A stretch of DNA of 64,000 nt, taken from positions 39,804,001-39,868,000 of the forward strand of contig CM075979.1 in the NCBI GenBank assembly GCA_038087875.1, in the 5' to 3' direction. Position numbers and translations under genes: made by a program. The stretch's first letter is position 1. The number at the start of each line of letters is the position of its first letter. Under the pieces are notes generated by a model that saw only the letters and a program-made list of their open reading frames with translations, did not search any database and was not told where the DNA came from. The DNA is from Malacoraja senta (taxonomy: Eukaryota). This document shows, piece after piece, positions 1-64,000 of this stretch.

Positions 1-519
1 AGATTATTGCATGATGCTGTTTAAATATGGTCTAAAAAGTATGCTCCTAGGGCATAGTTCTCAAAAAGCAATGTGTTAACATGTCCAATTGCTGATAACA
101 CTCCTTCAAATGCCACCAAATCACCACATCTCTGTAACCAGCTCATGCAGTTATTCTATGAGTCTGGCAAATACATTTCTCTCAAAGCATCTGGGAAAAA
201 CACTGCAAACAAATATGATGGAACCCAACAAAAATCAAGCAGCAGGTTGCTCAATTTAATCTCAGTGAATGGCCAAGAACAACCATGTTGACCCATTACT
301 GAGCAAGCAGATGAGTGGCTCTGTAACCCTGACAGGAAGTTAGAAATGAAGTTTCATATTTTTTGGCTTAGTATATCCTTTAGAATTGATTAAGAACTCA
401 ATAAAACTATATTACAATGTTTAAAGAAGGTAGAAACAGTTTACAGCATTTACAGCTCATAACATCTTTCTATTGGAAACTAATCGATTTCTCAGTTTCT
501 GGCACCATTCAGGAAATCT

Positions 520-754
520 CTATCCTTCGTTCTTGTTCAGTGTTTTTTGGGCTGTGGCACGAGCTGGGGGTTCCGCCAGTTGTTTTATGAGTGGCTCACA
601 TTTTGTGGGCACACACCCACACTTGGTGACGTAAGTGTAGGTGAACGTAGATGTCTTACTGCCTGGACAAAGTAAGGTGATGTTTTTCTTGCTGGTTTCC
701 AACTCCTGACAGCAGCTACAGTTATGTGAAATCATATTTGCTTCGGAAGAATAC
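520..754 (-). CDS. Mucin last coding exon: second half of cystine knot (YSSEANMISHNCSCCQE...KCGCVPTKC) and stop
   Basis: AG acceptor at 756-755, phase 2 in, TAG at 522-520; CK cysteine pattern. Confidence 0.92.
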
Positions 755-1201
755 CTGTCGTAGAATAAGAGAGGAACGAATTACTCAGAATACAGATTCT
801 GGATAAACAAGGGCACAGTTCTCTAAAAACAATGTGTTAACACGTTCAATACATGTGGAATGGCTGGTAACACTCCTTCACATGCCACCACTCAGTCAAC
901 CACTCACTCAGGGATGCAAAGTGCTGGACGTCAGACAGCAACTGGAGAGCGTGGCGTTTTGTGTCTGAACCCTTCTTCAGACTGATTGTAGAGGAGGGAA
1001 TGAAGGCTGAATGAGAGGAAGGGCAGGACAAGGCCTGGCAGGTAATGGGATGAAGCAGGTGAGGGGAGATTTTGATACTTGGATGGTGGACGAAGGTCTA
1101 AGATGAAAAGACTAAAGGTGTAAGTTTAGGTAAGTGTAAAGGTTGAAGAGTGGCAATTTGTGAAGCGAGGGGAAGGATGTAGGTGGAAGAACAGAAATAG
1201 G

Positions 1202-1478
1202 CAGGGCCAGCCTTAAGCCGATTGGACCAATTGCTCCCAATTGGACCCCGTGCCTAAGGGGGCCCCACGCTAGAGTAATCTACTCTCGGCTCGAGTAGAT
1301 CTGTTTGGTCCATTAACTCGCATGCACTTTTTAAGCACACATTTTGATCACTTTCCATTCTACCATAGAGATATAAAGTCTATAATAGACTGTATTTATT
1401 CTACAGACCTTGGCTGGGAACCTGGGGCTCACCAAAATTATTCCCAATTGGGCCCCGCACCTCCTAAGGCAGGCCCTG
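1202..1478. mobile_element. hAT-type MITE
   Basis: TIRs CAGGGCCAGCCTTA / TAAGGCAGGCCCTG; perfect 8-bp TSD GAAATAGG. Confidence 0.85.
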
Positions 1479-1859
1479 GAAATAGGTGGTTACTGTTGCC
1501 CCTCTCCACTCCTAGCCACCCCCTTCTCTTCACCCCACTCTCCCCCCCCACTGTGCCCCACCTGGGTTTGCACCTATTTCTCCCCTTAAACACCGAAACA
1601 TCTTTACAATAATAGTGAGCAGCTTTTTACAACTGAAGTGCATAGGAATATTTACAGGCATAAGGTGAGGATTCTCTGGGATTCTCACGCCTGGATGGCT
1701 GTAGAGGCTGGATATGGAAGGAGTTAATGTGGAGGCAGATAATTTATAGAACCATTAGGGAATTGAGTTTGATGTGGAACTGGCACAGAAGAGGAGTTGA
1801 GGCCGAGGGGAGATGAGCCATGATCACATTAAATGGTGTGACAGGTTTGAGGCGGTTTT

Positions 1860-2510
1860 CAATCTTGCACAATGGGAGGTTGAATGTAAAGGGAAAATGT
1901 ATAATTAATGGAAGACATTGAACAACATTGATGGACAGAGGGATCTTGGGGTCCAAGTTCATATCTCCTGGAAAGTGCCAACACAAATAGATAGCATAGT
2001 AAATAGTAATTAGTTGGAGCATTGAATATAAGAGTCTAGATGCCATGCTACAGCTTTTTAGGACATTGGTTAGGCTGAATTTTTAGTATTGTGTGCAGTT
2101 CTGGTTGCCCCATTAAAGGAAGGACGTGGAAGCTTTGGAGAGGGTGCAAAGGAGGTTTATCAGATTAATGCCTGCATTAGGGGTATTAGCTATAAAAAAA
2201 GGTTGGACAGACTTGGATTGTTTTCACTGGAATGCCGGAAGTTCAGAGAAGACCTGATAGAAATGTATAAAATTATGAGGCAGTGAGAACCTTTTTCCCA
2301 AGATGGGAATATCAAATACTAAAGGGGATAGCTTTGAGGGGTAAGGGATAAAGTTTAAAGGAGACGTGCAAGGCAATTTTTTTTACAAAGTGGACGGTGA
2401 GCTGCCGGAGGTGGTAGTGGAGGAGGATAAGATCATGGGATTTTTGGATAGGCTGGGAAATTGGGGGGGGGGTTATGGATTATGTTCCTGTGTTGTACCG
2501 TTCTATATTC
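1860..2510 (+). mobile_element. Degenerate CR1 LINE 3' fragment
   Basis: Residual SYKKRLDRLGLFSLE..REDLIEMYKI, typical of the CR1 ORF2 C-terminus. Confidence 0.75.
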
Positions 2511-2534
2511 TATGAATTTAGTGTTGATACGTAC

Positions 2535-2652
2535 ACTGAAGAGGTCATACAGCGCCCTCCACAGGAGGTCATCGGCACTTCTTGTTGTGATCGACATCCC
2601 TTGTGATTGATGTGGGTCACGGTCTTTGTAATACTGCATGTCTTTGGAATAC
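2535..2652 (-). CDS. Mucin exon: first half of cystine knot (CIPKTCSITKTVTHINHKGCRSQQEVPMTSCGGRCMTSSV)
   Basis: 118 nt, phase 1 to 2, GT-AG flanked, C-x-G-x-C CK motif. Confidence 0.9.
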
Positions 2653-3007
2653 CTGCAAATGCAATCAGAATTAAGGATCAACAAACATGACTTAAGATTC
2701 ACAAATGACTTCAACCTATGAAGGAGCATGAGGGTTAAGGGAAGAATTTTAAGATCAGAATATCACCTGATTTTACATTGGTCGGATGTTTTATTTTGCA
2801 GAGATTTTCTTAATTTGTGGGGAGGCACAGGAGAAGAAATCATTTTCCCTTCCATCCCTTTCTATAGTCACCTACATTGAACTCCAGATATTCAGGAGCA
2901 GCACAACTCCGCAGAAAAGGAAAGTTATATTGTTGCACCAGCCAAGCAGTGTTGACTTTTGTGATAAACATCTCAATGAAAATAATAAAGAGCGGTGCAT
3001 TTGCCAC

Positions 3008-3100
3008 AGCTGGTGGAGCTGCTGCCTCACAGCACCAGAGACCTGGGCTCGATCCTGGCTGCTGTCCGTGTGGAGTATGCACGTTCTCTCTATGACCAAT
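3008..3100 (+). mobile_element. Truncated tRNA-derived SINE head
   Basis: gctgcctcacagcaccagagacctgggctcgatcc matches SINE heads elsewhere in the window. Confidence 0.65.
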
Positions 3101-3320
3101 GTGTGCGCAAGGGTCACCCTCACCATGAATGCGTGTGCAAGGGTCACACACACCAGAGGAATATGTGTGCAAGGCTCACACTCACCAGGAGTGGGTGTAC
3201 TAGGGTCACACTCACCATGGTCTTGTGTGCAAGGGCACACTCACCAGAGGAATATGTGTGCAAGGTTCACACTTGCCATGAATGTGTGTGCAAGGGTCAC
3301 ACTCACCAGGAATGCTTGAC
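3100..3320. repeat. ~30-bp minisatellite (tgtgtgcaagggtcacactcaccaggaatg) x ~7
   Basis: Direct repetition visible. Confidence 0.8.
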
Positions 3321-3575
3321 CTGAAGTAGTGTTATGGACGGATTGCACTCAGAGATACTAATCACGATTAAAGATTGATTGGATATCTCAGACACACTGA
3401 CAATTGAATCTCTCTGCCTGTTCCATTAAAATGAAATACAGACACTTCAGTGTCAGCCTATTAATGGCAACTCAAGACCGGGAGAATTCAGTGAGCTGGG
3501 ACTTGATTAAATAATCCGCTCTGTCTAATTCAAGAGCAGGGAGTTATTCTGCAATTGTGTCAGTCTGCTACTTAC

Positions 3576-3615
3576 AAGTCTGACAACAGCCATCCTTGTC
3601 CATGTGTATTGTTCC
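3576..3615 (-). CDS. Mucin micro-exon (GTIHMDKDGCCQT)
   Basis: 40 nt, phase 0 to 1, GTAAGT donor. Confidence 0.85.
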
Positions 3616-3706
3616 CTGTCAAAGAGAATAAACATAAGTTGAAGATAATTGAAAGATCAACGCAATATAATAGAACAAATATTAATTCATGATCAGTCGA
3701 ACTTAC

Positions 3707-3835
3707 AAGCTCACAGTTGGCATGATCCAAACGAGGGCACCATTGATTGTAGATGTTTGGAATAAAGTGGCTCCCTATTTTCTCACATTCATATGTTGTA
3801 CAGTTGTTTTTTCCAACTGATGTTTTTTCTCCAGG
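3707..3835 (-). CDS. Mucin exon (PGEKTSVGKNNCTTYECEKIGSHFIPNIYNQWCPRLDHANCEL)
   Basis: 129 nt, phase 0 to 0, canonical splice sites. Confidence 0.88.
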
Positions 3836-4064
3836 CTGTGGAAAACAGGGAAGAGAAAATAGACTTGTCCATTTAAATGTTCAAATTCGTGAAAATAAGA
3901 CCACTGATTCTTACATCTTATTAACTGTCATGTTGCATTTCTCTCCAGTAATTTGGTCTACAGTTGATGCTACCTTTACTTCTTTGCCTTACAAGTGGTG
4001 GGTTTGCGCAGTTTTCCTTCCACATTTGACTGAAGCTTGCCCCCAATTAAGCTGCTCTGTGTCC

Positions 4065-4360
4065 AGCACTTCAACTCCCCCTCCCATTCCGAATCTGACC
4101 TTTCTGTCCTGGGCCTCCTCCATGGCCACAGTGAGGCCCAGGACAGAAAGGTCAGATTTCAGGTAGTCCTGGCATTCTCCTCCCCTTCCCAGCTCTCCAT
4201 CAGCCCACAGTCTCCGCCTCTTCCTTTCTTCTTCCCGCCCCCCCCCCCCATCCTCACATCAGGCTGAAGAAGGGTCTCGACCCGAAATGTTGCCCATTTC
4301 CTTCGCTCCATAGATGCTGCCTCACCCGCTGAGTTTCTCCAACATTTTTGTCTACCAATG
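4065..4360 (+). mobile_element. Penelope-like element 3' fragment
   Basis: Matches 9470-9530 and carries the ctgaagaagggtctcgacccgaaa terminal motif. Confidence 0.7.
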
Positions 4361-5049
4361 AGCACTGATGTTCACTTTCCCCCTTTCAGAATGTCCCTCC
4401 TCTGACTCATCCATCACTCTGGCAACAGGGAGGCAATTTATCATTTGAGTCCTATTTGTAGCTTCAGAAACACCATCTCTATCCTTACAGTTGAGTCTCT
4501 GAACTGCAAACTCACTGGGGTACCATTCCTATGTTCCTTATAAGATGCCTGACCCAAATTGTCACCTATCCATGCTGTCCAGGGATGCTGACTGATCCAC
4601 TGAGTTACTCAAGCACTTTTTGTCTTTTTTTTTATCAACCAGCATTTATTGTTTCTCCATCTTCCTTATAAATTCACTGGGATCCCATTCTTAGGCTCTT
4701 TATGAACTGACTTTATGAATATTCCAACACTACTTAGAAATTGACCAGGGTCTTGTTCCCAGGCTTTTTATAAACTCCTTGATTTTGTTTCCTGTATTCT
4801 CTTTAAATTCTCCTGGCACATTGGAAAATGTGTGATATTACTGTGTTCCAAGTAAGAAAAAGTGAACGAAACATTTCTTGGGGTACTAACGGGAGTAACA
4901 TCCAAGACTCTGGAGAATCTGCTTATTGAGCACCGACAAACTCTCTGTGCTGGCTTATCAGAGCTTCACTGTGCACCATATAAATGTTGCACTCTCAAAG
5001 AAGTTCAATAACATTTTCAAACACCATTTTCTTTTCATAAAACCACAGG

Positions 5050-5332
5050 CTCAGCAGTAGAGTTACTGCCTCACAGCGCCAGAGATCCGGATTCGATCTT
5101 GCCAGCGGGTGCTGTCTGTACGGAATTTGTATGTACACCTGGTGAGAGCTGCGTGTGATTTGTCTGGGTGCTCCGGTTTCCTCCCACACTCCAAAGATGT
5201 ACAGGTTTGTAGGTTAATTGACCAGTAAAATTGTACATTGTCCCTAGTGTGTGTTGCATAGTATTAGTACGCGGTGCCTGCTGGTCGATAGGCCGGAGGT
5301 CTGTTTCCCCTCCATCTCTAAAGTCTAAAGTC
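5050..5332 (+). mobile_element. tRNA-derived V-SINE (HE1-like)
   Basis: A/B-box head, central gggtgctccggtttcctcccac domain, ctaaa tail. Confidence 0.8.
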
Positions 5333-5754
5333 ACGGTTACGCTGCTCAATTGTCTTGCGATTTTCTCAACGTCTGGCTACTGTTTCTCTGCGGAGAGGTT
5401 CCAGCATTGTGCCAATGACAGTAGACAGGTTATCTGGCCTCGCCATCTTCTTTGGCTACATTGGCTGTTCTTCACTATGCTAGCTTACCAGAATACAGAG
5501 GAATTATTTATGTTTAAGGGACATCTTTCAACCTAAGTTTCCAACTTAGAAACTGTGTGAGAAATTCTACCATTTTAGCAGCTGATGTTGGATACTCCTT
5601 TGCTGTGCGCTCAATAATTCTATCTCATTTATAAATTACCAGATCTACAATTCAATTGAAATTGTCCCCAATGTACTCTGTGAATATCCTCGTGGCAAGC
5701 TTTGGCTTCTCCAATCTATGTGAAGTTTAAAGACATTCGTGATTATTTTCATTT

Positions 5755-6060
5755 TGTTTAATTTAGTTTAGAGGTGCAGTCCAGACACAGGCAAATTGGC
5801 CCACCGAGTCCGTGTCGACCAGCGATCCCCGTACACTAACACTATCCTACACACACTAGGGACAATTTACAATTTACTAAGCCAATTAACCTGCAAATTC
5901 TAGGTCTTTGGGACGTGGGAGGAAACCGGACCACCCAGAGAAAACCCACGCAGGTCACGCGGAGAACGCACAAAGTCCGTACAGACAAGCACCCATAGTC
6001 AGGATCGAACCTGTGTCTCTGGCGCTGCAAGGCAGCAACTACCGCTGCGCCAGGTGCCAC
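5755..6060 (-). mobile_element. tRNA-derived V-SINE (HE1-like)
   Basis: Reverse complement of the same family. Confidence 0.8.
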
Positions 6061-6229
6061 CCGAAAGCATCTGTCTTGCAAGCATTAGACCGTAAATTAC
6101 ACTCTGTCCTTCAGTTGAGCTGCTGAGATTACTTCCAAACTAATTCTACATTTTGATCTTCTGAATTAAGATCCTTTCTTGCAACCTTATCTTCCCTTCA
6201 CACTTGTTAACAATGAAAATATTTATGAT

Positions 6230-6610
6230 GCGTAGGAAGGAACTGCAGATGCTCGTTTAAACCAAAGATGGACACAACAAGCTGTAGTAACTCAGCAGGA
6301 CAGGCAGCATCTCTGGAGAGAAGGAATGGGTGACGTTTCGGGTCGAGACCCTTCTTCAGGCATAGTCACGGGAGAGGAAAACGAGAGATATCGATGATGA
6401 CGTAGCGAGATAGAGAACAATGAATGAAAGATATGCAAAAAAGTAACGATAATAAAGGAAACAGGTGATTGTTAGCTGTTTGCTTGGTGAGAACGAGAAG
6501 CTGGTGCGACATGGGTGGGGGAGGGATAGAGTGAGAGGGAATGTAGGGGTTACATGAAGTTAGAAAAATCAATATTGATACTACTGGGTTGTAAGCTGCC
6601 CAAGCAAAAT
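6230..6610 (-). mobile_element. Penelope-like element 3' fragment with hammerhead-like core at 6332-6359
   Basis: Minus strand CTGAAGAAGGGTCTCGACCCGAAACGTC. Confidence 0.7.
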
Positions 6611-6648
6611 ATTTATGATAACTGGTCTCCAAGAAGTAAAATGCATAC

Positions 6649-6747
6649 CTTAAGGATTATTGGTGGCCTGTTTGGCAGTTCAATTATACATGAAACCTGG
6701 GTACAATTTCCACAACATTGTCCTTCCTGCTTCTTATATTCATAGCC
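6649..6747 (-). CDS. Mucin exon, VWC-type (GYEYKKQEGQCCGNCTQVSCIIELPNRPPIILK)
   Basis: 99 nt, phase 0 to 0, CCGxC motif. Confidence 0.88.
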
Positions 6748-6828
6748 CTGTGGGGAAGATATCAATAATTAGTCCCATTTCATTGACTATAAATGGGATA
6801 ATGAGTGATTAGTGGGATAGATGGTTAC

Positions 6829-6951
6829 CTGTGAACACTGAGTATCACACTTAATGGGCGTGCATGCAATGGCATGGAGCTTGGTTAATGGATCCACATC
6901 TTCAGTACATTTGCAATCCTTGCATGTGTTCTGTGGTACAGTCATTCCCGG
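6829..6951 (-). CDS. Mucin exon, VWC-type (PGMTVPQNTCKDCKCTEDVDPLTKLHAIACTPIKCDTQCSQ)
   Basis: 123 nt, phase 0 to 0, CxxCxC motif. Confidence 0.88.
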
Positions 6952-7724
6952 CTGAAACACAAGTAAAGTTTGAGTTGAGATACTGTTTAAATTTGTGCTG
7001 GGTTTTTAATACAATGGAATGAAACAGTTGGATTTCATACAGTGAAGAAGATAAAACTCTGGAGGTTTATGTGTTTTTGCAGCAAATTCCCAGAATCATT
7101 GACTTCCAAACTCGGCTCAGGATTTTGCCATTTCCCCTTCTTTGAAATTCAAAGTAATCGTGGCTAATTAATTCAAAGCCTCAACACATTCCCATCTATC
7201 CACTTCCTTTCGTATTGAGAATCTTGTGTTACCATGACACTATCTACCTCTACCTTAAAAATAATCAGGCTGGTTCCACCTACCTTTGAGGAAGGGAATT
7301 CAGTGAGTGACTCCATATTGTTAAACATAAATCCTCAGTTCCCTCTTCAGAAGGAACATCTCCTCCTAACACTCACCCTCTCAAGAACACCCAAGCTCTG
7401 ATCTGTTCCAGCCAAGCTCCCTCTCACTTCAAAACCCAACAGATACTAGCCCAACCTTCAACCTTTCATCATACAGCAATCCATTCATTTCAGATATTAA
7501 CCTCTGATTGTTTCCAGTGCAGTGTCATCTTTCCTTATATTAGGAGACTGATGATGTGCACCCTGTCTCGATGTGATCTCACTAAAGCCCAGAGGAACTC
7601 AACTACATTTTCCCGGCGATAAAGGACAATATAATATTAGCTTCCCTCAATACTTGGCATAATACCAGCACAACTGGATCGTTTTACATTTCAGAACTCT
7701 GCAATATTTCTCTATTTAAATAAT

Positions 7725-8038
7725 ATGTTTAGTGAAGTTCAGTTTAGAGATACAGCATGGAAACAGGCCCTTCCACCCACTGAGCCTGTGCTGACCCACG
7801 ATCCCCATACATCGTGATATATCCTACACATATTAAGGACAATTTACAATTTTACCAAAGCCAATTTTAGCCTACAAACCTGTACATCTTTGGAGTGTGG
7901 AGGAAACCGGAGCACCCGGAGAAAACCCATGAGGACACAGGGAGAATGGACAAAATCTCTACATACAGCACCCGTAATCAGGATTGAACCTGTGTCATTG
8001 GCGCTGTAAGGGGCAGCATCTCTACGTTGCGCCACCAT
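7725..8038 (-). mobile_element. tRNA-derived V-SINE (HE1-like)
   Basis: Same family. Confidence 0.8.
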
Positions 8039-8433
8039 GCAGCCCTCCCACTGGACCTATCGATATCCCTTTGTAGCCTTCCTATATGCTCATAACTGAC
8101 ATTCCTGCCAATTAAATTCTAGCTATGATTTGAATTTTTTGCTTTGAAACATGCTCTGCTCCAAATTCACCTCTTACTACATTTTAATGTTTTTCTACCA
8201 TTTGCTCTTCTGAGTGCAAGCAAAGTTTTGTCTACTGTGATTCTTGAATGAGAAAACAGGACAGAAACATGAAAAACTGTACACAGAGCAAGTTAAAATA
8301 TGTTGAGCACCCAAATCGTCGAGGAAGACAGGACCATGGACCCATTGGTCTGTGTGGATGAGTTAGGGCAAATGTCATGTTTCTATGCTGTAAAACTGTA
8401 ATTAGTAACTCAGCATATGTCAGTATACCTCAC

Positions 8434-8474
8434 CTTGTATTCAGTGTCATTGAACACACAGACTTTTTTGGGTT
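8434..8474 (-). CDS. Mucin micro-exon (EPKKVCVFNDTEYK)
   Basis: 41 nt, phase 1 to 0, GTGAG donor. Confidence 0.85.
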
Positions 8475-8607
8475 CTGAAAATGAAAGAATATGCCATTAA
8501 CTTAACAGTTCACATACTTTATACTGCAGCTTGCACTTTGAATAATCACGACAGTGACCATAAACTACTTGCATCACAGATCAACATACTGTAAAAGTAA
8601 CACTTAC

Positions 8608-8712
8608 CACAGGTGTAAGATGGGCAGCATGTATTGTCTTTCATGTGGAGCACTGGCATGTATCCAGTTTTGCAGTCAAATTTCACAGTCGGGCAGTGAC
8701 TTATGTTACATT
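8608..8712 (-). CDS. Mucin exon (KCNISHCPTVKFDCKTGYMPVLHMKDNTCCPSYTC)
   Basis: 105 nt, phase 1 to 1, CCPxYxC motif. Confidence 0.88.
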
Positions 8713-9009
8713 CTGAATAGGCAAAAAATGACGTTAGTTAAGTAAAAGCTCTTTACTTATGACCATGGGTGATATTCATTAGAGAGTTTAATTTTAGGTT
8801 AAACAAAATGTTTCCACTAGTATTTCAATAAATCAAGGCGTGATTAGACCAATTTCCCAATTCACCACAAGTTTTGAGTTCCAACTAGACTGATTAACAC
8901 TGCCCATCCTCTTCAAAATTAATCCAGTGGTGAGCCTATCATTTCTGGTGGATCGTGATCAACCTCAGTTTACAATTGACAACCACTGTTCACTCTTTGC
9001 AAACCCCCA

Positions 9010-9710
9010 GATAGGAAAAGGATTCCTTTGCTCCTCACCTTTCACACTATCAGCATCCGTAACAAACACACAATCCCCTGACATTTCCATCACCTCCAAT
9101 ATGATTCCCACCACCACATATCTTCCCATCTTCTCCTCTTTCCGCCTTCCGCAGAGGCCATTCTCTCCGCAACTCCTTGGTTCACTCATTCCTTCCCACA
9201 CAAATCACCGCCTCCCAGGTACTTTCCTCTGCAACTGCAGGAGATGCACCACCTGTCCCTATACCTCCTCCCTCGCCTCCATCCAGGGACCCCAACAGTC
9301 CTTCCAGATGAGACAGAGGTTCACATGCACCTCTTCTAACCTCATCTACTGCATCCAATATCCCAATATGGTCTCCTGTATATTGGCGAGACCAAGCGTA
9401 GATGAACACTTGCACTCAGTCCGCTAAGCCTACTGGATCACCCACTTGCTAACCATTTAAATTCCACTTCCCATTCCCAAACTGACCTTTCTGTCCTGGG
9501 CCTCCTCCATTGCCAGAGTGAGGCCACACACAAACTGGAGGAACAGCATACCATACTCCGCTTGGGTAGCTTATAACTCAATAATATCAACACTGAATTC
9601 TCTAATTTTAGATAACCTCTAATAGTCTGCATAATAAAAGAAGGGCCCTGATCTGAAATATTGTCTGTCCATTTCCCTTCACAGATGATGCCGGACACAC
9701 TGAATTCCTA
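9010..9710 (+). mobile_element. Degenerate Penelope-like element: Zn-finger linker plus GIY-YIG endonuclease remnant
   Basis: GTFLCNCRRCTTC...FTCTSSNLIYCI..EH in ORF 8927-9427. Confidence 0.75.
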
Positions 9711-10303
9711 AACCCTTTCCTCTCTGAGTACACAGATTTTTTTTAATTTCACATAGGGGTACTTACATCTAGTAATTAAAATTGATCCTATATGCTCTTC
9801 ATGGAGTATTCTAAATGATTAATCTCCCAAGTTGTCTTTTATCAGTAGAACTTAATCTTCGAGAATTTAAGAATCATACAGCACAGAAACAAACCCTTTG
9901 GTCTATGCTAACCTATCCCATTTAACATCTCATTTTTGCTTAAAAATTAATATTTCTAAAATCATTACATAAGTAAACAAGATTCTCTCTTGGCAAAACT
10001 CATAATGCATATGATTTTGCTTTTAAATAATAGAAGATTTCATGCTGGATCTGTGCAATGGAATATTCATACACATTAACTTGGAAGATTAATAATCAAA
10101 ATGTTGCAAAAGATGGAGAGAGAAACAGAATTATTTTCAGGTCTATGATCCTTCCACAGAACTGGAAAGGACATTTCCAGTTCTGATCAAGGGGCAGTGA
10201 GGTGAAATGTTTACTCTGTACTCCTTTGTCCACAGACGCTGCCTGATCTGCTGTGTATTTCAAGCATTTTCTGTTTTTGTAAACGGAGAAAGTGTCCACT
10301 TAC

Positions 10304-10481
10304 TGCACGTGGTTTCTGTACAACATAAGTCGTGTTGGTTCCTTTCAACAACTGGTACAAAGCCTTGTTCTTTGCACACCACTGGAGGTGATATGGGGCA
10401 TTTGTGGGGTTTGCAGATGATGCTCAATGTCGCGTTGCTGCAAGAACAATCCTGACAATTGCTTTGCCATGTTTCACCGAC
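10304..10481 (-). CDS. Mucin exon, VWC-type (VGETWQSNCQDCSC...DLCCTETTC)
   Basis: 178 nt, phase 0 to 1, GETW..CxxCxC motif. Confidence 0.9.
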
Positions 10482-10583
10482 CTGTCACAAACACAAGAAC
10501 ATCAGGACGTTTTTATAAATGCGGAAGCAGAAGGTAATATCATTCTCAATGATAGATATTGGCTGCTCGCTTGATAAACCTAC

Positions 10584-10615
10584 CTGCTTTGGTTTTCCAT
10601 CAGGTCCAATACAAT
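10584..10615 (-). CDS. Mucin micro-exon (NCIGPDGKPKQ)
   Basis: 32 nt, phase 1 to 0; CxGPDG motif typical of MUC2/MUC5 C-termini. Confidence 0.85.
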
Positions 10616-10856
10616 CTACAATGGACATAAAGAAAAATCATAACTAATGTGCTTACTGACTGAATTTGAACCAATATACTAAATGCTTCTTAATCCACAA
10701 AGAACATATAAAATACAAAGAAAGAAAGATGATGGATAAAATTAAGTGACTGCTGATCAGAGGAGCCAGCATTGCCTCAAGTGATGGTCAGTCAGTCACT
10801 CACAAGACAATTAACCAAAATAATCACTGCAATAATATGCACTTTCAGCTGAGTTA

Positions 10857-11094
10857 AGGGCCTGTCCCACTTTCATGACTTAATTCACGACCTTTTTTAC
10901 TCGTGGACATTTTTCAGCAGGCTAGAAAAAACGCCGCGACCTACTTGATGCCACGAGTACCTACGACTAGCATCACGACCTGCTATGACCTACCTAAGAC
11001 CTCCTACGACCTCATGACGACCATGCTGTGAGTATGAGTCAAGGGCAAACTCGGCAGAGGTCGTGAATTAGGTCGTGAAAGTGGGGCAGGCCCT
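10857..11094. mobile_element. PIF/Harbinger-type MITE
   Basis: ~36-bp TIRs AGGGCCTGTCCCACTTTCA...; flanks TTA and TCA. Confidence 0.75.
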
Positions 11095-11282
11095 TCACTT
11101 TCCTGGATTTTCTCTCAAGATGTGTTCCATCATTCCCAATGTGCGGAACTCTCCCTACAATTCTCACATGATATTATATCCCTTCTCTGCAGTTGTCAGG
11201 GTAGTTCTAGTTAAGATTCAATTGCGGGAACTTGGTAGTGGTGATACCAGACCTTGTAGCGGTTGTACAGAAATATACTTAC

Positions 11283-11392
11283 TACAGCTATCTGTACAGA
11301 TGTGTCCGGGCTCAAACAGGATCTTCCCATCAGGACAGAAGCAGCCTTCATCAAATCCACCCTTATCACTGGGTGTATTTTTATCATTCGAT
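11283..11392 (-). CDS. Mucin exon, TIL domain second part (SNDKNTPSDKGGFDEGCFCPDGKILFEPGHICTDSC)
   Basis: 110 nt, phase 2 to 1, EGCFCP motif. Confidence 0.9.
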
Positions 11393-11505
11393 CTAATCAC
11401 AAAAGGGAGCATTAATATTGTGCACTGAGTGAAGGGGAGAAGGAAAACGAGAGAATGATTTTTGAATTGTCAGTGAGAATGTTTTGCAAAATATATGCAA
11501 CAAAC

Positions 11506-11575
11506 CTGGACCCACAAGTTGGCTGCTCCTTTGATGCACATGGTTTATATTCCATCTTTGCAAGGCAGTGATATG
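11506..11575 (-). CDS. Mucin exon, TIL domain first part (SYHCLAKMEYKPCASKEQPTCGS)
   Basis: 70 nt, phase 1 to 2; bridges the phases of the flanking exons. Confidence 0.85.
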
Positions 11576-11770
11576 CTGGATTAAAATAAACAAGAGATCA
11601 AGAAATTAGGTATCAAATCTGAAATTCCACGATTGTCCAACTCTTTTGGTTAATGGTTACCATGCTGGATACTCTTTCTCACTTTCCTGATACTCTTCCC
11701 TGTTTTCTGTCAGGATTCATAGATTCACATAGTTATGGAGCTGTACAGAACAGAAACAGGCCCTTCGTCT

Positions 11771-12127
11771 AATAATAATAATAATAATAATAATGGATTG
11801 GATTTATATAGCGCCTTTCTAATACCCAAGGCGCTTTACATCGCATTATTCATTCACTCCTCAGTCACACTCGGTGGTGGTGAGCTACTTCTGTAGCCAC
11901 AGCTGCCCTGGGGCAGACTGACGGAAGCGTGGCTGCTAATCTGCGCCTACGGCCCCTCCGACCACCACCAATCACTCACACACATTCACACACATTCACA
12001 CGCAGGCAAAGGTGGGTGAAGTGTCTTGCCCAAGGACACAACGACAGTATGCACTCCAAGCGGGATTCGAACCGGCTACCTTCCGGTTGCCAGCTGAACA
12101 CTTAGCCCATTGCGCCATCTGTCGTCC
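11771..12127 (-). mobile_element. tRNA-derived SINE of a different family, with (TTA)n tail
   Basis: B-box GGTTCGAATCC, gtgtccttgggcaagacac core, GCGCTATATAAAT 3' end, (aat)7 on + strand. Confidence 0.75.
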
Positions 12128-12964
12128 TAGAATTGCCTATTCTGATCTTCTATGGACTGTAGCTCTGGTTGCACTACGGAATTTGGTATTGTACTTATGG
12201 TTATCTAGTGTTACAGTTATTCATTTATTTTATTGATAATGTATTTATTCATATGTTATTGCCTTTATGAGCTTGTTAAGCTGCAACAAGTAGAATGTCA
12301 TTGTTCCATTCCCAGTACATATGATAATCAAATATCCTTCACTCTTGATTCAATCAGTTTTAAAAAGAATTTGGACACATATTTGAAAACAGTTAACATA
12401 TCAAGGCCACAGGGTGAGAAGGGAAATCTAGGCAAGAATGGAGAGTCAGAGAAGTCATGATAATCTGAAGAAACTCCTGTGTTAAATCATTCAATGATAT
12501 TATGAGGAAATGATTAGTTGTCAGTTTCCTACCGCCCTATCTCTTTCCTCTACCACCCCCTACCCCATCCCATTGTAACCCTCTTTTACTCTCCTCCCTC
12601 CATTCATCTCCCACCTCTCCCATCCTCGAGTCTTGCATTTCCCATTTATTCCCTCCCTCCTCTCCCTGTCCCCTTCCACCCACATCCCTTCCACCATCTT
12701 TACATTGCACCTCTCCTTTCTGAGAATTGAGACACCCTTTTGTCTCCTTTGCATCTTCAATGTTTGTCACTGCCTCCACCAATCTACCATACATTCCCCC
12801 TCACCTGTATCCACCTATCACTTTGCCACTCCTACCTTTCTTTTACAACTTTCTCCATCAGTCTGAAGAAGGGTCCCGACCTGAATCATTGTTCATTGTC
12901 CTCTACAGATGCTACCTGACCTGTCGAATACCTCCAGCACTTTGATTCTTGATCAGTTACTTAC

Positions 12965-13146
12965 AACATATTCCGTCGGTGTGATCCCGCCAATCCACAC
13001 AGGTATCGCCTTTAGATCTGCACATCTTGGAATACATGTCTATACTGGAACATATTATTGTCTCATTCCTGACATGGCATGCGTCATTCACACAGGCTTC
13101 ATAGAATGGGCCTGGAGGTACCTTGTCATGGCATTTTGAGAAGATA
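12965..13146 (-). CDS. Mucin exon, C8 domain (IFSKCHDKVPPGPFYEACVNDAC...CVDWRDHTDGIC)
   Basis: 182 nt, phase 2 to 1, F..CH..V.P..FY..C..D.C and DWR motifs. Confidence 0.92.
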
Positions 13147-13911
13147 CTATGAAAAGAAGAACAATGTTAGAAATGCAAAATGTTCTGAGTGGAACAGTCT
13201 ACCTTACATATTGATTGCAAGTCATCATTCCTTCATTGTCGGAGATAAGTGACCACCTCCCGCTCTATCCCCCACCTCCTCTCATTCTCCTTTCTCTTCT
13301 AGCCCTCTCTGAGTGGTGACAATGAGGCCATTCATCTAGTTCTGACAATAGTTGAAAAAAATGAGGAAAAAAAGGTGGTACTAGTCAAACAATAGCGGTA
13401 GATGAGCTGGTTAGCTGGTCAGATGATAAATGTCCAGAAATCTATCAATCTCTCAGAACGACTTATCTTCTGAAACCTTCTGAGGTAGACAGTTCCATAG
13501 GTTCACCACTCACTGAGTGAAAATACTTCTCCTCATCACAATTTCAATGGCGATCAAATGTAGCGGGAAAGTATACAGTTAACGGCAGTAGCTTTGGTTT
13601 TGGAAGGTGCACTTATGGTTGATATTCCAAAGGTCGGTCACCAGGACCAGAGTTCACAGGCAATTGTTGCAATTGAATGGAGATTGTCACCAGGTGTGCA
13701 TCATCCAGGTCAACTAGCTTGTTGGCAATCAAAAGGAAATTTAATGCATACCTTTAAGAATAAAATATTTAAACAGCATTCTGATTGTTAAAATGACTTA
13801 ATAGCTGTGCCAACTGGTCACTTAGAAGATAGAAAGGGGAATGATTAACCATGAGTGCCCACATTCCCAACAGTACCCAAATGTCACCTTTACCCTGGGA
13901 ATAAGACTTAC

Positions 13912-14158
13912 GGGCCAAGGATGATCTTGCAAATATTTGATGCTGCACAAGGGGTAGTTGGCACAGTTGTCGGACTGAGTGTGGTTTTTGGAGAAGGTGT
14001 AGTTGAAGAAAGTATTGGCCTTGGGGTTGTAGTTCCGGCATCGCAATGTGCTGTGTTCTTATCCGTAATTTTCCAGTGAGACGCGGCGTGAGAGCAAGAA
14101 GATACCACAGTTCCATCAGGCAGTGTGCAGTCATCTGTCTTGTTGTTGGTGCAGGTAC
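13912..14158 (-). CDS. Mucin exon, end of VWD4 plus short Thr/Pro linker (GTCTNNKTDDCTLPDG...CKIILGP)
   Basis: 247 nt, phase 1 to 2. Confidence 0.9.
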
Positions 14159-14830
14159 CTAGGGAAGTGGAAATTGAGAATTGAGGCATTACTTAAAATG
14201 TACTTCCAATGTCATCGGATGCTCACAAGCAAAGAAGTCTTCCCAATGCATTTTCCCTTATCTCCATTAACCTCCTCCACACCACCCCTCCACTGATTCA
14301 TGGGCCCAAACCCTAACGCCTCCCCCCACAGTGTCTGAACTTAAACAATTAGGCCAAACATCCAAATGCATTTCTCTGAACACCCCCAATGTAACATCAA
14401 TTTGATATTCAACATGGATGCCATTCTTTAAAGAATGTCTTGATCTGCTTTACATTGTCCCTTTGGTTAAGCCTCTCGTTGCCCCCACAGAGGAAAGTTA
14501 AGTACATTCTGAGATACACTCATTAGATCATCTCTGTCACCATATCCTCCCACAAAAATAACTTGTTTGTAAAGTTGGGTTAGCAAAATGAGAAAAATAT
14601 TATAAAATATGACCACTAACTTCCATGAATGATAATTGTCCTTATTTTTTTTTAATCTCACAAGACAAAAAACTTATTAACAGAACAAATACAGATTTCC
14701 AACATCTCCATGTTCTGAAGGTAATGTATTGAAAGCCCTCCTGTTAATCCATGCATGGTGATATCTCAATTTAGATGCAGCATTTTTACAATTCTGGATA
14801 CTGAAATGAAGAAGTCCCAATGATACATAC

Positions 14831-15014
14831 CACACTGTCCTTCAACGTTTTTCTCAAAGATCTTGTTGGGAAGGTCTATAGTAAAGCCCAGGCCATCAAA
14901 TGTAATAGTAGCATTAATGGTAGTAATCTCAACCTTTTCCGTGATCCCTGAGGAACTGATCCTGACCCCATCATGGGAATAAGGTTGTATAATCTCTTCA
15001 TCATTGACCAGGGC
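14831..15014 (-). CDS. Mucin exon, VWD4 (ALVNDEE...FEKNVEGQC)
   Basis: 184 nt, phase 0 to 1, EGQCG motif. Confidence 0.9.
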
Positions 15015-15668
15015 CTGCATAAGAAAAGCAAGATGCTCCGGTCAGCTACTGTTTTATTTCTGTACTTTATAAGCATGAGGAACATGTTTGTCACCTGAGT
15101 CAGTCTAGAATCATGGAGCAGGTGGTGACCCCTAGGTCCGCAGTTGACGGTTATGGTCTATTGCTGTGTGGAGGCACTGCCTGGCAGATCACTGGTCGTG
15201 GGTTTCCTGAGCAACACTGCCCAACCTTTCTCAATGAGCGGGGCAGCAGGAATCTTTCTCTAACTTTGGATATTTCTCTGCCTTGAATCCAATCCTACCT
15301 TAATTTCTGTTCAAATCCATTCTTGGCCCCCCCTTGAAAAACATATAGAACATGCAGCATAGAAACAGGCCCTTTGGCCCATGGTGACTATGCAGAAGTT
15401 GATACCAAGTTCAACTGATCTCTTTTGCCTGTACATGTTCCATAGCCCTCCATACCCTCTCTGTACATGTGCCTGTCTAAATGGCTCTTAAGTATCACTA
15501 TTATATCTGCTTCCACCACCTCACCGGTTAGCACTACAGGCACCTACCGCCCTCTTTCTTGTAAATCTCATTTTAACTTTCCCCACTCACCTAAAAGCTA
15601 TGTCCTCTTGTCTTTTACATTTCCACCCTGAGAAAAAATTCTATCTACTCCATCCATAGCTTTCAGAA

Positions 15669-15706
15669 TCTGTATATTACTAAAACTCTCATCTTGTTTG
15701 TTTCTA

Positions 15707-15745
<39 letters not shown>

Positions 15746-16235
15746 GATGTCCTGAAATTATGCCTAAATGGTACACTATAGTGCTACAATTGTTGGACCA
15801 CCATACTCACCATCATCCTGTGGTGTGTTGTATCAAGTTCCGTTCAGATTGATGGTATATTTTACAAGTTATTCACATTTTAAGTTTTAAAAATGTAACT
15901 TTTCACTTGACTTTTCACTGTAAGAAATCCAATTCCACTTGCTGCCCATGCCCGTTACAATGTTACAAATGACAAGACACTGGGAGTCCAGTCATTTGTA
16001 ACATTGTAATGGGCAGGGGCTGCAAGTGGAATTGGATTTTTTTTAATGATAAGTCAATTTTTAAAAGTTTAAAAAGAGTGAGGGTGAAGAGGAGGGGGAG
16101 GGAGTGCTGTGGGATAAGGGGAAATGAGCCGTGTTGGGGGCTATTGGTGAGTGGTGGAATTTTGCGTTGTGGAACGGGTTGCGTTGGGGGAACGAGTCAG
16201 TGGTGGAATATTGCAATGGATCCCACTTGGTCTAG
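15669..16235 (+). mobile_element. Non-autonomous Helitron-like element nested in a CR1 remnant
   Basis: 5' TC, 3' CTAG, inserted between A and T with no TSD; internal (tgtc)n. Confidence 0.6.
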
Positions 16236-17133
16236 TTTTATATATTTCTATCAGGGTGCGCCACAATCTGTGGGACGAGTTGAGTCGGCAACTTGGTATA
16301 CATAGCTTTGGCATACTTGGTAGACATTAAGTCAACGGGGAATATAAAGTTGGTTAATAGGTCTGTTTTTGTGCTAAAGAACTCTATGACTGACTGGAAC
16401 CATTTTCCTGTTTGCTTCCTTCCCCAGGTTTTTTTCTTCTGAACATTTCTTCTATTTGATTGAGGCTTTGGTGAACTCTTCTCGATGGGACATTTGCACA
16501 TAACAGGAGTAAACATTGTGCAGCAGGTAAATGACACCATCTTTACATATTGACTATTTTCACGCTGTCCGATCTGGTAAAAGTTCCAAAACTGGACCGA
16601 CAGTGACTTGGTCTTACCACTTGAGGGCACCCTGGGCCAGTGGGAGGATTGAGATGGTTAGGCAGACAAATCTTTGGCACACATATACACAATGGGATAT
16701 TCCTAGTTTTCTGTTATTTCTAGGAGAGCATTGAGAACAGTTTGTCCTCAATGCCCAACACTGGTTTATTATTGTCATGTGCACTGAGATACTGATAAAC
16801 TTTCGTTTGTGTGCTATCCAGGCAAATCTTATCATAGATGAATGTATCAGGTAGTGCAGAAAAGACAATAGAGTGCAGAATATAATGTTACAGCTGCAGA
16901 GAATGCAGTTAAAAATAATGCAAGGGCCACAATGGGATAGATTGGAAGATTGGAATACATCCTGGAATACATCCTTAGATTGAGAGGATCAGTGACATAG
17001 AGGCAACTTCACAGCCATCCCAGCCTTAACCCAATGGCTTTATTTGCAATGGACTTTCATCATGGATTTAAATCCAAACTGGTGGGCGAAGCTCTCTTCT
17101 TTGCCAATTGGCAGAAAGTGTAGAAACACTTAC

Positions 17134-17378
17134 CGTAGCTTTTATTGAGTTGTTGGCAGTCACCCGAATCAATGTGATTACTAAAGATTTGTAGAATATT
17201 TTGAGGGCTATTGGCTGTGACATTTCTGGCCCAACGTTGCCGTTGTCCAAGTAAACCTTGAAGTTTTCGATCTTTTCTGTTATTTGCCTCACCACAATGT
17301 AAGTACATTTTCCTTTGAATGTGTAATCTGTTCCATCAAAAGTAATGTAATGGGAACCTCCCCATCCAATGCAGGAAC
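17134..17378 (-). CDS. Mucin exon, start of VWD4 (CSCIGWGGSHYITFDGTDYTFKGKCTYIVV...)
   Basis: 245 nt, phase 1 to 0, HYxTFDG VWD signature. Confidence 0.93.
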
Positions 17379-18599
17379 CTGGAATATCAAAGGCAGACTC
17401 TGTTTCCAACCAACTATTTATTTAAGCTGAAAAAGCAAACATACAGCTACTGGAAAATAGAAATAAAAACTGAAAATGTTGGAGATATTGATCTGGTTTG
17501 ACAGTGTCTATGGGGAGGAAGATAGGGTTAACAGTTCAATTGATGACCTTTTGTTAGTTCTTAATAAAAATGAAAATACTGTATATATTATTTTTTTAAG
17601 CTAGAAGTCTAATCATTGTTTTTGGAAGAAAATTTTTTTCTACCAATAAAGGAATAAGGTTATGGTAATTTTAAACTCAGGCCTAAACCAAACCAGATTG
17701 TTGATGTATGAATCCCATTGTGTGCTGTCTGAATTGGCCAATTGCAGCATTTTTGGACAGCCCCAACCTATTGGCAAGGTCCTATGCTCCAAGGCACTTT
17801 TAACTTCCCATGAAATTGGCAGTGATGGCTTTGTTCTGTTGATTGAGATTATGTCTCCAACTTGGAGAACGATAGGTTGAAGACCCACTTAGCACTTTCT
17901 CAAAATGTCACAGCCGAGATCCCAGTATGTCACTGGGAGATTGTCTTCAAAACCACAGGTTAAGCAGGGAAGCTTGTTCAGTCATGAGATTCCAAAGCCC
18001 CATCGTATATGAGCAAGAAGTTCTTCAAAACTCACTCTTCAACCAAAAAACAAAAGCGTGCTACTTCACAATTCCTTTCAGTTTTGTGACTATATTTTTG
18101 GGAAAACGGATTGTCCGATTTCTTTGTGTGCTGAAATTGCCTTTTGACGGAAGAGAAATGTGATGCAAGATTTCACGTTAAATATTTGTCTTCCTAATTC
18201 AAGTTTTGCTTATATTTGGACTTGAAAGAGAGAGCAGAGGAATGGGAGCAGAGGAATGGGAGCAGCAGTCAGCCAGATCACGATTTGGGTGTGTTCTGCC
18301 TGTTGATCTGTTGTTAAAACATCTGCCTGTTAAAATGGCTGTTGATCTGACTCCATTATTCCCTTCAATTCCTGCTTGTTCCTATTGACCCCGACTCCCC
18401 TAGAGTTCAATCATTTGTCAGTATTAGCCAGCAACATTTTCAATGACTCCACCTCCCCAATTACCTGGGACAGAGTATTACAGATTCATCATTGTCTGAA
18501 GGAAGAAATTGCTCCTCGCCTCTCCCCTTTATTCTGCAATGATGCCAATATTGTAAATAAAATGGGAACAAAAATAAGGGACAATATTAATCTAAGATG

Positions 18600-19290
18600 G
18601 TGATTAATCAAGGAAAGGCAGTGTGTTGAGGAAGGATCCTGACAGACTAAATTGATTGAACTATTGAAAGACTATGTTGTTGAGAGATGTGCAGTTGATG
18701 TTGTCTTCATAGACTTCAGTAAATGTCTAATAAGGTCTCACATGGGAGATGGGTAAATGGGCAACTTAGATCCAAATTTGGTTTGATGATAGGAGGTGGT
18801 TGTTGATGCTGGAGGGTTGGTTTTGCAATTTGAAGCTTTTGACCAGCCGTCTATCTTTGGGAGACACGAGAGGCGTGGATGTGAAGGCAGAAGGTATGAT
18901 GCTTAAGTTGGCAGAGGTTTTGAACTTTAGTGGTGGCGTTGAGGTGAATACAGTCTTCAGCTCCAACACAATACTGAAGAGCTGGCAAGATGTGCGAACA
19001 CCATCATATTAGTGAGACACGAGTTCCCATGCACTGCTGGAAAGGATGGTATACTGGCATCAAATGCTTAGATATACTGGCATCAGGTCAATGGCTCCAA
19101 ATGTACTAAGATTGCCAGGCAAAGTAGTTGAGGCAGATACAATAGCAACATTTAAAAGACATTTTAAAAGATACATAGATAGAAAATATTTAAAGAGATA
19201 TGGGCCAAACAGTTCATATGGGATCTGCTTAGAAGGTGGACCGAAGGGATTGTTTCCATTCTCTGGGTTTCCTTGACTCTATGACTCCAT
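18600..19290 (+). mobile_element. Highly degenerate CR1 RT and 3' remnants
   Basis: VDVVFIDFSK-like coding trace and CR1-like tail. Confidence 0.5.
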
Positions 19291-20346
19291 GAGTGAAAAA
19301 CCCAGCATGTTGGGAGGAAAGGGTTTGAATAAAAATCAAACTTTACCTGTGGCTCTTCTTATTCTATTTGGCCATTTAAAAAAACATTTCTAAGACAAGG
19401 CTGAGGCAGTTTCCTTCACTGTGAGAAATGGTATGCTACGCTCTCCAAACACTACATCAGTTCGCAGTTGGTGAAATCTATGTCCATTTGCAAGGAATTG
19501 CCTCCCGATTCCCCAGGAAATCCCCATACCAAGTATATTTTGCAACTAGTTAAATTAATATATATATTTTTCATCTTACTAGGAATCAGCATATACCAGA
19601 AATTTGCATATTTTTCAAGTAGTTAAATTACCAATACCTTCCTACCAATAATTGTTTTGAAGTATTTCATCATGATGGTATCAATCACCGTTTGTTCAGC
19701 AAGATCTTTTCCCCAGAATCTTGTTTCCTCACCATGGATCATGTCGCTACTCCCATAGATCTCTGTGGTTGGTATTGTGTATGTTCCACAACTCTTATTC
19801 TGTTGTCCTCATGTGAATATTTTTCTGTTTTTATAAAATTTGATAACACCCCTCACGCACAAACACTAAAAAAAACTTTCCATGAAAGTTTCTGTTGCAG
19901 TTATGGTCCACTTGAGATTAGCTCCTGGACACACTTATTGCATTCTCTCTTCTTTTCAGGACTGAAGGGAAGAATGGCCTCTCATTTCTCCTCACCCCCA
20001 GACCCTGACTACTGATCTCTAATACTCATGGAATCATGCAGCATGGATGCAGGCCCTTTGGCCCAACTCATCTCTGCTGAGCAAGATTCCCATCTAAGCT
20101 AGACACCTTTGCCTGAATCCAAGTTCTGCCAGAATTCAATGAGTTGCCTAGACAAAAAAAGTTGAAAAATAAAGCTGGAGTAATTGATTCTGGTGGTGAG
20201 ACCTGTTGGGATGATGTATTATCGACTCGTCAATTAACACAGTGAAATAATGAACTACGCGTTCCTTCAGCATATTACCTCCATCTTCCACCCATCTATT
20301 AAATCACATTTAATTTTGATAATGCATGCATTTCCCCAATACTCAC

Positions 20347-20521
20347 AGCCACATTCTTGCTGATAGCAGCAGTTGGAATGGTCATAAACCTTTCTGGGTT
20401 GCAGTCCATTTTGACAAACGATTGGTTTAACACTTGGACATTTCACTGACTCCACGGAAACAGTGTTATTCCCTTTGCATGTTGCCTTTGTGCAATTGTC
20501 CAGTTTCCAAGTCTCATTCAT
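20347..20521 (-). CDS. Mucin exon preceding D4 (MNETWKLDNCTKATCKGNN...CCYQQECG)
   Basis: 175 nt, phase 0 to 1; resembles MUC5B NETWTLENC segment. Confidence 0.9.
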
Positions 20522-21847
20522 CTATGGTTCGGTAGGGGGGGGGGATGAACAATTGTAAGAAGTTAAGGCATTCACAGAATCCCTGAGGCTGGAGAAGGAG
20601 AAAAAAACTACCACCCACCTGACCTGAATCTCATTGTGCCAAGAACCCATTGAGATCTGAGCCTTCAATTCCAGTAAGGTCAGAAATAGTGCGGGGATGT
20701 GGCAGGGCAAAGAATCTCATGGGGATGGTTAAGAGACCTTCAATATATTATGGGGGTGTTCCTTTAAAATATCTATATCATTTAGACCTATAAATGTGAC
20801 ACTGGGATGAAAACCAATTAGCTCATTAAAGTCTTCAAAAGACATGTGTGATAAGTCTAATACGTCAAGAAAACCAATATGTTTAATCGAGTTTGAACAA
20901 AAATTATTTGATAGGAAAAGGATGGCAAAACGTGCTGATATTTTTCTGTTTTAATAAAATCAGATGATCCCCATCACCCATGAGTACTAAAAAACTTTCC
21001 TTAACAGTTTCAGTACCAGTTATGGTGCACTTGAGGTGAGCTCTTGAGATGAGCTCCTTTGGTTCTGGGGGAGGTGGACCACAATGATATTTCGAGAAGA
21101 GAGGGAAGCTGTAGACGTTTGTAAGGGAATGACAGAAAAATAGAAAGAATATCATGGAAGGGTTACATGGGGATTAGAAGGCCAGGGACAGTCAGGTAGG
21201 AGGTATTCAGTAAAGAAGGGAAAGGGGAGAAGCAATGAGCAGAGGGCCAGAATGTAGCTGGACATATTTTATATCTCAGTAATCTGGGAATTCACTGGGT
21301 CCGGGGGAAACACTGAAACATGGGGTTTCATCGCATGCTGCGTCTGTTGCAGCAAAATCAAGAGCCTGAGCATTATATGTCACTGAGAGGCCCCCGACAA
21401 CATGTGGCAGGTAGACTGCGCTGGTGCGGAATGCAAAGAGGAAAGACTTTGGTTTGTCTTTGTCTGGGAATGAGTCCTGGTGGACTGTAGGTGAGGTGCA
21501 CCTCATTCAGGGGAGGGTCGTCCACAGGTGGCCGGGGTGTTTGGGATTGGATGGCCTACCATAGCCTGGGACGAGGGAGGAGGGATAAGGCTGCGAGGGG
21601 TGGGGGTGTACTTTCCTGATCCATGGTGAAGGGGTTTGTATAGGGACTGTCAGTAGGGCTGGCTGCCAGTTGTTATGCGGCTGGGTGGGAGAGGTGCTGT
21701 AAAGATTCATGAAGTCATGAGATTTTAGAGGACTGAGTGACATGGGTTCCCAGCTGGTTGGGGAAGCATCTCCTCACAGCAGCTGCAACTTAGAACAGTC
21801 CGCTCTAGTTTCACAGGCAAAGTAATGTTGGATCAGCTGGGCGTTAG

Positions 21848-22162
21848 GGTGGCACGGTGGTGCAGCGGTAGATTGTTGACTTACAGCGCCAGAGACCCCT
21901 GTTCAAACCTGACTATGGGTGCTGTCTCTACGGAGTTTGTACGTTCTCCCCATGACCATGTGGGATTTCTCTTGGTGCTCCAGTTTTCACCCACACTCCA
22001 AAGATGTACAGGTTTGTAGGTTAATAGGCTTTGGTAAAGATTGTAATTTGTCTCCGGTGTGTAGGATAGTGTTAGTGTACGGGGTGGTTTCTGGTGGGTG
22101 CGGACTTGGTGGGCTGAAGGGCCTGTTTTGACGCTATATCACTAAAACTAAAAACTACAAAA
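21848..22162 (+). mobile_element. tRNA-derived V-SINE (HE1-like)
   Basis: Same family. Confidence 0.8.
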
Positions 22163-22348
22163 CGAATCGGCTTTTGGATAGGCACATGGAAGTGTAGGGA
22201 CTAGACTTTGGATATGGATCATGTACAGGTAGATGAGAACAGTTTTATTTGGCATCATGTTTCGGCACTAACATTGGGGCTGAAGAGCTTGTTCCAATGC
22301 TGTACTATTCTATGTTCTAAAGACCCCTGATGTCACGAGGATACTCAC

Positions 22349-22539
22349 AGCTCTTGGTGGGTGTACGTCTGGGCAACCGATCACTGATACTGTTGTTGTT
22401 GGTGCTGATGTCTCTGTGGTTGGTAAGACGGAAGTGGAGGTTTCGCATGGTATGGTGTGCTTCACAATATCACACTTAGATGTACATAACCCAATGTAAC
22501 ACCAGCCAGCTTTATCACTGGTAAAGTAAATTTTCTCTC
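22349..22539 (-). CDS. Mucin exon: single-copy ancestral-type Cys module half (GEKIYFTSDKAGWCYIGLCTSKCDIVKHTIPC...GCPDVHPPRA)
   Basis: 191 nt, phase 1 to 0; resembles MUC5B GEVIYNKTDRAGCHFYAVCNQHCDI segment. Confidence 0.9.
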
Positions 22540-22947
22540 CTGGAAAGAAAAGGAAATGCGATCTCCGTAAGTCTTGACACACTGCACTAATTCAGTATTT
22601 AGGTAAAAAACACACTTGCTAGTACTACATTTTTGGACAAACCATGGAAATGCATACATTGCCTCATGGGAAATGCACTATTTTATGTATTGCATCATGA
22701 GATTTTATTTGGCATATTTCTACCAAGAATCACACACACAGAAAATTAGAAATATCACCTCTTCTTTAGGACAATTGTTCCCCTGGTTGCAGTGGGAAGA
22801 GATAAACGATTGCAGCTTGGTTATATCATGGTTAGATATAACATGCAAAGGAGGGTTAAAAACAAACGTTACCCAAATTTGTGAGGTCAGAACGGAAGGT
22901 TTTTAAATAGTTGCTCTATTTTCCAGGTGAACATTGCAATAGTAACT

Positions 22948-23245
22948 GTGCGCAGAGTAGAGTTGGTAGAGTTGCTGCCTTACAGCGCTTGCACGCCAGA
23001 GACCCTGGTTCGATCCCAACTATGGGTGCTCTCTGTACGAAGTTTGTACATTCTCTCCGCGACTGTGTGGGTTTTCTCCGAGATCTTCGTCTTACTCCCA
23101 CACTCCAAAGACGTACCGGTTTGTAGGTTAATTGACTACTTGGTATAAGTGAAAATTGTCCTTATTGTGTGTAGACAGTGTTAGTGCATGGGGATCGCTG
23201 GTCGGTGTGGACTCGGTGGGCCGAAGGGCCTGTTTCCACGCCTTG
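22948..23245 (+). mobile_element. tRNA-derived V-SINE (HE1-like)
   Basis: Same family. Confidence 0.8.
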
Positions 23246-23399
23246 TAGATTCTGTTGTATTGGGTATAGCAATAGCAGTGGCTTTGCATTTTCCCATGTG
23301 TATAAAGACCTACAGAGCTCGCTGCAGCCTGACCCAAAGGTCGAACAAATGGAAATTGTAATTTAGAAGTAAAATAAATTCTACCTGCTGGTGTTATTG

Positions 23400-24545
23400 G
23401 CATAGATAGACACACAATACTGGAGTAACTCAGTGGGACAAGCAGCATCTCTGGAGAGAAGGAATGGGTGATGTTTCGGGTCGAGACGCTCTTCAGACTG
23501 CGAGTCTGGGGAGAGGAAGACTAGAGAGATATGGAAGGGTATGGTGTGAAAACTACAGATCAAAGCAGACAATGGTCAGGGAAATGTAGAATGGTTCATT
23601 GTTAGCAGAGGGCAAGATGACAGCGAGGCACACAATCAGTAACATTAATCAAGAGGACAGTGAAACTAGTCAGAGCACAGATTGTCTCTGATTTGTAGTT
23701 TAAACACTAATAGAAAGGTTATATGTTTATAATTACAGAATGGTACAGTTGAAACATTTGTGGTTGGATATGTATATTACTGCATTTTGAAACCATTTTG
23801 CCAGCTTATACTGTACTCTAATATTTCATTGGTTTGTATATTCTTCGGATTGAATTTGTTTTAGAATTGCACCAGAAGAATGGTTGAACAGATTTAATAA
23901 ACGTTATTTTGCTTTGTATCTGCAGCCATAATATATTATTCATTTGACAAGTGGGAATGTTTTTTTAAACAATGTTAGCAAGGGTTCCAGTAATAGGGAA
24001 ATGGAATGATGGCAAGATTAATGAACCTTTGATATGTTATTGATGGCTTGATTAGGGAAAATAGTAATGGCAGGTACACCAACTGCAGTCAAGCATTTTT
24101 CCTTGAGGAATATAGAGGGTATAGGAGAAACTGAGAATAAAAGGAGGTGATTAAATATTATTAGTCTGAAGAAGGGTCTCGACCCGAAACATCGCCTATT
24201 TCCTTCGCTCCATAGATGCTGCCTCACCCACTGAGTTTCTCCAGCATTCTTGTCTACCTTTGATTTTCCAGCATCTGCAGTTCCTTCTTAAACAAAATAT
24301 TATTAGCAGGTAAGATATGCTGACTATCATTCTATATATATATTAGAAGCAAGAGATAGACACAAAATGATGGAGGGACAAACAGCTTCTTTGATTAGAA
24401 GGAATGGATGACGTTTCCAGTGGAGACCCTTCTTCAGACTGAGGGGAGAGGGAGACACAGAGATATGGAAGGGTATTGTGTGAAAATGAGATATCAAAGG
24501 GGATGAAGCTCAAGGAAAATGTAGAATAGAACATTGATAGCTAGG
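23400..24545. mobile_element. Cluster of three Penelope 3'-terminal fragments (23400-23680 minus, 24160-24295 plus, 24350-24545 minus)
   Basis: Each carries the ctgaaga...gaaac motif. Confidence 0.65.
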
Positions 24546-24922
24546 GAAAGGTAAATAGGATGGTGAAGAAAGCATATGGTATTGGTAACTTCTGTAGGTC
24601 AAGACATGGAATATAAGAATCGGGATGTTACGGTGCAACTTTACAAAACACTGGTTATACCATAAGGAGTAATGTGTGCAGTTTTGATGCCCACACTATA
24701 GAAAGGATGTGGTTGCACTGGAGAGAGTGCAGAGGTGATTCACCAGGAGACCTGGTGATCTGAATGAGGTATATAAGATGAACAGAAGCAAAGATTGAGC
24801 ATATTGTCCAAATCTTTTTCCCATGGCAGGGATATTAAAAATAAGAGGGCACATGTTTAAGATGAGATGAAGGAGTTTTGGAAGGGACGTGAGGGTTAGG
24901 GATAGCCAGAGGAGGTGCTAGA

Positions 24923-25365
24923 TGTTGTAGCCATTTAGCTTAACTCAGTGTGTTATAACTATAACCAGTTACCTTTAAATTCTATCTGCCTGTAATAATG
25001 TGGGTGGGATTTATATGTAGTCTGAGGCGTGTTTGGGGCTGGGATTCTCGCGCAGACTCTCTAGTAGTTACTTTCATTTGAAGAATGGGGGAGAGGTCAC
25101 AGCTTTTGACCATGCACGAACATGACCACGATTGAATTGAAATGTACTTATACAAGAAGAAGTTTGGATTAATATCTTACTGTTTTTACGACTACAATAA
25201 AGAAACTATTAATCAAGAGACTGTGTTTGGAAGATTTATCTTTCAACGGCATTGAATGTCTCGTGGAGAGCTCGTGAGTGCGTTTCGATTATCTTCTGAT
25301 CCCGTCTTCCATCATAGTGACTAAAGGAAAGAATCCTTGAAACGATATAAAAATCTGTCACCACA
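24923..25365 (+). mobile_element. Probable solo LTR (443 bp) inserted into a CR1 fragment (24550-25535)
   Basis: TG...CA termini, near-TSD ctaga/gtaga, internal AATAAA; CR1 sequence resumes after it. Confidence 0.65.
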
Positions 25366-25829
25366 GTAGAATCAGATATAATCTCTATGTTTAAGAGGCA
25401 TTGAGGTAGACCTAAGTAGGGAAGGCATAGAAGGATACAGTCCTAATGCTTCAAATGGGATATGTGTACAGGGGCAAACACGTTGTTGTGGACATATTGT
25501 GCCGAAGGGGCCATTTCTGTGCTGCACAAACCTGTGATACAATGGTGTTGCTCATCGAGCAAATAAGGCTCTCATCACATCCTCAGTGATCTTTTCACAT
25601 AGAACTGAATTTCTAGAATAAATCTGAGGTAGATGGTCTTCAAACCATATGTATGCATTTCAAGACCCCTTTTTGAATTTGGACAATGCAGGAAACTACT
25701 ACAGGCTACATTAATAAAGACCAAAAGGAACCAAAAAATACCACAAATAGAAAGACGAAGTAAAAACAGAGAAATAAAGGAGAAAGCTCTTACAGTCCGA
25801 CAGACATACAGATAGTACATTCTTTACAA

Positions 25830-26200
25830 AGAGAAGCACGGGTCACACCCTGCCCACTCCCTCTTCTCCCTCTCCCATTGGGCAAAAGGTATAGAAGTGA
25901 AAATGCACACCTTCAGATTCAGGGACAGTTTCTTTCCAGCTGCTATCAGACAACTGAAACATTCCACCACAGCCAGAGAACAGTCCTGAATGACGATCCT
26001 CCTCATTGGTGACCCTTTGACTATCTTTGATTGGACTTTACTGGCTTTACCTTGCACTAAACGTTATTCCCTGATCATGTATCTGTACACTGTGAATGGT
26101 TCGAGTGTAATCATGTATTGTCTTTCCGCAAACTGATTAGGACACAACAAAAGCTTTTCACTTTACCTCGGTACACGTGATAATATACTGAACTGAACAA
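25830..26200 (+). mobile_element. Non-LTR retrotransposon 3' end (Rex1/Babar-like)
   Basis: FRDSFFPAAIRQL-like coding trace, (actga) tail. Confidence 0.45.
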
Positions 26201-26710
26201 GAAAAATTGGATATTTTAACAAGCCACATGTATTTGTGTGAGTGAACCAAGTAAGTGCACAGCAGCAAATGATCAGTACTGTGATTGCTTCGCTGGAAAC
26301 ACTAGGTTATGTACTGGTGTCAGTTTGGTGTCTGCGTCTCTATACCAGTTGGTCAAGGGGAGATGAGGCCAAAATCAGGGGTCTGGGCTAACTTGGGCTA
26401 GTAGCACATGAACAAGGAAGCCTGGGAACATCCTCACACATGGGAAGATTAGGAAGTGGCACATTGATAAGAGGCCTGCTTCCACTGCTCTGGAACATGT
26501 GTGGAAGACCTGTGAAAGACATAGACGTTTGTACCAACGTTCGTATAGTGATTTGTACAAATTCCCATGCTGAGCTTATACAGAGGTCTTTAACAAACGC
26601 ATTCAATGGACTGTGAATCAAGCCATGTAAAGGACTGGACTATCACTTCAATTGTACAATTTAATGATTGATTTATACAGTCACATGTTATGAACAAGTG
26701 AAACACTCAC

Positions 26711-26929
26711 CTGCAGATATTACTTGGCCGTTGACTTTGCAGAAACAGGTTGTTGAAGCTGTGGAACTGGGAGTTGTTGTCTGCACTGTTGTGGTTTCAG
26801 CTGTACTGTGCTCGGTGATTGGAGAGGTGTTTTCGCATTTTCTTGTATATGTCAACGTTTTGCAGCCCTCAGTGCACAGTGTGTAATTGCAGAGGCCCGA
26901 TTTATCTTCAGAACTCACAGAGGATTGCC
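26711..26929 (-). CDS. Divergent terminal copy (R0) of repeat exon (GQSSVSSEDKSGLCNYTLCTEGC...CFCKVNGQVISA)
   Basis: 219 nt, phase 1 to 1, same 6-Cys spacing as the array exons. Confidence 0.88.
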
Positions 26930-27974
26930 CTGCATGTCAAAGCAACAGGAATTATGCTTCATCAATGTGTTAGATGGATATAAAAATGAACAAAAGTCAT
27001 ATTTCAAGCAGAGAATACACTAGGAGTCACCACTCATTCTGCAGAAGCTACATCACCACTACATTGCCACTGATATTATTAATGCCACAATGTTTCTTCA
27101 GCCCATACACTAGTTAGCTACCCTGTGGATTTTGATGCTGTTTGCTGTCAAAATATATATAATATACAAAGATATATACAAATATGTATTGGGCAATTCC
27201 TTTGCAAAGCTTGTAGACTGCTGTTGAACTGTGTTTTCTTCATCAGGCAAGCTCTATGCAATGGGAAGAGTACATCACAAACTAGAAAGAGCAGTGGGTC
27301 ATTGGCAACATTGGATCCGCATCTCCACAGAACATGAGATGAAGGGCCAAGGAACTGCAGATTTTGGTTTACAAAAAAAGACTCAAAGTGTTGGAGTAAC
27401 TCAGCGGATCAGGCAGAATCTCTGGAGAAAATGGAAATGTGACACTTTGGGTCAGGACTCTTATTCAGATTGCTTGTGGTGGGTTTTGGAGATGCAGATG
27501 TGTAGGCAAAGGTCAGAACGTGCAAGAGAAAAGGATTGATGAGTTGCAAATCGTGAGGCTAGAGGAAGAAATGGAAGTGGAAGTGGAAGTGGTGGAGATA
27601 AGTGCAAGTCTAGATGAGGCACATGGGAGAGAGGGGGGGAAGAAAGGGGAGGGTGGGCAATGTGGTGGGGGGTGGGGGGTGGAGGAACTTATGTAGTTAC
27701 CTAAATTTGGAGAATTTTAATATGTGTTAGGTTGGTATTTGGCTACACTGTCATGAGTGTATCAGGTGTAAACCTTATTTTCTCTGTCTCCAGGTCAGGC
27801 AGCAGTTAAATCAGACGTCTATAACTTTTAAACCGAACATAGAACCAAAATGCTGGAGTAACTCAGCGGGTCAGGCAGCATCTCTGGAGACAAGGAATGG
27901 GTGAGGTTTTGGGTCAAGACCCTTCGTCAGACTCTCATGACTTTCATGTTCTGTATCCCTTCCTCTTCACTCCT

Positions 27975-28800
27975 TAGATACATAGAAATACATAGATACA
28001 TAGAAAATAGGTGCAGGAGTAGGCCATTCGGCCCTTCGAGCCTGCACCGCCATTCAATATGATCATGGCTGATCATCCAACTCAGTATCCCGTACCTGCC
28101 TTCTCTCCATACCCCCTGATCCCTTTAGCCACAAGGGCCACATCTAACTCCCTCTTAAATATGGCCAATGAACTGGCCTCAACTACCCTCTGTGGCAGAT
28201 GATGAGGATATTTATAGGCACCGTCATATGTTGTATGTACAAGCGAATATTCCCTTTCACAAGTTTGGTGCGTGTACAGATGTAGTGAAGATGTCTCTGT
28301 TCAGAGCATATTGTACACCACTCTGTACTGCACACGTGTGGTCAAACTACAGAAAAACAATTTTACAGAGACTTAAAGTAGCGAATAATGATGTCATGAG
28401 AATACTACTAAAGAAACCTACATGGTGTAGTGCAAGTCAAATGTTTTTGGCTGCAGGAGTCTGTACTTTACTAGGAATCCTAAGAAATCATATGTATCAA
28501 TTTATTTGCAGGATTAATGACTCTGAAAATGAAGTTATCTTGGTCTAATCAAACATACGGTTTAGCACTACATGCTACCAATCACAGCTGTGGACATTGG
28601 TATCGTTGTCTCGTTGTAGGACATGATCTTTCTTTTTATTCTGGATTTTAAATCATGTGTTGTGTTTTTGTATATAATTTATGATGCTCTTATAAGTAAT
28701 TCACTAAGCTTTTATATGTATTTGATGGTGTTTTTATATGCAATGTATTCTATGTAATGTCGTCTTTTATCTGGACCTTGAGTCTGAAACAAAAGTTTAA
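27975..28800. mobile_element. CR1 3' tail (minus, 27975-28200) abutting a non-LTR 3' fragment (plus, RTE-X-like)
   Basis: (catagaaa) tail repeats; VKMSLFRAYCTPL coding trace. Confidence 0.55.
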
Positions 28801-28846
28801 TTAGAAAATTAAAACAATTTAGGAATGAATTAATTGACAAACTTAC

Positions 28847-29059
28847 CAGGTAGCATTATTCGCCCGTCATTCTCACAGGTACATGTGGTAGTTCCTCTTG
28901 ACTTTGGTGTTACTGTCACTGTTGTAGCTGATGTTGTAGTTTCTGCTGGTCTGGTTGTAGTTTCACATCTTCCTGTGTATTTTAGAACTTTACAATCTTC
29001 AGTACACAGAGTAAAGTTACAGAGGCCTGATTTACCTGTAGACGTCACAGTTGCCTGAC
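28847..29059 (-). CDS. Repeat exon R1 (A type, ends CTCENDGRIMLP)
   Basis: 213 nt, phase 1 to 1, CAG/GTAAG sites intact. Confidence 0.85.
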
Positions 29060-29518
29060 CTGGTGGCAAAGAAAAGAAAATCAGGTTGTGTCCACCTGAA
29101 GGTGATGTAACTGGTGACTATCTTTATGTATTATGTTGAAGCTGAGTTATGTATTTCGGTTGGATAGAATTGTTGAGGAGGATTCCATATAATTTCAAAG
29201 AGTTTGTATCAAGAATCAACAGATATTGTAACAAGATGTTGCATGTTAGGGTCATTTCGGCCAAATATATCCTGTTGCTCAATGGTTGCAAGGAAGAAGG
29301 CACTTTGGAGCAATGAAGAACTTTGTCCATTTTAATTCAAACGCAAAAAAGTATGATAGCGAAGAGATGGTATAATTTTTGTTGGCATGTATAAGACAAT
29401 GCATCAGCTTCACAATCTGATGCATTTCTTGCAATCATCTGCACTTGGCAAGAGACTGAGGTAAACCTCTTGCTTTGAAATGTGACTAGAATAGCACTTT
29501 GATAACTGACACACTTAC

Positions 29519-29731
29519 CAGGTGACATTATATGTCCGTCAACATCACAGGAACAGATTGTAGTTCCTTTCGACGTTGGTGTTACTGTGACTGTTGTAGC
29601 TGATGTTGTGGTTTCTGCTGGTCTGGTTGTAGTTTCACATCTTCCTGTGTACTTCAGAATTTCACAATCCTCAGTACACAGAGTAAAGTTACAGAGGCCT
29701 GATTTACCTGTAGACGTCACAGTTGCCTGAC
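29519..29731 (-). CDS. Repeat exon R2 (B type, ends CSCDVDGHIMSP)
   Basis: 213 nt, phase 1 to 1, splice sites intact. Confidence 0.85.
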
Positions 29732-29850
29732 CTGGTGGAAAAACATTAAAATCAGGTTGTGTACACCTGAATATAATAAAACCATGAAATATCTTTATCT
29801 CTGCTAATTTGCAATGTGCATGGAAGAGGTCTATGATAATTGACACTTAC

Positions 29851-30063
29851 CAGGTAACATTTTTCGCCCGTCATTCTCACAGGTACATTGTGTAGTTCCT
29901 CTTGATGTTGGTGTGACTGTCACTGTTGTAGCTGTTGTTGTGGTTTCTGCTGGTCTGGTTGTAGTTTCACATCTTCCTGTGTACTTCAGAACTTCACAAT
30001 CCTCAGTACACAGAGTAAAGTTACAGAGGCCTGATTTACCTGCGGAAGTCACAGTTGCCTGAC
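29851..30063 (-). CDS. Repeat exon R3 (A type)
   Basis: 213 nt; only a 119-nt intron to R2. Confidence 0.85.
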
Positions 30064-30840
30064 CTGGTGGCAAAGAAAAGAAAATCAGGTTGTGTCCACT
30101 TGAAGGTGATGGAACTGATGACTATCTTTCTGTTTGATGTTGAAGCTGAGTTATGTATTTCGGTTGTGCAGAATTGTTGCGGAGGCTTTGTTATAATTTC
30201 AAAGAGTTTGCATCCAGTCTCAAGAAATTCTCAACCACATCTGAGCAAAGATCAGTGCGTGATTTCATATCGTAGCTTGTGGCTGGCAGACCTTGTAAAA
30301 GGAAATTACAGAGAAAATGTAAAAGCTCAATACAGAAAGCAGCAGAAGAGTGAGCAACAATTGCATTAAGGTTGCTCTGTTGCTTAGTTCATTTTTGGGC
30401 AGAAATAACTTTTTTCATGGGAGGCATGATCTGGCCCATAACACAAAACGTAGGGTCGGGTGGACGACAACATTTCCTGTATAAAAGTGTAGGTCCACAA
30501 TCGTAAATAAACCTCTATGATCAATGTTGCTGCCAATCGCAATGTAGGGGTGTTGAATTATATCGTAACAAGATGTTGCATTTTAGGATCATTTGCACCA
30601 AATATATCATGTAGCTCAATGGTTGCAAGGTCACATTGGAGCAACGAAAAACTTTGACCCAAACAGAAAAATCATTTCAAGAAATAAGATGCTATAATTT
30701 CTATTAACATGTATAGGATAATGCGTTCGCTTCGTAATCTGATGCATTTCTTGCAGTCATCTACACAAAGCTAAAGACCGAGGTAAACTTCTTACTTTGA
30801 AATGTGACTGGAAGAGCACTTTGATAATTGACACACTTAC

Positions 30841-31059
30841 CAGGTGACATTATATGTCCGTCAGCATCACAGGAACAGATGGTAGTTCCTTTTGACTTTG
30901 GTGTGACTGTCACTGTCACTGTTGTAGCTGATGTTGTGGTTTCTGCTGGTCTGGTTGTAGTTTCACATCTTCCAGTGTATTTCAGAACTTCACAATCCTC
31001 AGTACACAGAGTAAAGTTACAGAGGCCTGATTTACCTGCAGAAATCACCGTTGCCTGAC
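30841..31059 (-). CDS. Repeat exon R4 (B type, in-frame +VT)
   Basis: 219 nt, phase 1 to 1. Confidence 0.85.
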
Positions 31060-31878
31060 CTGGAGGCAAAATAATGAAAATCAGGGTGTGTGAACCTGAA
31101 TGTAATAAAACCATGAAATATCTTTATCTCCGCTAATGAAGCTTGTTCATATCCATCATTTGAGAAATAAGTTTTAAATTTGTGAATATTATTTATCAGA
31201 CTGCGTCAAGAATCGGGATGTTCTGAACATCATCCGGTAAACACCAGGGTCTGGTTGTGAAGCATAACATTTTGGCAAAGCTGCTTGCTGCTGACAGGCT
31301 GTGTAAAGGAATGGTGGAGTGAATGTACAAGTACAATACTGGAACCAGAAGACAATAGCGCGACAATTGCAAAATGGATACTCAGTTGCATGATTCATTA
31401 TCGCGAGAAATGGCAATGTCTCCAGAAGGTGCGTGGTCAGGCATGTACAATTGACCTTGCGGATGGGTGGACATAACTTTACCCAAGGAAAATCAAGTGT
31501 GTATTTATTTGCCATCCATTGCCAATCAATGCTGCTGCCAATTTCATCTTTGGGATTATGGATTACATCACAACCTGATGTTGCTGCTGAGGACCACTTG
31601 AAACAATTTTATCCTGGAGCTCAACAGTTGCAAGCAAGAAGCTTCTGGTAACAGTTGGAGGAATTAAGAACTTCAAATTAAAATTCATCATACAGAAAAA
31701 AAATGTAGAATAGAAATAACTTAGCACAATCTATCATCTGGTTGACAAATGGATTGGAGCAACAACTTCAAAATATGAGGTACTTTTAGAATACAGCTGC
31801 AGACAGCAAGAGTCATTGCACAAAATCTTTGTCTTTGTAATGTGAATAGAAGATCTCTGTGATAATTGACACACTTAC

Positions 31879-32091
31879 CAGGTAACATTATTCGCCCGTC
31901 ATTCTCACAGGTACATGTGGTAGTTCCTCTTGACGTTGGTGTTACTGTCACTGTTGCAGCTGCTGTTGTAGTTTCTGCTGGTCTGGTTGTACTTTCACAT
32001 CTTCCTGTGTACTTCATAACTTTACAATCTTCAGTACACAGAATAAAGTTACAGAGGCCTGATTTACCTGTAGACGTCACAGTTGCCTGAC
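31879..32091 (-). CDS. Repeat exon R5 (A type)
   Basis: 213 nt, splice sites intact. Confidence 0.85.
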
Positions 32092-32872
32092 CTGGAGACA
32101 AAACATTAAAATCAGGTTGTGTACACCTGAAGGTGATGTAACTGATAAATATCTTTATGTATGATGTTGAATATGAATATTTCAGTTGTGCAGAATTGTT
32201 GAGGAGGCTCTAATGTAATTTCAATGTGTTTGTCTCAAGAATCAATAAATTCTGTCCCTCCCCTGAAAAATACCAGTGTGTGTTTTCATATCGTAGCTTG
32301 TGGTTGGCAGGCCTTGCAAAATGGCATTGCCGATAGAATGGAAAAACTCAACACAGAATCCAGCAGAAGAGTTAACGGGAATTACAGTAAGGTTGCTTAG
32401 TTGCATCGTGTATTTTTGTGAAGAAATATCATTTTCAGCAGGGCATGATCAGGCCCATAACACAGCCATGGGATCGGGTGGACCACAGAATTTCTAGTAC
32501 AGATGTGGAGGTTCGGAATTGTGTACAAACCTCTACTGATCAATTCTGCTGCTAATCTCAATGTAGGGATGTTGAACTGTATCGTAATATGATGTTGAAT
32601 TTAAGGAGCATTTGAACCAAATATATCCTGTAGCTCTATGGTTGCAAGGAAGAAGGTCGCATTGGAGCTATGAAAAACTTTGATCTCATTAACTCAAACG
32701 GAAATTCATTGAAAGCAATAAGTTGCGATAATTTTTGTTGACGTATAGTATAATGCATCAGCTTCATAATCTGATGCATTTCTTGCAATCATCTGCACAA
32801 AGCTAAAGACTGAGGTAAACCTCTGACTTTGAAATGTGAATAGAAGAGCACTTTGATTACTGACACACTTAC

Positions 32873-33085
32873 CTGGTGACATTATATGTCCGTCAACATC
32901 ACATGAACAGATTGTAGTTCCTTTTGACGTTGGTGTTACTGTCACTATTGTAGTTGATGTTGTGGTTTCTGCTGGTCTGGTCGTAGTTTCACATCTTCCT
33001 GTGTACTTCAGAACTTCACAATCCTCAGTACATAGAGTAAAGTTACAGAGGCCTGATTTACCTGCAGAAGTCACAGTTGCCTGAC
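32873..33085 (-). CDS. Repeat exon R6 (B type)
   Basis: 213 nt, splice sites intact. Confidence 0.85.
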
Positions 33086-33729
33086 CTGGAAGCAAAGAGA
33101 AAAAAAAATCAGATTGTGTCCACCTGAAGGTGATGTAACTGGTGACTATCTTTATGTATGATGTTGAAGCTGGTTCATGTCTATCACTTGGGAAATAAGT
33201 TTGAAATATGCAAATATTATTTTGCCGACTGCATCAAGGATCAGGATGTTCTGAACCAAATCTGAGCAAACAGCATTGTCTGCGTTTTTGGAGCTGGTTG
33301 GCAGCGATTCTTCTAGGTCTGTCAATAATGCAAACAAACACAATCTTTTTCAACTGGGATGAATGGATACAAAAAATGGGAATCAGATTTCCTTGATGGT
33401 GTTTGACATTGGTAGCTTTTGGACATTGGTGCTTTCAGGGAACTGCTTGACTCATCATTTCCAGACATTTCCCAGATATAGTGATGGCTCCTTAAGGACT
33501 CATGTGTAACTTAACATCAGTTCTCCAAATTCTCTTTCCAGACTCTTTAAGTTTCACAATATTCCAAGATTCTTCTGAGATTTGGAACAACACCAAAAGC
33601 CACCATGTAGACATACACACACTAGGAGCAGGAACTGCCTCTCAAATCCAAGCCAATAGAGTCATAGTGTTATACAGCATTGAAACTCATCCAAACTAAC
33701 CAAATTACCTAATTGAATGTCCCATTTAC

Positions 33730-33818
33730 CTGTGTTTGACCCATAATCATTTGAACCTTAGTAAACAGAGTAATGTTACACAGCCCTGATTTACCGACGG
33801 ACATCAACATTGCCTGAC
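33730..33818 (-). pseudogene. Half-exon H1 (truncated repeat exon; acceptor CAG changed to CAA)
   Basis: First ~60 nt of a repeat exon fused to intron sequence. Confidence 0.8.
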
Positions 33819-33877
33819 TTGGAGGCAAAGTAAAGAAAATCAGGGTTTGTGAACCTGCATGTTATATCTTTATCTCT

Positions 33878-34324
33878 CGCTCAAAAAGTGGATTGCAAGC
33901 ATGTTGGATACCGCACATCTTGAGGAAATGCGATTCCTCCTAATAGATAAATCAGACCAATTCCTAACGAGTTGGTCCCTATTTGTCGTCTTTTTGGAAT
34001 CATATGGTGCAACACAATTGTAAAAGCTGATTGTCTCGGGACTGGGCGAGGGATGGTCAAGAGTATAAATAATGATCTCCTTACTTTTCTTTTCTTTAAC
34101 TTTCTTCTTTCATTCTTTTTTCTACTATTTCACACACTATATATCTCACGTTTTTCTATACTTTATTATCTAATTTCTTTTTCTTATTCTTCTTTATTAT
34201 AATAAAAAAATAAGAAGCTGTACATAAAATGTATTATGAAAATATATATTAGGCACTTTGGTGCCATACGATTGTACTTAATTCTAATAAAATAAAAAAA
34301 TAAAAAAATTTTAATTAAAAAAAA
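33878..34324 (+). mobile_element. Short 5'-truncated L1 3' end with 12-bp TSD ATCTTTATCTCT
   Basis: Encodes MLDTAHLEEMRFLL.. like the ORF2 C-terminus at 53450; A-rich tail; TSD at 33866-33877 and 34325-34336. Confidence 0.85.
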
Positions 34325-34826
34325 ATCTTTATCTCTGCTGATGACCCTGGTTCATGCATTTCACTTAGTAAGTATGTTTGAAATATGAGAATATTATTTC
34401 GCAGAATGCGTCAAGGATCGGGACGTTCTGAACCACATCTGTGCAAGCACCATGGTCTGGTTGTGAAGCATAACATTTTGGCAAAGCTGGTTGCTGCTGA
34501 CAGGCTGTGTAAAAGGGAATTGTAGAGTGAATGTAAAAGCACAATACAGGAATCAGCAGACGATTACTTGACAACTGCAGAACGGATACTCAGTTGCATG
34601 AATCATTATTGCGAGGAGATGGCAATGTCTCCTGAAGGTGCGTGATCAGGCGTGTATAATTAAACTTGGAAATGGGTGGACATACGTTTACCCAATGAAA
34701 AGCAAGGGTGTGATTATTTGCCATCCATTACCAATCAATGCTGCTGCCATTTTCAGCCCTGGGATTATGGATTTCTTTGTCTTTTCAATGTGAATGGAAG
34801 AGCTCTGTGATAATTGACACACTTAC

Positions 34827-35039
34827 CAGGTAACATTATTCGCCCGTCATTCTCACAGGTACATGTGGTAGTTCCTCTTGACGTTGGTGTTACTGTCACT
34901 GTTGTAGCTACTGTTGTAGTTTCTGCTGGTCTGGTTGTACTTTCACATTTTCCTGTGTACTTCATAACTTTACAATCTTCAGTACACAGAATGAAGTTAC
35001 AGAGGCCTGATTTACCTGTAGACGTCACAGTTGCCTGAC
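34827..35039 (-). CDS. Repeat exon R7 (A type)
   Basis: 213 nt, splice sites intact. Confidence 0.85.
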
Positions 35040-35675
35040 CTGGAGGCAAAGAAAAGAAATTCAGATTGTAATTTCAAAGTGTTTGCATCAAGAATCAAGA
35101 AATGATGTACCTCCTTTGATCAAACACAGTGCGTGATTTCATATCGTAGCTTGTGGCTGGCAGGCCTTGTAAAAGGGAATTGCGGAGAGAATATAATACA
35201 GAAATCAGCAGAAGAGTGAGTGGCAATTGCAGTAAGGTTGCTCAGGTGCGTAGTTCATTTTTGGGCAGAAATAACTTTTTCACGGGAGGCATGATCTGGC
35301 CCATAACAGAAATCATGGGCGGTCCACAACATTTCCAGTATAAAAGTGTAGGTCCACATTGTGAGCAAACCTCTCTGATCAATGCTGCTGTCAAGCATAA
35401 TGTAGGGGTGTTGAACTTTATCGTAACATGATGTTGCATTTAAGGAGCATTTGAATCAAATATATCCTGTTGCTCAGTGGTTGGAGGAAGAAGCCTCCGG
35501 TGATTTTAAACTATTAAGAGCTTCAACCACATTAACTCAAATGGAAAAAATAAGAATGCAAAAAGATTCTATAATTTATGTTGACATGTTTAGAACTGTG
35601 CATCAACTTCATAATTGGATGCATTTCTTGCTAACATCTGCACTTAGCAAGAGACAGATGTAGGTTCCATAGATG

Positions 35676-35885
35676 TGTTAAAGAAGGAACTGCAGATGCT
35701 GGAAAATCGAAGGTACACAAAAATGCTGGAGAAACTCAGCGGGTGCAGCAGCATCTATGGAGCGAAGGAAATAGGTAACGTTTCGGGCCGAAACCCAAGG
35801 GTTTCGGCCCGAAACGTTACCTATTTCCTTCGCTCCATAGATGCTGCTGCACCCGCTGAGTTTCTCCAGCATTTTTGTGTACCTT
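35676..35885. mobile_element. Penelope-derived 210-bp insertion with a perfect 87-bp inverted repeat and 14-bp TSD
   Basis: Arms 35710-35796 and 35799-35885; TSD AGGTTCCATAGATG; arms match Penelope-terminal repeats elsewhere (e.g. 24175-24290). Confidence 0.8.
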
Positions 35886-36007
35886 AGGTTCCATAGATGC
35901 TGCTTCACCCGCTGAGTCTCACCAGCATTTTTGTCTACCCAAGAGACACCCGTAAAGCTCTTTCTTTGGAATGAGAACAGAAGAGCACTGATTACTGACA
36001 CACTTAC

Positions 36008-36220
36008 CTGGTGACATTATATGTCCGTCAACATCACATGAACAGATTGTAGTTCCTTTTGACGTTGGTGTTACTGTCACTGTTGTAGCTGATGTTGTGG
36101 TTTCTGCTGGTCTGGTTGTAGTTTCACATCTTCCTGTGTACTTCAGAACTTCACAATCCTCAGTACACAGAGTAAAGTTACAGAGGCCTGATTTACCTGC
36201 AGAAGTCACAGTTGCCTGAC
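36008..36220 (-). CDS. Repeat exon R8 (B type)
   Basis: 213 nt, splice sites intact. Confidence 0.85.
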
Positions 36221-36855
36221 CTGGAGGCAAAGAAAAAAAAATCAGGTTGTATACACGTCAAGGTGATGCAACTGATGACTATCTTTATGTATGATGTTGA
36301 AGCTGGTTCTTGTCTTTCACTTGGGAAATAAGTTTGAAATATGTGAATATTATTTTGTTGTCTGCATCAAGGATCAGGATGTTCTGAACCAAATCTGAGC
36401 AAACAGCATTGTCTGCGTTTTTGGAGCTGGTTGGCAGCGGTTCTTCTAGCTCTGTCATTAATGCAAACAAACACATTTTTTTTCCAACTGGGATGAATGG
36501 ATACAAAAAATGGGAATCAGTTTTCCTTGATGGTGTTTGACATTGGTAGCTTTTGGACATCAGTGCTTTCAGGGACTCATCATTTCCAGACATTTCCCAG
36601 ATATAGTGATGGCTCCTTAAGGACTCATGTGTAGCTTAACATCAGTTCTCCAAATTCTCTTTCCAGACTCTTTAAGTTTCACAATATTCCAAGATTCATT
36701 CTGAGATTTGGAACAACACCAACAGCCACCATGTAGACATACACACACTCGGAGCAGGAACTGCCTCTCAAATCCAATCCACCAGAGTCATAGTGTAGTG
36801 CAGCATTGAAACTCATCCAAGCTAACCAAATTACCTAATTGAATGTCCCATTTAC

Positions 36856-36944
36856 CTGTGTTTGGCCCATAATCATTTGAACCTTAGTACACAGAGTAAA
36901 GTTACACAGCCCTGATTTAACGGCAGAAATCACCATTGCCTGAC
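36856..36944 (-). pseudogene. Half-exon H2 (acceptor intact)
   Basis: CAG|GTCAGGCAATGG...ACTAAG...CAG|GTAAAT. Confidence 0.8.
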
Positions 36945-37493
36945 CTGGAGACAAAGTAAAGAAAATCAGGGTTTGTGAACTTGCATGTTATATCTTTATC
37001 TCTGCTGATGACCCTGGTTCATGCATTTCACTTAGTAAGTAAGTTTGAAATATGAGAATATTATTTTGCAGAATGCATCAAGGATCGGGACGTTCTGAAC
37101 CACATCTGTGCAAGCACCATGGTCTGGTTGTGAAGCATAACATTTTGGCAAAGCCGGTTGCTGCTGACAGGCTGTGTAAAAGGGAATTGTAGAGTGGATG
37201 TAAAAGCACAATACAGGAATCAGCAGACGATTACTTGACAACTGCAGAACGGATACTCAGTTGCATGATTCATTATTGCGAGGAGATGGCTATGTCTCCT
37301 GAAGGTGCGTGATCAGGCGTGTACAATTAACCTTGGAAATGGGTGGAGATACGTTTTCCCAATGAAAAGCAAGGGTGTGATTATTTGCCATCCATTACCA
37401 ATCAATGCTGCTGCCATTTTCAGCTTAGGGATTATGGAATTCTTTGTCTTTTCAATGTGAATGGAAGAGCTCTGTGATAATTGACACACTTAC

Positions 37494-37706
37494 CAGGTAA
37501 CATTATTCGCCCGTCATTCTCACAGGTACATGTGGTAGTTCCTCTTGACATTGGTGTTACTGTCACTGTTGTAGCTGATGTTGTAGTTTCTGCTGGTCTG
37601 GTTGTACTTTCACATCTTCCTGTGTACTTCATAACTTTACAATCTTCAGTACACAGAATAAAGTTACAGAGGCCTGATTTACCTGTAGACGTCACAGTTG
37701 CCTGAC
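37494..37706 (-). CDS. Repeat exon R9 (A type)
   Basis: 213 nt, splice sites intact. Confidence 0.85.
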
Positions 37707-38453
37707 CTGGAGGCAAAGAAAAGAAAATCAGGTTGTAATTTCAAAGTGTTTGCATCAAGAATCAAGAAATGATGTACCTCCCTTGATCAAACACAGTGCG
37801 TGATTTCATATCGTAGCTTGTGGCTGGCAGGCCTTGTAAAAGGGAATTGCGGAGAGAATATAATACAGAAATCAGCAGAAGAGTGAGCGGCAATTGCATT
37901 AAGGTTGCTCAGTTGCGTAGTTCATTTTTGGGCAGAAATAACTTTTTTCACGGGAGGCATGATCTGGCCCATAACAGAAACCATGGGCGGACCACAATAT
38001 TTCCAGTATAAAAGTGTAGGTCCACATTGTGAGCAAACCTCTCTGATCAATGCTGCTGTCAAGCACAATGTAGGGGTGTTGAACTTTATCGTAACAAGAT
38101 GTTGCATTTAAGGAGCATTTGATTCAAATATATCCTGTTGCTCAGTGGTTGGAGGAAGAAGCCTCCGGTGATTTTAAACTATTAAAAGCTTCAACCACAT
38201 TAACTCAAATGGAAAAAATAAGAATGCAAAAAGATTCTATAATTTATGTTGACATGTTTAGAACTGTGCATCAACTTCATAATTGGATGCATTTCTTGCT
38301 ATCATCTGCACTTAGCAAGAGACAGATGTAGGTTCCATAGATGCTGCCTCACCCGCTGAGTCTCACCAGCATTTTTGTCTACCCAAGAGACAGCTGTAAA
38401 GCTCTTTCTTTGGAATGTGAACAGAAGAGCACTTTGATTACTGACACACTTAC

Positions 38454-38666
38454 CTGGTGACATTATATGTCCGTCAACATCACATGAACAGATTGTAGTT
38501 CCTTTTGACGTTGGTGTTACTGTCACTGTTGTAGCTGATGTTGTGGTTTCTGCTGGTCTGGTTGTAGTTTCACATCTTCCTGTGTACTTCAGAACTTCAC
38601 AATCCTCAGTACACAGAGTAAAGTTACAGAGGCCTGATTTACCTGCAGAAGTCACAGTTGCCTGAC
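38454..38666 (-). CDS. Repeat exon R10 (B type)
   Basis: 213 nt, splice sites intact. Confidence 0.85.
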
Positions 38667-39299
38667 CTGGAGGCAAAGAAAAAAAATCAGGTTGTGTACA
38701 CGTCAAGGTGATGCAACTGATGACTATCTTTATGTATGATGTTGAAGCTGGTTCTTGTCTTTCACTTGGGAAATAAGTTTGAAATATGTGAATATAATTT
38801 TGCTGTCTGCATCAAGGATCAGGATGTTCTGAACCAAATCTGAGCAAACAGCATTGTCTGCGTTTTTGGAGCTGGTTGGCAGCAGTTCTTCCAGCTCTGT
38901 CATTAATGCAAACAAACACACTTTTTTTCAACTGGGATGAATGGATACAAAAAATGAAAATCAGTTTTCCTTGATTGTGTTTGACATTGGTAGCTTTTGG
39001 ACATCAGTGCTTTCAGGGACTCCTCATTTCCAGACTATTCCCAGATATACTGATGGCTCCTTAAGGATTCATGTGTAACTTAACATCAGTTCTCCAAATT
39101 CTCTTTACAAACTCTTTAAGTTTCACAATATTCCAAGATTCATTCTGAGATTTGGAACAACACCAACAGCCACCATGTAGACATACACACACTAGGTGCA
39201 GGAACTGCCTCTCAAATCCAATCCACCAGAGTCATAGTGATATACAGCATTGAAACTCATCCAAGCTAACCAAATTACCTAATTGAATGTCCCATTTAC

Positions 39300-39388
39300 C
39301 TGTGTTTGGCCCATAATCATTTGAACCTTAGTACACAGAGTAAAGTTACACAGCCCTGATTTACCGGCAGAAATCACCATTGCCTGAC
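39300..39388 (-). pseudogene. Half-exon H3 (acceptor intact)
   Basis: Same structure as H2. Confidence 0.8.
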
Positions 39389-39932
39389 CTGGAGGCAAAG
39401 TAAACAAAATCAGGGTTTGTGAACCTGCATGTTATATCTTTATCTCTTCTGATGACCCTGGTTCATGCATTTCACTTAGTAAGAAAGTTTAAAACATGAG
39501 AATATTATTTCGCCGAATGCATCAAGGATCGGGACGTTCTGAACCACATCTGTGCAAGCACCAGGGTCTGGTTGTGAAGCATAACATTTTGGCAAAGCAA
39601 TTGCTGCTGACAGGCTGTGTAAAAGGGAATTGTAGAGTGAATGTAAAAGCACAATAAAGGAATCAGCAGACGATTACTTGACAACTGCAGAACGGATACT
39701 CAGTTGCATGATTCATTATTGCGAGGAGATGGCAATGTCTCCTGAAGGTGCGTGATCAGGCGTGTACAATTAACCTTGGAAATGGGTGGACATACGTTTT
39801 GCCAATGAAAAGCGTGTGATTATTTGCCATCCATTACCAATCAATGCTGCTACCATTTTCAGCCCTGGGATTATGGATTTATTTGTCTTTTCAATGTTCA
39901 TGGAAGAGCTCTGTGATAATTGACACACTTAC

Positions 39933-40145
39933 CAGGTAACATTATTCGCCCGTCATTCTCACAGGTACATGTGGTAGTTCCTCTTGATGTTGGTGTTACT
40001 GTCACTGTTGTAGCTGCTGTTGTAGTTTCTGCTGGTCTGGTTGTACTTTCACATCTTCCTGTGTACTTCATTACTTTACAATCTTCAGTACACAGAATAA
40101 AGTTACAGAGGCCTGATTTACCTGTAGACGTCACAGTTGCCTGAC
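39933..40145 (-). CDS. Repeat exon R11 (A type)
   Basis: 213 nt, splice sites intact. Confidence 0.85.
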
Positions 40146-40927
40146 CTGGAGACAAAACATTAAAATCAGGTTGTGTACACCTGAAGGTGATGTAACTGAT
40201 AAATATCTTTATGTATGATGTTGAATATGAGTATTTCAGTTGTGCAGAATTGTTGAGGAGGCTCTAATATAATTTCAATTAGTTTGTCTCAAGAATCAAT
40301 AAATTCTGTCCCTCCCCTGAGAAAATACCAGTTTGTGTTTTCATATCATAGCTTGTGGTTGGCAGGCCTTGCAAAATGGCATTGCCGATAGAATGGAAAA
40401 ACTCAACACAGAATCCAGCAGAAGAGTTAACGGGGATTGCAGTAAGGTTGCTTAGTTGCATCGTGTGTTTTTGTGAAGAAATATCATTTTCAGCGGGGCA
40501 TGATCAGGCCCATAACACAGCCATGGGATCGGGTGGACCACAGAATTTCTAGTACAGATGTGGAGGTTCGGAATTGTGTACAAACCTCTACTGATCAATT
40601 CTGCTGCTAATCTCATTGTAGGGATGTTGAACTGTATCGTAATATGATGTGGAATTTAAGGAGCATTTGAACCAAATATATCCTGTAGCTCTATGGTTGC
40701 AAGGAAGAAGGTCGCATTGGAGCAATGAAAAACTTTGACCACATTAACTCAAACAGAAATTCATTGAAAGCAAGAAGTTGCGATAATTTTTGTTGATGTA
40801 CAGTATAATGCATCAGCTTCATAATCTGATGCATTACTTGCAATCATCTGCACAAAGCTAAAGACTGAGGTAAACCTCTTACTTTGAAATGTGAATAGAA
40901 GAGCACTTTGATTACTGACACACTTAC

Positions 40928-41140
40928 CTGGTGACATTATATGTCCGTCAACATCACATGAACAGATTGTAGTTCCTTTTGACGTTGGTGTTACTGTCAC
41001 TGTTGTAGCTGATGTTGTGGTTTCTGCTGGTCTGGTCGTAGTTTCACATCTTCCTGTGTACTTCAGAACTTCACAATCCTCAGTACACAGAGTAAAGTTA
41101 CAGAGGCCTGATTTACCTGCAGAAATCACAGTTGCCTGAC
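40928..41140 (-). CDS. Repeat exon R12 (B type, VISAG variant)
   Basis: 213 nt, splice sites intact. Confidence 0.85.
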
Positions 41141-41702
41141 CTGGAGGTAAAGTAAAGAAAATGAGGGTTTGTGAACCTGCATGTTATTTAATCATAAAAT
41201 ATCTTTATCTCTGCTGATGACGCTGGTTCTTGCATTTCACTTAATAAGTACGTTTGAAATATGAGAATACTATTTCGCCGAATGCATCAAGGATCGGCAC
41301 GTTCTGAACCACATCTGTGCAAGCACCAGGGTCTGGTTGTGAAGCATAACATTTTGGCAAAGCCGGTTGCTGCTGACAGGCTGTGTAAAAGGGAATTGTA
41401 GAGTGAATGTAAAAGCACAATAAAGGAATCAGCAGACGATTACTTGACAACTGCAGAACGGATACTCAGTTGCATGATTCATTATTGCGAGGAGATGGCA
41501 ATGTCTCCTGAAGGTGCGTGATCAGGCGTGTACAATTAACCTTGGAAATGGGTGGACATACGTTTTCCCAATGAAAAGTAAGGGTGTGATTATTTGCCAT
41601 CCATTACCAATCAATGCTGCTGCCATTTTCAGCTTTGGGATTATGGATTTCTTTGTCTTTTCAATGTGAATGGAAGAGCTCTGTGATAATTGACACACTT
41701 AC

Positions 41703-41915
41703 CAGGTAACATTATTCGCCCGTCATTCTTACAGGTACATGTGGTAGTTCCTCTTGACGTTGGTGTTACTGTCACTGTTGTAGCTGCTGTTGTAGTTTCT
41801 GCTGGTCTGGTTGTACTTTCACATCTTCCTGTGTACTTCATAACTTTACAATCTTCAGTACACAGAATAAAGTTACAGAGGCCTGATTTACCTGTAGACG
41901 TCACAGTTGCCTGAC
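41703..41915 (-). CDS. Repeat exon R13 (A type)
   Basis: 213 nt, splice sites intact. Confidence 0.85.
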
Positions 41916-42697
41916 CTGGAGATAAAACATTAAAATCAGGTTGTGTACACCTGAAGGTGATGTAACTGATAAATATCTTTATGTATGATGTTGAATATGA
42001 GTATTTCAGTTGTGCAGAATTGTTGAGGAGGCTCTAATATAATTTCAATTAGTTTGTCTCAAGAATCAATAAATTCTGTCCCTCCCCTGAGAAAATACCA
42101 GTTTGTGTTTTCATATCGTAGCTTGTCGTTGGCAGGCCTTGGAAAATGGCATTGCCGATGGAATGGAAAAATTCAACACAGAATCCAGCAGAAGAATTAA
42201 CGGGAATTGCAGTAAGGTTGCTTAGTTGCATCGTGTATTTTTGTGAAGAAATATCATTTTCAGCGGGGCGTGATCAGGCCCATAACACAGCCATGGGATC
42301 GGGTGGACCACAGAATTTCTAGTACAGATGTGGAGGTTCGGAATTGTGTACAAACCTCTACTGATCAATTCTGCTGCTAATCTCAATGTAGGGATGTTGA
42401 ACTGTATCGTAATATGATGTTGAATTTAAGGAGCATTTGAACCAAATATATCCTGTAGCTCTATGGTTGCAAGGAAGAAGGTCGCATTGGAGCAATGAAA
42501 AACTTTGACCACATTAACTCAAACAGAAATTCATTGAAAGCAATAAGTTGCGATAATTTTTGTTGACGTATAGTATAATGCATCAGCTTCATAATCTGAT
42601 GCATTTCTTGCAATCATCTGAACAAAGCTAAAGACTGAGGTAAACCTCTGACTTTGAAATGTGAATAGAAGAGCACTTTGATTACTGACACACTTAC

Positions 42698-42910
42698 CTG
42701 GTGACATTATATGTCCGTCAACATCACATGAACAGATTGTAGTTCCTTTTGACGTTGGTGTTACTGTCACTATTGTAGCTGATGTTGTGGTTTCTGCTGG
42801 TCTGGTCGTAGTTTCACATCTTCCTGTGTACTTCAGAACTTCACAATCCTCAGTACACAGAGTAAAGTTACAGAGGCCTGATTTACCTGCAGAAGTCACA
42901 GTTGCCTGAC
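42698..42910 (-). CDS. Repeat exon R14 (B type)
   Basis: 213 nt, splice sites intact. Confidence 0.85.
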
Positions 42911-43552
42911 CTGGAGGCAAAGAAAAAAAATCAGATTGTGTCCACCTGAAGGTGATGTAACTGGTGACTATCTTTATGTATGATGTTGAAGCTGGTTCAT
43001 GTCTTTCACTTGGGAAATAAGTTTGAAATATGCGAATATTATTTTGCCGACTGCATCAAGGATCAGGATATTCTGAACCAAATCTGAGCAAACAGCATTG
43101 TCTGCGTTATTGGAGGTGGTTGGCAGCGGTTCTTCTAGCTCTGTCATTAATGCAAACAAACACAATTTTTTTCAACTGGGATGAATGGATACAAAAAATG
43201 GGAATCAGTTTTCCTTGATGGTGTTTGACATTGGTAGCTTTTGGACATTGGTGCTTTCAGGGAACTGCTTGACTCATCATTTCCAGACATTTCCCAGTTA
43301 TATTGTTGGCTCCTTAAGGACTCATGTGTAGCTTAACATCAGTTCTCCAAATTCTCTTTCCAGACTCTTTAAGTTTCACAATATTCCAAGATTCATTCTG
43401 AGATTTGGAACAACACCAACAGCCACCATGTAGACATACACACACTCGGCGCAGGAACTGCCTCTCAAATCCAATCCACCAGAGTCATAGTGTAGTACAG
43501 CATTGAAACTCATCCAAGCTAACCAAATTACCTAATTGAATGTCCCATTTAC

Positions 43553-43641
43553 CTGTGTTTGGCCCATAATCATTTGAACCTTAGTACACAGAGTAAAGTT
43601 ACACAGCCATGATTTATCGGCAGAAATCACCATTGCCTGAC
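43553..43641 (-). pseudogene. Half-exon H4 (acceptor intact)
   Basis: Same structure as H2. Confidence 0.8.
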
Positions 43642-44189
43642 CTGGAGGCAAAGTAAAGTAAATCAGGGTTTGTGAACCTGCATGTTATATCTTTATCTCT
43701 GCTGATGACCCTGGTTCATGCATTTCACTTAGTAAGTATGTTTGAAATATGAGAATATTATTTCGCAGAATGCATCAGGGATCGGGACGTTCTGAACCAC
43801 ATCTGTGCAAGCACCAGGGTCTGGTTGTGAAGCATAACATTTTGGCAAAGCAATTGCTGCTGACAGGCTGTGTAAAAGGGAATTGTAGAGTGAATGTAAA
43901 AGCACAATAAAGGAATCAGCAGACGATTACTTGGCAACTGCAGAACGGATACTCAGTTGCATGATTCATTATTGCGAGGAGATGGCAATGTCTCCTGAAG
44001 GTGCGTGATCAGGCGTGTACAATTAACCTTGGAAATGGGTGGACATACGTTTACCCAATGAAAAGCAAGGGTGTGATTATTTGCCATCCATTGCCAATCA
44101 TTGCTGCTGCCATTTTCAGCTTTGGGATTATGGATTTCTTTGTCTTTTCAATGTGAATGGAAGAGCTCTGTGATAATTGACACACTTAC

Positions 44190-44402
44190 CAGGTAACATT
44201 ATTCTCCCGTCATTCTCACAGGTACATGTGGTAGTTCGCCTTGACGTTGGTGTTACTGTCACTGTTGTAGCTGCTGTTGTAGTTTCTGCTGGTCTGGTTG
44301 TACTTTCACATCTTCCTGTGTACTTCATAACTTTACAATCTTCAGTACACAGAATAAAGTTACAGAGGCCTGATTTACCTGTAGACGTCACAGTTGCCTG
44401 AC
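44190..44402 (-). CDS. Repeat exon R15 (A type)
   Basis: 213 nt, splice sites intact. Confidence 0.85.
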
Positions 44403-45184
44403 CTGGAGACAAAACATTAAAATCAGGTTGTGTACACCTGAAGGTGATGTAACTGATAAATATCTTCATGTATGATGTTGAATATGAATATTTCAGTTGT
44501 GCAGAATTGTTGAGGAGGCTCTAATATAATTTCAATGAGTTTGTGTCAAGAATCAATAAATTCTGTCCCCCCCCTGAGAAAAAGCAGTATGTGTTTTCAT
44601 ATCATAGCTTGTGCTTGGCAGGCCTTGCAAAATGGCATTGCCGATAGAATGGAAAAACTCAACACAGAATCCAGCAGAAGAGTTAACGGGAATTGCAGTA
44701 AGGTTGCTTAGTTGCATCGTGTATTTTTGTAAAGAAATATCATTTTCAGCGGTGCATGATCAGGCCCATAACACAGCCATGGGATCGGGTGGACCACAGA
44801 ATTTCTAGTAACAGATGTGGAGATTCGGAATTGTGTACAAACCTCTACTGATCAATTCTGCTGCTAATCTCAATGTAGGGATGTTGAACTGTATCGTAAT
44901 ATGATGTTGAATTTAAGGAGCATTTGAACCAAATATATCCTGTAGCTCTATGGTTGCAAGGAAGAAGGTCGCATTGGAGCGATGAAAAACTTTGACCACA
45001 TTAACTCAAACGGAAATTCATTGAAAGCAATATGTTGCGATAATTTTTGTTGACGTATAGTATAATCCATCAGCTTCATAATCTGATGCATTTCTTGCAA
45101 TCATCTGCACAAAGCTAAAGACTGAGGTATACCTCTTACTTTGAAATGTGAATAGAAGAGCACTTTGATTACTGACACACTTAC

Positions 45185-45397
45185 CTGGTGACATTATATG
45201 TCCGTCAACATCACATGAACAGATTGTAGTTCCTTTTGACGTTGGTGTTACTGTCACTATTGTAGCTGATGTTGTGGTTTCTGCTGGTCTGGTCGTAGTT
45301 TCACATCTTCCTGTGTACTTCAGAACTTCACAATCCTCAGTACACAGAGTAAAGTTACAGAGGCCTGATTTACCTGCAGAAATCACAGTTGCCTGAC
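45185..45397 (-). CDS. Repeat exon R16 (B type, VISAG variant)
   Basis: 213 nt, splice sites intact. Confidence 0.85.
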
Positions 45398-45948
45398 CTG
45401 GAGGTAAAGTAAAGAAAATCAGGGTTTGTGAACCTGCATGTTATATAATCATAAAATATCTTTATCTCTGCTGATGACGCTGGTTCTTGCATTTCACTTA
45501 GTAAGTACGTTTGAAATATGAGAATATTATTTCGCCGAATGCATCAAGGATCGGGACGTTCTGAACCACATCTGTGCAAGCACCAGAGTCTGGTTGTGAA
45601 GCATAACATTTTGGCAAAGCAATTGCTGCTGACAGGCTGTGTAAAAGGGAATTGTAGAGTGGATGTAAAAGCACAATAAAGGAATCAGCAGACGATTACT
45701 TGACAACTGCAGAACGGATATTCAGTTGCATGATTCATTATTGCGAGGAGATGGCTATTTCTCCTGAAGGTGCGTGATCAGGCATGTACAGTTAACCGTG
45801 GAGATACGTTTTCCCAATGAAAAGCAAGGGTGTGATTATTTGCCATCCATTGCCAATCAATGCTGCTGCCATTTTCAGCTTTGGGATTATGGATTTCTTT
45901 GTCTTTTCAATGTGAATGGAAGAGCTCTGTGATAATTGACACACTTAC

Positions 45949-46161
45949 CAGGTAACATTATTCGCCCGTCATTCTCACAGGTACATGTGGTAGTTCCTCT
46001 TGACATTGGTGTTACTGTCACTGTTGTAGCTGATGTTGTAGTTTCTGCTGGTCTGGTTGTACTTTCACATCTTCCTGTGTACTTCATAACTTTACAATCT
46101 TCAGTACACAGAATAAAGTTACAGAGGCCTGATTTACCTGTAGACGTCACAGTTGCCTGAC
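45949..46161 (-). CDS. Repeat exon R17 (A type)
   Basis: 213 nt, splice sites intact. Confidence 0.85.
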
Positions 46162-46909
46162 CTGGAGGCAAAGAAAAGAAAATCAGGTAGTAATTTCAAA
46201 GTGTTTGCATCAAGAATCAAGAAATTATGTACCTCCCTTGATCAAACACAGTGCGTGATTTCATATCGTAGCTTGTGGCTGGCAGGCCTTGTAAAAGGGA
46301 ATTGCGGAGAGAATATAATACAGAAATCAGCAGAAGAGTGAGCGGCAATTGCATTAAGGTTGCTCAGTTGCGTAGTTCATTTTTGGGCAGAAATAACTTT
46401 TTTCACGGGAGGCATGATCTGGCCCATAACAGAAACCATGGGCGGACCACAATATTTCCAGTATAAAAGTGTAGGTCCACATTGTGAGCAAACCTCTCTG
46501 ATCAATGCTGATGTCAAGCACAATGTAGGGGTGTTGAACTTTATCGTAACAAGATGTTGCATTTAAGGAGCATTTGATTCAAATATATCCTGTTGCTCAG
46601 TGGTTGGAGGAAGAAGCCTCCGGTGATTTTAAACTATTAAGAGCTTCAACCACATTAACTCAAATGGAAAAAACTAAGAAAGCAAAAAGATTCTATAATT
46701 TATGTTGACATGTTTAGAACTGTGTATCAACTTCATAATTGGATGCATTTCTTGCTATCATCTGCACTTAGCAAGAGACAGATGTCGGTTCCATAGATGC
46801 TGCCTCACCCGCTGAGTCTCACCAGCATTTTTGTCTACCCAAGAGACAGCTGTAAAGCTCTTTCTTTGGAATGTGAACAGAAGAGCACTTTGATAACTGA
46901 CACACTTAC

Positions 46910-47122
46910 CTGGTGACATTATATGTCCGTCAACATCACATGAACAGATTGTAGTTCCTTTTGACGTTGGTGTTACTGTGACTGTTGTAGCTGATGTTGT
47001 GGTTTCTGCTGGTCTGGTTGTAGTTTCACATCTTCCTGTGTACTTCAGAACTTCACAATCCTCAGTACACAGAGTAAAGTTACAGAGGCCTGATTTACCT
47101 GCAGAAGTCACAGTTGCCTGAC
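46910..47122 (-). CDS. Repeat exon R18 (B type)
   Basis: 213 nt, splice sites intact. Confidence 0.85.
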
Positions 47123-47755
47123 CTGGAGGCAAAGAAAAAAAATCAGATTGTGTACACGTCAAGGTGATGCAACTGATGACTATCTTTATGTATGATGTTG
47201 AAGCTGGTTCTTGTCTTTCACTTGGGAAATAAGTTTGAAATATGTGAATATTATTTTGCTGTCTGCATCAAGGATCAGGATTTTCTGAACCAAATCTGAG
47301 CAAACAGCATTGTCTGCGTTTTTGGAGCTGGTTGGCAGCAGTTCTTCTAGCTCTGTCATTAATGCAAACAAACACACTTTTTTTCAACTGGGATGAATGG
47401 ATACAAAAAATGAAAATCAGTTTTCCTTGATGGTGTTTGACATTGGTAGCTTTTGGACATCAGTGCTTTCAGGGACTCCTCATTTCCAGACATTTCCCAG
47501 ATATAGTGATGGCTCCTTAAGGATTCATGTGTAACTTAACATCAGTTCTCCAAATTCTCTTTACAGACTCTTTAAGTTTCACAATATTCCAAGATTCATT
47601 CTGAGATTTGGAACAACACCAACAGCCACCATGTAGACATACACACACTAGGTGCAGGAACTGCCTCTCAAATCCAATCCACCTGAGTCATAGTGATATA
47701 CAGCATTGAAACTCATCCAAGCTAACCAAATTACCTAATTGAATGTCCCATTTAC

Positions 47756-47844
47756 CTGTGTTTGGCCCATAATCATTTGAACCTTAGTACACAGAGTAAA
47801 GTTACACAGCCCTGATTTACCGGCAGAAATCACCATTGCCTGAC
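47756..47844 (-). pseudogene. Half-exon H5 (acceptor intact)
   Basis: Same structure as H2. Confidence 0.8.
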
Positions 47845-48388
47845 CTGGAGGCAAAGTAAAGAAAATCAGGGTTTGTGAACCTGCATGTTATATCTTTATC
47901 TCTGCTGATGACCCAGGTTCATGCATTTCACTTAGTAAGAAAGTTTAAAATATGAGAATATCATTTCGCCGAATGCATCAAGGATCGGGACGTTCTGAAC
48001 CACATCTGTGCAAGCACCAGGGTCTGGTTGTGAAGCATAACATTTTGGCAAAGCAATTGCTGCTGACAGGCTGTGTAAAAGGGAATTGTAGAGTGAATGT
48101 AAAAGCACAATAAATGAATCAGCAGACGATTACATGACAACTGCAGAACGGATACTCAGTTGCATGATTCATTATTGGAAGGAGATGGCAATGTCTCCTG
48201 AAGGTGCGTGATCAGGCGTGTAGAATTAACCTTGGAAATGGGTGGACATACGTTTTGCCAATGAAAAGCGTGTGATTATTTGCCATCCATTACCAATCAA
48301 TGCTGCTACCATTTTCAGCCCTGGGATTATGGATTTATTTGTCTTTTCAATGTTCAAGGAAGAGCTCTGTGATAATTGACACACTTAC

Positions 48389-48601
48389 CAGGTAACATTA
48401 TTCGCCCGTCATTCTCACAGGTACATGTGGTAGTTCCTCTTGATGTTGGTGTTACTGTCACTGTTGTAGCTGCTGTTGTAGTTTCTGCTGGTCTGGTTGT
48501 ACTTTCACATCTTCCTGTGTACTTCATAACTTTACAATCTTCAGTACACAGAATAAAGTTACAGAGTCCTGATTTACCTGTAGACGTCACAGTTGCCTGA
48601 C
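48389..48601 (-). CDS. Repeat exon R19 (A type)
   Basis: 213 nt, splice sites intact. Confidence 0.85.
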
Positions 48602-49371
48602 CTGGAGACAAAACATTAAAATCAGGTTGTGTACACCTGAAGGTGATGTAACTGATAAATATCTTTATGTATGATGTTGAATATGAGTATTTCAGTTGTG
48701 CAGAATTGTTGAGGAGGCTCTAATATAATTTCAATTAGTTTGTCTCAAGAATCAATAAATTCTGTCCCTCCCATGAGAAAATACCAGTTTGTCTTTTCAT
48801 ATCATAGCTTGTGGTTGGCAGGCCTTGCAAAATGGCATTGCCGATAGAATGGAAAAACTCAACACAGAATCCAGCAGAAGAGTTAACGGGAATTGCAGTA
48901 AGGTTGCTTAGTTGCATCGTGTATTTTTGTGAAGAAATATCATTTTCTGCGGGGCATGATCAGGCCCATAACACAGCCATGGGATCGGGTGGACCACAGA
49001 ATTTCTAGTACAGATGTGGAGGTTCGGAATTGTGTACAAACCTCTACTGATCAATTCTGCTGCTAATCTCAATGTAGGGATGTTGAACTGTATCGTAATA
49101 TGATGTGGAATTTAAGGAGCATTTGAACCAAATATATCCTGTAGCTCTATTGTTGCAAGGAAGAAGGTCGCATTGGAGCAATGAAAAACTTTGACCACAT
49201 TAACTCATTGAAAGCAAGAAGTTGTGATAATTTTTGTTGATGTACAGTATAATGCATCAGCTTCATAAGCTGATGCATTACTTGCAATCATCTGCACAAA
49301 GCTAAAGACTGAGGTAAACTTCTTACTTTGAAATGTGAATAGAAGAGCACTTTGATTACTGACACACTTAC

Positions 49372-49584
49372 CTGGTGACATTATATTTCCGTCAACATCA
49401 CATGAACAGATTGTAGTTCCTTTTGACGTTGGTGTTACTGTCACTGTTGTAGCTGATGTTGTGGTTTCTGCTGGTCTGGTCGTAGTTTCACATCTTCCTG
49501 TGTACTTCAGAACTTCACAATCCTCAGTACACAGAGTAAAGTTACAGAGGCCTGATTTACCTGCAGAAATCACAGTTGCCTGAC
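49372..49584 (-). CDS. Repeat exon R20 (B type, VISAG variant)
   Basis: 213 nt, splice sites intact. Confidence 0.85.
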
Positions 49585-50142
49585 CTGGAGGTAAAGTAAA
49601 GAAAATCAGGGTTTGTGAACCTGCATGTTATTTAATCATAAAATATCTTTATCTCCGCTGATGACGCTGGTTCTTGCATTTCACTTAATAAGTACGTTTG
49701 AAATATGAGAATACTATTTCGCCGAATGCATCAAGGATCGGGACGTTCTGAACCACATCTGTGCAAGCACCAGGGTCTGGTTGTGAAGCATAACATTTTG
49801 GCAAAGTCGGTTGCTGCTGACAGGCTGTGTAAAAGGGAATTGTAGAGTGGATGTAAAAGCACAATAAAGGAATCAGCAGACGATTACTTGACAACTGCAG
49901 AACGGATACTCAGTTGCATGATTCATTATTGCGAGGAGATGGCAATGTCTCCTGAAGGTGCGTGATCAGGCGTGTGCAATTAACCTTGGAAATGGGTGGA
50001 CATACGTTTTCCCAATGAAAAGCGTGTGATTATTTGCCATCCATTACCAATCAATGCTGCTACCATTTTCAGCCCTGGGATTATGGATTTATTTGTCTTT
50101 TCAATGTGAATGGAAGAGCTCTGTGATAATTGACACACTTAC

Positions 50143-50355
50143 CAGGTAACATTATTCGCCCGTCATTCTCACAGGTACATGTGGTAGTTCCTCTTGACGT
50201 TGGTGTTACTGTCACTGTTGTAGCTGCTGTTGTAGTTTCTGCTGGTCTGGTTGTACTTTCACATCTTCCTGTGTACTTCATAACTTTACAATCTTCAGTA
50301 CACAGAATAAAGTTACAGAGGCCTGATTTATCTGTAGACGTCACAGTTGCCTGAC
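50143..50355 (-). CDS. Repeat exon R21 (A type)
   Basis: 213 nt, splice sites intact. Confidence 0.85.
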
Positions 50356-51136
50356 CTGGAGACAAAACATTAAAATCAGGTTGTGTACACCTGAAGGTGA
50401 TGTAACTGATAAATATCTTTATGTATGATGTTGAATATGAATATTTCAGTTGTGCAGAATTGTTGAGGAGGCTCTAATGTAATTTCAATGTGTTTGTCTC
50501 AAGAATCAATAAATTCTGTCCCTCCCCTGAAAAATACCAGTGTGTGTTTTCATATCGTAGCTTGTGGTTGGCAGGCCTTGCAAAATGGCATTGCCGATAG
50601 AATGGAAAAACTCAACACAGAATCCAGCAGAAGAGTTAACGGGAATTACAGTAAGGTTGCTTAGTTGCATTGTGTATTTTTGTGAAGAAATATCATTTTC
50701 AGCAGGGCATGATCAGGCCCATAACACAGCCATGGGATCGGGTGGACCACAGAATTTCTAGTACAGATGTGGAGGTTCGGAATTGTGTACAAACCTCTAC
50801 TGATCAATTCTGCTGCTAATCTCAATGTAGGGATGTTGAACTGTATCGTAATATGATGTTGAATTTAAGGAGCATTTGAACCAAATATATCCTGTAGCTC
50901 TATGGTTGCAAGGAAGAAGGTCGCATTGGAGCTATGAAAAACTTTGACCTCATTAACTCAAACGGAAATTCATTGAAAGCAATAAGTTGCGATAATTTTT
51001 GTTGACGTATAGTATAATGCATCAGCTTCATAATCTGATGCATTTCTTGCAATCATCTGCACAAAGCTAAAGACTGAGGTAAACCTCTTACTTTGAAATG
51101 TGAATAGAAGAGCACTTTGATTACTGACACACTTAC

Positions 51137-51349
51137 CTGGTGACATTATATGTCCGTCAACATCACATGAACAGATTGTAGTTCCTTTTGACGTTGGTGT
51201 TACTGTCACTATTGTTGTTGATGTTGTGGTTTCTGCTGGTCTGGTCGTAGTTTCACATCTTCCTGTGTACTTCAGAACTTCACAATCCTCAGTACACAGA
51301 GTAAAGTTACAGAGGCCTGATTTACCTGCAGAAGTCACAGTTGCCTGAC
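51137..51349 (-). CDS. Repeat exon R22 (B type)
   Basis: 213 nt, splice sites intact. Confidence 0.85.
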
Positions 51350-51990
51350 CTGGAAGCAAAGAGAAAAAAATAATCAGATTGTGTCCACCTGGTGATGTAA
51401 CTGGTGACTATCTTTATGTATGATGTTGAAGCTGGTTCATGTCTTTCACTTCGGAAATAAGTTTGAAATATGCGAATATTATTTTGCCGACTGCATCAAG
51501 GATCAGGATGTTCTGAACCAAATCTGAGCAAACAGCATTGTCTGCGTTTTTGGAGCTGGTTGGCAGCGATTCTTCTAGGTCTGTCAATAATGCAAACAAA
51601 CACAATCTTTTTCAACTGGGATGAATGGATACAAAAAATGGGAATCAGATTTGCTTGATGGTGTTTGACATTGGTAGCTTTTGGACATTGGTGCTTTCAG
51701 GGAACTGCTTGACTCATCATTTCCAGACATTTCCCAGATATAGTGATGGCTCCTTAAGGTCTCATGTGTAAATTAACATCAGTTCTCCAAATTCTCTTTC
51801 CAGACTCTTTAAGTTTCACAATATTCCAAGATTCTTCTGAGATTTGGAACAACACCAACAGCCACCATGTAGACATACACACACTAGGAGCAGGAACTGC
51901 CTCTCAAATCCAAGCCACCAGAGTCATAGTGTTATACAGCATGAAACTCATCCAAACTAACCAAATTACCTAATTGAATGTCCCATTTAC

Positions 51991-52079
51991 CTGTGTTTGA
52001 CCCATAATCATTTGAACCTTAGTAAACAGAGTAAAGTTACACAGCCCTGATTTACTGACAGACATCAACATTGCCTGAC
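51991..52079 (-). pseudogene. Half-exon H6 (acceptor CAG changed to CAA, sister of H1)
   Basis: Same structure as H1. Confidence 0.8.
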
Positions 52080-52138
52080 TTGGAGGCAAAGTAAAGAAAA
52101 TCAGGGTTTGTGAACCTGCATGTTATATCTTTATCTCT

Positions 52139-52583
52139 CGCTCAAAAAGGGGATTGCAAGCATGTTGGATACCGCACATCTTGAGGAAATGCGATTCCTC
52201 CTAATAGATAAATCAGACCAATTCATAACGAGTTGGTCCCCATTTGTCGTCTTTTTGGAATCATATGGTGCAACACAATTGTAAAAGCTAATTGTCTCGG
52301 GACTGGGCGAGGGATGGTCAAGAGTATAAATAATGATCTCCTTACTTTTCTTTTCTTTAACTTTCTTCTTTCATTCTTTTTTCTACTTTTTCACACACTA
52401 TATATCTCACGTTTTTCTATACTTTATTATCTAATTTCTTTTTCTTATTCTTCTTTATTATAATAAAAAAATAAGAAGCTGTACATAAAATGTATTATGA
52501 AAATATATATTAGGCACTTTGGTGCCATACGATTGTACTTAATTCTAATAAAATAAAAATATTTTTTTTTAAAAATTAAAAAA
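52139..52583 (+). mobile_element. Duplicated copy of the short L1 3' end, same site and TSD
   Basis: Near-identical to 33878-34324; TSD at 52127-52138 and 52584-52595. Confidence 0.85.
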
Positions 52584-53045
52584 ATCTTTATCTCTGCTGA
52601 TGACCCTGGTTCATGCATTTCACTTAGTAAGTATGTTTGAAATATGAGAATATTATTTCGCCGAATGCGTCAAGGATCGGGACGTTCTTAACCACATCTG
52701 TGCAAGCACCATGGTCTGGTTGTGAAGCATAACATTTTGGCAAAGCTGGTTACTGCTGACAGGCTGTGTAAAAGGGAATTGTAGAGTGAATGTAAAAGCA
52801 CAATACAGGAATCAGCAGACGATTACTTGACAACTGCAGAACGGATACTCAGTTGCATGATTCATTATTGCGAGGAGATGGCAATGTCTCCTGAAGGTGC
52901 GTGATCAGGCGTGTACAATTAAACTTGGAAATGGGTGGACATACGTTTACCCAATGAAAAGCAAGGGTGTGATTATTTGCCATCCATTACCAATCAATGC
53001 TGCTGCCATTTTCCGCCCTGGGATTATGGATTTCTTTGTCTTTTC

Positions 53046-56000
53046 TTTTTTTTTTAAATTTTTTTATTTTTTAGAAGTACGGTAGATTACAGTAATGTAC
53101 AACACGTATATATTAATACATTTTTTGTACCGCTTCACTTTTTTAAACTTTAAGAAAGAAAAAGAAAGAAGTAAGAAAAGTGAAGAAAGTGCGCAAAGGT
53201 TGTGAAGTGCAAAAGAGTGTTGGGAAAAGAAAGCCCCTTAGAAAAGAAGTTAGAGAAGGAAGTAAAGTTAGAAAATAGACCCTAGAAAAAAAAAGAGAAA
53301 GAAAGAAGGAACAATCGCTCTATTATAACTCTTATACCATACTTCATAGAGAAGGAACTACCAACCAAGTCTGTTTTTATTTTACCTCCCATTACCAGGT
53401 CCAGATACCTTTTATTTATTTATTTGTTTTTCTAAATTACTATTGCACCTCATGCTTGTAATAGGTCCAAAAACGTAGACCACGTCTTTTGAAATTGGTC
53501 TACTTTGCCTACTAGGAGGAATCTCATCTCTTCCAGATGTAATGTTTCCAACATATTTGATGTCCACATTTTTATTGTTGGTGTGGGCGCATTTTTCCAG
53601 AATTTAAGTATAAGCTTTTTTCCCATTATTAGCCCATAATTGAGTAAATTCTTCTGATACACGTTTAATTCAGGAATACCTTCCGATATTCCAAAAATAA
53701 TCCATTCTGGTTTTGGTACCAGTTTTATTTTGATTAATTTTGAAAAAATATCAAATATTTCAAACCAGAATTTTTGGATTTTTGTACAAAAAACAAAAGA
53801 ATGTGCTATGGTAGCTTCTTGACATATACATTTATCACAGATTGGTGAGACGTTAGGAAAGATTTTATTTAGTTTGGTTTTTGAATAATATAATCTATGT
53901 AATGTTTTAAATTGGATAAGCGTATGTCGTACGTTGATCGAGCATTTATGCACCTGTAATAAATGATTATCCCAACTCTCTTTTGAAATTTTTATACCTA
54001 GATCTTGTTCCCAATCTCTTCTAATTCCATCTGTTGTGGGTATTTCTATATTTAAGATGATATTATATAAGTATGATATTAAATTAACTGATTCCGCCTT
54101 TGTCTTCATTGCTTCATCTAGTAAGTCGGAAGGCATATTATAATAATCTTTTGTGTGTGTTTTCAAATAGTCACAGATTTGTAGATATTTAAAATATTGA
54201 TTATTTTTCAAATTATATTTCAGTTGTAGTTGTTGGAATGATAGTAATTTTTCTAATTCATACAGATCTTCGAGCGTTTTGATTCCCATTCTTTCCCATT
54301 GTATAAATGCTTTATCTATGATTGAAGGTTTAAACGATGGGTTATTGACTATTGGTATTAAGAGAGATAGGTTTCTTAATTTTAGATTCTGTTTTATTTG
54401 CTTCCATGTTCTAATAGTGCTATATATAATTGGATTTTTATTATAATTTTTATTATTCAAATTTATTGGAGAGAGAATAATCGCTCCTATATTATTCGGG
54501 GAGCAATCCCCTTTTTCCATTATAATCCAGTCCACCTGCTGGGCAGAATTGTCCAGCAGGTGAATCATATTTTTAATATTTACTGCCCAGTTATAATACA
54601 TAAAGTTAGGGAGCGCTAGACCCCCCAACTCTTTTCGTTTGTTAAGGTGTGTTCTTTGTATTCTGTGGGATTTGTAATCCCATATAAAATTTGTAATGTC
54701 TGAGTCCAGTTTTTTGAAAAACTTTTTTGGGAGATATATAGGTATTGATTGAAATAGGTAAAGGATTTGTGGTAAGAAAATCATTTTTATAGCATTTATC
54801 CTACCTATTAAGGACATCGGAAGTGTTTTCCAAAATTTAATCAGATTATTTAATTTCTTAAGTAGGGGATTATAATTAGCTTTAAACATATCATGGTAAT
54901 TTCTAGTAATCTCAATTCCTAAATATTTGAATTTTTCCATAGCTATTTTAAAAGGGAATTTCCTGAGATGTGTTGAGTCTTTTGGTTTAATCGACATAAT
55001 TTCACTTTTGTTCCAATTTATTCTATATCCTGAAAAGGATCCAAAGTCCTCAATTAAGTTTAATATATTTGGTATACTAATTTGTGGTTTTGTGATGTAC
55101 AGTAGTACATCATCAGCATATAGGGATAGTTTGTTGTTTGAATATTTTGTGTTATAACCGTGAATATTCGAGTGTGTTCTTATTTTTTCAGCAAGGGGTT
55201 CAATTACCAAAGCAAATAACAGCGGTGATAGTGAACATCCTTGTCTGTTGCCCCTAGATAATTCGAATTTTGAAGATAATATATTATTAGTTAGTATTCT
55301 AGCCGTAGGTTTGTTATATAGTAGTTTTATCCATGCAATAAAGTTTTCTCCCAATTGGAATTTTTGCAATACTTTGATCATATAGTCCCATTCTACTTGA
55401 TCAAACGCTTTTTCTGCGTCCAGTGAGATGATAGCTAACTCTTGGTCATAAGATTTATGTGAATGCATTATGTTAAGCAAACGTCTCAAATTATTAAATG
55501 AGTGTCTCTTAGGTATAAATCCTGTTTGATCCTCATGTATTAGTCTACTAACATACTTGCTTAATCTATTGGCTAATGTTTTTGCTATTATTTTCTGATC
55601 CGTATTTAACAAAGCAATAGCTCTATATGATCCTGGTTCTTCTATATTTTTATCTTTTTTAAGTATTAATATGATCGTTGATTCCGCTAGTGTTTCAGGT
55701 AGGTTTTGCTCTTTATAAGCATATGTATACATTTTTTGTAATCGTGGAGTAACTATATCATAAAAAGATTTATAAAATTCATTACTGAATCCGTCTGGTC
55801 CTGGTGTTTTTCCATTTTTTAGTGTTTTTATTGTGTCTTCTATCTCCTTAGAAGTAATTTGTGCTCCCAGTTCCTCTTGTTCCCTGCGTTCTAATTGTGG
55901 TAGATTACAATTATCTAAAAATTCTGAGATTTTATTATTGTCTATTGACGTTTTAGATGTGTATAGATTCTGGTAAAATTGAGCAAATCTTTTATTAATA

Positions 56001-56764
56001 TCCTTGGGTAGTGTTAATACTTCCCCTCTATCTGATTTAATCTTTAATATTGCATTCTCTTTTTCCCGTTTTTTAAGTTGTCGTGCTAGAAGTTTGTGGG
56101 GTTTGTCCCCGAATTCGAAGTGTTCTTGTTTTGTGATTTGAAATAATGTTATAACTTTCTCTGACAGTAATTTATTTAACTGAAATTTCAGTAGTAGTAT
56201 TTTATTATGTTTATCCATAGTTGGGTCTTTAGCATTATCTATATCTAACTGTTTTATTTGATCTTCTAAGTGTCTTTGTTCATTCTTATTCTTTTTATTT
56301 TGATAAGCTTGAAATGAAATAATGACTCCTCTTATAAATGCTTTGAAGGATTCCCATAATAACGTGGGGGATATCTCTGGTGTATCATTTAACTCAAAAA
56401 ATAGATCCATCTGTTTTTTTAGATAGATACTCCCTTGAGGGTCTTTTAAAATTTGTGAGTTAAACCTCCAGAACGGTTTATTCATAGACATTCCTTCTAG
56501 TTTTAGAACAAAAGTTAACGGAGAATGATCTGAGATCGCATTAATATGATATTTAGGATTCAGAGATTGCGAAATTAATTTTGTATCCACAAGAAAATAG
56601 TCTATCCGTGAATATGTTTTATGCACCATTGAATAAAACGAGTAATCCCTTCCCGTCGGGTTTGCAATCCTCCATACATCTGTTATATTTGTGTTTTCCA
56701 TATATGTGTGTAAGAGTTCACTGGTTTTAGATTTCGTCTGACCTTTTTGTTTTTGCATCGATTT
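53046..56764 (-). mobile_element. 5'-truncated L1-clade LINE (~3.7 kb) with 3' UTR and poly(A) tail
   Basis: Interrupts intron sequence tcttttc|aatgtg that is continuous in sister units; poly-T on + strand at 53046; carries ORF2. Confidence 0.93.
53450..56764 (-). CDS. L1 ORF2 (N-terminally truncated): C-terminal part of APE endonuclease, reverse transcriptase, CCHC knuckle
   Basis: SRIDY and SDH (EN), PGPDGF, LDAEKAFD, RQGCSLSP, YADD, CDKC..8..H...C; ~1100 codons with no stop. Confidence 0.92.
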   Translation of the reverse strand, partial: KSMQKQKGQTKSKTSELLHTYMENTNITDVWRIANPTGRDYSFYSMVHKTYSRIDYFLVDTKLISQSLNPKYHINAISDHSPLTFVLKLEGMSMNKPFWRFNSQILKDPQGSIYLKKQMDLFFELNDTPEISPTLLWESFKAFIRGVIISFQAYQNKKNKNEQRHLEDQIKQLDIDNAKDPTMDKHNKILLLKFQLNKLLSEKVITLFQITKQEHFEFGDKPHKLLARQLKKREKENAILKIKSDRGEVLTLPKDINKRFAQFYQNLYTSKTSIDNNKISEFLDNCNLPQLERREQEELGAQITSKEIEDTIKTLKNGKTPGPDGFSNEFYKSFYDIVTPRLQKMYTYAYKEQNLPETLAESTIILILKKDKNIEEPGSYRAIALLNTDQKIIAKTLANRLSKYVSRLIHEDQTGFIPKRHSFNNLRRLLNIMHSHKSYDQELAIISLDAEKAFDQVEWDYMIKVLQKFQLGENFIAWIKLLYNKPTARILTNNILSSKFELSRGNRQGCSLSPLLFALVIEPLAEKIRTHSNIHGYNTKYSNNKLSLYADDVLLYITKPQISIPNILNLIEDFGSFSGYRINWNKSEIMSIKPKDSTHLRKFPFKIAMEKFKYLGIEITRNYHDMFKANYNPLLKKLNNLIKFWKTLPMSLIGRINAIKMIFLPQILYLFQSIPIYLPKKFFKKLDSDITNFIWDYKSHRIQRTHLNKRKELGGLALPNFMYYNWAVNIKNMIHLLDNSAQQVDWIIMEKGDCSPNNIGAIILSPINLNNKNYNKNPIIYSTIRTWKQIKQNLKLRNLSLLIPIVNNPSFKPSIIDKAFIQWERMGIKTLEDLYELEKLLSFQQLQLKYNLKNNQYFKYLQICDYLKTHTKDYYNMPSDLLDEAMKTKAESVNLISYLYNIILNIEIPTTDGIRRDWEQDLGIKISKESWDNHLLQVHKCSINVRHTLIQFKTLHRLYYSKTKLNKIFPNVSPICDKCICQEATIAHSFVFCTKIQKFWFEIFDIFSKLIKIKLVPKPEWIIFGISEGIPELNVYQKNLLNYGLIMGKKLILKFWKNAPTPTIKMWTSNMLETLHLEEMRFLLVGKVDQFQKTWSTFLDLLQA

Positions 56765-56804
56765 AATGTGAATGGAAGAGATCTGTGATAATTGACACAC
56801 TTAC

Positions 56805-57017
56805 CAGGTAACATTATTCGCCCGTCATTCTCACAGGTACATGTGGTAGTTCCTCTTGACGTTGGTGTTACTGTCACTGTTGTAGCTGCTGTTGTAGTTT
56901 CTGCTGGTCTGGTTGTACTTTCACATTTTCCTGTGTACTTCATAACTTTACAATCTTCAGTACACAGAATGAAGTTACAGAGGCCTGATTTACCTGTAGA
57001 CGTCACAGTTGCCTGAC
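56805..57017 (-). CDS. Repeat exon R23 (A type)
   Basis: 213 nt; L1 inserted 40 nt downstream of its donor. Confidence 0.83.
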
Positions 57018-57681
57018 CTGGAGGCAAAGAAAAGAAATTCAGATTGTAATTTCAAAGTGTTTGCATCAAGAATCAAGAAATGATGCACCTCCTTTGATCA
57101 AACACAGTGCGTGATTTCATATCGTAGCTTGTGGCTGGCAGGGCTTGTAAAAGGGAATTGCGGAGAGAATATAATACAGAAGTCAGCAGAAGAGTGAGTG
57201 GCAATTGCAGTAAGGTTGCTCAGGTGCGTAGTTCATTTTTGGGCAGAAATAACTTTTTCACGGGAGGCATGATCTGGCTCATAACAGAAATCATGGGCGG
57301 ACCACAACATTTCCAGTATAAAAGTGTAGGTCCACATTGTGAGCAAACCTCTCTGATCAATGCTGCTGTCAAGCACAATCTAGGGGTGTTGAACTTTATC
57401 GTAACATGATGTTGCATTTAAGGAGCATTTGAATCAAATATATCCTGTTGCTCAGTGGTTGGAGGAAGAAGCCTCCAGTGATTTTAAACTATTAAGAGCT
57501 TCAACCACATTAACTCAAATGGAAAAAATAAGAATGCAAAAAGATTCTATAATTTATGTTGACATGTTTAGAACTGTGCATCAACTTCATAATTGGATGC
57601 ATTTTTGTCTACCCAAGAGACAGCCGTAAAGCTCTTTCTTTGGAATGTGAACAGAAGAGCACTGATTACTGACACACTTAC

Positions 57682-57894
57682 CTGGTGACATTATATGTCC
57701 GTCAACATCACATGAACAGATTGTAGTTCCTTTTGACGTTGGTGTTACTGTGACTGTTGTAGCTGATGTTGTGGTTTCTGCTGGTCTGGTTGTAGTTTCA
57801 CATCTTCCTGTGTACTTCAGAACTTCACAATCCTCAGTACACAGAGTAAAGTTACAGAGGCCTGATTTACCTGCAGAAGTCACAGTTGCCTGAC
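57682..57894 (-). CDS. Repeat exon R24 (B type)
   Basis: 213 nt, splice sites intact. Confidence 0.85.
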
Positions 57895-58529
57895 CTGGAG
57901 GCAAAGAAAAAAAAATCAGGTTGTGTACACGTCAAGGTGATGCAACTGATGACTATCTTTATGTATGATTTTGAAGCTGGTTCTTGTCTTTCACTTGGGA
58001 AATAAGTTTGAAATATGTGAATATTATTTTGTTGTCTGCTTCAAGGATCAGGATGTTCTGAACCAAATCTGAGCAAACAGCATTGTCTGCGTTTTTGGAG
58101 CTGGTTGGCAGCGGTTCTTCTAGCTCTGTCATTAATGCAAACAAACACATTTTTTTTCCAACTGGGATGAATGGATACAAAAAATGGGAATCAGTTTTCA
58201 TTGATGGTGTTTGACATTGGTAGCTTTTGGACATCAGTGCTTTCAGGGACTCATCATTTCCAGACATTTCCCAGATATAGTGATGGCTCCTTAAGGACTC
58301 ATGTGTAGCTTAACATCAGTTCTCGAAATTCTCTTTCCAGACTCTTTAAGTTTCACAATATTCCAAGATTCATTCTGAGATTTGGAACAACACCAACAGC
58401 CACCATGTAGACATACACACACTCGGAGCAGGAACTGCCTCTCAAATCCAATCCACCAGAGTCATAGTGATATACAGCATTGAAACTCATCCAAGCTAAC
58501 CAAATTACCTAATTGAATGTCCCATTTAC

Positions 58530-58618
58530 CTGTGTTTGGCCCATAATCATTTGAACCTTAGTACACAGAGTAAAGTTACACAGCTCTGATTTACCGGCAG
58601 AAATCACCATTGCCTGAC
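58530..58618 (-). pseudogene. Half-exon H7 (acceptor intact)
   Basis: Same structure as H2. Confidence 0.8.
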
Positions 58619-59167
58619 CTGGAGACAAAGTAAAGAAAATCAGGGTTTGTGAACCTGCATGTTATATCTTTATCTCTGCTGATGACCCTGGTTCATGCAT
58701 TTCACTTAGTAAGTAAGTTTGAAATATGAGAATATTATTTTGCAGAATGCATCAAGGATCGGGACGTTCTGAACCACATCTGTGCAAGCACCATGGTCTG
58801 GTTGTGAAGCATAACATTTTGGCAAAGCCGGTTGCTGCTGACAGGCTGTGTAAAAGGGAATTGTAGAGTGAATGTAAAAGCACAATACAGGAATCAGCAG
58901 ACGATTACTTGACAACTGCAGAACGGATACTCAGTTGCATGATTCATTATTGCGAGGAGATGGCAATGTCTCCTGAAGGTGCGTGATCAGGCGTGTACAA
59001 TTAACCTTGGAAATGGGTGGACATACGTTTACCCAATGAAAAGCAAGGGTGTGATTATTTGCCATCCATTGCCAATCATTGCTGCTGCCATTTTCAGCTT
59101 TGGGATTATGGATTTCTTTGTCTTTTCAATGTTCATGGAAGAGCTCTGTGATAATTGACACACTTAC

Positions 59168-59380
59168 CAGGTAACATTATTCGCCCGTCATTTTCACAGG
59201 TACATGTGGTAGTTCCTCTTGACGTTGGTGTTACTGTCACTGTTGTAGCTGCTGTTGTAGTTTCTGCTGGTCTGGTTGTACTTTCACATCTTCCTGTGTA
59301 CTTCATAACTTTACAATCTTCAGTACACAGAATAAAGTTACAGAGGCCTGATTTACCTGTAGACGTCACAGTTGCCTGAC
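59168..59380 (-). CDS. Repeat exon R25 (A type)
   Basis: 213 nt, splice sites intact. Confidence 0.85.
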
Positions 59381-60127
59381 CTGGAGGCAAAGAAAAGAAA
59401 ATCAGGTTGTAATTTCAAAGTGTTTGCATCAAGAATCAAGAAATGATGTTTCTCCTTTGATCAAACACAGTGCGTGATTTCATATCGTAGCTTGTGGCTG
59501 GCAGGCCTTGTAAAAGGGAATTGCGGAGAGAATATAATACAGAAATCAGCAAAGAGTGAGCGGCAATTGCAGTAATGTTGCTCAGTTGCGTAGTTCATTT
59601 TTGGGCAGAAATAACTTTTTTCACAGGAGGCATGATCTGGCCCATAACAGAAACCATGGGCGGACCACAACATTTCCAGTATAAAAGTGTAGGTCCACAT
59701 TGTGAGCAAACCTCTCTGATCAATGCTGCTGTCAAGCACAATGTAGGGGTGTTGAACTTTATCGTAACAAGATGTTGCATTTAAGGAGCATTTGAATCAA
59801 ATATATCCTGTTGCTCAGTGGTTGGAGGAAGAAGCCTCCGGTGATTTAAAACTATTAAGAGCTTCAACCACATTAACTCAAATGGAAAAAAATAAGAAAG
59901 CAAAAAGATTCTATAATTTATGTTGTCATGTTTAGAACTGTGCATCAACTTCATAATTGGATGCATTTCTTGCTATCATCTGCACTTAGCAAGAGACAGA
60001 TGTAGGTTCCATAGATGCTGCCTCACCCGCTGAGTCTCACCAGCATTTTTGTCTACCCAAGCAACAGCTGTAAAGCTCTTTCTTTGAAATGTGAACAGAA
60101 GAGCACTTTGATTACTGACACACTTAC

Positions 60128-60340
60128 CTGGTGACATTATATGTCCGTCAACATCACATGAACAGATTGTAGTTCCTTTTGACGTTGGTGTTACTGTCAC
60201 TGTTGTAGCTGATGTTGTGGTTTCTGCTGGTCTGGTTGTAGTTTCACATCTTCCTGTGTACTTCAGAACTTCACAATCCTCAGTACACAGAGTAAAGTTA
60301 CAGAGGCCTGATTTATCTGCAGAAGTCACAGTTGCCTGAC
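60128..60340 (-). CDS. Repeat exon R26 (B type; first array exon in gene order)
   Basis: 213 nt, splice sites intact. Confidence 0.85.
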
Positions 60341-61105
60341 CTGGAGGCAAAGTAATGAAAATCAGTTTGTGTGCACCTGAATGTAATAAAATCATGAATT
60401 ATCTTTATCTCTGCTAATGAAGCTGGTTCATGTATTGCACTTGGTAGCTTTTGGACATCGGTGTTTTCAGCCAACTGCTGGACTCATCATTTCCAGACAT
60501 TATCCAGATATAGTGATGGCTCCTTAAGGACTCGCGTGTACCTTAACATCAGTTCTCCAAATTCTCTTTCCAGACTCTTTAAGTTTCACAATATTTCAAG
60601 ATTCTTCTGAGATTTGGAACAACACCAACAGCCACCATGTAGACATACACACACTAGGAGCACGAACTGCCTCTCAAATCCAATCCACCAGTCGTCGTGT
60701 TGTACAGCATTGAAACTCATCCAAGCTAATCAAATTACCTAATTGAATGTCCCATTTACCTGTGTTTGGCCTATAATCATTTGAACCTTTCCCATGCACC
60801 CACCTGCCCAAATATCTGTTGAGCCATACTTCGATTCCCACTATTATGATCTAATTACCTAATATAACAGTAAATTTATTATATTATTAAACATTATTGT
60901 TTATTGTACATTTGTTTGTTGTATTGTTGTGTTTAATGTGGCTATAAAGTCTTAGCAAGTAATAATTTCAGTGTCTAGTCCTCGTGAATATTACAATTAA
61001 ACAATCTTGACTTGATTTCTATGTTGTAATTATACCCTCCTGTACCACTTCCTTTGGCAGCATGCTCCACATCCTCACCAGCCTTTAATGCATTTTTAAT
61101 ACCTC

Positions 61106-61408
61106 TTTAGTTTAGTTTAGTTTAGAGATACAGCGCGGAAACAGGCCCTTTGGCCCACCGGGTCTGCGCTGACCAGCAATCCCCGCACATTAATACCCAC
61201 TAGGGCCAATTTTTACATTTACCAAGCCAATTAACCTACAAAACTGTCCGTCTTTGGAGGGTGGGAGGAAACCGAAGATCTCAGAGAAAACCCACGCAGG
61301 TGACGGGGTGAACGTACAAACTCCGTACAAATAGCACCCATAGTCGGGATCGACCCCAGGTCTCTGGCGCTGCACTCGCTGTAAGGCAGCAACTCTACCA
61401 CTGCGCCA
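61106..61408 (-). mobile_element. tRNA-derived V-SINE (HE1-like)
   Basis: Same family, (tttag)n tail. Confidence 0.8.
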
Positions 61409-62063
61409 ATAAGGTCATGTCTGTTATTTCTGTGATTTTAAATCACTCTCCCATCTACCCATTGTAATTTTTCAACACTCACATCTTGTCCTGAATCTAT
61501 CTCCCTCTGTTTTAATAGATATAAAATCTCTACTTCCACTGTTTTAAGAAAGAGAGAGTTCCAAAGAATCTTGTTTCTTTGAGAGAACAAAATCATCTCC
61601 AATCAGAAATGAGTGACTTATTTTAAACCGGATCCCTTGTCATTTTTAAATGTAGAGAAATCAGTGAATCAGGGAAGGTCAATGTGTTCATGGAAAGCAG
61701 CTGATGGACAATATGTGTCCACTGTTCCAGAATGGGTATTCTGACACCATAGACTTTATGAACACTGTTTTTCTGCCGTTAGTGATTAACACTGTGCCCT
61801 GTTTCCGTGAACAAACATAGAAGTGGGCAAAGGAAAGGGAAGCTGCAGTTTTCACAGGGCATAATTGGAGACAGATGATTTATGATAATTTGTGCAAACT
61901 ACAATGTGTACTGAAGAATACTACAAAACATAATCAACAGCAAGAGAGAGAAAATAGTGGATGGTCACACTAATTGGGAAGGACCCAGAAATAATGATCA
62001 AGATTCGACAATTCAAAAAGTTAATAGAATACAATTAAGTAATGAATTAATTAGCAAAATTAC

Positions 62064-64000
62064 CTGGTGATAATATCTTCCCTTGTACTGTGCATGAGCA
62101 TGTTGTTGTTGCTGGGGTGGTCGTTGATGTGGGTTGGGTTCGTTCAGATGAAGTTTCAGTGGAAGTTGTGGTTGTGGCTCTCAATGTAGTGACTGGAGTT
62201 GTTGAGGTGGTCAGCAGTGCTTCTGTCTTTGGCATGGTGGAGGCAGTTGTTGTTGGGTTGGATGTTGTTGTGGTGACTGTGGTTGGGGTAGTTGTCGTTG
62301 ATGTTGGTTGGGTTGTTTGCGATGTGGTGGAGGTTGTAGTGATGCTATGTGTAGTGGCTGGAGTAGTGGTGGTGGTGGTTGGTGTAGGTGTAGGTGTAGT
62401 GGTAGTAGATGTTGGTTGGGTTCCTTTTGTCGTCGTTTCAGTGGAGGTTGTAGTGATGCTATGTGTAGTGACTGGAGCTGTTGTGGTGGTGACTGTGGTT
62501 GGTAAGGTGGTGGTTGATGTTGGCTGGGTTCTCTCGGGTGTAGTTTCAGTGGAGGTTGTAGTTGTGGTTCTCAGTGTAGTGACTGGAGTAGTGGTGGTGG
62601 TGGTTGGTGTAGTGGTGGTAGATGTTGGCTGGGTTCCTTTTGTGGTAGTTTCAGTGGAGGTTGTAGTTGTGGTTCTCAGTGTAGTGACTGGAGTAGTGGT
62701 GGTGGTGGTTGGTGTAGTGGTGGTAGATGTTGGCTGGGTTCCTTTTGTGGTAGTTTCAGTGGAGGTTGTAGTTGTGGTGCTATGTGTAGTGACTGGAGCT
62801 GTTGTAATGGTGACTGTTGTCGGTGAGGTGGTGGTTGATGTTGGCTGGGTTCTCTCGGGTGTAGTTTCAGTAGATGTTGTAGTTGTGGTACTATGTGTAG
62901 TGACTGGAGTTGTGGTGGTAGCTGTTGTGGGAGAAGTTGTCGTTGATGTTGGTTGGGTTCTCTCGGGTGTAGTTTTAATGGAGGTTGTAGTTGTGGTTCT
63001 CAGTGTAGTGACTGGAGTTGTTGAGGTGGTCAACAATGCTTCTGTCTTTGGAGCGGTGGAGGCAGTTGGGCTAGATGTTGTAGTGGTGACTGTTGTCGGT
63101 GAGGTGGTCGTTGATGTTGCCTGGGTTCTTTCGGGTGTAGTTTCAGTGGAGGTTGCAGTTGTGGTTCTCAGTGTAGTGACTGGAGTAGTGGTGGTGGTGG
63201 TTGGTGTAGGTGTAGGTGTAGTGGTGGTGGATGTTGGTTGGGTTATTTTTGTCATAGTTTCAGTGGAGGTTGTAGTGATGCTATGTGTAGTGACTGGAGC
63301 TGTTGTGGTGGTGACTGTGGTTGGTAAGGTGGTGGTTGATGTTGGCTGGGTTCTCTCGGGTGTAGTTTCAGTGGAGGTTGTAGTTGTGGTACTATGTGTA
63401 GTGACTGGAGTAGTGGTGGTGGTGGTAGGTGTAGTGGTAGTGGATGTTGGTTGTGTTCTTTTTGTCGTCGTTTCAGTGGAGACTGTAGGTGTGGTGCTAT
63501 GTGTAGTGACTGGAGTAGTGGTGGTTGGTGTAGGTGTAGTGGTAGTGGATGTTGGTTGGGTTCTTTTTGTGGTAGTTTCAGTGGACGTTGTAGTTGTGGT
63601 GCTATGTGTAGTGACTGGAGCTGTTGTAATGGTGACTGTCGTTGGTAAGGTGGTGGTTGATGTTGGTTGGGTTCTTTTTGTGGTCGTTTCAGTGGACGTT
63701 GTAGTTGTAGTTCTCAGTGTGGTGACTGGAGCAGTTGTTGTAGCGGTCTTCTGTGCTGTTGTCATTGGAGGGATAGAGACTGTTCCAGTTGGAATAGAAT
63801 TTGTGGTGGTGGCCGTTGTTATTGCAGAAGTTATCCTCCATGGGGCTCCAGTTTGTGTGGTTGGGGTTGTTTCAAAGCTAAGTGTTGTGCTGGGAACCGT
63901 GGAGGTCTTGGGAGTGCACGGATACACCTGTCGGATTATTGTCCCATTCACACCGCACGTTGCTTTGATGCATCCTCCAATGCCGTCTGTTGTATGGTAG
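62064..64000 (-). CDS. Large PTS exon (partial, runs off window): post-D3 Cys module end (YHTTDGIGGCIKATCGVNGTIIRQVYPC), ~600-aa Thr-rich region with 14 imperfect TQ[P/A]TSTTT-containing repeats, ends CSCTVQGKILSP
   Basis: Open frame, phase-1 donor CAG/GTAAT at 62063. Confidence 0.93.

What the first reader, a model, noticed from the sequence alone, without database searches (positions are those of the whole stretch)
22349..62105. Mucin with a beads-on-a-string core: ~28 tandem copies of a 6-Cys module that is single-copy in human MUC5AC/MUC5B
Seen: 26 near-identical exons plus one divergent copy (about 1920 aa in total). Each encodes GQATV..GKSGLCNFxLCTEDCxVxKYTGRC, a ~27-aa Thr-rich linker, and CxCxxDGxIMxP. 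All have intact splice sites, no stops, all six Cys conserved, and only one in-frame indel. Established (recalled): human MUC5B has one such module (CFCRAFGQFFSPGEVIY...CHFYAVCNQHCDI...C) between the PTS region and D4; the 22349-22539 exon matches it. Inference: this lineage built most of the mucin core by serial exon duplication of a small disulfide domain, giving alternating folded beads and short O-glycan spacers instead of one long PTS exon. I do not know this architecture from the literature but cannot exclude a prior report; multi-exon repeat cores do occur in some non-mammalian mucins.
Basis: partly seen in the sequence, partly recalled or inferred. Interest (0 to 1): 0.9.

Follow-up and report, generated by a model that had tools for sequence, protein, structure and literature searches.

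The report
Skate mucin core of 28 mini-domains
A skate gel-forming mucin gene builds most of its central region from 27 duplicated small exons that give 28 tiny disulfide-locked domains joined by short sugar-bearing linkers, a design shared by sharks and rays, present in database gene models, and not found in the papers searched.

Summary
On the minus strand, one exon (64000-62064) encodes a 605-aa Cys-free PTS stretch. It is followed by 26 near-identical exons (213 nt, one of 219), one divergent copy and a terminal module exon. All repeat exons are phase 1-1, with a pyrimidine tract plus CAG acceptor and a G|GTAAGT donor. The conceptual spliced product is 2005 aa with no stop and 28 complete six-Cys modules separated by 27-aa Thr-rich linkers.

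Exons are far better conserved than their introns (88% vs 50-66% between the two subtypes). Against a second skate genome, dN/dS is about 0.3 in the folded part.

A profile of the exon finds only elasmobranch proteins among 1.84 billion representatives. These are RefSeq "mucin-2-like" models from sharks and rays with 3 to about 65 copies and the same ...SPG|QA.V junction. None of the models scanned has a CysD domain.

The module has no Pfam family. It is homologous to the small module that follows E3 in human MUC5AC (E 6.6e-5). AlphaFold2 gives a five-strand Fn1/E/VWC-like fold.

This is a real, lineage-wide variant of mucin architecture. It sits in public gene models but was not described in any paper I found. 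Transcripts, exact copy number and function remain untested.

The parts
62064..64000 (-). PTS exon. It runs off the window at 64000. It starts inside the post-D3 (N-flank) module (...YHTTDGIGGCIKATCGVNGTIIRQVYPC), then a 605-aa Cys-free PTS core (T 55%, S 9%, P 10%) with 105-nt internal repeats. It ends with the first half-module CSCTVQGKILSP and donor G|GTAATT.
60128..60340 (-). Repeat exon E1 (subtype A), 213 nt, phase 1-1
59168..59380 (-). Repeat exon E2 (subtype B)
57682..57894 (-). Repeat exon E3 (A)
56805..57017 (-). Repeat exon E4 (B)
53450..56800 (-). Intact 1116-aa LINE ORF (reverse transcriptase) inserted in the intron after E4. It is not part of the mucin. It makes this intron 5455 nt, against 1741 nt for the matching intron after E20.
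51137..51349 (-). Repeat exon E5 (A)
50143..50355 (-). Repeat exon E6 (B)
49372..49584 (-). Repeat exon E7 (A)
48389..48601 (-). Repeat exon E8 (B)
46910..47122 (-). Repeat exon E9 (A)
45949..46161 (-). Repeat exon E10 (B)
45185..45397 (-). Repeat exon E11 (A)
44190..44402 (-). Repeat exon E12 (B)
42698..42910 (-). Repeat exon E13 (A)
41703..41915 (-). Repeat exon E14 (B)
40928..41140 (-). Repeat exon E15 (A)
39933..40145 (-). Repeat exon E16 (B)
38454..38666 (-). Repeat exon E17 (A)
37494..37706 (-). Repeat exon E18 (B)
36008..36220 (-). Repeat exon E19 (A)
34827..35039 (-). Repeat exon E20 (B)
32873..33085 (-). Repeat exon E21 (A)
31879..32091 (-). Repeat exon E22 (B)
30841..31059 (-). Repeat exon E23 (A), 219 nt; the only in-frame indel (extra VT in the linker)
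29851..30063 (-). Repeat exon E24 (B-like), followed by the shortest intron (119 nt)
29519..29731 (-). Repeat exon E25 (A-like)
28847..29059 (-). Repeat exon E26 (B-like), donor G|GTAAGTTT
26711..26929 (-). Divergent repeat exon, 51% aa identity to E1. Acceptor gcag|GG, donor GCA G|GTGAGT, phase 1-1.
22349..22539 (-). Terminal exon. It carries the C-terminal two thirds of the last (canonical pre-D4) module GEKIYFTSDKAGWCYIGLCTSKCDIVKHTIPC, a short PTS stretch and the start of the next domain. Acceptor ccag|GA, donor GCT|GTGAGT.
508..20521 (-). Downstream exons of the same gene: VWCN-like (20521-20327), VWD4 (17409-17068; Pfam VWD E 6.4e-15), the rest of D4, C8/TIL, VWC and the cystine-knot exon (753-508). 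They align to the Pristis and Scyliorhinus proteins.

Best explanation
What it is. The window holds the whole central and C-terminal part of a skate gel-forming mucin gene, on the minus strand. RefSeq calls the related elasmobranch proteins 'mucin-2-like'; the N-terminal region of the Pristis protein looks more MUC5-like. The order is: D3 assembly, a small capping module, one 605-aa PTS exon, an array of 27 duplicated cassette exons, then VWCN-D4-VWC-CK.

How the array is built. Each 213-nt exon encodes three pieces: the last three strands of one module (QATV...C), a 27-aa Thr-rich linker, and the first hairpin of the next module (CxCxxDGxIMxP). The intron sits in phase 1 inside the Gly codon of the P-G-Q turn, at the same place in every unit. 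It is also the place where the PTS exon ends and the terminal exon begins. Unequal crossing-over between introns can therefore add or remove units while keeping the frame and restoring whole modules. This accounts for the nested 2.4, 4.2 and 8.5 kb higher-order repeats, the A/B alternation, and the very different copy numbers between species.

What the module is. It is a paralogue of the small caps that border the PTS domain of MUC5-type mucins. It is predicted to fold as a five-strand Fn1/E/VWC-subdomain-like unit of about 45 aa.

Inferred, not shown. The six conserved Cys presumably form three disulfides; pairing could not be read from the model. The protein would be a chain of stiff, protease-resistant, mostly unglycosylated beads spaced by short O-glycan bristles. 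A/divergent-type N-halves keep an N-x-T sequon, giving 16 of 28 modules one. In these CysD-less mucins the beads would take the role that CysD domains play in tetrapod MUC2/MUC5: breaking up the glycan brush and offering protein surfaces for weak non-covalent contacts that set gel properties.
For: Anatomy:
- 26 + 1 + 1 exons, canonical sites, symmetric phase, 0 stops in 2005 aa, 28 modules.

Constraint:
- Exon 88% vs intron 50-66% identity between subtypes.
- A vs B dN/dS is 0.55; within subtypes there are 27 synonymous and 28 non-synonymous distinct variants.
- Against Rhinoraja longicauda exons, dN/dS is 0.32 in the folded part and 0.57 in the linker, with introns at 78-90% nt identity.

Not an assembly stutter:
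- Higher-order copies are 93-98% identical, not 100%.
- One copy carries a private LINE insertion.

Other species:
- The exon profile hits 9 of 1.84e9 representatives. Seven are named elasmobranch mucin models, one is an unnamed ENA contig ORF holding a shark-like exon, and one is spurious.
- Module matches of at least 15 bits per model, half-modules at model ends included: 21 Heptranchias, 65 Narcine, 27 Chiloscyllium punctatum, 10 Pristis (9 repeats plus the post-D3 cap). All use the ...SPG|QA.V junction.
- A Leucoraja erinacea model splices A-B-A and is 87-96% identical per module to window exons.

History:
- Repeated modules and terminal modules form separate clades (100/99 each) containing both sharks and rays, so the repeat founder predates their split.
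- Within the repeat clade, modules group by lineage.

Identity of the module:
- No Pfam family.
- Profile hit to human MUC5AC residues 396-444 of chain 8qsp, just after E3 (E 6.6e-5).
- The same cap occurs in the elasmobranch proteins and at window 64000-63905.
- AF2 pLDDT 81, five strands.
- Best structural matches are chicken Mucin-5B 1275-1325 (TM 0.74, E 9.9e-3), Fn1 fingers, VWF E' and E3, and VWC.

No CysD:
- No CysD Pfam hit in the parts scanned of five orthologues, and no Cys in the window's PTS core.
Against: - No transcript or peptide evidence was available. RefSeq models are predictions, and several are visibly wrong: the Rhinoraja and Leucoraja models read into introns.
- Because every exon is phase 1-1, any subset could be skipped, so the mature protein may hold fewer than 28 modules.
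- The copy number of a 93-98% identical array in one assembly is not verified by spanning reads.
- Rhinoraja shows only 4 intact and 2 decayed copies in the stretch I could see. Some copies clearly die, or that assembly is collapsed.
- dN/dS of 0.3-0.55 is only moderate constraint. The exon-intron contrast could owe something to gene conversion.
- Fold matches are weak in absolute terms: Z at most 5.7, and PDB Foldseek E above 0.2.
- Disulfide pairing could not be read from the model.
- The two-module model draws the linker as a moderately confident beta hairpin (pLDDT about 70), so 'string' may be too simple.
- The proposed function is inference from architecture alone.
Confidence: 0.8

Rival explanations
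1. The exons are real, but they are cassette exons used in varying numbers. Alternative splicing or skipping would give a family of isoforms, and the 28-module protein would be rare or absent.
For: - All 27 exons are phase 1-1, so any combination stays in frame.
- Splice sites are near-identical along the array, giving the spliceosome little to choose between.
- Gene models in other species contain gaps within their arrays.
Against: - Donors (GTAAGT) and acceptors are consensus-strength in every copy.
- Every copy keeps its frame and all six Cys, which is not expected for exons that are rarely included.
- No transcript data either way.
Confidence: 0.3
2. The array exists, but its length here is an assembly artefact: an over-expansion or mis-join of a shorter tandem array.
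For: - Units share 93-98% identity over kilobases, a range in which assemblers can err.
- The related skate Rhinoraja shows only about 6 units in the part of its locus that I could read.
Against: - Copies are not identical.
- Nested higher-order structure (2.4, 4.2, 8.5 kb) is regular, and there are distinct private variants.
- A 3.3-kb LINE sits in one unit only, and there is no N.
- Independent assemblies of Narcine, Heptranchias and Chiloscyllium carry 20-65 module matches.
Confidence: 0.12
3. The array consists of dead pseudo-exons left over from recent segmental duplication. They would look intact only because they are young.
For: - Many copies are 97-99% identical, so few mutations have had time to accumulate.
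- Decayed copies do exist in Rhinoraja.
Against: - The A/B subtypes diverged long enough for their introns to fall to 50-66% identity with many indels, while exons stay at 88% with a single in-frame indel.
- dN/dS is below 1 within and between species.
- The same module array is kept across sharks and rays.
Confidence: 0.04

Closest known systems
Small Cys modules bordering the PTS domain of MUC5-type mucins (the one after E3 of the D3 assembly, and the one before VWCN/D4)
   Same: - Homologous by sequence profile: human MUC5AC chain 8qsp residues 396-444, E 6.6e-5.
- Top structural match is chicken Mucin-5B 1275-1325.
- Same CxC...G....PG...C....C...C.......C layout.
- The window's own gene has both caps. 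Its terminal module clusters with those of other sharks.
   Different: - In tetrapod mucins these occur once at each border and have no name or Pfam model. Here one of them has been amplified to 28 copies, and up to about 65 in an electric ray.
- In the alignment, one profile Cys position (the C of ...knC...) aligns to a non-Cys residue in the human post-E3 copy.
CysD (Mucin2_WxxW) domains interrupting the PTS of MUC2, MUC5AC and MUC5B
   Same: - Same idea: folded, disulfide-rich, poorly O-glycosylated domains spaced along the mucin domain.
- Present in several copies.
   Different: - Unrelated domain. No Pfam Mucin2_WxxW hit in the parts scanned of five orthologues.
- From my own knowledge, CysD is larger (about 110 aa, 10 Cys), far fewer in number, and separated by hundreds of PTS residues rather than 27.
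Xenopus integumentary mucins FIM-A.1 and FIM-C.1 (TFF modules) and FIM-B.1 (short consensus repeats)
   Same: - Non-mammalian mucins in which shuffled cysteine-rich modules sit among Thr-rich O-glycosylated stretches.
[quoted passage not shown]
   Different: - The modules there are TFF or sushi domains imported from other families. Here the module is the mucin's own border cap.
- The regularity seen here (one module per 71 aa, 28 times) is not something I know from the FIMs (my own knowledge).
Fibronectin type I (finger) modules and VWF/mucin E modules
   Same: - Best structural matches: tPA finger Z 5.7, Fn1 pairs, VWF E' Z 4.9, VWF E3 Z 4.8, MUC2 E3.
- About 45 aa, with a hairpin plus a three-strand sheet.
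- Fn1 modules also occur in tandem.
   Different: - No detectable sequence relationship to Fn1, and all scores are modest.
- Fn1 has two disulfides, whereas this module has six Cys (my own knowledge).
- Fn1 arrays are joined directly, not through glycosylated linkers.

Membership tests
Gel-forming mucin (MUC2/MUC5 type) | N-terminal D1-D2-D'D3 assemblies (VWD-C8-TIL units) | tested here: met
   These lie outside the window but are present in the related elasmobranch proteins. Pfam finds VWD, C8 and TIL in P0003, P0012, P0004 and P0005. Residues 1-1300 of the Pristis protein align end to end with MUC5AC, MUC5B and MUC2 chains. The window begins in the module right after D3.
Gel-forming mucin (MUC2/MUC5 type) | Central PTS domain rich in Thr/Ser/Pro and free of Cys | tested here: met
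   605-aa core with T 55%, S 9%, P 10% and 0 Cys.
Gel-forming mucin (MUC2/MUC5 type) | C-terminal D4 assembly, VWC domains and cystine knot | tested here: met
   Pfam VWD hit at 17409-17068, E 6.4e-15. Exons from 20521 to 508 align with the C-termini of the Pristis and Scyliorhinus proteins. The matching part of the Pristis protein hits MUC2-C structures, E 3e-125. The cystine knot was identified only by alignment and by eye.
Gel-forming mucin (MUC2/MUC5 type) | CysD (Mucin2_WxxW) domains within the PTS region | tested here: not met
   No hit in the parts scanned of five orthologues, and no Cys in the window's PTS core. This feature is not universal: Lang et al. 2016 report CysD in only 11 of 26 frog mucins (PMC4948705).
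MUC5 rather than MUC2 orthology | Closer to MUC5AC/5B than to MUC2 in a phylogeny, or in conserved synteny | tested here: inconclusive
   Best-hit scores only: N-terminal region 1540.8 bits to MUC5AC, 1388 to MUC5B and 1278.4 to MUC2. Among PDB mucin chains the module profile hits MUC5AC only. RefSeq names are 'mucin-2-like'. No tree or synteny was done.
PTS-border cap module of MUC5-type mucins | Significant sequence similarity to the module following E3 or preceding VWCN | tested here: met
   Profile A2 against PDB: MUC5AC 8qsp residues 396-444, E 6.6e-5, covering profile positions 4-52 of 53. The terminal (pre-D4) modules of three sharks and of the window align with the repeats at 36-38% identity.
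Fn1 / E-module / VWC-subdomain fold | Small all-beta fold: an N-terminal hairpin plus a three-strand antiparallel sheet pinned by disulfides | tested here: inconclusive
   The AF2 model has pLDDT 81 and five strands in that order. Top matches are of this class, but Z is at most 5.7, PDB Foldseek E is above 0.2, and the best AFDB hit is at E 9.9e-3. Disulfide pairing could not be inspected.
Any Pfam family for the module | Score above the gathering threshold | tested here: not met
   No family at E up to 1, apart from sub-threshold noise from Crisp and FIBL-2.

The most novel reading that the evidence does not exclude
Elasmobranchs replaced the CysD-in-PTS design with a purpose-built polymer of Fn1-like beads that make reversible homotypic or beta-zipper contacts, with each other or with microbial or partner proteins. 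On this reading, unit number (about 6 to 65 between species) is an evolvable dial for mucus gel strength. The two orphan caps of human MUC5AC/5B would then be interaction sites that have been overlooked.
Probability: 0.2. Interest if true: 0.75.

Novelty: new variant of a known kind. Interest (0 to 1): 0.55.

Why it matters
Mucin biology treats the central region as PTS brush plus CysD. Here a whole vertebrate class uses a third solution.

- **Origin of the repeat.** The mucin's own small border module has been amplified by exon duplication into tens of copies, with only 27 residues of glycan spacer between them.
- **A handle on an unnamed domain.** That domain has no name, no Pfam model and no assigned role.
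- **A clean example of an evolutionary mechanism.** Introns placed in phase 1 inside a domain let unequal crossing-over change domain number without breaking folds.
- **A practical warning.** Current elasmobranch gene models of this locus are fragmentary or read into introns, so mucus proteomics that relies on them will miss or misassign peptides.

It is not a new kind of system, and the sequences are already public as unannotated predictions.

Tried and rejected
- **GA donor.** I first read the donor as GA (non-canonical) with a seventh Cys. This came from printing sequence after the Gly codon. One search shows canonical G|GTAAGT, so I withdrew it (notes 1-2).
- **Protein searches for transcript-derived fragments.** They returned only three short models and no Logan or RNA-derived proteins, so I obtained no expression evidence.
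- **P0009 cluster.** These ENA proteins match profile positions 14-33 only (WYTLCTSHCTTLY repeats). I judged them an unrelated repeat ORF.
- **Locus look-ups.** The look-up of encoding contigs for the Leucoraja model found nothing. The Rhinoraja locus was fetched instead. It ends before that gene's D4, so its full copy number is unknown.
- **Earlier notes of this scan.** Nothing was found near this place or by words.
- **Literature.** Seven searches and five papers searched by term did not turn up this array.
- **CysD and Pfam.** CysD identity was rejected. Pfam assignment of the module was rejected.
- **Species.** The window's species was not identified beyond 'a skate'. It is 78-90% identical in DNA to Rhinoraja longicauda, and its exons are 87-96% identical per module to a Leucoraja erinacea protein model.

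Full report
**1. What is in the sequence**

The gene lies on the minus strand. Tandem Repeats Finder and the composition profile show a G/T-rich plus-strand block at 62.4-63.7 kb with 105-nt and 321-nt periods. On the minus strand this is a long Thr-rich ORF.

Direct-repeat analysis finds 26 copies of a unit of about 300 nt between 28.7 and 60.4 kb.
- subtype A: ...CSCDVDGHIMSP
- subtype B: ...CTCENDGRIMLP

A relaxed tblastn finds only two further relatives, at 26929-26711 (51% identical) and 22539-22349 (N-terminal half only). The window contains no N.

**2. Splice sites and frame**

I first misread the donor as GA. That was my error, caused by printing sequence after the Gly codon. One search shows that every one of the 26 exons:
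- is 213 nt (E23 is 219);
- begins after a pyrimidine tract plus CAG;
- ends CC(A/T) G|GTAAGT;
- is phase 1 at both ends.

The PTS exon ends ...TCA CCA G|GTAATT. The divergent exon is gcag|GG...GCA G|GTGAGT. The terminal exon is ccag|GA...GCT|GTGAGT.

Joined at these natural sites, the last 20 codons of the PTS exon plus all 28 exons translate to 2005 aa without a stop. The product holds 28 complete modules of the form CxCxxDGxIMxPGQATVTSxGKSGLCNFxLCTEDCxVxKYTGRC. Linkers are 27 aa (25 of them) or 29 aa (2), with 47% Thr and 8% Ser.

**3. The rest of the gene**

The PTS exon runs off the window at 64000. Its first codons read ...YHTTDGIGGCIKATCGVNGTIIRQVYPC. This is the tail of a small Cys module that also follows the D3 assembly in the elasmobranch proteins.

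The PTS core between that Cys and the first CSC is 605 aa, Cys-free, with 55% Thr.

Downstream of the array lie a VWCN-like exon (20521-20327), VWD4 (Pfam VWD E 6.4e-15), the rest of D4, C8/TIL, VWC exons and a cystine-knot exon at 753-508. The window therefore contains the entire central region of the mucin. About 600 aa are classical PTS and about 1920 aa are module array.

**4. Is the array functional DNA or young junk?**

- Between subtypes A and B the exons are 88% identical. The 200 nt upstream and downstream are 66% and 50% identical and full of gaps. Within subtypes the figures are 97% for exons against 71-84% for introns.
- The only exon indel is in frame.
- Nei-Gojobori dN/dS between the A and B consensus sequences is 0.55. 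Distinct within-subtype variants are 27 synonymous to 28 non-synonymous, against roughly 1:3 expected if neutral.
- I fetched the matching locus of the skate Rhinoraja longicauda (L001, GCA_053455715.1). Its DNA is 78-90% identical to the window.
- Against its four intact exons, the folded part has dN 0.087 and dS 0.269 (ratio 0.32). The linker has 0.115 and 0.203 (ratio 0.57).
- That locus also holds a truncated copy and a deleted copy, so units are born and die.

**5. Is it an assembly artefact?**

Self-comparison shows nested higher-order repeats of about 4.2 and 8.5 kb at 93-98% identity, not 100%. One unit alone carries an intact 1116-aa LINE ORF with a reverse-transcriptase domain. Independent assemblies of other species show long arrays (section 6). 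The existence of the array is secure. The exact count of 26 is not verified by spanning reads.

**6. Relatives**

A profile of seven exon translations (A1) was run with HMMER against 1.84 billion representative proteins. It gave nine hits: seven named elasmobranch proteins, one unnamed ENA contig ORF (P0008) and one spurious repeat ORF (P0009). P0008 reads through a shark-like exon into its intron.

| Species | Record | Module matches of at least 15 bits |
|---|---|---|
| Heptranchias perlo | XP_067833067 | 21 in 1590 aa |
| Narcine bancroftii | XP_069776560 | 17 |
| Narcine bancroftii | XP_069776668 (6083 aa) | 65 |
| Pristis pectinata | XP_051885680 | 10 (9 repeats plus the post-D3 cap) |
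| Chiloscyllium plagiosum | XP_043562375 | 4 |
| Chiloscyllium punctatum | XP_072448971 | 27 |
| Rhinoraja longicauda | XP_078271729 | 4 |
| Scyliorhinus torazame | GCB69236 | 2 |

These counts include half-modules at the ends of partial models. XP_069776668 and XP_072448971 came in as members of the hit clusters. All models use the same junction ...SPG|QA(T/I/V)V. A Leucoraja erinacea model (LOC129705929) splices A-B-A, and its modules are 87-96% identical to window exons. So the window is from a skate close to, but not shown to be, Leucoraja.

Several models are plainly imperfect: the Rhinoraja and Leucoraja ones read into introns.

A maximum-likelihood tree of 56 modules (44 columns, so many forks are unresolved) separates two groups, each at 100/99 support:
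- the terminal pre-D4 modules of the window, Scyliorhinus and Chiloscyllium;
- all repeated modules.

Within the repeats, batoids form a clade (98/100) and modules group by species. The repeat founder therefore predates the shark-ray split. Arrays have since been homogenised or re-expanded in each lineage.

No chimaera, bony-fish or tetrapod protein reached E 0.001. A single 45-aa copy would not be expected to reach it in a library of that size.

**7. What the module is**

- Pfam has no model for it.
- A profile of 22 junction-spanning modules (A2) matches human MUC5AC D3-assembly constructs at residues 396-444 of chain 8qsp (E 6.6e-5). The matched sequence is ACVCTYNGQRFHPGDVIYHTTDGTGGCISARCGANGTIERRVYPC, immediately after the E3 module and before the PTS.
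- In PDB, that profile hit no mucin other than MUC5AC at E up to 10.
- The elasmobranch proteins carry the same cap at about 1203-1252.
- AlphaFold2 on A2 gives mean pLDDT 81 and five strands: a hairpin plus a three-strand sheet.
- Foldseek against PDB lists Fn1 modules, VWF TIL'E', and VWF, MUC2 and MUC5B D assemblies, all at E above 0.2.
- VIA-align gives tPA finger Z 5.7, VWF E' Z 4.9 and VWF E3 (1193-1241) Z 4.8.
- Against Swiss-Prot models the top hit is chicken Mucin-5B 1275-1325 (TM 0.74, rmsd 2.2 Å, E 9.9e-3), followed by chordin-like VWC domains.

Together these place the module in the Fn1/E/VWC-subdomain class and identify it as a paralogue of the PTS-border caps of MUC5-type mucins. 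The structural scores are modest, as is usual for a 45-aa domain. I could not inspect disulfide pairing.

A two-module model (A3) folds both beads the same way. It draws the linker as a hairpin at pLDDT about 70. AlphaFold ignores O-glycans, so this says little about the native linker.

**8. CysD and gene identity**

No Mucin2_WxxW domain is found in the Pristis, Chiloscyllium (two species) or Rhinoraja proteins, or in residues 1-1750 and 5900-6083 of the long Narcine protein. The N-terminal 1300 residues of the Pristis protein score 1540.8 bits against MUC5AC, 1388 against MUC5B and 1278.4 against MUC2. The C-terminus can only be compared with MUC2-C structures. RefSeq calls these proteins mucin-2-like. 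I leave MUC2 versus MUC5 open, leaning MUC5.

**9. Mechanism**

Shown:
- The phase-1 intron sits inside the P-G-Q turn of every module.
- The same position ends the PTS exon and begins the terminal exon.
- Units are nested in higher-order repeats.
- Copy number differs widely between species.

Inferred:
- Unequal crossing-over between introns adds or deletes units without breaking frame or fold.
- The six conserved Cys form three disulfides.
- The mature protein is a chain of about 28 stiff beads separated by short O-glycan bristles. N-x-T sequons occur in 16 of 28 modules, because B-type N-halves read NFI and lack the sequon.
- In these CysD-less mucins the beads supply the naked protein surfaces that CysD supplies elsewhere.

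The functional step is the weakest part of the argument.

**10. Literature**

None of these papers mentions such an array, on term searches within each:
- Lang et al. 2016, the reference survey of mucin evolution. [quoted passage not shown]
- The shark skin mucus proteome, which reports mucin-5B and mucin-2-like proteins (PMC10707392).
- The MUC2-C structure paper, which renames D4N as VWCN (PMC10082768).
- The MUC5AC D3 paper, which notes that E3 is too flexible to model (PMC11933400).

The nearest conceptual precedent is the family of frog integumentary mucins, which carry shuffled TFF or sushi modules (PMC7177656). Further searches found nothing. The library lacks most subscription journals, so a prior report cannot be excluded.

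**11. Verdict**

- A PTS exon remains.
- Homologous caps exist at both PTS borders, so the module is not strictly single-copy elsewhere.
- The design is elasmobranch-wide.
- It is already present, unannotated, in public gene models.

It is a new variant of a known kind of protein. It is of solid interest to mucin and domain-evolution specialists, but it is not a new kind of system.

Noticed in passing
window 53450-56800 (-): An intact 1116-aa LINE ORF2 (Pfam RVT_1, E 3e-41) sits in an AT-rich block (GC 0.30-0.34) inside the intron after exon E4, in the same orientation as the mucin gene. The matching intron after E20 lacks it, so the insertion is younger than the 8.5-kb duplication.
   Followed up: partly
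window 21825-22019, 22911-23126 (+); 5842-6081, 7844-8038, 61190-61375 (-): Short ORFs share a motif (...DPGS.P.MGA..TEFV.SP.D.VGFL.VL.F.PT....TG/CRLIG). They look like copies of one SINE-like interspersed repeat scattered through the introns.
   Followed up: no
L001:93612-93824 (minus strand of the Rhinoraja longicauda locus): About 7 kb beyond the last repeat exon seen in that locus lies a module-like exon on the opposite strand (47% identical; GQAH..SSGKSDLYNFTLCTEDCKVLQYTGRC...). It may belong to a neighbouring mucin-like gene in tail-to-tail orientation.
   Followed up: no
L001:81438-81527 and 85298-85470: Rhinoraja has a truncated repeat exon (the frame is lost after ...CKVL) and a copy with a 5-codon deletion next to an inverted fragment. 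These are decayed units within an otherwise intact array.
   Followed up: partly
window repeat exons E1-E26: Subtype A N-halves read CNFTLC (an N-x-T sequon) and subtype B N-halves read CNFILC (no sequon). Potential N-glycans therefore alternate along the chain, and 16 of 28 modules carry one. Nearly all modules of the other species aligned in A2 keep a sequon (NFT or NIT).
   Followed up: partly
window 62393-63738: The PTS exon is itself built from 105-nt (35-aa) repeats with a 321-nt higher-order period at 78-87% identity.
   Followed up: no
RefSeq models XP_078271729 (Rhinoraja) and LOC129705929 (Leucoraja): Both gene models read through donor sites into introns (for example ...SPGNQIIRVAVELWLK... 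and ...SPGKCVSNQSALLF...). The Pristis model joins the last repeat directly to VWD4, skipping the terminal module and VWCN. Annotation of this locus is unreliable across skates and rays.
   Followed up: partly
window 3098-3315: A 30/62/91-nt tandem repeat (GTGTGCAAGGGTCACACTCACC...) lies in an intron near the 3' end of the gene.
   Followed up: no
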